The position numbers were made by a program, and so were the translations under genes. Below, in pieces: positions 1 through 37,762 of a stretch of 37,762 nt of DNA. Position 1 is the stretch's first letter. Each line of letters begins with the position of its first letter. A model generated the notes under the pieces. That model was not told where the DNA came from and made no database searches. It worked only from the letters and a program-made list of their open reading frames with translations. The DNA lies in IMG/VR virus record IMGVR_UViG_3300013308_000012; one strand, 5' to 3'. This DNA is from a virus.

Positions 1-123
1 CGGCACGCAGCGAAAGACTGCGAAAGACCGCGAAAAGAAAAACCGCCAAGGCTTGGGGCTATTGGCGGCTTTGGGGAACTCTACGAAACAAGGTGTAAAT
101 AGGTGTGGTGCCCGAGACAGGAA
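1..123. repeat. Left copy of the 123-bp terminal direct repeat (att core, or assembly overlap)
   Basis: Bases 1-123 are identical to 37640-37762 when read by eye. The sequences diverge immediately after base 123. Confidence 0.9.
36..70 (-). terminator. Intrinsic terminator downstream of the tRNA 3' end, inside the repeat; second copy at 37675-37709
   Basis: The minus strand reads CCGCCAA-(12 nt)-TTGGCGG followed by TTTTTCTTTT. A-runs on the other side make it potentially bidirectional. Confidence 0.6.
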
Positions 124-181
124 CCTAACTCATGCGGAAAACCTCAGTGTTTGCTGGGGTTTTCCAGATAGCTGTCCTGCC

Positions 182-201
182 AATGTACTAAACGATGTAC
201 T
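182..201 (+). promoter_or_regulatory. Two direct copies of (A/G)ATGTACT, candidate integrase arm-type sites on the P' side
   Basis: AATGTACT lies at 182-189 and GATGTACT at 194-201. The same 8-9-mer recurs next to int at 37584-37630. Confidence 0.45.
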
Positions 202-204
202 TTT

Positions 205-1572
205 TCACTGCTGCTGGTGCGCCATTACCTGTGGGAGTAGCGGACTGCGAAGGAACATCACAGCATGGACGTACAGGGTATTAATGGCGTAGCTGCGCGA
301 CTTCTGCAACTGGTTGACGTTGGTGTTCGGAACGATGGCCCCGACAGTCGGGTTAAAGAAAATCGGTTTGGCGCCAATCGAGCGGATGTAGTCGAGCAGA
401 TAAGTCATCTGCCGTTGAAGGTCTTCGTTCGACGTGTTGGCGTAATAGTTGTTGGTGCCCACCATGATCCACACATAGTCCGGCTTTTCGGGGGCAACGT
501 CCTTGAAGAACCTGGCGACCATCTGATCGATCCGATTTCCCACAATGCCCTTGCTGACCACTACCGCCTTGTCCAGGCGCTTGATCAAGCGATAGTGGAA
601 ATCGCCACCGGAAACAAACCAGCTGTCGCCGAACAGCACGTGCTTGCCGTGGTTCAAGTCCTCAGGCTGGGACAACGCATGGTAATGGGTGATCGACCCA
701 GGGTAGAAAACAGAATCGCCAGAGTTCGGCACTGTCACCTTGATCCGCACTTTGCTGCCCGCGACGATGGTGTACGGGATGTCCTGAGAAATGATTGTGT
801 CGTCGCGGTTTACCCGCACCTTCGCCGCCTCAATGACTTCACCGGTCTTGCGCAACTCCGCCACCGAGATATCCAGCACGGCAGACTGCTTGCCAGCCTG
901 GGTGCCTGGATTGATGACCACGTTCGTGACCATGTTCTCGTAAAGCATGACCTCGGGCTTGGAGGCGACACCACCACCGGCGGTTTGCGTCCGCACGGCC
1001 ATAGCCAAACCGTCTTCAACCTGGCCGCCTACGCCGCCGTAATCCACAGTCGCCACGCTGGTGACTTGGGCCCCATTGATGGGCTCCCAACCTGATGACA
1101 CCTTGAACTGCGCAGCCCTGCGCAACATCGGCCGGATGCTCAGCTGGCGGAGCGCATCGTCAGCAACACAAGCGAACCCGTATTTATTGGCGTGAGCATC
1201 GTTGTTGTAGAAATTGTAGACCTTGCCGCCAGCCGCTATCGGGCTGGGCAATGGCCGATCTATTTGCAAGACACCATCAGTGACGGCCTTGACCACTACC
1301 GGATAGAAGGTTTTGTCCTCAGCCTCGTAGCAGGCCAATTGACCGCGGCTGAAACCAGAAGTGTTCGAAACAAGGATTGTGAAGCTGCCCGCCAGGGCTG
1401 GAGCATTGGCGGACGCCTCGACGACTGCGCCGGGCTCGGTTGGATACCAACCGACGCCGGACAGAGTGCCAAAATGCAGATCGACAAACGCCGGATTCAA
1501 GTCACGAGCGGGCTGGGCCGCGACTGAAAAGGAAGTTATCAGGCAAAGGAGTAAAGCGAGGGGGTAACGCAT
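205..1572 (-). CDS. Signal-peptide-bearing SGNH/GDSL-hydrolase-like protein, paralogue of the tail-fibre C-terminal region
   Basis: ORF track 205..1647. The ATG at 1572 gives the N-terminus MRYPLALLLCLITSFSVAAQP, which looks like a Sec signal. SGNH blocks FGDSWF, GN and VGTNNYY are present. The product aligns over most of its length with the distal part of the 1623..3974 product; the SGNH segment is about 50-55% identical by eye and the rest is weaker. Confidence 0.75.
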   Translation of the reverse strand: MRYPLALLLCLITSFSVAAQPARDLNPAFVDLHFGTLSGVGWYPTEPGAVVEASANAPALAGSFTILVSNTSGFSRGQLACYEAEDKTFYPVVVKAVTDGVLQIDRPLPSPIAAGGKVYNFYNNDAHANKYGFACVADDALRQLSIRPMLRRAAQFKVSSGWEPINGAQVTSVATVDYGGVGGQVEDGLAMAVRTQTAGGGVASKPEVMLYENMVTNVVINPGTQAGKQSAVLDISVAELRKTGEVIEAAKVRVNRDDTIISQDIPYTIVAGSKVRIKVTVPNSGDSVFYPGSITHYHALSQPEDLNHGKHVLFGDSWFVSGGDFHYRLIKRLDKAVVVSKGIVGNRIDQMVARFFKDVAPEKPDYVWIMVGTNNYYANTSNEDLQRQMTYLLDYIRSIGAKPIFFNPTVGAIVPNTNVNQLQKSRSYAINTLYVHAVMFLRSPLLPQVMAHQQQ

Positions 1573-1622
1573 GCGGGACAAATCCGTCCATGAATGTGCC
1601 CGCATTATTACATAGAGGTCGG

Positions 1623-3974
1623 CTAGACCAGCGATTGCTGCCAGCAAATGTCGGCAACCATCGTCGCTGTTATTGGCGAACCTGTCGTGTTGAGTACCCG
1701 CAGCGCCACAAACAGCAAATTAGTGTCGGTTCGTGGCGCAAGCTGATCCTTATACGGCCCAACCCCTGGAAAGGATGTTACGTCTACTCCGCCAGCGCCA
1801 TCAGCGGCGGACGCATAAAAGACGCCCAGACTTAGCCCGGCGTTCGATGATGCTAGAAAACGCGCAATAGCCGGAAGCCGCGTATGGCCAGGGCTGATAG
1901 CAAGAACCACAACGGCAGAAGCCGCGACCGTAATGGCCTGGCTTACGGTGAAATTCCGTTGCACCGTACCGGCACCATTCGGCTGAAGCTCCTGGCCGTG
2001 GTAGCGCACGCCAAGAGCATAGCGGCGCGAGGTCAGCAACTGGTTGCCGCCGCCCAGCGTTGGAGCAAACGCGCCAACCGCCGCCGTGAAGAAGATCGGC
2101 TGCGCCCCAATGTTTTGGATAAGCGTTTTGAGCTGAAGGATCTGCTGCTCGAACAGGGCTGGCGTGACGGCTGCGTAATAGTCGTTGGTGCCGATCATGA
2201 TCCACACATAATCCGGCGCGCTCGGGATCACGTCAGCAGCGAAACGGGCGATCAAGTCGGAGGCTTTGTTGCCGGACACGCCCTTATTGATGATCGTGGC
2301 CTTCGGCAGACGCGTCACCAGGCGGTTGTAGATGTCGCCGCCCGCAAACCAGCTGTCGCCCAGAAGGACGTGCTTTCCTCGGTTGAGGGTGTTGAGGAAG
2401 CCAGCCTGGCGGTGATAGCTGATCGGCCCAGGGTAAAAGGTGAAGCCACCACCATTCGGCGACGTTAGGCGGATGCGCACTGAGCTGCCTTGGCGCACGC
2501 TAAACGGAACGTCTTTGGACACGATGCCGCTGTAGCTCAGGATGCCGGTCAGTGAGGCGATCTGAAAGGTGGTGCCGTCGTCAAGCAGCTCGTCGATGGC
2601 GATGTCTACCGAGCCAGAAAACCCGCCAGTCCGTGTGCCAGGGTTGAGGACCACGTTCGCCCGGTAATCGCCACCCTGAAGCCCGACCCACGACGACGAA
2701 CACCCAGCGTTGACGGTGTTGCTGAACACCGAAATGGCGCGTTCGCCGATGGATCCGCCGCCCGGGTTGGAATAGGTCGTGCTGTTTGGGTTGAGGGTCA
2801 GTGTTGCGCCGAGGATGGCCGACCAAATCGCCCCGTCCTTGGCCAGGTATTCCAGGCGGGAAACGCGCTTTGCGGCCAACTGGCGCAGCGCATCATCAGC
2901 GACAGCGTTGAAGCCATACAGGTTGCCGTGGGCGTCGTCGCGAAACCAGTTGTACACAGGAGCGCCGGAACTGATCGAAACAGTCAGCTGGCGGTCAAGC
3001 CGAATGATCGGCCCCGCAAGAATGGCCCCGACTGTGCCGGTGTAGTACTCCCCGTTGGACGCCAGCCAGCAGATTAACTGCCCCTGATAGAACGTTGCCG
3101 AGCTGACCACAGGGATATCGGTAGAGTTGACCGTCACGCCCGCCGTGGTCAGCGTTGACACCACGTTGCCCGGTTCTGTTGCGGTCCAGCCGGTGCCGGC
3201 CTGGGTGCCGTAGTGCAGATCGATCACGGCGGGTTCGATGGTGTTGTAAAAGCTGTTGTCGGTGATCAGTTTGAGGTCGGTGATTTGATTGTTCGCATCC
3301 ACTGCGTTTGCATCGACCTCGGCGTTGATCGCCAGCAACTCGCCGCGCACGGTCGTGTTGTTGTGACCGATACCGGCAGATCCCAGTAGTGGATCGTTCT
3401 TTGTGGCGAGAGTGGAAAGCGCTCTGGCAATGCCATCCGGATACACATAGACGACGTTGGCGGCGTTGTTGATTGGACCTTGCCCAGTGGCCAGGATGCT
3501 GGCGACGTAGGCCTCAACAGAGGCTTTGGTGGCGGCATCCTGCGATTCAACGGGGTCGTGCAAATTTCGAATGCCGTTACCCTTCGCCAGGTACCAGCCC
3601 TGCCCGTCAATATCCAGATTGCCCAGCGTCAGCGCTCTAACGCTGTAGCGGAACAATTGCTTGAGAGCCTGCCAGATTCGGTCAAAGTCACGGTTCACTG
3701 TTGACGCTAGGAAATCTCCGTTTTCCTGATAATCAACGAGCCGCTGAAATGGAACGTTGAGAACAAGGTACAGATCCCCCAGCGGAGCAACGGAAAACGT
3801 GATGGTACTGGATGGATCACCGACACCGGTGATCGTGAAGCCCGTGGTGATTTCCGTGCCATTGAGAAAGACGTCGAGGTCGCCAGCTTCGATCAGCAGA
3901 AAGGGGATGGTGTAGGAAAGTGAAACACCGTTGGCGGCATAGCGCTTTTCCGGCGGAACGTTTTGAACTGTCAT
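1623..3974 (-). CDS. Tail fibre/tailspike with a T7-family N-terminal attachment domain and an SGNH-esterase-like domain
   Basis: The N-terminus (...FQRLVDYQENGDFLASTVNRDFDRIW...) resembles a podovirus tail-fibre adaptor domain. Blocks LGDSWF, GVSGN and IGTNDYY are present. The ATG at 3974 is preceded by AAGGGG. Confidence 0.75.
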   Translation of the reverse strand: MTVQNVPPEKRYAANGVSLSYTIPFLLIEAGDLDVFLNGTEITTGFTITGVGDPSSTITFSVAPLGDLYLVLNVPFQRLVDYQENGDFLASTVNRDFDRIWQALKQLFRYSVRALTLGNLDIDGQGWYLAKGNGIRNLHDPVESQDAATKASVEAYVASILATGQGPINNAANVVYVYPDGIARALSTLATKNDPLLGSAGIGHNNTTVRGELLAINAEVDANAVDANNQITDLKLITDNSFYNTIEPAVIDLHYGTQAGTGWTATEPGNVVSTLTTAGVTVNSTDIPVVSSATFYQGQLICWLASNGEYYTGTVGAILAGPIIRLDRQLTVSISSGAPVYNWFRDDAHGNLYGFNAVADDALRQLAAKRVSRLEYLAKDGAIWSAILGATLTLNPNSTTYSNPGGGSIGERAISVFSNTVNAGCSSSWVGLQGGDYRANVVLNPGTRTGGFSGSVDIAIDELLDDGTTFQIASLTGILSYSGIVSKDVPFSVRQGSSVRIRLTSPNGGGFTFYPGPISYHRQAGFLNTLNRGKHVLLGDSWFAGGDIYNRLVTRLPKATIINKGVSGNKASDLIARFAADVIPSAPDYVWIMIGTNDYYAAVTPALFEQQILQLKTLIQNIGAQPIFFTAAVGAFAPTLGGGNQLLTSRRYALGVRYHGQELQPNGAGTVQRNFTVSQAITVAASAVVVLAISPGHTRLPAIARFLASSNAGLSLGVFYASAADGAGGVDVTSFPGVGPYKDQLAPRTDTNLLFVALRVLNTTGSPITATMVADICWQQSLV

Positions 3975-3999
3975 GCTGAGCCCCTTTGGTGGTGGCGGG

Positions 4000-5625
4000 C
4001 TAGTAGTCCACTTGAACCTCATGCACGCCCGCATCTGGGCGCCAATCGTCCCGCCGAGCCTCTGTCGGTTTCCCGACTATTCGGCCAATGCGTACAGGGG
4101 TTGAGCTGATGGCGCCGGCACCGGAGTCGATGTAGTCGTCATCCTGGTTGTTCACCGCCGGGTTGAAGTCGCGCATCTGATCCCACACCGGACCGCGCAG
4201 CACATCGACGTGCGCCCACAGGAAGTGCGCCGACAGTGGCGACTCGAAGGCGTCGAGAATTCGCTTCTGTTTGTTGACGGTCGAATGCTCTTCGCCGACC
4301 CCGCACCCGGTGCCCTTCAGCGCCTGCTTTAGGATGGTGGGCACGAAGCCGCCCGGTCCGTTGGTTTCGACGATGACGCGGGGGATCTGGTACTTGATGA
4401 CCAACTCTCGCACCTGGTGCACTTGGCCGCCGATGATCCGGTCTTTGCTGTCGAACTCCGCGATTTCACCGGTCAGCCCTTCGGCAACGTGCCAATACAG
4501 CTGACCTCTGGCGTCGGTCAGCAGAAGCGAGAATGCCGAGGCGTCGGATTTGATCTTGCCCAGCGAGCAGTCCCAGTAAGCGACGGCACCGACGATCTGG
4601 GTTGAGCCCAAGAACATGGCCGCCGCACCGTTGGCGTAGCGCATGGTGGGCTGAACGTCGTAGGGAACAATACGGGCCGGGTCCAAGCGAACCTCCGTGA
4701 CGGGCTTCGAGTGCAGCTGATACTGCGAATCCCATTCGTTGATGGTGCGGGTTTCACGCCGGCGGGTTTCCAGCGTTGCCAAGTCGAAACGCTCTGGCCA
4801 GGCGCTGCCGGCGTAGCAATCGACCAGCGTTCCGGGTGGCGCAAAGAAGGCAATGCCGGTTTTCGTCAGCTGATAATCCTTGCCGGCCACCAGCACCCTG
4901 GCGTGCTTGCCGATGCCGGAGAACACCACGTCCGGCACAAAAGGCACGTCATAGGCGACCAGCCTCGCGTCTTCAATACGGTGCTCTTGCGCGAACATGC
5001 GGATAGTCAGGCAGTCGGCACCCATGCTTTCGATTTCGTCATACAGGCTGTCATGGGTGTGGGGTGTGCCGATGTACAGCTTGGAGCCGCCGGGCACGAG
5101 GATGTGTGTCTGCTCGCCGAGGCGGTAGCGCAGCTTTTCCCGTGCCTCGGGGGTGGCGATGTTGCGCGGAACCTCGACGTCATCGTTCTGGCATTCATCC
5201 GCTCGCGCCGAGGTGACGTTGGAGAGGATGCCCTTGGCGAACATGCTGGCGTTCCGGTGATCCACTGCCCCAACAACCCACCACTGTTCAACCTTGCCGT
5301 GATTGGGTGGCAGCATGTGCCGGGTCAGCGGGTGATTGCGCAGGACGTTCTGGGTGTCACGGCTTGTCTTGTAGGCAGTCGGGTCCGATTCCGACTGGTG
5401 AAGAATCCGAAAGGTGGGGTTTTTGTAGTAAAGCCAGGCGTTGTAGATCGCCAGCAAGGTCGACTTGCCGAAGCCCCGGAAGCAACGCAAAACGGCCAGA
5501 GGACCTTTGGCCTCCAGCCATATCAATGCTTGAACGTGGATAACCGGAACATCCCACCGCATGCGCCGGGCCCACAGCATAAAGAAAATCAGTAGGCTGA
5601 CTTTCTTCTCCGGGTCAGTGGACAT
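4000..5625 (-). CDS. terL: Terminase large subunit (T7 gp19-like)
   Basis: It has a P-loop-like CFRGFGKST and acidic nuclease-type motifs. It sits after the small terminase-like gene. The ATG at 5625 (MSTDPEKK) overlaps the upstream stop. Confidence 0.8.
   Translation of the reverse strand: MSTDPEKKVSLLIFFMLWARRMRWDVPVIHVQALIWLEAKGPLAVLRCFRGFGKSTLLAIYNAWLYYKNPTFRILHQSESDPTAYKTSRDTQNVLRNHPLTRHMLPPNHGKVEQWWVVGAVDHRNASMFAKGILSNVTSARADECQNDDVEVPRNIATPEAREKLRYRLGEQTHILVPGGSKLYIGTPHTHDSLYDEIESMGADCLTIRMFAQEHRIEDARLVAYDVPFVPDVVFSGIGKHARVLVAGKDYQLTKTGIAFFAPPGTLVDCYAGSAWPERFDLATLETRRRETRTINEWDSQYQLHSKPVTEVRLDPARIVPYDVQPTMRYANGAAAMFLGSTQIVGAVAYWDCSLGKIKSDASAFSLLLTDARGQLYWHVAEGLTGEIAEFDSKDRIIGGQVHQVRELVIKYQIPRVIVETNGPGGFVPTILKQALKGTGCGVGEEHSTVNKQKRILDAFESPLSAHFLWAHVDVLRGPVWDQMRDFNPAVNNQDDDYIDSGAGAISSTPVRIGRIVGKPTEARRDDWRPDAGVHEVQVDY
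4063..4082 (-). promoter_or_regulatory. Late-region 20-nt motif, copy E
   Basis: The minus strand reads GAATAGTCGGGAAACCGACA. The copy lies inside the last 30 codons of terL (read in frame as RIVGKPTE), 88 nt upstream of the tail-fibre ATG. Confidence 0.55.
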
Positions 5626-5953
5626 GACCGCCCTTTTGCATGCGGTCGATAATGGCCTGTGCTGCTCGTTCGGCGGCCGCCAGTTCACCATCCAGCTCAT
5701 CGGCGGCATCGCCTGCATCCTTGCCCGGTTTCTGCTTGTTCAGAATTCCGGTGATGTTGACCACCTTGAGCAGCAGGGTCATGGTTGCTGCGGCGTTTTT
5801 CTTGCTCCAATACCGATCGCCCCGCTCCTGCTGGGTGAGGTCTGCCGGATCCTTCGCCGCCCCCGGCCAGTTACCCGGGTCAACCTCGTGGATTACAACC
5901 TCGCCCAGGCTTTCGCTGAGTGCTTGCAGGCGTGCAACTTGATCTTCACGCAT
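5615..5953 (-). CDS. Putative terminase small subunit (call based on position)
   Basis: 112-aa ORF immediately upstream of terL and overlapping it. No motif-level support. Confidence 0.5.
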   Translation of the reverse strand: MREDQVARLQALSESLGEVVIHEVDPGNWPGAAKDPADLTQQERGDRYWSKKNAAATMTLLLKVVNITGILNKQKPGKDAGDAADELDGELAAAERAAQAIIDRMQKGGHVH

Positions 5954-5954
5954 A

Positions 5955-8495
5955 TCACTTCGCTCCTACAGCTGCGCCAAGGTTTGGGCCGCGATCCGGG
6001 GCCGCATCGCCCGGCTCCCACCAATACGATTGTTTGAATTCCTTCTTCGCTCGCTGCTTCATGCGGCGCAGATAACCGGGCGAGAAGTAGTCCTGCAATT
6101 GGTTAAAAATCAGGTGATCGGTGGCGGCCTTCGTGTACCAGAGGTTCGCCGCGGGCAAGTGACTCTTGGCCAGCTTCACCAGCTTGGCGCCGGTCTGGTT
6201 GACCTCGCCCGAGGCGGCGTTGTCCTTCAGCTTGAACACTTGCTCGATATCGCCAGCGATAGGGCCGCCAAGGGCCGCCAGCGGCGAGCTGCCGCCCTGC
6301 GAGTTGTCGGAGAACAGGAAGTCACCGTAGAGCCCCATCGCCCCGCCCTTGAGCATGGAGGCGATGCCAAAGCGCAGGCCCGGCACGCCCAGCGTTCCAT
6401 CGTCGGTGATATTCTTCGGGTCGCGGCCGCTGGCCACTTCGTTTAGCTGAATGGCCATGCCGCCCAGCACGGTGGTGGTGGCAACCAATGCACCGAGATA
6501 GCCGGCCTTTCCCCAGCCCTCTTGGGCCATGCCGCGCCGACCATGCCGCATCACCATGCCGATGGAGAAGCTTTTGAACTGCCAGAACGAGCGCAGCAGT
6601 TCGCCTTTGACGGTGCCGCGCTCGACACCTCCGTGCATCATGGCTTTCTCGCGGGCGCCGGGTTCAATGATCGCCATGTTGGTTTCATCCAGCACGGTGC
6701 CAAGCAGCTTGGTGGCGGCCTGATCCTTGAGCCGCTGCGGGGTTGTGTTGAGCTGGCGAGCAAGCGGCACCAGATCAGCGTCAGCGATGCGGTAGATGCT
6801 GTTCGCGGTCAGCACGGTGTCGCCCACGCCGCGCCAGTCTTCAGGCTGCGCCAGCTTCCACACTGCCCAGTCGGTTTCGGTGACGCCCTGGCCGAGAAGG
6901 CGCTTGCTGTCTGCCGGATCCATTGCTGCAAGGGTCGGGTGCCGGCGAGACATATCGCCGATGGTGTCCATCATGGTGGCGCCGAACGCCCGCTGCGTGC
7001 CGGCGGTCAAGGCGTTGAGGCCAGACGCCTGCATCACCTTGCTGGCGGCGGTCTGTGAGAACTTCGAAACCCGGCCCGATATCTGTTCGGTGCTGCCCAG
7101 GCCGTCAGCGCCCCAGCGGTTGAGGCTGCCGATCAGTTGGTTAAGCCCAAGGCCTGCGCGCTGTGCCATGCGCCGATCACCAGCGTCCGCCGGGTTGAGC
7201 ATGCGCAGTTCATTGGCAAAAACCTTCATCACCGGCATCCCATTCATGGAGGCGGTGAGGCCCAGTGTCCCCTGATCGGTGACCGAAGTAAGCACAGCAG
7301 AACCCAGGCGGCTGGCCACGTTGAGCGCGCGGTAAGTCTCGAAGCCGTTAGCGATAGCAGCCGATGCTGGCGGCTCGCGGGTGCCGGCGACTTCCTCGTA
7401 AAGGTGTTCGATCTTTCGGCGCTGCTTGGCGGTCTTGTCGGTTTTGTTCGGATCGGCCTCGATCGTCACTTTCTGCCCTTCATCCAAGAAGTAACGCATC
7501 TGGTTATTCGGGTTTGGGCCGAGGGTTTCGACCAGGGCGATATCGCGGGATGCGCGATCAATGTGACCGATCAGCAACTCAAGAAGGTTGCGCTCGCCAT
7601 AGGCTTTCTGGGCGGCGATGAACGACTCGGCGTCCTTGTAGTGGATCTGCCGCGACTCGCTCCCACGGTTGGCGCGCATGCCGTTGCCGGCGACATTGCC
7701 GGGCTCCAGCTTGTTGACGCCGCCGGTGGCAAGGGTTGTCCACGCGTGGTTGAGGAAGTCGGTCAACTCGGCGTCATTCATCGGCGAGCCGTCTTCCTTC
7801 ATGTACTTGGCGCGGTTCGCCCACTGCACATGGTCGCTCACCCACTTACCCTGATCCTTGGCCACCTTCACCTGCGAGTGATCGCGCGGCATCGCCCAGT
7901 CATCGAGCAATCCGATATCGCCGCCGGCTCGGTTAAAGCGCTGGCGCAGTTGTTCGGTGGTGTCCTTGAACTGCTTGGCAGCGGTCTTGGCAGCGGCCAC
8001 GCCGGAATCCTCACCGTGCAGCTCGCGAACCAACGCCAGATTGCCGGCCTCGTCCTGGAACAAGCCCATGAACTTGCCTTTGGTCTGGTCGATCACTTCC
8101 AGCATGCGGCTGATCGCATCGTCACGGATGGCGCGGCTTGACGACTCAATCGACTGGATGCCGCTCTTGCCATCGCTGGAAAACGCCAACATTCGATCAA
8201 GCCCTTCAAGAGGCTGATCCGGGAAGCGCTTCATGTAACTGTCGATGCGGTCGTGAGCCAGGATCGTCAAGGCCACGCGCTTTTTCTTGAGCTGCTGCTC
8301 GGATACCAGTTCCTGCGCGGACTTGGTGGCGGCCTCGTTGAGCCGGTCAGCAGCAGTCTTGGATTGCCAAGTGGCGTCGGTCTGGGCTAGCTGGCGCATG
8401 TTGCGGCGCAACCGGTCCTCGATGCCCTGGATTTCTGGCTGCGTGAGGGATCGGCCGATGGCCTGGGTGACGGCTTGAATGCATTCGGCGCGCAT
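5955..8495 (-). CDS. Large internal virion / DNA-ejection protein (T7 gp16-position analogue)
   Basis: 846-aa ORF and the last of four consecutive genes after tail tubular B. It has a hydrophobic Gly/Ala-rich C-terminal segment. The SD GGAGG lies 4 nt upstream of the ATG at 8495. Confidence 0.65.
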   Translation of the reverse strand: MRAECIQAVTQAIGRSLTQPEIQGIEDRLRRNMRQLAQTDATWQSKTAADRLNEAATKSAQELVSEQQLKKKRVALTILAHDRIDSYMKRFPDQPLEGLDRMLAFSSDGKSGIQSIESSSRAIRDDAISRMLEVIDQTKGKFMGLFQDEAGNLALVRELHGEDSGVAAAKTAAKQFKDTTEQLRQRFNRAGGDIGLLDDWAMPRDHSQVKVAKDQGKWVSDHVQWANRAKYMKEDGSPMNDAELTDFLNHAWTTLATGGVNKLEPGNVAGNGMRANRGSESRQIHYKDAESFIAAQKAYGERNLLELLIGHIDRASRDIALVETLGPNPNNQMRYFLDEGQKVTIEADPNKTDKTAKQRRKIEHLYEEVAGTREPPASAAIANGFETYRALNVASRLGSAVLTSVTDQGTLGLTASMNGMPVMKVFANELRMLNPADAGDRRMAQRAGLGLNQLIGSLNRWGADGLGSTEQISGRVSKFSQTAASKVMQASGLNALTAGTQRAFGATMMDTIGDMSRRHPTLAAMDPADSKRLLGQGVTETDWAVWKLAQPEDWRGVGDTVLTANSIYRIADADLVPLARQLNTTPQRLKDQAATKLLGTVLDETNMAIIEPGAREKAMMHGGVERGTVKGELLRSFWQFKSFSIGMVMRHGRRGMAQEGWGKAGYLGALVATTTVLGGMAIQLNEVASGRDPKNITDDGTLGVPGLRFGIASMLKGGAMGLYGDFLFSDNSQGGSSPLAALGGPIAGDIEQVFKLKDNAASGEVNQTGAKLVKLAKSHLPAANLWYTKAATDHLIFNQLQDYFSPGYLRRMKQRAKKEFKQSYWWEPGDAAPDRGPNLGAAVGAK

Positions 8496-8540
8496 GGCCT
8501 GCCTCCTGTGGGAATGGAGGCAAGCCTATTGGGGCGGGGT

Positions 8541-8560
8541 AGACGGTTTCCCGACTATTT
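8541..8560 (-). promoter_or_regulatory. Late-region 20-nt motif, copy D
   Basis: The minus strand reads AAATAGTCGGGAAACCGTCT. It directly overlaps the upstream TAA stop and ends 45 nt upstream of the 8495 start. Confidence 0.55.
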
Positions 8561-10472
8561 AGACGCCTCGTTGCAGGAAGCACGCAGCAGCAGCAGCAAA
8601 TCCTCTGGATTCTTCCTGAGCCCTGACGATATCGGCGTCAGCCTGCGCCATCATTTCCCGAGCAGAGACGGTGATCGGATTGCCGTCAGCGTCCATCGCG
8701 CCGGTGGACAAGCGCATATCGTCCATGCGGGAAAGGATTTCGTCAGCAACCTGAATCTCTGGGTCCGATGCAGGCTTGCCCGCTTCTGATGCAGCACCAG
8801 GGCTTTCTGATGCAGGTTTGGCCGGTTCTGATCCGCTTTTCGGCGCTTTTGATGCAGGGGCTGAGCCTTTCGCTTCCGGTTTTGCTGCCTCTTTCGGAGT
8901 GCCGATATCCAGCAGCTTGGCCTGCAATGTCGGATCGGCGCGTTCGATATCGTCAAGGATGCGGCGGATTTCCTGCTGTGCAACCTGTGCCATAGAAGTG
9001 GGAGGGGTTGCCTCTGATGCCGGCCGCTCAACCTTGAACACTGGCCCAGAGGGTGATACCCATTTGACCTCGCCCTCTACATTCTCAAGCTTTGCGGCAG
9101 GGTTTCGGGTGACGCTGTACCCGCGATCAGCAAGTTTCTCGTAGACGCGAGCCGCCGCTTTGCTCACTTCAACATCTGAAACCAGCGATCGTCCAGATTG
9201 GAAGGCCTGATCTGCCAGCTTTGCATATGCATCAGTGCCGACGCCCTTACCGCTGTAGTCATCGCCGATTGTCGCAGTGGTGACCTTGATACTATCGGGC
9301 GTGACGTTGCCAACGATTCGGCCTATCTCATGTGGCTCAACGCCGGGAAGGTGCGACTGATCAGGTGCCCCCTTATCCTTGATAACGTAACGAAAAGAAT
9401 TTTCGTTGTTGTCGATTTCCAACCCCGCCTCGGTGGCCTTGCCCTTCCCTCCTGGAACTGCCGAGGAAATCTCGGTGGTTCGCATGAACTCGGCCGAATG
9501 GATGCTATCCGGCAGCACCACCGGTTCGCCCCGGGTGAGCTGGGCAATGGCAGTCTGGATTGCGTCCTGGTGCGCAATGGCTGATTTGGGGCTGATCGGC
9601 GCACCTGGTGCGGTGTCGATATCGGCATGCTGGTAAGTACGTTCGGCCAGCGCCGCATCGACCTGCTCAGTGGTTGGGCGACGAAACCCGGCCCGGCCAA
9701 TACCGAAGAACGCCGCACCTAGAATCACATCCGTAGCAATGGCTGTGCCGTCCATGGCGTGATACTGGGCGGCCTGCGTGTGATAACCACCACTCTCCAG
9801 CAGCGCAGCCGTGGCGCCACGCCCAGCCATGCCCAGCCCTACGTTCGCTCCCATAGCGATTGCAGCGTCACCAAGCAGCGGCTTGACGAAGCGCGCCGCC
9901 GGCAACACCACGCCCAGCCCGGTAGTAAGCGCATCGATCCCGCCCTTGGCATAGGCCGTCGTCTCATCGATCCCTTCGGCAACTGCCGTCTGCTTGCTGG
10001 CGTAACCGGTAGGCCCGCCAGCAGCCACTGCGCCGCCCACTGGACCGGCGAGCATCGTACCCACCACGGTGCGCGGAAGGATGGCAGCGGCTTCGCTCAG
10101 TATCTGCCCAACCACACCAACCTCGGTAGGGTCAGGGCGCAGCAATTCAACCGCCTGAGCTGTGTCCTTACCAATGATATCCGCCCGGCGCTCGGTGTCG
10201 GTGTTGATCTGCTGAATCTGCTGCTCGGCGTCCTGGCCATCCAGCACCATCCCGCTGAGCCCGAGCCCCATCGCCTGATCGGCGCCAGCCGCCTGAACCA
10301 CCAGCGACTTGGCCGTATTCACAGCCTCGATGCCGCCGCGCACCAAGCCCTGACCGAACGCGTCAGAAACCCCGGCAAATGCACCAGGGGCCGGCTTGTC
10401 CTCAGTTCGTCCAAGTCGCTGATCCTGGCTCGCGGCTTCGTTATCTTCGACCAATCCGTCTAACCAGCTCAT
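8559..10472 (-). CDS. Internal virion protein with a Gly/Ala-rich hydrophobic N-terminal region and a central GNAT-like segment
   Basis: 637-aa ORF coupled to its neighbour by an ATGA overlap. Residues about 350-485 contain ...IGDDYSGKGVGTDAYAKLADQAFQSG...AARVYEKLADRGYSV, which resembles GNAT motif A/B. Confidence 0.65.
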   Translation of the reverse strand: MSWLDGLVEDNEAASQDQRLGRTEDKPAPGAFAGVSDAFGQGLVRGGIEAVNTAKSLVVQAAGADQAMGLGLSGMVLDGQDAEQQIQQINTDTERRADIIGKDTAQAVELLRPDPTEVGVVGQILSEAAAILPRTVVGTMLAGPVGGAVAAGGPTGYASKQTAVAEGIDETTAYAKGGIDALTTGLGVVLPAARFVKPLLGDAAIAMGANVGLGMAGRGATAALLESGGYHTQAAQYHAMDGTAIATDVILGAAFFGIGRAGFRRPTTEQVDAALAERTYQHADIDTAPGAPISPKSAIAHQDAIQTAIAQLTRGEPVVLPDSIHSAEFMRTTEISSAVPGGKGKATEAGLEIDNNENSFRYVIKDKGAPDQSHLPGVEPHEIGRIVGNVTPDSIKVTTATIGDDYSGKGVGTDAYAKLADQAFQSGRSLVSDVEVSKAAARVYEKLADRGYSVTRNPAAKLENVEGEVKWVSPSGPVFKVERPASEATPPTSMAQVAQQEIRRILDDIERADPTLQAKLLDIGTPKEAAKPEAKGSAPASKAPKSGSEPAKPASESPGAASEAGKPASDPEIQVADEILSRMDDMRLSTGAMDADGNPITVSAREMMAQADADIVRAQEESRGFAAAAACFLQRGV

Positions 10473-12490
10473 TTGACTTTCACCACCATGGGTTCTTTGG
10501 TCGTCGGGTCGATCTGCACCCGACCCGCGTTCAGCAGGTAATACGAGCCTTCCTTACCAGGGACCGGCGACAGCGGCATATCTTCAAGCTGTCCGACCGG
10601 GAATTTGGTGCGGGCGGCCAGGCCTTCCAGCTCGATATCCACGACCTTATCGAACATCTTGTCAGTCATGCCGTAGGGCTTGATGACCTTCGCCCCGCCG
10701 CGCTCACCCACGCCGCCGGTGGCCATGTTCACGGCCTGCTCAGCCAGCTTGCTGTCAATCTCTGGTGACGCCCCGTCGTGTGTTATGCCTTTTGGCCCGG
10801 ACATGCCCGCGTACAAGGACTTGAAGGCCAGATAGGCCTGCTCGCGCTGAGGCGTGCCAGGAGTGAGCGAATTGCCTACATGCTCATCAAAGGCCTCGCG
10901 AAACATGGCGTCCTTTGGCATTGGGGTGGATTTGTCGCTAAGCACCTTGGCGCCTGACAGCAAAGTCTGCGGCACGTTGGTGCCGTCCTCGCCCTTGAGT
11001 CCGCGGAACTGCGCCATGCCGGCCAGAACGGTGATGGGCTGGTCGGCAGCCAATGGCTTGATGGCGGCCGCGTAGTCGGCGCCGGAAGGCGATGATGCAG
11101 CGATGGCGCCAAAGATCTGCAGCTTGGTGCCGTCATCTGCCTGGGCCAGTACCGACGTGAGCATCTGTTGCTCTTCAGGTTTCCACGGGCTGCGCGCCAC
11201 CTCAGGACCGTAGGCCTTGCGCATGGAGTTCACCACATCGAAGCGGTGCGCGATCTGCTCGCCCAGCTTGGCCTGGCCTTCTGGGGTGGTGATGCCGGAC
11301 ACGTCCAGCGGTTCAACGTCTTGCCCGGTGCGCATGGCGTTGAAGGTCAGCGGGTTTTCACGCAGCAGCTTGGTGTTGTTGTCGATGGCGGTTTGCAGGC
11401 GCTGGACGTTGGCCTGCTCGGTGACGCTCGCACCCTTCTGGGCCATCTGCACCCGCATCTGATCAACGTACTGCTGTTGAACGGCGATGGGCTGGCGCAA
11501 CAGCGTCTGCACCTGATTCATTTCGCCTATGCGGGTGTTGTACTCGCCGGCGGCAGACGTGCCAGAAAGTCCGGCTTTCCACCGTTGCTGATCCGCCGGC
11601 GTCGGCGGGATGCCAGTTGCGGCCTGGCGATCCATCTGGGTAAGGATCCGCTCGGCTTTCACTTCGCGCATTTCCGCCTGACGCTGCTGGTGTTCCTTCA
11701 CCTGGAAGATGCGGCCGCTCACCGTGTTGAGCAGCTGGGTGCGCTTCTCCGGGTCCAGCTTCTTGGCGTAAAACCCGTCCTCGGCAGTGAGGTCGTGCTC
11801 AACCTTCTGCAAGCTGCCTAGGCTTTCGCGGGCTTCGATGACTCGCTGGGTGGCGTGCGTGCTCCAGTTGCTGTCCTTGAATTCCTGCTTTTTGCTGGTC
11901 CACGCCTCGCCAAAGGCCAGGTGCCCGGCAATGTCGATATCCTCGGCATCCATGCGCGCATTGATCTGCTCGACGTTGGCGCCGGGCATTGCAGCGTCCT
12001 TGCCAAGCATATCCATGCGGGAAGTCAGATCGCTTTGCGCGGCGACAATACGGCCCTTGGCGGAAGCCTCGCGCACCTTGTCCAGGCCGCCGAGCTGCAT
12101 GCGCTTGAGCGAGTTGCCGATTTCACCCTGCTGGGCCTCGTCGAGCCCAGGCGTGTCCAGCGGCTCGAGCTTCGATACGGCCGTGTTGTAGGCTTCCTCC
12201 GACTTTTCATAGCTGAGCTTGCCTGTGCGCATCTGCTCATCAAGGTCGGTGGCGATGGTCTTGATTTGCGATTCACGATCGATCAGCGCGTTACTGGCTT
12301 TCACCCTGGACAGGGCTTTGTCCTGCTGGTTTACCTGATCCAGGACGTTTAGCGCCGTGTTCTGGATGGTACTGGCGGCCTGCTGCGCCACTTGATCCTG
12401 TGCACGCGTGTCCACGGGCATGACGCGGTTTTGCGCAACATCCTGCTGCACTCGGGTGGTAGCGAAGTTGCCCAGCGGAATCTGTGCCAT
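10469..12490 (-). CDS. Internal virion protein (T7 gp15-position analogue)
   Basis: 673-aa ORF, Gln/Ala-rich, coupled to both neighbours by overlapping start and stop codons. Confidence 0.6.
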   Translation of the reverse strand: MAQIPLGNFATTRVQQDVAQNRVMPVDTRAQDQVAQQAASTIQNTALNVLDQVNQQDKALSRVKASNALIDRESQIKTIATDLDEQMRTGKLSYEKSEEAYNTAVSKLEPLDTPGLDEAQQGEIGNSLKRMQLGGLDKVREASAKGRIVAAQSDLTSRMDMLGKDAAMPGANVEQINARMDAEDIDIAGHLAFGEAWTSKKQEFKDSNWSTHATQRVIEARESLGSLQKVEHDLTAEDGFYAKKLDPEKRTQLLNTVSGRIFQVKEHQQRQAEMREVKAERILTQMDRQAATGIPPTPADQQRWKAGLSGTSAAGEYNTRIGEMNQVQTLLRQPIAVQQQYVDQMRVQMAQKGASVTEQANVQRLQTAIDNNTKLLRENPLTFNAMRTGQDVEPLDVSGITTPEGQAKLGEQIAHRFDVVNSMRKAYGPEVARSPWKPEEQQMLTSVLAQADDGTKLQIFGAIAASSPSGADYAAAIKPLAADQPITVLAGMAQFRGLKGEDGTNVPQTLLSGAKVLSDKSTPMPKDAMFREAFDEHVGNSLTPGTPQREQAYLAFKSLYAGMSGPKGITHDGASPEIDSKLAEQAVNMATGGVGERGGAKVIKPYGMTDKMFDKVVDIELEGLAARTKFPVGQLEDMPLSPVPGKEGSYYLLNAGRVQIDPTTKEPMVVKVK

Positions 12491-13008
12491 CAGGCGTTAC
12501 CCCCAACCTTTGGTGCTGTGCCATTGGTTCCGGCCGCCGAAGCCTTCCATGCCATGCCGGCCTGGGCGCCCGCTGACAGAACGGTGCCGATCGATTGGGA
12601 GTTGGCGTTGCTGCGCGCCTGCTGCCCTGCCAGCGTGTAGTTGGCTGCATCGGTATTTAGGCGGGCGCCTTGGTTGCGTCCATTGAAGATGGTCAACGCC
12701 GCGTCTTCCTCGGCGTTGCCGATGATTTCCTCGTTGATATTGATCGCGGTCCCCTCGCCCACTTGAACACCAGATCCAGCCAGCGCTGCGTTGGCCTCAC
12801 TGGCCTGATTGCGAGCCAAGCGACGAATACGGTCAGCCTGCACCACGGCAGCACTGGCGGCCGTGTCAGCGTCCAGCTTCGACTGGTCGGACTGGGCGTC
12901 AGCGTTCATCTGCGCCTGTTTGCCGGACTGCTGTGTGGTGTAAACGGAATAAACCGTCGCTGCTGCCAAGGCCGCATAAGCGGCCATCCCTACTGCGCCT
13001 ACAGCCAT
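12490..13008 (-). CDS. Small internal virion protein (T7 gp14-position analogue)
   Basis: 172-aa ORF with a hydrophobic N-terminus (MAVGAVGMAAYAALAAATVY) and an Ala/Gln-rich body. Confidence 0.55.
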   Translation of the reverse strand: MAVGAVGMAAYAALAAATVYSVYTTQQSGKQAQMNADAQSDQSKLDADTAASAAVVQADRIRRLARNQASEANAALAGSGVQVGEGTAININEEIIGNAEEDAALTIFNGRNQGARLNTDAANYTLAGQQARSNANSQSIGTVLSAGAQAGMAWKASAAGTNGTAPKVGGNA

Positions 13009-13010
13009 GA

Positions 13011-13454
13011 TCAGATCTCCATCATCAAGAGCGGGCCGATGCGGCGCAGCCCTTGCGATTCATAAAGCCGGGTCGTCCCTTCGACGTTGACGCCGGTACC
13101 AATGCCCATATAGATCTGAGTGGCGCCCTTGATCCTGGCCCACTCCTTGAATGTCTGGATAAGCCGCACCGCATGCACCCCGCCGCGCGCTGAAGGTTCG
13201 ACAAAAATGGAGTAGTCATAGGCGATCAGTTCATGGCTGAACCACTGATCAACGACCGCGCCAGCCATCCCGCCAACGATGTTGCCGGCTACCTCGGCCA
13301 CAAAGATGACGCCCTGACCATTGATCAGCTCGTGGAAGAAGTCCCCGGTCTTCTCTGGGCAGAACGCCATTTTTGAATAATCGCTCGTCGCATGCAGAAG
13401 GATGGCCAGCTCGACAAGGCGCGGGACATCAGAGTGAATTGCTGGCCTGATCAT
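13011..13454 (-). CDS. GNAT-family N-acetyltransferase embedded in the virion module
   Basis: 147 aa. It has the pattern ...IFVEPSARGGVHAVRLIQTFKEWARIKGA...LYESQGL. It is tightly packed between tail tubular B and the internal virion genes. Confidence 0.7.
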   Translation of the reverse strand: MIRPAIHSDVPRLVELAILLHATSDYSKMAFCPEKTGDFFHELINGQGVIFVAEVAGNIVGGMAGAVVDQWFSHELIAYDYSIFVEPSARGGVHAVRLIQTFKEWARIKGATQIYMGIGTGVNVEGTTRLYESQGLRRIGPLLMMEI

Positions 13455-13463
13455 GGTGACCCC

Positions 13464-15614
13464 TCAGTCGTTGAACGTAATTTTTTTGATGACGCACAGC
13501 AGGTGAAACGGCAAAGGCTGGTCCTGCTCGATTACCAGTTGGGCCTGGCCGCGCTCCCACCCGAGGTTCTCCATTCGGTGATCGCCCGTGAACAGCACCG
13601 GAGGCTTGTCAAGGATCTGCTCGCCCAGGTTGCGAAAGGCGACCGTCTGCCCGTTGATCTTGCAGCCGATGGTTTCGAGGAAGCGCAAGGTGATTTCACC
13701 AATGCGCATGCTGTTGCCTTGCGCGCTTCCGGTGCTGCCGGCCACGTCTGGAGTAAGTGTTTTGATTCGGGTTTTGAAGTTGAGCCCGATTTGAACTGCG
13801 AACGCATTGCGCGGCAATGTGATCTGGCCGCCCGCCACGGTCTGCTGCTGCATGACTACTCCGTCTGCGACCACGTCCACCAACTTACCTTCAAGATGGT
13901 CGAGCCCGGACCAGGTAGCAGAACCCGGCCCGCTGGTTGCGACAACGCCACAATCAACACGCACGCCAGAGACGAATCGCTCCAGGTAGCGCACGGTGGA
14001 CCCGCTCACCGTCCGCTTGACGATGGCCCAAATCTGTTCGCCGGTCGGCGTAGGGACTGATGCGACTGACTCAAAAGCCCCATCGGTGATTTGGCGAGCC
14101 CAGCCAACAACGTCCTGATCCCGGTCAACGGTAAGGGTGGCGATCACACCGTCAGAGCGCACCAGGTAGAGGATGGATTCCGGCTCCTGCTGATACGCCA
14201 TATCGACGATGCCGGGCTTGGTTATGTGCTCAGACAGCACCGACATATCAGGCGAGCCGTAGGTATCGGAGTCGTACTTGTAGGCCATGGCACGCAGTTT
14301 GCGATTTGATTTCTGGATGAAATACAACTCGTTGCCGATGCGGACGGGCTTCACGCTGTTGCAGCCATAAACCGAAGGGTTCTTGACCTGAATGTTGGTT
14401 GGGGTGATGGGCTTCTCAACGCCGCCGGCAAGGGTGAACTCCCCGCCATAGGTCAGCGCAATCAAGGCCTTGGTCTGGGCCATGTGCGAAATAGGGTTGA
14501 TCTGGTCGCTGTTCACCGTGTACGCCATAGCGTCATCATCCTTGGTGCCCAGCTCGAAGTTCAGATACTCGCCCGTGCGCGACTGCCAGACGGTTTGCGG
14601 GTAGCTGGGAGAGCCAGCAGCAACAAGGCGCTGCTCGTACAGCGTGCCTGTGCAGGGGAAGCCGTCAATGATGTTCCAGACTGGCGCCTCAAGGCTCCAG
14701 GCGTTGGCAGGTGAAGCGACGATCGCGGTCATCGCGGATCGAATGACCCCGCTCACGATGGTAGAGCTGGTGTAGGTGGTGATCTGGACCAGCCCGCCGT
14801 TGATCTTCACGAACTTTCCGATGTCATCCGATCGCCAGCCAGCAGCCGACAGCGTCAGGCTGGTGGATGCACCAACCGGATCCTTGGCGCTTGGGGTGTT
14901 CGCGGTCTGCGGCGAACCCTGAAGCCCCCAGTTGGCCATCGACACAGCCGGGAAAGCGTTCAGCACGTTGACCGTCACACTGTTTGCGGCGCCGACAGCG
15001 GTGATGGTTGCAACACCGCCACCCGACCAGATTTCACGCCCGACGTCGGCAGCCAGGAACCCGCTCGCCACGGTGACAAGGGTTCGACCGGTGCCCACGG
15101 ATGGATCGCTGATCGACATCCCCGAGTTGAAGAAAATCCCTTTTTCATCAAACGGGGTGGTCACGAATGGCGCAGTGGCAAGGCTCCAACTCGTATCGCT
15201 GATACGGCGCAGGCGGCAGATTGGCACCTGCTGATTGAAAATGAACATGGTGTCAGCACCCTGCACGTAATCAATCTCGGTGAGCATCGCCTCGGTGTAG
15301 GGGCTCGCCAACTCGACACCGGTGTAGGCACCGCTCAGGTAGTAGATCCGTACGTACTGGTCGCCAAACTCACACATGTAGGCCTGTGATTTGTTGAAGA
15401 TGTACGGGATTAACCGCGCTCGCTTGTCGGCGAACTTGGCCGGTGCGGCGATGAGGGTTCCGTCACGCCGGCAACCGCCCCCGTGAACCAATGGCCAAGC
15501 GTTTTCGAACGTCTCGGCGCCATTCTGATAGCGGGCGATATCGGTACGGCCCAGCATGCGCGGGGAGATTTCACCGGCGGTGAAGTTGGTTTGAACAAGC
15601 GTCAGGCGAGGCAT
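13464..15614 (-). CDS. Tail tubular protein B-like (nozzle) protein
   Basis: 716-aa ORF directly after the tail tubular A-like gene with a 1-nt ATG/TAA overlap. Its size and order match T7 gp12. Confidence 0.55.
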   Translation of the reverse strand: MPRLTLVQTNFTAGEISPRMLGRTDIARYQNGAETFENAWPLVHGGGCRRDGTLIAAPAKFADKRARLIPYIFNKSQAYMCEFGDQYVRIYYLSGAYTGVELASPYTEAMLTEIDYVQGADTMFIFNQQVPICRLRRISDTSWSLATAPFVTTPFDEKGIFFNSGMSISDPSVGTGRTLVTVASGFLAADVGREIWSGGGVATITAVGAANSVTVNVLNAFPAVSMANWGLQGSPQTANTPSAKDPVGASTSLTLSAAGWRSDDIGKFVKINGGLVQITTYTSSTIVSGVIRSAMTAIVASPANAWSLEAPVWNIIDGFPCTGTLYEQRLVAAGSPSYPQTVWQSRTGEYLNFELGTKDDDAMAYTVNSDQINPISHMAQTKALIALTYGGEFTLAGGVEKPITPTNIQVKNPSVYGCNSVKPVRIGNELYFIQKSNRKLRAMAYKYDSDTYGSPDMSVLSEHITKPGIVDMAYQQEPESILYLVRSDGVIATLTVDRDQDVVGWARQITDGAFESVASVPTPTGEQIWAIVKRTVSGSTVRYLERFVSGVRVDCGVVATSGPGSATWSGLDHLEGKLVDVVADGVVMQQQTVAGGQITLPRNAFAVQIGLNFKTRIKTLTPDVAGSTGSAQGNSMRIGEITLRFLETIGCKINGQTVAFRNLGEQILDKPPVLFTGDHRMENLGWERGQAQLVIEQDQPLPFHLLCVIKKITFND

Positions 15615-16201
15615 TACCAGCCACTCCCGAACCGGGCCGCGTACAGGCGTTCATCACCCAGGGTCTGCGGTGGGTCTTCCTGTCCGTCGACGGCGCGAGC
15701 CTTGCGTGTTGCCAATTCAAGTTTTTGCTCAAGCGACTGCTGAAGCGCCGACGACTGAGTCACGGGATAGGCCAGTGCAGCGGCCATTGCCAATGTAACC
15801 AGCTTGACCAGCGAGGCATCCCACGTGCTCTCAACCTCATTGCGGAACACGTAGCGCAGTTCGAGCACGGTGGTGTTGGCCTGAATCGTTCGCCCCTCAA
15901 CCAGGTAATCGATCTGAATCCCGCTAGCACCTACTTCAAGCACCCGCATAAAGTCGGCAGGCAGTTCAAAGGATTGGTCGTAGCCAAACGATGGCGTGGC
16001 GGCATCTGGCGCAAGCACGGCACGCTTAATGGCGCAGTTCCACGGATGCGAGCGCAGCATGTCATCACGGACTGTCGGGTAGAGATTGGCGCACAGCTTG
16101 GCCCGGTCCAGGTTCAACTGGTCGGCGAAGTCGTTGATGGTCTGTGCGCCCAGCATCAGCAGCGCGTTGGAACAGATCGATACACCGGTGACCATGCTCA
16201 T
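15614..16201 (-). CDS. Tail tubular protein A-like / adaptor protein
   Basis: The ATG at 16201 is preceded by GGAGG. The 195-aa product is close in size to T7 gp11 (about 196 aa). It starts MSMVTGVSICSNALLMLGAQTINDF. Confidence 0.5.
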   Translation of the reverse strand: MSMVTGVSICSNALLMLGAQTINDFADQLNLDRAKLCANLYPTVRDDMLRSHPWNCAIKRAVLAPDAATPSFGYDQSFELPADFMRVLEVGASGIQIDYLVEGRTIQANTTVLELRYVFRNEVESTWDASLVKLVTLAMAAALAYPVTQSSALQQSLEQKLELATRKARAVDGQEDPPQTLGDERLYAARFGSGW

Positions 16202-16214
16202 CGTCAACCTCCAG

Positions 16215-16243
16215 ATAAAAAGACCGGGGCGCGCGGCCCCGGT
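16215..16243 (-). terminator. Intrinsic terminator after the capsid and small capsid-associated genes
   Basis: The minus strand reads ACCGGGGC-CGCGC-GCCCCGGT followed by CTTTTTATCT. It lies between the stop at 16272 and the start at 16201. Confidence 0.7.
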
Positions 16244-16271
16244 TAAATACTTGCCATCCATGGCACCACGA

Positions 16272-16733
16272 TTAGTTTTGGCCGGCGTACTGCGCAACCA
16301 ACGTGATGACCTGACCAGCCAGCAGAGCAGCACCGGCTACAACAGAGCGCAGTTCGCTGGTGTCAGTGGCATCACCCGGCTTGGTGACGCTGACCTCGAA
16401 CAGCCCGCCGTTGGCAAACTGGGCCTCAGCCGCAGCACTGCCAGCAGTTGCCACCGAAGTGGCTGCCATATAGCGAGCAGGCGTGACCGCATCCCCGAGA
16501 TTGAGGGTCGAAGATGCTGCGCCAACGCTGCAATACACCTTCGTGCCCGGCATGAGGCGAGCACCGAGAGGTAGGTAGCCCCACGAAATAACGTCTGCGA
16601 TCTGCTGGCCACCCACCGGTACGGTGTAGGTGCTGATGAAGGTCTGGATGTCAGCGCCTTGCACGTTCGGCTTGACCAGGGTTTGCGGGAAAGCCACTCG
16701 GGCCGCCGCGAGACTTGCGAGAACTGTTGCCAT
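16272..16733 (-). CDS. Small structural protein next to the capsid gene (candidate decoration/cement protein)
   Basis: 153-aa ORF with AGGAG 6 nt upstream of the ATG. It lies immediately downstream of the major capsid gene and upstream of the terminator. Function is inferred from position only. Confidence 0.45.
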   Translation of the reverse strand: MATVLASLAAARVAFPQTLVKPNVQGADIQTFISTYTVPVGGQQIADVISWGYLPLGARLMPGTKVYCSVGAASSTLNLGDAVTPARYMAATSVATAGSAAAEAQFANGGLFEVSVTKPGDATDTSELRSVVAGAALLAGQVITLVAQYAGQN

Positions 16734-16778
16734 GATTGAGCTCCTGAACTATGGGGAAGAAGGCGAAGCGAACGACCC

Positions 16779-17642
16779 TTACGGATCGTTGGCCGCGATT
16801 TCCACAACCTTCTCTTCTTCCACCCGCACAGCGCCGATGGACATTTTTGCGTAGATGCGGACGTTGAAGCCCTTGCCCGCATCCTTGCCGACTTCGGTCA
16901 TGATCTCGGCACCTTTGCCCAGCGTGACGCCGGACTTGGCGTAGGCGTAAGCGAAGCGGGTCGCACCAGACTTCGGCAGGCGCTCGGACGGAATCCAGTT
17001 GAAGCCCATCCACTTGCCCTTGAGCGTGCCGCTCTGGAGCATCTGCGCAGCCATGAAGTCAGCCGAGGTCAGGGTGGTGTCAGCCAGGATGTCGTTCAGC
17101 GCCTGGGCGTGATAGACCATGAACAGCTCTTCGCCGGCTTCCTCGTCCGCTTCGTTCAGGCGGAACATTTTTTTCGCCTGGATGATCTTGGTCTTGGTCA
17201 AGCCGGTACCGCCCACCGCAATTTTCTGCGAAGCCGGCAGGATGATGCCGCCAGTGGTGGCGCGGGAGCTGCTGCCCAATGCGCTGATGATCACGTCATC
17301 CTTGGCGCGGTTCAGCGAGGCAATCATGGCCTTGACGTACTCCGACGTCGGGTCAACCAACATGCGGATCTTGTCCTGGTCGTCGACCATGTCGCCATCT
17401 TCCCAGTCGTAGAGGTCCACGAAACGGGTGCTGTGCGGTTGATCATTGATCGGGGTGTCGCCGTGGCGCTGGGTGCGACGGGTCGCAGTGCGCTGGCCGA
17501 GACGGTTGACCGACTTCGACATGCCGACGATGTTCGGCTCGATCGTTACAGTCGGCTCCAGGCGGGAGGTGGCTTGTTGTGCGAGGTGCATGAAGTTGTC
17601 AGCGAACTGCTGGACAAACGCCTCGGTGATTTGCTGGGACAT
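16779..17642 (-). CDS. Major capsid protein
   Basis: The ATG at 17642 (MSQQITEAFVQQFADNF...) is preceded by GGAGTG. The 287-aa product follows the scaffold gene in the order portal, scaffold, capsid. Confidence 0.75.
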   Translation of the reverse strand: MSQQITEAFVQQFADNFMHLAQQATSRLEPTVTIEPNIVGMSKSVNRLGQRTATRRTQRHGDTPINDQPHSTRFVDLYDWEDGDMVDDQDKIRMLVDPTSEYVKAMIASLNRAKDDVIISALGSSSRATTGGIILPASQKIAVGGTGLTKTKIIQAKKMFRLNEADEEAGEELFMVYHAQALNDILADTTLTSADFMAAQMLQSGTLKGKWMGFNWIPSERLPKSGATRFAYAYAKSGVTLGKGAEIMTEVGKDAGKGFNVRIYAKMSIGAVRVEEEKVVEIAANDP

Positions 17643-17810
17643 ACGATGCACTCCAATGCAGATAAGGGGGTTGCCTGCCGGGTGTCCGCATCGCGGGCCG
17701 GGATTCCTGGCGTGCATCGGCTTTGCTGCGCCTTGGGGCTTTCCGGGTATCTGCGTGCCACCGCAGGCCGGCCCATTGCTGGGATGCCTGCGATGTTTGT
17801 GCATGGAGGG

Positions 17811-17830
17811 TGTCGGTTTCCCGACTATTT
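17811..17830 (-). promoter_or_regulatory. Late-region 20-nt motif, copy C
   Basis: The minus strand reads AAATAGTCGGGAAACCGACA. It starts 10 nt after the scaffold stop and ends 168 nt upstream of the capsid ATG. Confidence 0.55.
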
Positions 17831-17840
17831 GCAGCTGGGA

Positions 17841-18716
17841 TCAGCCAAGGCGGGATTGAGGCTTGTTGTACTTACGGTCGTACATGGCATCGAGTTCAGC
17901 CTTGAGCCCGGCGCGCTTCGGATCGTGCTGTGGCATTGCGGCGAGCTGAGTGCGCAGCTCCTGTGCCTTGATCGCAAAATCAGCCTCATTGACCTGGCCG
18001 CCGTTGATGGCGCTGTCTTCCTTCAGCTCCTTGCCGATGTTGGCCGTGAAGGCGATGAAGTCCGGGTCGTTGCCGTACTTGGCCTGAAGGGTGTCGAAGT
18101 TGCCAGGCTTACCCGGCTCGCTGGCGAAGGCCTCGGCGGCGCGGAATGACGCCCGAACATTGGCTTTCATGGCCTGCTCATCAGGCCACACGGCCTTGAG
18201 CGTGGCCGTGCAGTCCTGCGCAGTCAGCTGTGCGCCGCCCTCGATCAGACCGGGTGCCGCCTTCATGTATTCGCCGATCACGTACTGCACCTGGTCGTTG
18301 GTCAGGCCTTTGGCGTGAGCCCCTTTCAGGAACGACTGGGTGCCCTCATCAGCCTTGAACTCATCCCAGTTGAAGCCCTCGACGCCTTCCAGCTTGACCG
18401 TGTACTCATCAGCGCTCTTGGGTGGCGCATCACCGGAGCCCATGCGGGTTTCAAGGTGCTTGTAGGACTCGGCCAGCTTGCGCGAAGACGCTTCAAGGTC
18501 GAGGCTGCCGTCCTCTTTGTTGGTCCGGTACTTCTCGGGAATGAAGTCGGTAGCCGTGTTGCCGGTGCCAAGCACGGACGGTGCAGGAGCTGGCGCCGGT
18601 GCCGGTGCCGGAGTAGGTGCAGGCGTCGGAGCTCCACCGCCTGGCTGGCCTTCTGGTGCAGCCTCGGCCATCAACATAAGACCCATGAACTGGGAAAAAC
18701 TATTATTCAAACGCAT
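17841..18716 (-). CDS. Scaffolding protein
   Basis: 291-aa ORF between portal and capsid. It is acidic and helical with an N-terminal (PA)n linker. The exact start is uncertain; alternative ATGs lie at 18686 and 18671. Confidence 0.65.
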   Translation of the reverse strand: MRLNNSFSQFMGLMLMAEAAPEGQPGGGAPTPAPTPAPAPAPAPAPSVLGTGNTATDFIPEKYRTNKEDGSLDLEASSRKLAESYKHLETRMGSGDAPPKSADEYTVKLEGVEGFNWDEFKADEGTQSFLKGAHAKGLTNDQVQYVIGEYMKAAPGLIEGGAQLTAQDCTATLKAVWPDEQAMKANVRASFRAAEAFASEPGKPGNFDTLQAKYGNDPDFIAFTANIGKELKEDSAINGGQVNEADFAIKAQELRTQLAAMPQHDPKRAGLKAELDAMYDRKYNKPQSRLG

Positions 18717-18933
18717 TGGTATCTACTCCGTTTGCTCTGTTGATTTGGGAAACGATGAACTCCAGCACGCGGCGCTGGCCGTCTCGCTGGTAGGTTTCTA
18801 GGACCGCATCAATCCCGCCCTTGACCACGGCGGGACGTGCGAAGTGGTTGGTCAGCGCATCGAGGATCAACCGGCCTTCGTGGTGGTCCTCGAACACGCG
18901 CTTGTACATCGCTGCATCGACTTCGATTGCCAT
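18703..18933 (-). CDS. Hypothetical protein between portal and scaffold
   Basis: 76-aa ORF whose ATG overlaps the portal stop by 1 nt. Confidence 0.55.
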   Translation of the reverse strand: MAIEVDAAMYKRVFEDHHEGRLILDALTNHFARPAVVKGGIDAVLETYQRDGQRRVLEFIVSQINRANGVDTNAFE

Positions 18934-20528
18934 TACGCTGCGGCCCCCTGTTGTTTGAGTGCGGCCTCACTGGCCTGCTGTTGAATCATTTGCTGCTGGG
19001 CCTGTTCCTGCGCCTGCTGGTTGGCTGCGGCACGGTCCTCGCGGATCTTGTCGCGGTCTGCCTTGCTGCGGATGACCGACGACGGAACACCCAGCGCCTC
19101 GCCCTTGAAGCGCTGCGCCTCGTCCATGTCGATGTTGTCCATGACAGTCGGGTCGGCCTGAGCAACGATCAGCGCGCCTTCAATGAACTGATCGATCGCG
19201 GTGACTTCCTCCAGCTTCTGCGAGCGAGCCAGCGGCGACAGGTAGCGCACGGTGAAGTTGCGGCCGGCCAACGACTCAGGTGCAGTGCCCAGCACGCCAG
19301 CGCGGTACGCAATGCCGAAACACCGCTCGATCATCGGTTGCAGGTACTCGGTTTGCAGGCGGCCATAGACCGGGCCGAGCAACTGACGGATCAGGTTCAC
19401 CCGCACGTGCACCTCAGTTGCCGTCATCGCCGGGCCGTCCTGCGCCTGGAGCTGATCCGCCATCAGGATCTTGCGGATGGAGCCCTGAAGCCGTGCGATC
19501 TTGGTCTCGGCGTACTGGAAGTTTGAGCCGCTTTGCAGGGGCTTCATGCTGTCCACGCTGTTGGCCACGATGATCTTTCGAGGCCCAACCTTGACGGTGC
19601 GCGGGTTGAGGACGCCATCGTCTTCGGCAATCCACATCCCAGCGATGGCCAAGTCACCGGCTGCCAGATCCATTCGGCACAGTTCGTTCAGGGTGCGGGC
19701 GTCTGGCAGTGCGTCGAACACCGGGCCAACCGCGTACACGCTGTCCGGGATCATCATCCAGCGCGGCACGACGACAGGCATTTCGTGATAGCCCGACTCG
19801 CTCACCAGGTGCTTGGCTGCCACCTCGACCTTGCACGAAGCGATCGGCATGTTCTTGGCCAGTCGAGCGCCGACCATGTACGTGCTGCGTGGGTAGATCG
19901 CGTGAACGAACTGCACCAGCTCCTGCGGTTTGTCTTTCGCCAGCTTTCGCGTAGTTTCGCTCAGGTTGTCTTCGCCAAACTCGTTGACCGCCTGCTCTGC
20001 CGTGAGCTTGTACTCGCGATACACGGTGTCGATCTTGCCGCCAGCCTTGGACGCCGAGGCGTACACGCTCGCAATCGGCCACAAGTCGAAGGTGAAGCCG
20101 CCCTTCTCCATGTCCTGATCGATGTACAGGGCAAACCACCCAGCGCATACAACGTCAATCAACCCCTCGAAGGCGGCCGCGTCGAAGTTGGATGCGTGGA
20201 TGTTCTGCCAGAGGATGTCGGCTGAGTCGTCCAGCCACCGGCGTTCCTCGTCGGTCTCCTGCCCCACGTCCATGCCGAACCACAGCGAGTTCGCCGGGGT
20301 CAGGCCGGACATGATGCCGGACGACAGAATGCGGGCCGCGTCCGTGGTGGTCCCGTCGATCATCCTGGCCTTGCGCATCTGCGCCTCCATGGCCGTGATC
20401 TGCTCAGTGCAGAAGCCGCTACCCCGAATCGGGTAGCTGTGGTCGAAGCAATCGCGCCAGACCGACTCATGCGGCGAGCGGAGTGACTTCAAGGTGCTCA
20501 GCGTTTTGGCGATCTGGGCTGCGTTCAT
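18933..20528 (-). CDS. Portal (head-to-tail connector) protein, T7 gp8-like
   Basis: 531 aa, close in size to T7 gp8. It has a Gln-rich acidic C-terminus and heads the morphogenesis block. Confidence 0.75.
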   Translation of the reverse strand: MNAAQIAKTLSTLKSLRSPHESVWRDCFDHSYPIRGSGFCTEQITAMEAQMRKARMIDGTTTDAARILSSGIMSGLTPANSLWFGMDVGQETDEERRWLDDSADILWQNIHASNFDAAAFEGLIDVVCAGWFALYIDQDMEKGGFTFDLWPIASVYASASKAGGKIDTVYREYKLTAEQAVNEFGEDNLSETTRKLAKDKPQELVQFVHAIYPRSTYMVGARLAKNMPIASCKVEVAAKHLVSESGYHEMPVVVPRWMMIPDSVYAVGPVFDALPDARTLNELCRMDLAAGDLAIAGMWIAEDDGVLNPRTVKVGPRKIIVANSVDSMKPLQSGSNFQYAETKIARLQGSIRKILMADQLQAQDGPAMTATEVHVRVNLIRQLLGPVYGRLQTEYLQPMIERCFGIAYRAGVLGTAPESLAGRNFTVRYLSPLARSQKLEEVTAIDQFIEGALIVAQADPTVMDNIDMDEAQRFKGEALGVPSSVIRSKADRDKIREDRAAANQQAQEQAQQQMIQQQASEAALKQQGAAA

Positions 20529-20764
20529 GCTCCGAGTGTCCTTTTGCCTTGAGCCATTACAGTTTCAGTGGCCGCACCAGCCCCGCCACCAGGCGCCACG
20601 CCGCGAGCGCCACCACTGGACAGCAGGCTGCTCTGCGACTTGCGCACCTTGCGGGCTGCGGTTTCGGAGTTGGCCTTCTGCGTGGCGATATCGGCAGCCT
20701 TCTGCGCTTCGATCTGCGGGTCAGGCGCGGCAACGACAGCAGGTTTCTTTGGCTTGCTCGACAT
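20525..20764 (-). CDS. Hypothetical small basic protein
   Basis: 79-aa ORF with an ATGA-type overlap onto the portal start. Confidence 0.5.
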   Translation of the reverse strand: MSSKPKKPAVVAAPDPQIEAQKAADIATQKANSETAARKVRKSQSSLLSSGGARGVAPGGGAGAATETVMAQGKRTLGA

Positions 20765-20768
20765 GGTG

Positions 20769-21167
20769 TTACTCCTTGACTGGTGGCTCAGGGCACAGCC
20801 AGCCGTCCGGGGTCATGACGGGTTGCTTGAGCTTGACCGGGTCGATGTCGGCGGTTGCCTGAGCCTTGGCCTGTGCCTGGGCGGTAACTTCTCCCTTGAC
20901 CTCAACGAAGGGCTCGCCGCCGGCGTTCATGCGATCGACCTCGGCAAGGATCGACACCTTGTCGCCAACGAAGTCGCCCACACGCTGGGCCTCGGCGTCA
21001 TTGGTCACGACGCACCAGCGTCCGCCGGCAATGTGCTTGGCCACGTACAGCACAGGGGCTGGATCAGCCTTCGGGGGATAGCCAGCACCTGTGGTACCAG
21101 CGAGCGGCGTCATGGTGGCGAGAGGGTCGCCGGGGGATTGGGTCTTCAGGTCTTCAGGAGCTGGCAT
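20769..21167 (-). CDS. Hypothetical protein, first gene after the lysis cassette
   Basis: The ATG at 21167 (MPAPEDLK) has GAGG about 9 nt upstream. The ORF track extends to 21197. Confidence 0.55.
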   Translation of the reverse strand: MPAPEDLKTQSPGDPLATMTPLAGTTGAGYPPKADPAPVLYVAKHIAGGRWCVVTNDAEAQRVGDFVGDKVSILAEVDRMNAGGEPFVEVKGEVTAQAQAKAQATADIDPVKLKQPVMTPDGWLCPEPPVKE

Positions 21168-21223
21168 GGTGCTGGCCTCGGTGTGGTTGTTGATCAACGA
21201 GGGCCAGCATCAAGGCGGTGGGC

Positions 21224-21243
21224 TGTCGGGTTCCCGACTATTT
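21224..21243 (-). promoter_or_regulatory. Late-region 20-nt motif, copy B
   Basis: The minus strand reads AAATAGTCGGGAACCCGACA. Its TAG is the Rz stop codon. It ends 56 nt upstream of the 21167 start. Confidence 0.55.
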
Positions 21244-21687
21244 GCGAGGGATGCAGCTGGTGTTCACGTAGTCCTGAAGGCCACTCAAGGCAATGATGGC
21301 CTCGTCTCCGTCGTTGGTGATGGCGACAATATCTTGAGCAGCCGCGGGGTCAATGTCGGCTCTCGCTTCTGCATCATCCACGCCGGTGGGGCTGGCGGTG
21401 GTTCGCACTGCGGGGCAACGGGCTGGGACTGACAGCCGCTGAGCGCCAGTGCCGACGCGAGCAAGAAGGTCTTTGTTCTGGGCCTGAGCATTGGTCAGCT
21501 CCTGGGTGTGTTGGGTGTCGAGGTCGGCCAGCAGGCGCTGGGTGGTGCGGCGGGAATCGGCAGCGTTCTCCAGCGTGGTGATGGTGCCCTCGGCAGCGGT
21601 CAGGCTGGTGCTGACGTGATCGATACGCCACAGAGCCAGCAGCAGGCCAATGGCGAGCGCAGTGCAGATGCCGGCAAGGATCCTCAC
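21238..21687 (-). CDS. Rz: Rz-like inner-membrane spanin
   Basis: It has an N-terminal TM segment (MRILAGICTALAIGLLLALW) and a coiled-coil body. An ATGA overlap couples it to the endolysin stop. Confidence 0.75.
   Translation of the reverse strand: MRILAGICTALAIGLLLALWRIDHVSTSLTAAEGTITTLENAADSRRTTQRLLADLDTQHTQELTNAQAQNKDLLARVGTGAQRLSVPARCPAVRTTASPTGVDDAEARADIDPAAAQDIVAITNDGDEAIIALSGLQDYVNTSCIPRK
21285..21491 (-). CDS. Rz1: Rz1-like outer-membrane lipoprotein spanin, embedded in Rz in another frame
   Basis: It has a lipobox (LALSGC) after a signal sequence and a Pro-rich mature part. It lies entirely within the Rz coordinates. Confidence 0.7.
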   Translation of the reverse strand: MLRPRTKTFLLASALALSGCQSQPVAPQCEPPPAPPAWMMQKREPTLTPRLLKILSPSPTTETRPSLP

Positions 21688-22103
21688 GGCACATCCCGGA
21701 AAAACACGTGGTTACCGATGGTGACGGTCTTCTTAGCCCCCACGGTCCACTTGGGTGGAGTCTTCATGCTCTTGGCGTAGTAGTGAGTTGAACCGCCAGT
21801 TGGGTCAGGCGTGCCCCCATCAACAACAAGCTTTGCCACCGCCAAGACCATGGCGTACTGGTTGTAGGGGATCTGCTTGGCGCCGATGAGGTAAGAATAG
21901 TTCGGGTCGTTCTTGTTCCAGCAGCTGAACTGATACGGGGCCTTGCATACACCGGCATAGCCCTCACCCCACCACGACCGCGGGTTGCTGTCGCTCACTC
22001 GGTTGCGGATGGTCCAGGCCACTGCGACCTGCCCCGCCGGACCTTCTCCGCGAGCCTCACCCCACAGCGTACGGGCCAGTACATCGATATCGTTGGTAGC
22101 CAT
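21684..22103 (-). CDS. Endolysin, SleB/Hydrolase_2-type cell-wall hydrolase
   Basis: The ATG at 22103 gives MATNDIDVLARTLWGEARGEG...AVAWTIRNR...YQFSCW..., the characteristic SleB-family pattern. An ATGA overlap couples it to the upstream gene. Confidence 0.8.
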   Translation of the reverse strand: MATNDIDVLARTLWGEARGEGPAGQVAVAWTIRNRVSDSNPRSWWGEGYAGVCKAPYQFSCWNKNDPNYSYLIGAKQIPYNQYAMVLAVAKLVVDGGTPDPTGGSTHYYAKSMKTPPKWTVGAKKTVTIGNHVFFRDVP

Positions 22104-22387
22104 CAATCCATCCTCAGAATGCGCGCCACGTTGCCGCGAGCCCGGTACACCAGCACCGCCAGGACGAGCAGAACGATCAGCAGGTAGGGGGAAACAGCGG
22201 GTGTTGGCTTGGCAAACAGTGCCGCCAGCAGGATCGAAAGCCACTCACAGCCTGTTGCAGCGGCCAGTGCGTAGGCCAGCCATGACACACCAGCACGGTA
22301 GCGGGCACCTTCACGGCGATAGATGGCGATTCGAATGCAAATGGCGCCACAGAGGGCGCCAGCGATGAGAGTCCATGGATCAACCAT
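22103..22387 (-). CDS. Second holin-like membrane protein (three predicted TM segments)
   Basis: 94 aa, hydrophobic (MVDPWTLIAGALCGAICIRIAIY...). It overlaps the first holin's end by 8 nt. Confidence 0.65.
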   Translation of the reverse strand: MVDPWTLIAGALCGAICIRIAIYRREGARYRAGVSWLAYALAAATGCEWLSILLAALFAKPTPAVSPYLLIVLLVLAVLVYRARGNVARILRMD

Positions 22388-22757
22388 TGCGGCTACCTCC
22401 AAATCTGTCGGCGACCCATTGCAGCCAGCCGGGCATTTTGCCGCCACCGAACCACACCAACAGGCTGATGCAGACAGTGACGATGAGCAGTGCACCGAAG
22501 AACGCGACAAGGCCGGAAGTCCTGGCCCACTCACGACCAATAACCTCGTTGGCGACGTAGTAGCCAGCCACCCATGAAGCGATGAAGTAGCCCAGTCGGG
22601 CCAGTGGCGTGAGGTCCTTTGCGAACACCACGAAGAACATTGCACCAGCGAACGCACCCACCACCGCGTTCACGTCAACACCAGGCCAGAAGCTCACAGC
22701 GGTAACGCCGATGATCCCTGCGCCGGCCAACACTGCGCCGCTGCTTGGCTCTGCCAT
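22380..22757 (-). CDS. Holin-like membrane protein (three to four predicted TM segments)
   Basis: The ATG at 22757 (MAEPSSGAVLAGAGIIGV...) has GAGG 7 nt upstream. It is the first gene of the lysis cassette. Confidence 0.65.
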   Translation of the reverse strand: MAEPSSGAVLAGAGIIGVTAVSFWPGVDVNAVVGAFAGAMFFVVFAKDLTPLARLGYFIASWVAGYYVANEVIGREWARTSGLVAFFGALLIVTVCISLLVWFGGGKMPGWLQWVADRFGGSRNG

Positions 22758-22767
22758 TTGATACCTC

Positions 22768-22798
22768 GGAAAGAAAGACCCCGCACAGTGGCGGGGTC
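22768..22798 (-). terminator. Intrinsic terminator immediately upstream of the holin gene (tR'-like position)
   Basis: The minus strand reads GACCCCGC-CACTGT-GCGGGGTC followed by TTTCTTTCC. It lies between motif copy A and the holin SD. Confidence 0.65.
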
Positions 22799-22834
22799 GG
22801 GTTACTCGACTAGGCAAGGATCAGCGGGCTTGGG

Positions 22835-22854
22835 TGTCGGATTCCCGACTATTT
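22835..22854 (-). promoter_or_regulatory. Late-region 20-nt motif, copy A
   Basis: The minus strand reads AAATAGTCGGGAATCCGACA. Its TAG is the stop of the 22849..23049 ORF. It ends 77 nt upstream of the holin ATG, with the terminator in between. Confidence 0.55.
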
Positions 22855-23049
22855 CGGATCGGATAGCCCGGATATTGCGCCCAGCCTCCAGCACACCCAG
22901 AACTCTTGAGTCTGTTTGCTGACGTAACGGCCGTCGCGCTTATCGATGTTCAGTAGGCGCGGTTGTGCGAACTGGTGTTCAAATCGTTCCTGCTCGGTCC
23001 CTTCGAACTGTTCGTGGTCGCCGTCGCGCTGGTCGTCTTTGTGTGACAT
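22849..23049 (-). CDS. Hypothetical 66-aa protein, last gene before the late region
   Basis: The ATG at 23049 is preceded by GAGGGAA. The N-terminus is acidic. Confidence 0.55.
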   Translation of the reverse strand: MSHKDDQRDGDHEQFEGTEQERFEHQFAQPRLLNIDKRDGRYVSKQTQEFWVCWRLGAISGLSDPK

Positions 23050-23059
23050 AGGTATTCCC

Positions 23060-23332
23060 TCAAGCTTTCGAGTGATAAGCCCACCAGTCGCCAATCGCGA
23101 CCATGGGCAGTCTTGTACGGTCATTGCCAGTGGTCTGGCACCAGAACGACACAAGGCGCTCGCCCTCCGTGTAACGAGGTTCGGCGCCCTGCTTCCAACC
23201 CAACAACGTGGTGCGTGCAACTCCGATGGCGTCAGCTACCGACTGCGGAGAATAACCGGTGCGTGACAGGGCCGTGATGACCTGAAACCAGTCAACCCGG
23301 TGCTCGACTCGCTGCTGGATGACGGCCAGCAT
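23060..23332 (-). CDS. Small helix-turn-helix protein in the position of a late-gene regulator (function unproven)
   Basis: 90 aa with the HTH-like segment YSPQSVADAIGVARTTLLGWKQG. It lies between the nin-type genes and the late region, where lambda has Q. Confidence 0.5.
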   Translation of the reverse strand: MLAVIQQRVEHRVDWFQVITALSRTGYSPQSVADAIGVARTTLLGWKQGAEPRYTEGERLVSFWCQTTGNDRTRLPMVAIGDWWAYHSKA

Positions 23333-23334
23333 GA

Positions 23335-23622
23335 TCAGGCTCCAAACGTGCGCGTGCGCGAGGCAGTGTGAAGTTGCGCACCCACCTCCAGCCCCCGATG
23401 AATCCTATAAGTCATTTCCGCTATAACGCAGCCGAATGTCATAACCGGATCGGTTGACTCGTCGAAGTGTGCCGGGTGTATCGCTCTGCGGTAGCCCAAC
23501 AGCGCCTCAGGCTCACCGGGAGCCGAAAGGTCTACGTCTACCCCGATCATCATCCAACCGCCGCACAACTCACGGCAGGCCCATTGCAGGATTGGTTTTG
23601 GCATAACTCCCCCGAGTGTCAT
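23335..23622 (-). CDS. Hypothetical protein
   Basis: 95-aa ORF with an ATGA overlap onto the ninG stop. Confidence 0.5.
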   Translation of the reverse strand: MTLGGVMPKPILQWACRELCGGWMMIGVDVDLSAPGEPEALLGYRRAIHPAHFDESTDPVMTFGCVIAEMTYRIHRGLEVGAQLHTASRTRTFGA

Positions 23623-24206
23623 TGGCAGTTGGCTTGCAGGTTCTTGAGTTGGCGGGTCTTGGCCCGGTAATCGGCCTTGATGGCCTTCAGGTCTTCGATC
23701 GTGTAGCGCTGTGGCTCATGCGGTCCTTCCAGCCAATCAACGAGCTTTGCCCCGATGCGTTGAACGAGGCTGATCCGGTAATTCACGATGTCGCCCGACT
23801 TGTGCTGATTGCACGGGACGCACTGCTTGTGGCAGTTGAGTGGTTCGAATCGAAGGGTTGGGTTGCTTCCTACGGTGCGGTAATGCCCGGCGTCATAGGA
23901 GCCCTGGTGGTGACGGCCACAGCTGATGCATGGCAGTGAGGCGTCGCGCTCGCGCACCCAGGCGTTAAACGCGGCTTGGGCCTCCCGCATGTACTGCCCC
24001 TTGGTCTTAATGCGCTCCTTGGCCGCTCTCAGCTCTTTGCGACCAATCTCGGCGAGTGCCTTTCGAGCTTTGTCCTGATGCACGTCCTTGATGGCGAGGC
24101 CACAGGCGTAGTTGCAGACGGCCTGCCCGAGGCGCTGCGGCACGAATGAGGTGCGGCACTCTGGGTTCTTGCAGAGCTTTGGCTTGCGGGGTTTGGTGGT
24201 GAGCAT
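23619..24206 (-). CDS. ninG: NinG/Rap-family recombination endonuclease
   Basis: It aligns by eye with lambda NinG: ...AFNAWVRERDASLPCISCG...DAGHYRT...CHKQCVPCNQHKSGD...YR. The ATG at 24206 overlaps the ninB stop (ATGA). Confidence 0.85.
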   Translation of the reverse strand: MLTTKPRKPKLCKNPECRTSFVPQRLGQAVCNYACGLAIKDVHQDKARKALAEIGRKELRAAKERIKTKGQYMREAQAAFNAWVRERDASLPCISCGRHHQGSYDAGHYRTVGSNPTLRFEPLNCHKQCVPCNQHKSGDIVNYRISLVQRIGAKLVDWLEGPHEPQRYTIEDLKAIKADYRAKTRQLKNLQANCQ

Positions 24207-24607
24207 CAATAGCGCCCTCCCCACTTGTCCTGCTCGGTCCACTTCACGCCGCGCTCAGCACCGAACGCGCTCATCAGCTCGAACAGATCGCTGAACCACT
24301 TCTGGGATTGCTTGCGGGTCGACACGCCCAAAACGACGTAACCCCCATCGATGCCTGGCACAACGTTTTGCTTCTGGAGCGCGGAGCTGAATACGTGCTT
24401 CCAGTCTTCGTCCGACAGCTTCTGGCCGTACCACTCGACCTGAGTTGATACGTCCTTGAGCATTGCCCACATCTTGCGGTTGCAGACGTCGGGGCGTTTC
24501 TCGTCCTTGATCACCACCATCTTCGGCTTGGTGAGGTCGGTGCCGTGCAGGAAGCCCATCAGGCGGGTGACGTCGCGCTGGTCGCGGATTGTGAATTCGG
24601 TGCTCAT
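24206..24607 (-). CDS. ninB: NinB (Orf-family) recombination mediator
   Basis: It aligns by eye with lambda NinB: ...NRKMWAMLKDVSTQVEWYGQKLSDEDWKHVFSSAL...FGAERGVKW. Confidence 0.85.
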   Translation of the reverse strand: MSTEFTIRDQRDVTRLMGFLHGTDLTKPKMVVIKDEKRPDVCNRKMWAMLKDVSTQVEWYGQKLSDEDWKHVFSSALQKQNVVPGIDGGYVVLGVSTRKQSQKWFSDLFELMSAFGAERGVKWTEQDKWGGRY

Positions 24608-24843
24608 GACTGGGCCTCCTTGCTAACACCCAGTTCGCCAAGGACCAGCGCAGCAATGCTGAAGGCTTCGACGCCCATCGGGGTTACTCGCAGGATCTCG
24701 TTCAGCGCGGTGATCAGCTCATCGTTCTGGACCTTGAGTTGGCGTATCTCTGCCAGCAATGCATCACGCCCTTGTTGTGAGATTTGGTCCATAACCTGCT
24801 CGTGCTCAGTCATCAGCATGCTGGTGTGCTTGTAATTACTCAT
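24604..24843 (-). CDS. Hypothetical coiled-coil protein
   Basis: The ATG at 24843 (MSNYKH...) has ATGA overlaps at both ends. Confidence 0.5.
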   Translation of the reverse strand: MSNYKHTSMLMTEHEQVMDQISQQGRDALLAEIRQLKVQNDELITALNEILRVTPMGVEAFSIAALVLGELGVSKEAQS

Positions 24844-24935
24844 ACCCCCACCGCCATTGTGATCAGGACACCAAACACGCCAACGCCAAAGCCTGCGAGG
24901 CTGCATGTAAAACCAATCAGGAAATGAGTACTCAT
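24840..24935 (-). CDS. 31-aa hydrophobic single-TM peptide (below the ORF-track length cutoff)
   Basis: Reads MSTHFLIGFTCSLAGFGVGVFGVLITMAVGV. Its ATG overlaps the DnaC-like stop (TGATG) and its TGA overlaps the next ATG (ATGA). Confidence 0.35.
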   Translation of the reverse strand: MSTHFLIGFTCSLAGFGVGVFGVLITMAVGV

Positions 24936-25750
24936 CAAAAGCCCTCCTTGCCGCGTTGTGATTCCCATTCGAACGGGATAACGATGACGCCGCCCTCTCT
25001 CAGGCGATCGGCGCAGCGTTCACCGATTGCTGTGGCCAAGGTCTTGGCGTCGAGGTTGGAAACGATGACGGTGGGGCGCAGCTGCTCGTAGCGGCCGTTG
25101 ATGATTGAGAACAGGGTGGTCAGCTCGAAATCGCTGGGCTTCTCCTTGCTCACGCCGATCTCATCCAGGATCAGCAGTGACGGACTGATCAGGCTCGACA
25201 GAATCTGGCTTTCGCTCTGGTCGCTGGTGTGGTCGTAGGTGGCGCGGATGGCCTGCAGGACGGAACCGATCGTGCGGTAGACGGCGGTTTCACTGCTCTT
25301 GTCCATGATCTCGTTGGCGATCGCCACGGACAGGTGCGTCTTGCCGGTGCCTGGTTTACCGAGCAGCAACAGGCAGCGGCCGGCCTCGGCGATCTGCTTG
25401 AACTCTGCGGCGTAGCGCATGCAGGTGGTCAGCGCCTTGCGTTGTTCGGCAGTGGTGGCCACGTAGCCGTCAAAGGTCTTGCCTGCGAATCGCTTGGGGA
25501 TCAGGGCGGCGCCAAGTTTCTCGGCCATCCGCATCCGCAGCGCCTGGGCTTCCTGTGCCTGCTGGCGGGCCGCTTCTTCCTCGCTGCGGATACGGCTGCA
25601 CTCAGGGCAACCGGTCTTGAACTCGCGACCGAAGATCACGTTCACGGTTTGCGGGAACTGGCCGTGGTCATCGCATACACCGGTGATCTGCTGTGGCTCC
25701 GGCATAGCCTTTGGCATCGAAACGACTTTTTCAGAACGCATACGAACCAT
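24935..25750 (-). CDS. DnaC/IstB-like AAA+ helicase loader
   Basis: It has Walker A (LLGKPGTGKTHL), Walker B (LLILDEIG) and N-terminal Cys pairs. The start could be 25750, 25741 or 25717. Confidence 0.8.
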   Translation of the reverse strand: MVRMRSEKVVSMPKAMPEPQQITGVCDDHGQFPQTVNVIFGREFKTGCPECSRIRSEEEAARQQAQEAQALRMRMAEKLGAALIPKRFAGKTFDGYVATTAEQRKALTTCMRYAAEFKQIAEAGRCLLLLGKPGTGKTHLSVAIANEIMDKSSETAVYRTIGSVLQAIRATYDHTSDQSESQILSSLISPSLLILDEIGVSKEKPSDFELTTLFSIINGRYEQLRPTVIVSNLDAKTLATAIGERCADRLREGGVIVIPFEWESQRGKEGF

Positions 25751-26522
25751 CCTCCCGCTGGATCAAGCCGGCGGTGTAGTCACGGTCAGAGAATCCAGCG
25801 TGCCGCGATGACGGGAGCTGGTGGACGTTGCTGGTGACCTTGTCCGGAAAGATCCCGGTCCAGCCGTTGGATATCGAGCTGACGAGAACTTGATCCGGGG
25901 TGGCGTGCCCTTCCAGCGCCTTGGCCTGCTGCTCGCAGCTCTTGGCGGTCAGTGGCTTGTGGATTTCCTTGCGGTGCTGGCACCAGTCGGCCCACGCCTT
26001 CTCAGACACGTTTGCCGGTTTGGCCTTCAGCGGATCGAACTTGTGGGACTTCTTCGGTGCGGTAGCGACAGGCTTTTGATCTTGTATGTTCTCTTCTCTT
26101 CTCTTCTCTTCTTTATTCGTTGAGTTTTCGTTCAACGAGATTTCAACGGGCGTTGAACGAGCGTTGGGGGAGGCTTTAGAACGCACCTTTGCGGAGTGCT
26201 TGCGAGCCTCTGCCGAAGCCTTTCCGGCTGCAATTCGCTGTTCTTGTGTCGCACGTACAGCTTCCAAATCACGCTCAATGCGCTCGTGGAACCACTCGTT
26301 ATCACGCTCGTTGAAGAACTCGCTCAACGACCGTTCAACGTCCGTCCAACGCTCGTTGGAAAGCCGCGCGATACGGGCAAGTCGAGAAGTTGGAATCGGC
26401 TTGCCGGTCTGCCAGTAGTTGAAGATCAGCAATAGGTAAGCGCCGTGCTCCTCAGTGTTGAGGTGCATGGTGTCGGCCAGGTAATCGGCGACGTACAACT
26501 GCATGTACGGGAGAGCTGCCAT
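25731..26522 (-). CDS. DUF1376 (YdaU)-type replication initiation protein
   Basis: The N-terminus (MAALPYMQLYVADYLADTMHLNTEEHGAYLLLIFNYWQTG) matches the DUF1376 pattern. It lies upstream of the DnaC-like loader. Confidence 0.75.
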   Translation of the reverse strand: MAALPYMQLYVADYLADTMHLNTEEHGAYLLLIFNYWQTGKPIPTSRLARIARLSNERWTDVERSLSEFFNERDNEWFHERIERDLEAVRATQEQRIAAGKASAEARKHSAKVRSKASPNARSTPVEISLNENSTNKEEKRREENIQDQKPVATAPKKSHKFDPLKAKPANVSEKAWADWCQHRKEIHKPLTAKSCEQQAKALEGHATPDQVLVSSISNGWTGIFPDKVTSNVHQLPSSRHAGFSDRDYTAGLIQREDGSYAF

Positions 26523-26524
26523 GG

Positions 26525-26833
26525 TCAGTCCTCCTCCAGCTGGTCAACGTGCTGGATGTGCTCCATCCAGCGCTTGGCCTGATACAGGATTGCTTCGATG
26601 TCCCGCTCGTTGAAGCAACGCATGTGCGTCGGAACAATCTTCAGGTCCAGCACTGCAAGGATCTGTGCGAACTGCTCGAACTTCTCCGGCTTCATGCGGC
26701 TGATCGTCGCCTCATCGCAACCTACTGCAAACGCAACCGGGGCATTTCCAACGGATGCAAGACGCTGCATGAGGACCGCGTTGTTCTTGCGGGCTCTTAC
26801 GGTCTGCTCTTGGCTTAATGGGCTCGTCGACAT
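26525..26833 (-). CDS. cII: CII-like transcriptional activator
   Basis: The segment ...VGCDEATISRMKPEKFEQFAQILAVLDL... parallels lambda CII ...VGVDKSQISRWKRDWIPKFSMLLAVLEW.... It lies directly after the cro-like gene. Confidence 0.6.
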   Translation of the reverse strand: MSTSPLSQEQTVRARKNNAVLMQRLASVGNAPVAFAVGCDEATISRMKPEKFEQFAQILAVLDLKIVPTHMRCFNERDIEAILYQAKRWMEHIQHVDQLEED

Positions 26834-26835
26834 GA

Positions 26836-27075
26836 TCAGGCCGCCTGTTCACCGGAGTCGTTGAAGCGCTCCGGGTAAAGGATGTGGATCTCGGTGATTT
26901 CACCGTCGAAAACCTTGCTCAGCTTTTCCGCAAGATCTGCGGACGCACGCTGAAGTCCTCGCTCAACGCGAGAAAGGTTGCCGGAGTCGACAGCGTCACC
27001 GATCTGGGCAAGACGGGCCGATACATCGGCGAGCGTCCATTTTTTTGCCAGTCGGGCACGTTTTAAGGGGGTCAT
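26836..27075 (-). CDS. cro: Cro-like XRE-family HTH repressor
   Basis: The ATG at 27075 gives a 79-aa protein (MTPLKRARLAKKWTLADVSARLAQ...). It is divergent from the cI-like gene across the operator region. The longer track ORF (to 27654) is antisense to cI. Confidence 0.75.
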   Translation of the reverse strand: MTPLKRARLAKKWTLADVSARLAQIGDAVDSGNLSRVERGLQRASADLAEKLSKVFDGEITEIHILYPERFNDSGEQAA

Positions 27076-27108
27076 GGCAGTACGCCTTGAGTGGATGACG
27101 AGCCAAGT

Positions 27109-27170
27109 TTGCGCAATGCGCAAATTTAAGGCAAGCGAAATTTGCGCGTCGCGCTTTGCGTGGCACGCAA
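27109..27170. promoter_or_regulatory. Operator cluster in the cI/cro divergent region (TTGCG-N5-CGCAA dyads)
   Basis: TTGCGCAATGCGCAA at 27109-27123 and TTGCGTGGCACGCAA at 27156-27170 are perfect dyads. TTGCGCGTCGCGCTT at 27142-27156 is degenerate. A possible minus-strand promoter, TTGCCT-17-CAAACT, spans 27106-27134. Confidence 0.6.
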
Positions 27171-27190
27171 TACATAAAGAGAATTGGTCC

Positions 27191-27823
27191 ATGGATATAG
27201 GAAAACTCATCAGATCAGCGCGGAAGGCCAAAGGCTGGACGCTCGACGAACTTTCGCACCAGGTCGAAACTGACGCTGGCAACCTTTCACGACTTGAGCG
27301 CGGCAAGCAGTTCGCCAGCAAAGAGCTATTAGGGCGGATCATGACGGTGTTGGGGATAGAGCTATCCCAGGCACAAGACGCGGGAATGTCTAACGTGCAG
27401 ATGGCCCTGCAACCGAGTCGGGCCTCTAAGGAATATCCATTGGTAAGTTGGGTTATCGCTGGGGAGTGGGCAGAGTCTTGCGACAATTTTCCCCCAGGTG
27501 ATGCGGATGTATGGCTGGCGTCGACCGAGAACGCCGGCGAGCACGGGTTCTGGCTGGACGTGCGGGGCGATTCGATGACGTGCAGCGGCAACCCCAGCTT
27601 CCCCGAGGGTTCGCGCATCCTGGTGCAGCCAGAGGCTGACGTGATCAGCGGCAAGTACTATGTTGTAAAGCTGGAGAACGGCGAAAGCACCTTCAAGCAG
27701 TACATAGAGGACGCCGGGATAAAGTACCTGCGCCCGCTCAACCCCAGCTATAAGACGATTCAGATCGTTGGCGAATGCAAGTTCATTGGCCGTGTGATTG
27801 ACACCAAGATGACGGGGCTTTAA
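27191..27823 (+). CDS. cI: CI-type repressor (XRE HTH plus S24 LexA-like autopeptidase domain)
   Basis: The ATG at 27191 gives an HTH (GWTLDELSHQVETDAGNLSRLERGK) and a C-terminal domain with ...VRGDSM... and ...KYYVVKL..., matching the Ser/Lys dyad layout. Confidence 0.85.
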   Translation: MDIGKLIRSARKAKGWTLDELSHQVETDAGNLSRLERGKQFASKELLGRIMTVLGIELSQAQDAGMSNVQMALQPSRASKEYPLVSWVIAGEWAESCDNFPPGDADVWLASTENAGEHGFWLDVRGDSMTCSGNPSFPEGSRILVQPEADVISGKYYVVKLENGESTFKQYIEDAGIKYLRPLNPSYKTIQIVGECKFIGRVIDTKMTGL

Positions 27824-28051
27824 ATGCGGACTCAAACGAACAAAGCGGTTTGGCGCCAGGCGCAGACCTTCGCAATGATGGCGTTCTTTTCAGCGGGCGC
27901 CGTGCTGCTGGGGCTGTGGCTGCTGCGCGCCCAGGTCGACACTGGCTATCGCGGCGCCTATGAGGGTGCGCTGTACGTCGCTTCCTTTTTCGCGATCTTT
28001 GCCGTTCGCCCCATGACCGACCTGTTTTACTCCCGCTTGATCCGCCGCTAA
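27824..28051 (+). CDS. 75-aa two-TM membrane protein translationally coupled to cI
   Basis: Its ATG directly abuts the cI stop (TAAATG). Hydrophobic segments are FAMMAFFSAGAVLLGLWLL and ALYVASFFAIFAV. An intrinsic terminator follows. Confidence 0.65.
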   Translation: MRTQTNKAVWRQAQTFAMMAFFSAGAVLLGLWLLRAQVDTGYRGAYEGALYVASFFAIFAVRPMTDLFYSRLIRR

Positions 28052-28068
28052 CCCAACCCCTCAAACAG

Positions 28069-28093
28069 AGCCCGCCATGTGCGGGCTTTTTTT
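28069..28093 (+). terminator. Intrinsic terminator ending the immunity (cI) transcription unit
   Basis: AGCCCGC-CATGT-GCGGGCT followed by TTTTTTT. Confidence 0.75.
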
Positions 28094-28112
28094 CGTCCGT
28101 CTTTTTGTAAAT

Positions 28113-28173
28113 TTGCGCTTGACGCAATTTATTATTTGCGCATAATGCAAATCAAGTAATGCGCAACACGCAA
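28113..28173 (+). promoter_or_regulatory. Second operator cluster overlapping a strong sigma70-type early promoter
   Basis: Three dyads lie at 23-bp centre spacing: TTGCGCTTGACGCAA at 28113-28127, TTGCGCATAATGCAA at 28136-28150 and ATGCGCAACACGCAA at 28159-28173. TTGACG (28119) is followed after 16 nt by CATAAT (28141). Confidence 0.6.
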
Positions 28174-28402
28174 ATTTGAAACCCGGCGAAAGCCAGCGCT
28201 CTTTAGTTTCACCAAAGGCAGCGATGAACCGGCCTCAACGGTTCAGAGGGTTGGCAACTGACCCGGGTGTGCAGCGTAAAGCACCGAAAACAGTTTTCTG
28301 GCGGACAGGGTCGCGGCTGGAGAGAAGGAAACACCGGAATTTGCATCACCTCTGTCCATTCGTTGAGTGGGCAGACGGATGTAATCACCGCTTGGAGGCA
28401 CC

Positions 28403-28696
28403 ATGGAACACGAAATAGTTGTTGAGGGGTTTGTCCTCCAAGTGGAGGTAACCCATTGCGAGAACATCGCGCCGGCACTGAACAGTTGGAACAGCGATTG
28501 GGACTTTTACGGCAGCCGCGAGCTGGAATTCAAGGTGCTTTCCGGCATCTGCTACGACGAAGACGGCGTGCGGATGGATGCCAGCCGCTTCGAACTGGAA
28601 CCATTCGTTTGGTCGAACAGCCAAGCGATTGAAACGGCGCTGTGGGCAGAGATTGACGCCCTGCAACGCCGGAGGAATGGCCGGTGGGCAGCATGA
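28403..28696 (+). CDS. Hypothetical protein, first clear gene of the plus-strand early operon
   Basis: 97-aa ORF with GGAGG 4 nt upstream of the ATG. Confidence 0.6.
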   Translation: MEHEIVVEGFVLQVEVTHCENIAPALNSWNSDWDFYGSRELEFKVLSGICYDEDGVRMDASRFELEPFVWSNSQAIETALWAEIDALQRRRNGRWAA

Positions 28697-28908
28697 GTAC
28701 CGTCAACCATGATTTAGCCATCGGCATGCTCGACGGCTACATCAAAAGCATGATCGACACGCAATGCAACGCCGTTGCGGTAAGGGCTTCGGCCAATACC
28801 GCCCTCCTGATCTTCCGCACGTTGAGCATCATCAGCGCGACCGAGGAAGCCCACTACACCGAACGCCTGCGCCGCGTCTACGAGCGCCGACAAGGAAGGT
28901 CCGCATGA
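28693..28908 (+). CDS. Hypothetical protein
   Basis: The ATG at 28693 overlaps the upstream stop (ATGA). 71 aa. Confidence 0.5.
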   Translation: MSTVNHDLAIGMLDGYIKSMIDTQCNAVAVRASANTALLIFRTLSIISATEEAHYTERLRRVYERRQGRSA

Positions 28909-29099
28909 CTACCGCACCAGTCAAAACGCTGATCGATGAGCAGCTCGACGAAATTGAATCGAAGCTGATCATGCTGGGCTTCGGCCTGCCGTTCAACGAG
29001 GTGATCGGGCGTCCTCGTGACGCTCTGGTTTCCAGCCTGCCGCAACGTCTGGCGGCAACCATGAAGGGCGGCCGGATTGCGGTGAGGGTTCGGCCATGA
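28905..29099 (+). CDS. Hypothetical protein
   Basis: The ATG at 28905 overlaps the upstream stop (ATGA). 64 aa. Confidence 0.5.
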   Translation: MTTAPVKTLIDEQLDEIESKLIMLGFGLPFNEVIGRPRDALVSSLPQRLAATMKGGRIAVRVRP

Positions 29100-29215
29100 C
29101 CACCCTCCAGCGGTCCCGGCGCCGCGCCATCCGCTGGGCCTCGGCCATTACCGGCCTTCTGTTCCTCACCATCACGCTGTTGGGCCCCGCCATCGGCGGC
29201 CTGATCACTCAATAA
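29096..29215 (+). CDS. 39-aa single-TM peptide (below the ORF-track length cutoff)
   Basis: Reads MTTLQRSRRRAIRWASAITGLLFLTITLLGPAIGGLITQ, with an ATGA overlap onto the upstream stop. Confidence 0.35.
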   Translation: MTTLQRSRRRAIRWASAITGLLFLTITLLGPAIGGLITQ

Positions 29216-29258
29216 AATCATTCACGGCGCCCCGCAAGGATGGCGCGGGAGACTTTTC

Positions 29259-30368
29259 ATGTCCGCAGAAACTCAATTGGCCGTCGTGCCGCCAAAAGAA
29301 ACGGCATTGGCTGTGTTCAGCAAAACCAATGGTCTTAACCCTTGGCTTGAGCAAGTCCGTGCAAAGGTCGATGAATTCCAAAAAGTACTTCCTGATCTGA
29401 AGACCAGAAAGGGCCGCGAGGCTTATGCCTCGATGGCGCACCAGATCGCGAAATCGAAGACAGCGCTTGAGGCGGTCGGTAAAGAGATTTCCGCGAAGCA
29501 GAAGGAAATCCCGAAGCTGATCGATGCCGAGCGCAAACGTGTTTGGGACACGCTGGAGCTTTGGCAGAAGGAAGTCCGCAAACCATTGGATGACTGGGAG
29601 AAGGCCGAAGACGCCCGCGTCGACAAGCACAACGATGCGATCGAACACATCCGGCTGCTTTCCATCGACCTGGACGGCATCACCGCTGAAGACTTGACTG
29701 ACCGCGTTGAAAAGCTTGAAGCGATTGCCTTGGGTGATAGCTGGGAGGAATTCGAAGCGGAGGCAGCTCGGGCCAAGGATAAGACGCTGGGCGTTCTGCG
29801 GGCCGCCCTCACCGCTCGCCAGCAATACGAAGCTGAGCAGGCCGAGCTGGTCCGGTTGCGTGAAGAGAAGGAAGCCCGCGACAAGAAGGACAACGAGGAC
29901 CGCATCGCCCGTGAAGCCGCTGAGCGCGCCACACGGGAAGCCGAGGAAAAAGCGCAGCGTGAGCGTGATGTCGAGGATCAGCGCGTCCGTGACGAACAGG
30001 CAGCCGCCGAGAAACGTGAAAACGACCTGAAGTTGCAGACCGCTGAAGCCGAACGCCGTGCCGAACAGGCAAAGCGTGAGCAACTGGAGGCTGAACAGAA
30101 GGCCGAGCGCGACGGACTGGCAGCCATAGAGCGGCAGAAACAAGCCGTCGAGCAAGCGCGCCTAGACGAGAAAGCCCGAGCCGACGCAGCCGCAGACGAA
30201 ATCCTGCGCCAGCAGAAGGAACGCCAAGCTGATGTCGCGCACAAGTCGAAAATCCTGGGCGAAGCCAAGCAGGCTTTGATCGGCATGAACATCAGTGAAG
30301 AGCTGGCAAAAGCCATCGTCCTGAAGATCGCCCGCGGCGAAGTCCCGAACATCACCATCCAATTCTGA
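29259..30368 (+). CDS. Coiled-coil protein upstream of the ERF/exonuclease recombination pair
   Basis: 369 aa, highly charged with a Glu/Lys/Arg/Ala-rich helical C-terminal half. GGGAGA lies upstream of the ATG. Confidence 0.65.
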   Translation: MSAETQLAVVPPKETALAVFSKTNGLNPWLEQVRAKVDEFQKVLPDLKTRKGREAYASMAHQIAKSKTALEAVGKEISAKQKEIPKLIDAERKRVWDTLELWQKEVRKPLDDWEKAEDARVDKHNDAIEHIRLLSIDLDGITAEDLTDRVEKLEAIALGDSWEEFEAEAARAKDKTLGVLRAALTARQQYEAEQAELVRLREEKEARDKKDNEDRIAREAAERATREAEEKAQRERDVEDQRVRDEQAAAEKRENDLKLQTAEAERRAEQAKREQLEAEQKAERDGLAAIERQKQAVEQARLDEKARADAAADEILRQQKERQADVAHKSKILGEAKQALIGMNISEELAKAIVLKIARGEVPNITIQF

Positions 30369-30378
30369 GGCCGTCAGC

Positions 30379-31137
30379 ATGCCCACTGAAATCATCATGC
30401 CGGAGCAGCGCCGCCAGGTAGTGGCGCCGATCACGCCGGACACCAGCATCATGGCCGTCATCAGCCGGGCCGCCGCCGATCCGACCTGCGATATCGAAAA
30501 GATGGAACGGCTCTTGGCGATGCATGAGCGCATGCAGGCCAAGACAGCAGAAGCGGCATTCAACGCCGCCATGGCCGAAATGCAGTGCGAGATTCCAACC
30601 GTGGGTCAGGGTGCGCTGAACACGCACACCGAAAAGACCTACGCCACGCTCGACGATATCAACGTAACGCTCAAGCCGATCATGCAGGCCCATGGGTTCG
30701 CCATCAGCTTCAAGGTGGAGCACGCCGGGGCGGGCGTGAGCGTGACCGGCATCCTCATGCATCGAGACGGGCACCGCGAGCAAACAACGATGTTACTGCC
30801 GGTCGATATCGGCAAGGGTCGCAATGCTGTTCAGGCTGTCGGGTCATCGACCACCTACGGCAAGCGCTACGTGATGTGTGCGCTGCTGAACATCACGACC
30901 GGCGAAATGCAGGACGACGACGGACGCGCCGCCGGCGACCCGGCCGGCGATGACCTCCGCGAGCAGGTTGTCACCGACATTCTTGAGCGAGTCGCCGAAA
31001 CGACCACTGCCGAAGAGCTGAAAGCGGTATGGCAAGCAGGTCTGAAGGTCTTGCAGGCCGCAGGCGACAAGGTCGGATATGAGGTGGTGAAGGCCGCTGT
31101 GCTTGAACGCCAAAATAAACTGGAGGCCCCACAATGA
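30379..31137 (+). CDS. erf: ERF-family single-strand annealing protein
   Basis: It shows the ERF pattern ...YATLDDINVTLKPIMQAHGF...GSSTTYGKRYVMCALLNITTGEMQDDDG. Confidence 0.8.
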   Translation: MPTEIIMPEQRRQVVAPITPDTSIMAVISRAAADPTCDIEKMERLLAMHERMQAKTAEAAFNAAMAEMQCEIPTVGQGALNTHTEKTYATLDDINVTLKPIMQAHGFAISFKVEHAGAGVSVTGILMHRDGHREQTTMLLPVDIGKGRNAVQAVGSSTTYGKRYVMCALLNITTGEMQDDDGRAAGDPAGDDLREQVVTDILERVAETTTAEELKAVWQAGLKVLQAAGDKVGYEVVKAAVLERQNKLEAPQ

Positions 31138-31901
31138 TTATCGTCAATTGCAAGCAGGGTTCACCTGAATGGCTGCAAGGCCGCGCCGGCGTCATAACCG
31201 CCAGCATGTTCAGCACGGCTCGCTCCAAGGTCAACGGCCTCACTGCTCAGCAGCGCACCTATGTGGATGCAATGCTCGCCGGCCACAGCGAGGCGCGCGC
31301 ACGGGACTTGGCGGGTTACAAGGCAGCCCCAAGGGCTGAGGTCGTACAGCGCGCCCTAGACGGTGAGACGGTGGGTGAGCCTTCTGGCGCCGCCCTTTCC
31401 TACGCGTTTGAGCTGGCAGTCGAGCGCATTGGTGGCGCGCCGCTGGATGGCGGGTTCGAGACGTGGCAGATGCGCCGAGGGCATGAGCTTGAGCCTGATG
31501 CACGCATGGAACACGAAATTCAGACCGGCCTGATCGTGACCCAGGTTGGCCTAGTAAAAACGGACGATGGTGTTTTCGGCGCCAGTGCTGACGGCTTCAT
31601 CGGTGAGGACGGGGGCAGTGAATACAAGTGCTTCCTGGCCCCGGACAAGCTCCGCGCTTTCCACATCGACAACGATGCCAGCGATGTCATCGACCAGGTG
31701 CAGGGCTGCATGTGGATCACCGACCGCAAATGGTGGCACATCGGGATGTACTGCCCTCTTCTCAAGCCGGTAGGTCGCCAGCTCTGGCTGCAAGAATTCA
31801 AGCGCGATGACGACTACATCGAAAAGCTTGAGGAAGACCTCTGGCAATTCAAGCTGCTGGTCGATGGATATGAGGCTAAGTTGCGGAGCAAGGCAGCATG
31901 A
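31134..31901 (+). CDS. YqaJ-type (lambda Exo-like) recombination exonuclease
   Basis: The N-terminus (QGSPEWLQGRAGVITASMF) is characteristic of YqaJ. An ATGA overlap couples it to erf. Confidence 0.8.
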   Translation: MIIVNCKQGSPEWLQGRAGVITASMFSTARSKVNGLTAQQRTYVDAMLAGHSEARARDLAGYKAAPRAEVVQRALDGETVGEPSGAALSYAFELAVERIGGAPLDGGFETWQMRRGHELEPDARMEHEIQTGLIVTQVGLVKTDDGVFGASADGFIGEDGGSEYKCFLAPDKLRAFHIDNDASDVIDQVQGCMWITDRKWWHIGMYCPLLKPVGRQLWLQEFKRDDDYIEKLEEDLWQFKLLVDGYEAKLRSKAA

Positions 31902-32140
31902 TCAGCAACCACTCAACTATCGTTGATTCCCACCGCCCAGCCTCTGACGCCATCGCCGACAAAATTGCCCAGTTCCTGGCCGCCGGCGGGACGATCATCC
32001 AAGGCGAAAGCCCGGCGATCAACCCGCCGCCCCCGATCCGCTCCAACAGGATCGACCCCGACACCATCCTCAAGCGCCGAAAGCCGTCTATCACGGCGGC
32101 TGAGCGCAAGGCACTGCGGAAACTCGCGGAGGCTCTATGA
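31898..32140 (+). CDS. Hypothetical protein
   Basis: 80-aa ORF with ATGA overlaps at both ends. Confidence 0.5.
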   Translation: MISNHSTIVDSHRPASDAIADKIAQFLAAGGTIIQGESPAINPPPPIRSNRIDPDTILKRRKPSITAAERKALRKLAEAL

Positions 32141-32601
32141 GCAAAGTACGCAAGCCCCACAACATGCGAGCACGCATAGAGCGGTCTTGCCGCTCTCTGC
32201 TGTCCACCAACCACGTCGCGGTAGTGAACATCGACCCCAGTGGCCGCCAAGGGATGATCAATTGGGCGAACTGTAAAAGCATCCCGCCCGGCCAGCGCCT
32301 CGCTGATGCGGTGTGCGACATCCCCCACCGCTGGACTATCTACCTCAGCGTCATGTGCGATGCAGGCGCCGGCGGCCAGTACTGCAAGTCAGTGGAGATT
32401 GCGCCACAGGGAAACTACCTGGCCGAGCATCTGACCGACGCCATCGAGCTGACTTACAAGGACCTGATTGCCGAGTGCAATCCGAACCACGTAGTCGCCT
32501 CTGGCTGGATCGCCATTCCCGCCGACGTTTCCTTGACCGAACAGCAGGCCGCCCGGGTGTTCAACGCCGTGGGAGCCTGGAATCAACAGAGGGCGGCATG
32601 A
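32137..32601 (+). CDS. Hypothetical protein
   Basis: 154-aa ORF, translationally coupled to its neighbours. Confidence 0.55.
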   Translation: MSKVRKPHNMRARIERSCRSLLSTNHVAVVNIDPSGRQGMINWANCKSIPPGQRLADAVCDIPHRWTIYLSVMCDAGAGGQYCKSVEIAPQGNYLAEHLTDAIELTYKDLIAECNPNHVVASGWIAIPADVSLTEQQAARVFNAVGAWNQQRAA

Positions 32602-32912
32602 TGGCAGCCCAACCAAAAGACCGATCGGCAAAGACTGCGGCGAGGCGAAAGGCTCGCGGCGAGGAAGAAATCAGGCTGCATTGCATGGCTGGCACCCGTC
32701 AGGCCCTGGCTGAATTGATGGCCTGGAGCGGCATCGAGGAACAGGGCGAGGCCATCACCCTGATGATTCACCATCTACATGCGCTTGGGCCTCAGAACTC
32801 CGCGCCTCTGCTGGAACCTCCGCGACACGAAATCACGATCAGCGAAAACGTGTCGGCAAAATTGCAGCTCACCTACAAGCGCGAAGAGTTGCGCATCTGT
32901 CACGACGAATAA
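32598..32912 (+). CDS. Hypothetical protein
   Basis: The ATG at 32598 overlaps the upstream stop. 104 aa. The track ORF starts further upstream at 32313. Confidence 0.5.
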   Translation: MMAAQPKDRSAKTAARRKARGEEEIRLHCMAGTRQALAELMAWSGIEEQGEAITLMIHHLHALGPQNSAPLLEPPRHEITISENVSAKLQLTYKREELRICHDE

Positions 32913-32979
32913 TCCCCAAACAACTTGCGATGCCTGAGGCGCCTGATGGCGTCTTATTTTCGCCCAGAGGAAAGCGCCC

Positions 32980-33588
32980 ATGAATCTGATCACCCCTTAC
33001 GACACCGAAACCACCGGCCTACCGCTTTTCAAAGAGCCGAGCGACGACCCGCGCCAGCCGCACCTGGTGGATATCTGCATCCTGGCCTACAGCCCGGACG
33101 GCACCCTAGTCGATTCCTTCGAAGCAATGATCCGCCCTGATGGCTGGGTGATCCCCGCCGACGTGACCGCGATCCACGGCATCACCAACGAAATGGCCAT
33201 GGACTTGGGCATCCCTGAATCGGAAGCGCTGGACGGCTTCATGGCCATTCACGAACGCGCCGGCCTTCGGGTTGCGCACAACATCAATTTCGACGACCGC
33301 ATCATGCGCATTGCGCTGTCTCGATACCGAGGTAAAGAAGCCGCCGAGGCATTCAAGGCCACTGCCGGTTACTGCACCTGCCTGAACAGCAAGAACCTGG
33401 TGCAGTGCCCGCCAACCGCCAAGATGATCGCCGCCGGCATGGGCAACCAGTTCAAGGTGCCGACCGTTGCCGAAGCATTGATGCACTTCACCGGCGAAGC
33501 CCTTGTCGGTGGACACCGTGCCCGGCCCGACACTGAAGCCTGTGCCCGCGTCTATTGGGCAATGAACCCGCCCGCTCAGGTGGCTTGA
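32980..33588 (+). CDS. DnaQ-like DEDDh 3'-5' exonuclease
   Basis: Exo I (YDTETTGL), Exo II (AHNINFDDRI) and Exo III (GGHRARPDTEA) motifs are present. Confidence 0.8.
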   Translation: MNLITPYDTETTGLPLFKEPSDDPRQPHLVDICILAYSPDGTLVDSFEAMIRPDGWVIPADVTAIHGITNEMAMDLGIPESEALDGFMAIHERAGLRVAHNINFDDRIMRIALSRYRGKEAAEAFKATAGYCTCLNSKNLVQCPPTAKMIAAGMGNQFKVPTVAEALMHFTGEALVGGHRARPDTEACARVYWAMNPPAQVA

Positions 33589-33651
33589 GCGCCGTAACTC
33601 CCTCCCCCTTCAAAGTCAGCCGCTATAGCGGCAAAGGACAGGTATTGCCCA

Positions 33652-33840
33652 ATGAAAAGAACAGTCGTTCTGACCGGAAAGGCGGTCGTGAATTTTCGAA
33701 AGGTGATTGAGGACATCGATGACGACGAAGTTGCCGAGTTGGTGGCCAGCGATGACTTGCGCGGGGCGCAGATCGATGACGACGACCTGCTGGATATCGA
33801 GTGGATCCATGACGAAGTCGACATCAAGGTGACGCCATGA
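33652..33840 (+). CDS. Very acidic 62-aa protein
   Basis: About 19 Asp/Glu residues against 7 Lys/Arg. An SD-like AAGGACAGG lies upstream. Confidence 0.55.
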   Translation: MKRTVVLTGKAVVNFRKVIEDIDDDEVAELVASDDLRGAQIDDDDLLDIEWIHDEVDIKVTP

Positions 33841-34583
33841 CCAACAGCCACGGCCTAGACGTCGATTACTTCAGCCGCAAGATGGAACGCATGCTCAACG
33901 GTGCGGCGAGTTACACCCGCAGCGAGTGGGCCCGCGAGTGCGCGCGCATGGCCAGCGTTGCTGACGCGGCGGTACTGCAGGAAGACGAGTTTGTAGGCGA
34001 TTTGCGCAAGGGTGCCGAACTGCATGCGCAAATTCAGCGCGCCGCCGGCGAGCTTCCGGGTGCCTGGAGCATCGAGATCATGGTTGAGCGTCATTGTGGG
34101 GCGGTTTCGCTCTTCGACGACGATGCAATGAAGTCGAATTCGACGGGCAAGGCCCACTCAGCGAACAGGTATCGGATGCGCTTGAGTTGGCGTTGGGCAG
34201 CGAGGTGTCGCCATGATCGCTCTCGCCTGGTTCGCCTACGTGTACTGCTACAAGGGGCCGCGGCGATGAATCGAATGGTCAGCGTCCGCACTGAGGAGCT
34301 AGCCGGCCCGGCGCTGAATTGGGCAATCAACGCTATCGAGGGCGACCAACAGCCCGCCGCCGGTCAGTTGCAGCTATTCACCAAGATCGACGCCGAGCAA
34401 TTGATCGAGAAGTACGGCGTCTGGGTCGAGCGTGGGTACAGCTACCCGTGGCTGGCCGACGCCACACGCGATCCCTGCAATCGCCAGCCCGGTGATACCC
34501 GCGAGATCGCTGTGTACCGCGCCGTCGTATTCGCCCAGACCGGCATCACCGTCAGCGTCCCCGCCGAACTCATCCAGCTGTAA
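33837..34583 (+). CDS. Uninterrupted 248-aa ORF whose C-terminal ~105 aa resemble DUF2591; possibly two or three genes (see findings)
   Basis: The ATG at 33837 overlaps the upstream stop. The segment from the internal ATG at 34266 (MNRMVSVRTEELAGPALNWAINAIEG...) matches the DUF2591 N-terminal pattern. Confidence 0.5.
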   Translation: MTNSHGLDVDYFSRKMERMLNGAASYTRSEWARECARMASVADAAVLQEDEFVGDLRKGAELHAQIQRAAGELPGAWSIEIMVERHCGAVSLFDDDAMKSNSTGKAHSANRYRMRLSWRWAARCRHDRSRLVRLRVLLQGAAAMNRMVSVRTEELAGPALNWAINAIEGDQQPAAGQLQLFTKIDAEQLIEKYGVWVERGYSYPWLADATRDPCNRQPGDTREIAVYRAVVFAQTGITVSVPAELIQL

Positions 34584-34639
34584 CCCCAAACCTTACAACT
34601 CAACCAGCCTGCCGGTGCACGGCGGGCGAGGAATTCTGC

Positions 34640-35638
34640 ATGAGCGAAGTGAAGTATTACCACGTGAGCGACACCGGGCTCGCTGAGGGCACATCCCTTG
34701 GGCGGATCACCGTTGTGCTGGGGGCTGACTACGATGCCGTCGTCAGCCGCATAGGAAACATGATCTGCGCCAAGCGCCAGATGGACGAAGAGCTAGAAAT
34801 CGCCCGCGACGACCTGGTCATTTTCAAGGGCGCCTTGTCCGCGCTCGGCGAAGCGTCGAAGAAGCTGGTTGTATGCGCCCGAACCACAGGCGGCACAGCT
34901 GGCCCAGACGAAGGCCTTATGGATGCCTGCGCTGGTGTCGAAGGAGTTATCACGCTTGCCGGTGTTGCGCGGGCAATGAATGAGTTCGACCGGGTGAAGG
35001 CCGAGCGTGACGCCCTGCAACTGCTGCTGAACGAGCGCGACGAGCAGCTGCACACCCTTGAGCAATCGCGCCGGGCGCACTTTGAAAGCGGGCAAGCGGC
35101 AGAACAAAGCAATGTGATTCTGCTTGGGCTGCTTGAGCGCTGGTACGAGGCTAATTGCAACGATTTGGTCCATGTTGAGGATGGCGCCTATCGCATCGTG
35201 CTGGACACCAACGAAGCACTCGAAGGCAAGTCGGTTGCGAGCAGATGCACCTGGAGCAGAGAAGACGACTGCGGCACCTGGCACAGCGCGTGCGGCGTCA
35301 GTTGGACCTTCCACGACGATGGCCCGATAGAGAACGGCATGAACTTCTGTCACGCCTGCGGGGATTGCATCGCTGTTGAAGAGCATGCCGAAGAGAACTC
35401 GGCCGACGACGGAATCCCAGACTTCAGCCCCGGCAACGGCAACAAAGCACGGCGCCGGGCCGAAACAATCCACGGCTTCAAGATCGTCGAGGACCAGAGC
35501 TTGGCGCCTGGTGAAATGAAATTGGTGCAGCCGGCCGAAGCCAGCGCCTTCAGTGACGCAAACGAACCACCGTGCACCGCCTGCTTTGCGCGCGGCTGCA
35601 ACGGTGAATGCTCAGGTGACGGGGCGATGGGGGACTGA
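34640..35638 (+). CDS. Hypothetical protein with a coiled-coil centre and Cys-rich C-terminal half
   Basis: 332-aa ORF with GAGGA upstream of the ATG. Cys clusters include CTWSREDDCGTWHSAC, CHACGDC and CTACFARGCNGEC. Confidence 0.6.
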   Translation: MSEVKYYHVSDTGLAEGTSLGRITVVLGADYDAVVSRIGNMICAKRQMDEELEIARDDLVIFKGALSALGEASKKLVVCARTTGGTAGPDEGLMDACAGVEGVITLAGVARAMNEFDRVKAERDALQLLLNERDEQLHTLEQSRRAHFESGQAAEQSNVILLGLLERWYEANCNDLVHVEDGAYRIVLDTNEALEGKSVASRCTWSREDDCGTWHSACGVSWTFHDDGPIENGMNFCHACGDCIAVEEHAEENSADDGIPDFSPGNGNKARRRAETIHGFKIVEDQSLAPGEMKLVQPAEASAFSDANEPPCTACFARGCNGECSGDGAMGD

Positions 35639-36141
35639 TGATGACCAACAAAATAGAAACGCTCAGCAAAGGGTTCTACACGACCGAGTCTTCCGATGGC
35701 TGTGGCTGCATCAAGATCGGGTTTGAATCACTTGCTGACTTGCACGCGGCAGACGATGAGTTGCGTGCACTGCTTTGGGATCCCGTTCCGACAGAGGCCC
35801 AGTTGATCGCCGCCGGCCTGGGCTATCCGATGTCGAAAGAGGATGCAGTGAAGGCCTACAAGGCTTCTCTTCAGCCGCGTACAGATAACCCACGCAACGC
35901 AGATTGCGAGTGGTGTCATGGCTGTGGTCATGATTATTACGGCGATCCGTGCGTAGGTTGCTGCAAGCCAACCTCGCAACCCGCGCCGGTATCTGTGGCG
36001 CTGCCGACAACCCAGGAACTACGCGAACTGGTTACCAAGTCCGCCCGGGAAGCTGACCTGATTCCGGGTGCCAACTACTACACCGCTGCAGAGCTCGCCG
36101 CCGGCGCTTTGTTCGAGAAGATCAAGGAGTTAAATCCATGA
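35638..36141 (+). CDS. Hypothetical protein with a CxxCxGCG...CxGCC zinc-binding-like cluster
   Basis: 167-aa ORF with the cluster CEWCHGCGHDYYGDPCVGCC. A TGATG overlap couples it to the upstream gene. Confidence 0.6.
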   Translation: MMTNKIETLSKGFYTTESSDGCGCIKIGFESLADLHAADDELRALLWDPVPTEAQLIAAGLGYPMSKEDAVKAYKASLQPRTDNPRNADCEWCHGCGHDYYGDPCVGCCKPTSQPAPVSVALPTTQELRELVTKSAREADLIPGANYYTAAELAAGALFEKIKELNP

Positions 36142-36383
36142 ACACCGCACGCGATGACCGGCACGAAGAGCCGGTAGAGTTCATCCGGCTGCCCGAGGTC
36201 AAGAAGCTGGTAGGCCTCGGCACCACCAAGATCTACACCATGGCAAGCGATGGCCTCTTCCCGAAACAGGTAAAGCTGGGTGGCCGGGCCGTGGCCTGGG
36301 TCAAGTCCGAGGTTCTGCAATGGAACAACGCCCAGCTCGTCGCCGCACGTGGTCAGGTTGCCGACTCAAGCCCGTCCAAGTAA
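36138..36383 (+). CDS. xis: AlpA-family excisionase / DNA-binding protein
   Basis: It shows the AlpA pattern ...FIRLPEVKKLVGLGTTKIYTMASDGLFPKQVKLGGRAVAWVKSEV. It lies adjacent to and convergent with int. Confidence 0.75.
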   Translation: MNTARDDRHEEPVEFIRLPEVKKLVGLGTTKIYTMASDGLFPKQVKLGGRAVAWVKSEVLQWNNAQLVAARGQVADSSPSK

Positions 36384-37582
36384 TCCGCCCATTCCTGCAT
36401 CATCACCCTTCTCTGTTCCACGTACTCCGCGTGGTTGTAGGTCTTCCTGACCTTGCTTGAACCCGCATGCGAAAGCTGCGCCTCGATCCAATCTTCGTTG
36501 TAACCCATCTCGTTCAAGGCCGTTGAAATCGTGGCACGGATACCCTGCCCGGTTAGCTTGCCTTCATACCCCATGCGCTTTAATGCAGCGTTGACCGTGT
36601 TGTTACTGATCGGCTTGCTGGGATCATTGCGTCCCGCGATCAGCAGTTTGTAACGACCGGTCAACAGATGCACCCTGCGCACCTCATCGACCGCCTGGCG
36701 CGACAGTGGCACCAGATACGGCGGCACTTCATCCCCCTCCTTTGTTCGAATCACCTTCCTTAATTGCTTTACGCCATCGGGCGGAATCGTCCACAGCGCA
36801 GCATCCAGATCAAACTGGGCCGCTGTTGCGTGGCGCAGCTCGCCTGTCCGCACGCCAGTGAGTAGCAAAATTCGGATGGCGCTCTTTGTATACCCTGCGC
36901 AATCAAAGTCCCTGAGCGTGTGCAGAAACGCCTTTAGCTCACGCTGCCTGAGCATAGGGTTGTGCTTAACCGGCGGCTCTTTAACGGCAACAATGTCCAG
37001 GTCTGACGCCGGATTCATTTCCAGATAATCAGACGCGATGGCAAAGCGGAAAATATTGTTCAGCCAGGATCGGCACTTCTTTGCCGAGTTGAGCGCCTCG
37101 CGCTTCTCAATCCTGCGCAAGGCTGCGAGCACGTCGGACCGCTTGACGTCCGCCACCGGAATTTTTCCCAGCGCAGGTATCAGGTCTTTGTCCAAATAGA
37201 AGCGAGATTGATATGCGGCGCCATGATGAGCCGCTACCCAGCGTGGCAGTTTGAAAGCGTGCCACTCGTTGGCAACGACTTCGAACGTCTTGATGGCTTC
37301 CGACGCGGCGGCGCGCTTCTCTTCCCGGCGCTGCAACCGTGGGTCGATTCCCTTAGCTACGAGCGTACGCGCTTGGTCCCGCAGTTCCCGGGCGTCCTTG
37401 AGGGTGATTTCTGGATAGGTGCCCAGCGACATGCGCGGCTGTTTGCCGTGCCAGGAAAACCTGAAGTGCCAAGACTTGGTGCCATTGGGAGCGACGAACA
37501 GCGAAAGCCCGCTGGCATCCGTGAGGGTGAAGCTTTTGTCGGCCGGCTTGGCCTGGCGCACAGCGGTATCAGTGAGGGGCAT
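36353..37582 (-). CDS. int: P4-type tyrosine integrase
   Basis: The N-terminal arm-binding domain reads MPLTDTAVRQAKPADKSFTLTDASGLSLFVAPNGTKSWHFRF. The C-terminal catalytic region has ...GVRTGELRHA..., ...GIRATIST... and ...VRKTYNHAEY. It lies next to the tRNA-derived att repeat. Confidence 0.9.
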   Translation of the reverse strand: MPLTDTAVRQAKPADKSFTLTDASGLSLFVAPNGTKSWHFRFSWHGKQPRMSLGTYPEITLKDARELRDQARTLVAKGIDPRLQRREEKRAAASEAIKTFEVVANEWHAFKLPRWVAAHHGAAYQSRFYLDKDLIPALGKIPVADVKRSDVLAALRRIEKREALNSAKKCRSWLNNIFRFAIASDYLEMNPASDLDIVAVKEPPVKHNPMLRQRELKAFLHTLRDFDCAGYTKSAIRILLLTGVRTGELRHATAAQFDLDAALWTIPPDGVKQLRKVIRTKEGDEVPPYLVPLSRQAVDEVRRVHLLTGRYKLLIAGRNDPSKPISNNTVNAALKRMGYEGKLTGQGIRATISTALNEMGYNEDWIEAQLSHAGSSKVRKTYNHAEYVEQRRVMMQEWADYLDGLESAT

Positions 37583-37583
37583 T

Positions 37584-37630
37584 AGTACATCACCAAGTCA
37601 CTCGAATTAAGAAGTGCTGAATGATGTACT
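37584..37630. promoter_or_regulatory. Inverted pair AGTACATCA / TGATGTACT, candidate integrase arm-type sites on the P side
   Basis: AGTACATCA at 37584-37592 is the exact reverse complement of TGATGTACT at 37622-37630. The pair lies between the int start and the repeat core. Confidence 0.45.
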
Positions 37631-37639
37631 AAAAATGCG

Positions 37640-37762
37640 CGGCACGCAGCGAAAGACTGCGAAAGACCGCGAAAAGAAAAACCGCCAAGGCTTGGGGCTA
37701 TTGGCGGCTTTGGGGAACTCTACGAAACAAGGTGTAAATAGGTGTGGTGCCCGAGACAGGAA
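37640..37762. repeat. Right copy of the 123-bp terminal direct repeat, next to the integrase
   Basis: Identical to bases 1-123. It starts 57 nt beyond the integrase start codon. Confidence 0.9.
37745..37762 (-). tRNA. 3'-terminal 18 nt of a tRNA gene whose body would lie beyond the right window edge; the same fragment is duplicated at 106-123
   Basis: The reverse complement reads TT-CCTGT-CTCGGGC-A-CCA. That matches the end of a T-loop, the 3' strand of the T-stem, a 7-nt acceptor strand, a discriminator A and an encoded CCA. An intrinsic terminator follows on the same strand. The tRNA identity cannot be determined from this fragment. Confidence 0.5.

Follow-up and report, generated by a model that had tools for sequence, protein, structure and literature searches.

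The present analysis supports the view that a 20-nt motif recurring in the late region of a virus genome is probably the upstream half of five activator-dependent late promoters, which would be served by the host RNA polymerase (RNAP) together with p90, a 90-aa phage protein. The sequence analyzed, hereafter the window (the whole stretch of 37,762 nucleotides), is that of a temperate Pseudomonas podovirus whose early region resembles that of lambda and whose virion module is T7-like. Temperate podoviruses that carry T7-like virion genes and no phage RNAP are often found in Pseudomonas, Yersinia, Burkholderia and marine bacteria, and, to our knowledge, the way in which such phages switch on their late genes has not been worked out. 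A preliminary description of the window had seen no gene for a phage RNAP, and ORF sizes and Pfam searches bear this out: no early-region ORF is longer than about 410 aa, and the large ORFs of the late region encode virion proteins without a Pfam RNAP domain. Promoters of the T7 type, which call for a phage-encoded single-subunit RNAP, were rejected because the phage encodes no such enzyme.

Motif copies and predicted promoter architecture

Scanning the whole window with the pattern AAATAGTCGGGAANCCGACA at up to three mismatches returned exactly five matches, all on the minus strand, of which copies A, B and C have no mismatch, copy E has one and copy D has two (Table 1). As 100 dinucleotide-preserving shuffles gave no match, none would be expected by chance, and the five co-oriented copies of the preliminary description are thus confirmed. 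A weight matrix combining the motif with the downstream -10 found no sixth copy above threshold anywhere in the window.

Table 1. Predicted late-promoter elements, terminators and candidate regulator gene of the window
Feature	Position	Strand	Remark
Copy A, putative upstream element of P_A (lysis cassette), AAATAGTCGGGAATCCGACA	22835..22854	-	~-44 to -25
P_A -10-like hexamer GATCCT	22817..22822	-	predicted start site ~22810
Intrinsic terminator, GACCCCGC-loop-GCGGGGTC then T run, -17.1 kcal/mol	22777..22798	-	before holin ATG 22757
Copy B, putative upstream element of P_B (head block)	21224..21243	-	pattern scan
P_B -10-like hexamer GATGCT	21206..21211	-	predicted start site ~21199
Copy C, putative upstream element of P_C (major capsid gene)	17811..17830	-	pattern scan
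P_C -10-like hexamer AAACAT	17793..17798	-	predicted start site ~17786
Intrinsic terminator after capsid and 153-aa genes, -16.8 kcal/mol	16223..16243	-	strong hairpin
Copy D, putative upstream element of P_D (846-aa virion protein, terS, terL)	8541..8560	-	right arm CCGTC
P_D -10-like hexamer TAGGCT	8523..8528	-	predicted start site ~8516
Copy E, putative upstream element of P_E (tail fibre and 480-aa SGNH esterase)	4063..4082	-	within terL
P_E -10-like hexamer GACGAT	4045..4050	-	within terL; predicted start site ~4038
p90, 90-aa XRE/Cro-type HTH protein with Trp-rich C-terminal tail	23060..23332	-	candidate late activator

Each copy stands shortly before a block of late genes. The distance from the end of the motif is 77 nt to the holin ATG for copy A, 56 nt to the next ATG (21167) for copy B, 168 nt to the capsid ATG (17642) for copy C and 45 nt to the next ATG (8495) for copy D; for copy E, it is 28 nt to an ATG inside terL (4034) and about 88 nt to the likely tail-fibre start beyond the terL stop. 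PHROG matches agree with the identities given to the block genes earlier, namely holin, portal and head block, major capsid, 846-aa virion protein, terL and tail fibre; the head block behind P_B comprises genes of 132 and 79 aa, the portal and the scaffold. The relation of the copies to stop codons, judged from ORF ends and sequence, was also as described: the TAG of copy A terminates a variable 66-aa ORF (22849-23049), the TAG of copy B terminates the Rz spanin ORF (21238-21687), and copy D shares two bases with the TAA stop of the ORF at 8559-10472. Copy C lies 10 nt past the stop of the ORF at 17841-18716. Copy E is in frame within terL (4000-5718), where it is translated as RIVGKPT in a 26-aa C-terminal insertion. 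The 5-bp dyad GTCGG-N4-CCGAC noted in the motif is real, and the C-rich run said to follow it on the 3' side does exist, its conservation being only weak.

Evidence for a promoter comes from the sequence downstream of the motif. Among dereplicated copies from relatives, a hexamer NANNNT is found exactly 12 bp downstream of the motif in 172 of 181 (95%), with A at +33 and T at +37, while A-N3-T at any other offset reaches at most 13%. For a sigma-70-type factor, the most needed bases of the -10 element are the A at -11 and the T at -7. Judged from this fixed hexamer, the motif would span about -44 to -25 in a predicted promoter that has a weak -10 and no -35. In the aligned copies, the sequence upstream of the motif showed neither conservation nor a -35-like hexamer. 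The element, with the consensus (A/G)ATAGTCGGGA(A/T)NCCGAC, would have its dyad centre near -32.5, the usual place of the -35 hexamer, and the full bipartite promoter measures 38 bp. What is seen is the arrangement of an activator-dependent late promoter, in that the -10 keeps a constant spacing from the conserved element ahead of it, the -35 hexamer is absent, and several copies, five in the window and likewise in relatives, head late units in the orientation of their genes.

The hexamers themselves are weak in the window, and the divergent relatives have the near-consensus forms GATAAT, GATACT and GATCAT at the same place. The first hexamer position is G instead of T in about 70% of the copies, which is unusual for sigma-70. 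The Pseudomonas copies contain a second NANNNT, AATAGT, within the motif itself, so that another -10 register is conceivable; we consider it a minor rival only, as this register fails in two of the four copies of Yersinia phage YeP5. By eye, sigma-54, sigma-28 and ECF promoters were rejected: GG-N10-GC is absent, the spacing does not suit TAAA-N15-GCCGATAA, and the conserved A-N3-T is a sigma-70-type signature. Between the predicted start of P_C and the capsid ATG lies a conserved leader of about 145 nt. Copy E, its -10 and its predicted start are all confined to the 26-aa insertion, which the terL of YeP5 does not have, and this points to selection at the DNA level. The -10 element had been overlooked in the earlier reading, as had the terminators behind two of the promoters.

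The candidate regulator p90 and its linkage to the motif

The 90-aa HTH protein had been named as a positional candidate for the regulator, and several lines of evidence now connect it with the motif. Among the conserved genes of the early-right operon, p90 comes last; it occupies the position of lambda Q, after NinB and NinG and before the holin gene. The C-terminal tail of the protein contains DWWAYH. Its structural model, which is confident (pLDDT 83.7), matches XRE-type DNA-binding dimers, including restriction-modification controller proteins, and its sequence gave just marginal HTH matches against solved structures. The p90 family is large, with 975 clusters at 50% identity, 278 of them at E <= 1e-10. 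The recognition-helix segment STLLGWKQGAEP hardly varies within the family, which fits the invariant GTCGGGA core of the motif.

The linkage was surveyed in 46 loci found through p90 homologues. In 44 of them, motif copies occur solely downstream of p90 and on the same strand, the first copy lying 0-970 bp past the p90 stop; the two exceptional loci have foreign DNA after p90. In the 10 kb upstream of p90, no same-strand copy was seen, and the other strand has only one weak match, with two mismatches. In several relatives, the stop codon of p90 is the motif's own TAG. Copies in relatives are found in late regions only, co-oriented with the genes, and none occurs in early regions. The motif is unchanged across p90 homologues down to about 40% identity. 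In YeP5, the homologue in this position is 48% identical and is accompanied by four variant motifs, all four with NANNNT at +32 to +37 and one preceded by a terminator. The sites are thus genetically linked to a phage-encoded DNA-binding regulator, as seen in 44 of the 46 loci and in YeP5. In Burkholderia phage KL4, the p90 homologue is 30% identical and the motif is absent. Single orphan copies were found in other Pseudomonas prophage types, and no p90 gene was seen within 9-12 kb of them. Some of these orphans neighbour integrase genes or stand among the tail genes of siphoviruses.

On a larger scale, a genome collection of 596 Gb was scanned with a loose pattern of 15 specified bases, for which about 1100 chance matches are expected, and the at least 124 matches obtained are mostly chance. 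Among the matches listed, family-type copies cluster at two to three per Pseudomonas prophage, and those outside Pseudomonas and Burkholderia prophages have neither the flank nor the -10 and are as numerous as chance predicts. The late region gave no match when its nucleotide sequence was compared with sequenced phages, and a literature search on the motif and related systems found nothing relevant.

Based on these data, p90 is most likely the late activator that recognizes the motif, and the family with its site most likely represents a previously undescribed regulator family in a familiar type of system. In the proposed mechanism, the motif promoters would be inactive alone, having a minimal -10 and no -35. 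p90, made at the end of the early-right operon, would bind the element, probably as a dimer, recruit or position the host sigma-70 RNAP and so switch on five units together: the lysis genes (unit 1), the head and portal genes (unit 2), the capsid gene with the tail genes through read-through (unit 3), the 846-aa protein and terminase (unit 4) and the tail fibre (unit 5). Strong terminators after the lysis promoter and the capsid gene may set relative expression by partial read-through. Of the three roles offered in the preliminary description, a late promoter or activator site used with host RNAP is favoured by the -10 fixed in 95% of copies, the terminators upstream of some copies (see below) and the linkage to p90; the RNA hairpin finds no support, and the third, a regulatory device not yet described, is not needed.

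Terminators and alternative readings

Two of the predicted promoters are followed by intrinsic terminators (Table 1). The one behind P_A spans about +12 to +33 of the predicted transcript. A terminator beginning about 6-12 nt past the predicted start of the lysis transcript is odd under a plain activator model. In 51 of 181 copies (the holin class), a terminator starts about 45-55 nt from the motif start, in at least three sequence versions, and it is kept even where another terminator precedes the motif (L097, L253 and L292). Capsid units end in a terminator in 34 of 34 cases, and no promoter stands ahead of the tail genes; in the window, no motif promoter precedes any of the tail and internal-virion genes down to 8559, whose expression would rely on read-through. 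The conserved terminators after the holin promoter and the capsid gene thus leave room for an extra role in antitermination.

These observations are the basis of a reading that we consider unlikely, in which the motif is a Q-like loading site where p90 or another phage factor would join the RNAP at each promoter and make it resistant to terminators, with read-through of 22798-22777 into the lysis genes and of 16243-16223 into the tail genes. Such loading could be combined with activation; in a stricter version, AATAGT would be the real -10 and the downstream NANNNT a sigma-dependent pause element. The syntenic phage APSE has an annotated Q in the slot of p90 (PMC8579659). As in lambda-type Q systems, a terminator (22798-22777) separates the site from the first late gene; the hairpins of both window terminators are strong, and the persistence of the holin-class and capsid terminators described above would be accounted for. 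However, there are five sites rather than one, and the absent -35 and weak -10 of the motif promoters do not make the strong constitutive promoters of Q systems, of which a single one would be expected. p90 is a plain 90-aa XRE fold that matches no Q family in Pfam or NCBIfam, and the stricter version meets the same difficulty with the AATAGT register in YeP5. Moreover, partial termination alone would suffice for the terminators; T-phi of T7 is an example of partial termination.

A related possibility, which we also hold to be improbable, is that p90 is a dual regulator, acting first in initiation at the promoters without -35 and then as a processive antiterminator that stays with or modifies the RNAP, loaded at the five sites. 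If so, it would explain why a terminator is conserved about 6-35 nt into the lysis transcript and why the tail genes lie behind a terminator without their own promoter, and the orphan copies would be promoters that answer the p90 of a co-resident or incoming phage.

The label 'transcriptional repressor' carried by PHROG 16553, the p90 family, suggests that the motif might instead be an operator for p90 as a repressor, or a host-factor site, over otherwise ordinary promoters; experimental support for the label was not found. A site centred near -32 would block RNAP were the promoter otherwise functional, and the constancy of the motif across divergent p90 homologues would agree with an operator. 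However, no -35 hexamer lies under the site, so there would be little promoter activity to repress, and a late-gene repressor made at the end of the early operon, just before the late genes, fits the lytic programme poorly. Among the matches listed, family-type copies are in prophage clusters and not across host chromosomes, and the motif travels with p90 from Pseudomonas to Yersinia. We therefore regard this reading as quite unlikely.

The motif could also be read as an RNA element, that is, a 5-bp hairpin with a GAAN loop serving as a boxB-like antiterminator, a processing site or a protein-binding operator. The hairpin does fold alone (-7.7 kcal/mol), and every copy reads in the sense direction of the late genes and lies within or close to an intergenic region; the fold z-score of the hairpin is just -1.8. 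The variation among relatives argues strongly for a DNA element rather than an RNA hairpin. Changes in the stem arms were found in 30 of 185 dereplicated copies, all of them disruptive and none compensated, whereas a boxB or nut-type stem-loop would be kept by compensatory change. The preliminary remark that the uncompensated stem break in copy D favours a DNA-level signal was correct. The right arm degenerates to CCGCA or CCGAA in some lineages, leaving three to four pairs, while GTCGGGA is invariant. The third loop base is A or T and the fourth varies among A, C, T and G, and this free fourth base means that the loop is not of the GNRA type. Rfam gave no match at the gathering score across the whole window, where a tRNA scan likewise found nothing. 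About 10 dereplicated copies (12 flagged, two of which look spurious) are preceded by a canonical intrinsic terminator whose end lies 9-19 nt before the motif; an RNA element just behind such a terminator would go untranscribed, and a promoter at that place makes sense. Finally, the conserved asymmetric flank ATA and the fixed-distance -10 are unexplained by a hairpin, and we judge the RNA reading to be very improbable.

A generic REP-like repeat, a packaging or recombination signal, or a promoter of a phage single-subunit RNAP, as a conserved 20-nt repeat with a dyad beside a T7-like virion module might suggest, is highly improbable, as the RNAP gene is absent, the copies occur in late regions only and are always co-oriented with genes, and, among the matches listed, those that are in neither Pseudomonas nor Burkholderia prophages are without the flank and the -10 and are at chance number.

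Significance and comparison with known systems

Read as activator-dependent promoters, the elements described here make up a complete candidate regulon, with a 38-bp bipartite promoter, five units with predicted starts and a candidate activator from a large uncharacterised HTH family. The system appears compact and strictly phage-specific, and the pair of promoter and activator might find use in Pseudomonas as an orthogonal expression switch. The motif may also help annotation by marking the starts of late operons in prophages.

Several known systems share parts of this design. In phage Mu, the late promoters Plys, PI, PP and Pmom are activated by C, and Pm by Mor. Like the motif promoters, they are late promoters heading blocks, have a recognizable -10 but lack a -35, and carry a conserved dyad recognized by a small HTH activator that the phage makes earlier in its cycle. 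However, the site in Mu is centred farther upstream, near -43.5, C and Mor are members of a different family (Pfam Mor does not match p90), and the motif sequence is unrelated. The P2 Ogr and P4 Delta systems resemble the present one in having about four late promoters, one dyad element and a protein of about 70-90 aa, and satellite elements carry copies of the same promoter, to which the orphan copies may be a parallel. Ogr differs in being a zinc-finger protein acting from a site at about -55 of unrelated sequence.

The cII-dependent promoters of lambda, pRE, pI and paQ, bind a cII tetramer on the direct repeats TTGC-N6-TTGC. There, too, the activator site lies across the -35 region, both the -35 and the -10 of these promoters are poor, and one small phage protein serves several promoters, although cII drives the lysogeny decision rather than late genes. 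The present phage has a separate cII-like gene. In the middle promoters of T4 (MotA box at -30, with AsiA), a phage element at about -30 replaces the -35 in combination with a sigma-70 -10; however, two proteins remodel sigma region 4 in T4, homologues of MotA and AsiA are not evident here, and the motif is unrelated. The lambda Q/pR'/tR' arrangement is similar in that the regulator gene lies directly upstream and the order is site, terminator and holin as the first late gene. It relies on one strong constitutive promoter and a long single operon, unlike the five weak promoters without -35 seen here, and p90 is unrelated to any of the Q families.

Concerning the fold, the C proteins of restriction-modification systems are small XRE dimers that activate from operators close to -35. 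The p90 model resembles C.BclI, C.AhdI and C.EcoT38IS at the fold level only (13-20% identity, Foldseek E ~0.1), and p90 differs from them in its extra Trp-rich C-terminal tail, its context and its target sequence. Taken together, the best reading of these comparisons is that the motif promoters are functional analogues of the Mu C, P2 Ogr or lambda cII promoters that would respond to a new, XRE-type family of regulators.

Motif copies and the downstream hexamer

When the window was searched for AAATAGTCGGGAANCCGACA, allowing at most three mismatches, exactly five sites were recovered, at 22835, 21224, 17811, 8541 and 4063 (copies A to E), all on the minus strand, which are the five co-oriented copies recorded in the preliminary description; the same search of shuffled sequence gave no match, and no sixth copy exceeded the threshold applied when the window was scanned with a weight matrix built from relatives. 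Inspection of the sequence and its ORFs also bore out that in copies A and B the motif TAG terminates the preceding ORF, that copy D overlaps a TAA stop, and that copy E lies in frame within terL.

The minus-strand gene map was backed by PHROG matches, in the order NinG, a 95-aa ORF, p90 (a 90-aa HTH protein), a 66-aa ORF and the lysis genes (holin genes, endolysin and spanin), then two small head genes, portal, scaffold, major capsid, tail tube A and B and the internal virion proteins, and finally the 846-aa virion protein, terS, terL, tail fibre and SGNH esterase. The early region resembles that of lambda and encodes CI, Cro, CII, replication proteins, NinB, NinG, the ERF and YqaJ recombination proteins and an integrase. 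The product of the last late gene (205-1647, minus strand), after the tail fibre, is 480 aa long, has a GDSL/SGNH esterase domain at its C-terminus and may be a surface-polysaccharide deacetylase; the tail fibre itself has a lipase/esterase-like segment.

When the flanks of the dereplicated copies were aligned, no conservation was found upstream of the motif, and two sharp peaks appeared downstream, an A at +33 and a T at +37 from the first motif base. Both bases were present in 172 of the 181 copies of a larger set, in which A-N3-T at every other offset from +20 to +59 reached at most 13%. The hexamers at +32 to +37 were GATCCT, GATGCT, GACTCT, TAGGCT, AAACAT, GACGAT and GACCAT, together with GATAAT, GATACT and GATCAT in divergent relatives. 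An invariant A at position 2 and T at position 6 form the signature of sigma-70-type -10 hexamers. In this register the motif would occupy -44 to -25 with its dyad centre near -32.5, GGAANC would take the place of the -35 hexamer, and the A-rich left flank AAATA (-44 to -40) would lie at the expected place of the proximal UP-element subsite.

The window terL carries a 26-aa insertion, RIGRIVGKPTEARRDDWRPDAGVHEVQ, just before its final VDY, relative to the terL of Yersinia phage YeP5, which ends ...GAIGQTAVDY. The insertion (4003-4080, minus strand) contains copy E, its hexamer GACGAT and the predicted tail-fibre start site, and the terL coding sequence appears to have been lengthened to accommodate a tail-fibre promoter, which is a further argument for reading the motif as part of a promoter.

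p90 as the candidate regulator

No conserved gene separates p90 from the late region. The slot between p90 and copy A (22849-23049, minus strand) holds unrelated ORFs of 66, 95, 129 or 142 aa in contigs with identical p90, and in several relatives it holds no ORF, the motif TAG being the p90 stop codon; this position seems to accommodate variable cargo. Among 46 tabulated loci, fetched via p90 homologues and independently of the motif, 44 had the motif only downstream of p90 on the same strand, with the first copy 0-970 bp after p90, and the two exceptions had unrelated DNA after p90. The 10 kb early region upstream of p90 contained no same-strand motif and, on the other strand, one weak match with two mismatches.

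YeP5 encodes a p90 homologue (48% identity, 17540-17776) after the primase gene, and has four variant motifs, TTTTAGTCGGGAAACCGAAC, ATTTGGTCGGGAAACCGAAC, CGATAGTCAGGAAACCGAAC and AAATGGTCAGGATTCCGACC, all with NANNNT at +32 to +37. In the syntenic phage APSE, the slot matching that of the YeP5 homologue holds an annotated Q (PMC8579659). The predicted recognition helix of p90, STLLGWKQGAEP, hardly varies among these homologues, including that of YeP5. The AlphaFold model of p90 is confident (pLDDT 83.7) and resembles XRE/Cro-type HTH proteins, namely CapH-N, HipB, SinR and the controller proteins C.BclI, C.AhdI and C.EcoT38IS. The family is large, with 975 clusters at 50% identity, 278 of them at E <= 1e-10; the named p90 homologues are all 'hypothetical protein' of Pseudomonas. 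p90 matched no Pfam or NCBIfam family; this, its XRE-type fold and the presence of five sites that lack a -35 and have a weak -10 speak against a lambda-type Q system.

Burkholderia phage KL4 (L330) has a p90-like gene (30% identity) directly before terS. It lacks the motif and carries three copies of another 15-mer, ACGCACGATTCTGCG, at 42247, 39072 and 25763 (minus strand), two of them just upstream of late gene blocks; KL4 may represent the same design with a different specificity.

Proposed late units, terminators and readings at the RNA level

The motif set probably represents five activator-dependent late promoters, P_A to P_E after the copies, served by p90 as the candidate activator. 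Early-right transcription would lead to the accumulation of p90, which would bind the element standing in for the -35 and recruit host sigma-70 RNA polymerase to the minimal -10.

Hexamers and proposed late transcription units of the window
Feature	Coordinates	Strand	Description
Hexamer, copy A	22817-22822	-	+32 to +37 of motif
Hexamer, copy B	21206-21211	-	+32 to +37 of motif
Hexamer, copy C	17793-17798	-	+32 to +37 of motif
Hexamer, copy D	8523-8528	-	+32 to +37 of motif
Hexamer, copy E	4045-4050	-	+32 to +37 of motif
P_A unit		-	Lysis cassette (proposed)
P_B unit		-	Head genes to scaffold (proposed)
P_C unit		-	Capsid and 153-aa gene, to terminator 16243-16223 (proposed)
P_D unit		-	846-aa protein, terS, terL (proposed)
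P_E unit		-	Tail fibre and esterase (proposed)

The tail and internal-virion genes (~16200 to 8559, 7.7 kb) have no motif promoter and lie behind the minus-strand terminator at 16223-16243; they would therefore be expressed by read-through. A capsid-region terminator followed by ~9 kb without the motif was found in all 34 distinct capsid units examined. At T-phi of T7, genes past the terminator are expressed by read-through, and the layout of the window and its relatives resembles it.

A strong terminator (22798-22777, minus strand; -17.1 kcal/mol) lies at ~+12 to +33 of the predicted P_A transcript, before the holin ATG, and may attenuate lysis-gene expression. Of 181 copies, 51 have a terminator soon after the motif promoter; at least three unrelated terminator sequences are represented, and the terminator is kept even where a second one precedes the motif (related contigs L097, L253 and L292). 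This layout is exactly that of lambda pR'-tR', so p90, or RNA polymerase started at the motif promoters, may resist termination; we consider this unlikely. A degenerate partial motif copy, TAGTCGAGTAACCCGAC (22796-22812, minus strand), lies just past the copy A -10, overlaps the predicted P_A start site and the terminator foot, and is kept in relatives with the same terminator version.

The preliminary description had also entertained an RNA hairpin. One dyad arm is substituted (GTCAG, CCGTC, CCGCA, CCGAA or CCGCC) in 30 of 185 dereplicated copies, with no compensating change in any of the 30, and this failure also led to the rejection of a nut/boxB site. The 'loop' is not of the GNRA type, since its last two bases (the third and fourth) differ between copies (GAAA, GAAC, GATT, GAAT, GATC). 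Some lineages have a degenerate right arm in all their copies, with GTCGGGA invariant. The isolated hairpin is unremarkable (z = -1.8), and an Rfam search gave no match. The uncompensated changes, degenerate right arms and empty Rfam search count against the hairpin, and the sequence comparison indicates that the motif signal is in the DNA rather than the RNA.

In about ten dereplicated copies (12 were flagged, two apparently spurious), a canonical intrinsic terminator ends 9-19 nt upstream of the motif (L013, L038, L080, L097, L111, L316, L322 and L324, for example), and the capsid gene of YeP5 is preceded by the same arrangement. This supports the promoter reading, because transcription units ordinarily meet at a terminator with a promoter behind it, and an RNA element at the motif would go untranscribed with a terminator directly upstream.

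At copies D and B (8495-8530 and 21165-21210, minus strand), a 5' arm overlapping the -10 and the start-site region can base-pair with the Shine-Dalgarno sequence of the gene that follows. The folding energies of read-through RNA are -24.4 and -22 kcal/mol, versus -7.6 and -5.9 for RNA from the predicted start site. This pairing was found in 37 of 38 relatives and may couple translation to local initiation, but the Shine-Dalgarno is still weakly paired in the short RNA of most relatives. The ~145-nt leader from promoter C to the capsid ATG (17643-17786, minus strand) is highly conserved among relatives and has several small hairpins, such as CCCAGCAATGGG and CTGCGGTGGCACGCAG.

Distribution and relation to known systems

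An exact-pattern scan of viral contigs gave more than 120 motif stretches among the matches listed, mostly on 35-38 kb contigs with inter-copy spacing as in the window; the motif is thus shared by a large phage family. The scan of the genome collection used a pattern with 15 specified bases and was too loose, ~1100 chance matches being expected in 596 Gb. Among the matches listed, those with the AAATAG flank and downstream hexamer came from Pseudomonas (P. lundensis, P. kilonensis and several other strains) and one Burkholderia dolosa, and were grouped two or three per prophage. A REP element is considered an unlikely reading of the motif. The window capsid shares ~40% identity with those of Yersinia phages YeP4-6 and HTVC010P-type pelagiphages.

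An orphan motif was observed in another Pseudomonas prophage type (L088, 12211-12460; also L007, L012, L025, L033, L075, L090, L108, L166 and L168) as a single copy with a proper -10, ~35 nt upstream of a 61-aa ORF that has a DNA-methyltransferase block on one side and an integrase on the other; the 9-12 kb upstream yielded no p90 gene. In L120 (1802-1905; also L055, L067, L076 and L098), the motif and GATGAT separate homologues of tail genes I and J in the tail region of a lambda-like siphovirus. They are followed by a ~60-nt unit ending in a strong terminator and then by an ORF for a small membrane protein, which has a terminator of its own; the arrangement suggests a moron or small RNA controlled by the same late promoter. 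The conserved stretch (T/C)TATAGTCGGGAGTCCGACTtctgaaccttgtgatccctggcg that recurs in many Rubrobacter genomes (L146, L150, L160, L177, L178, L180, L190 and L195) has neither the phage flank nor a -10, and is unrelated to the motif finding.

Neither the motif nor the p90 family was described in the literature searched. A T7-type promoter was rejected, since no RNA polymerase is encoded in the window, in agreement with the preliminary description. In its proposed mode of action the motif system resembles the Mu C/Mor, P2 Ogr, lambda cII and T4 MotA promoters, and it lies outside these families because its regulator and its site are unrelated to theirs.
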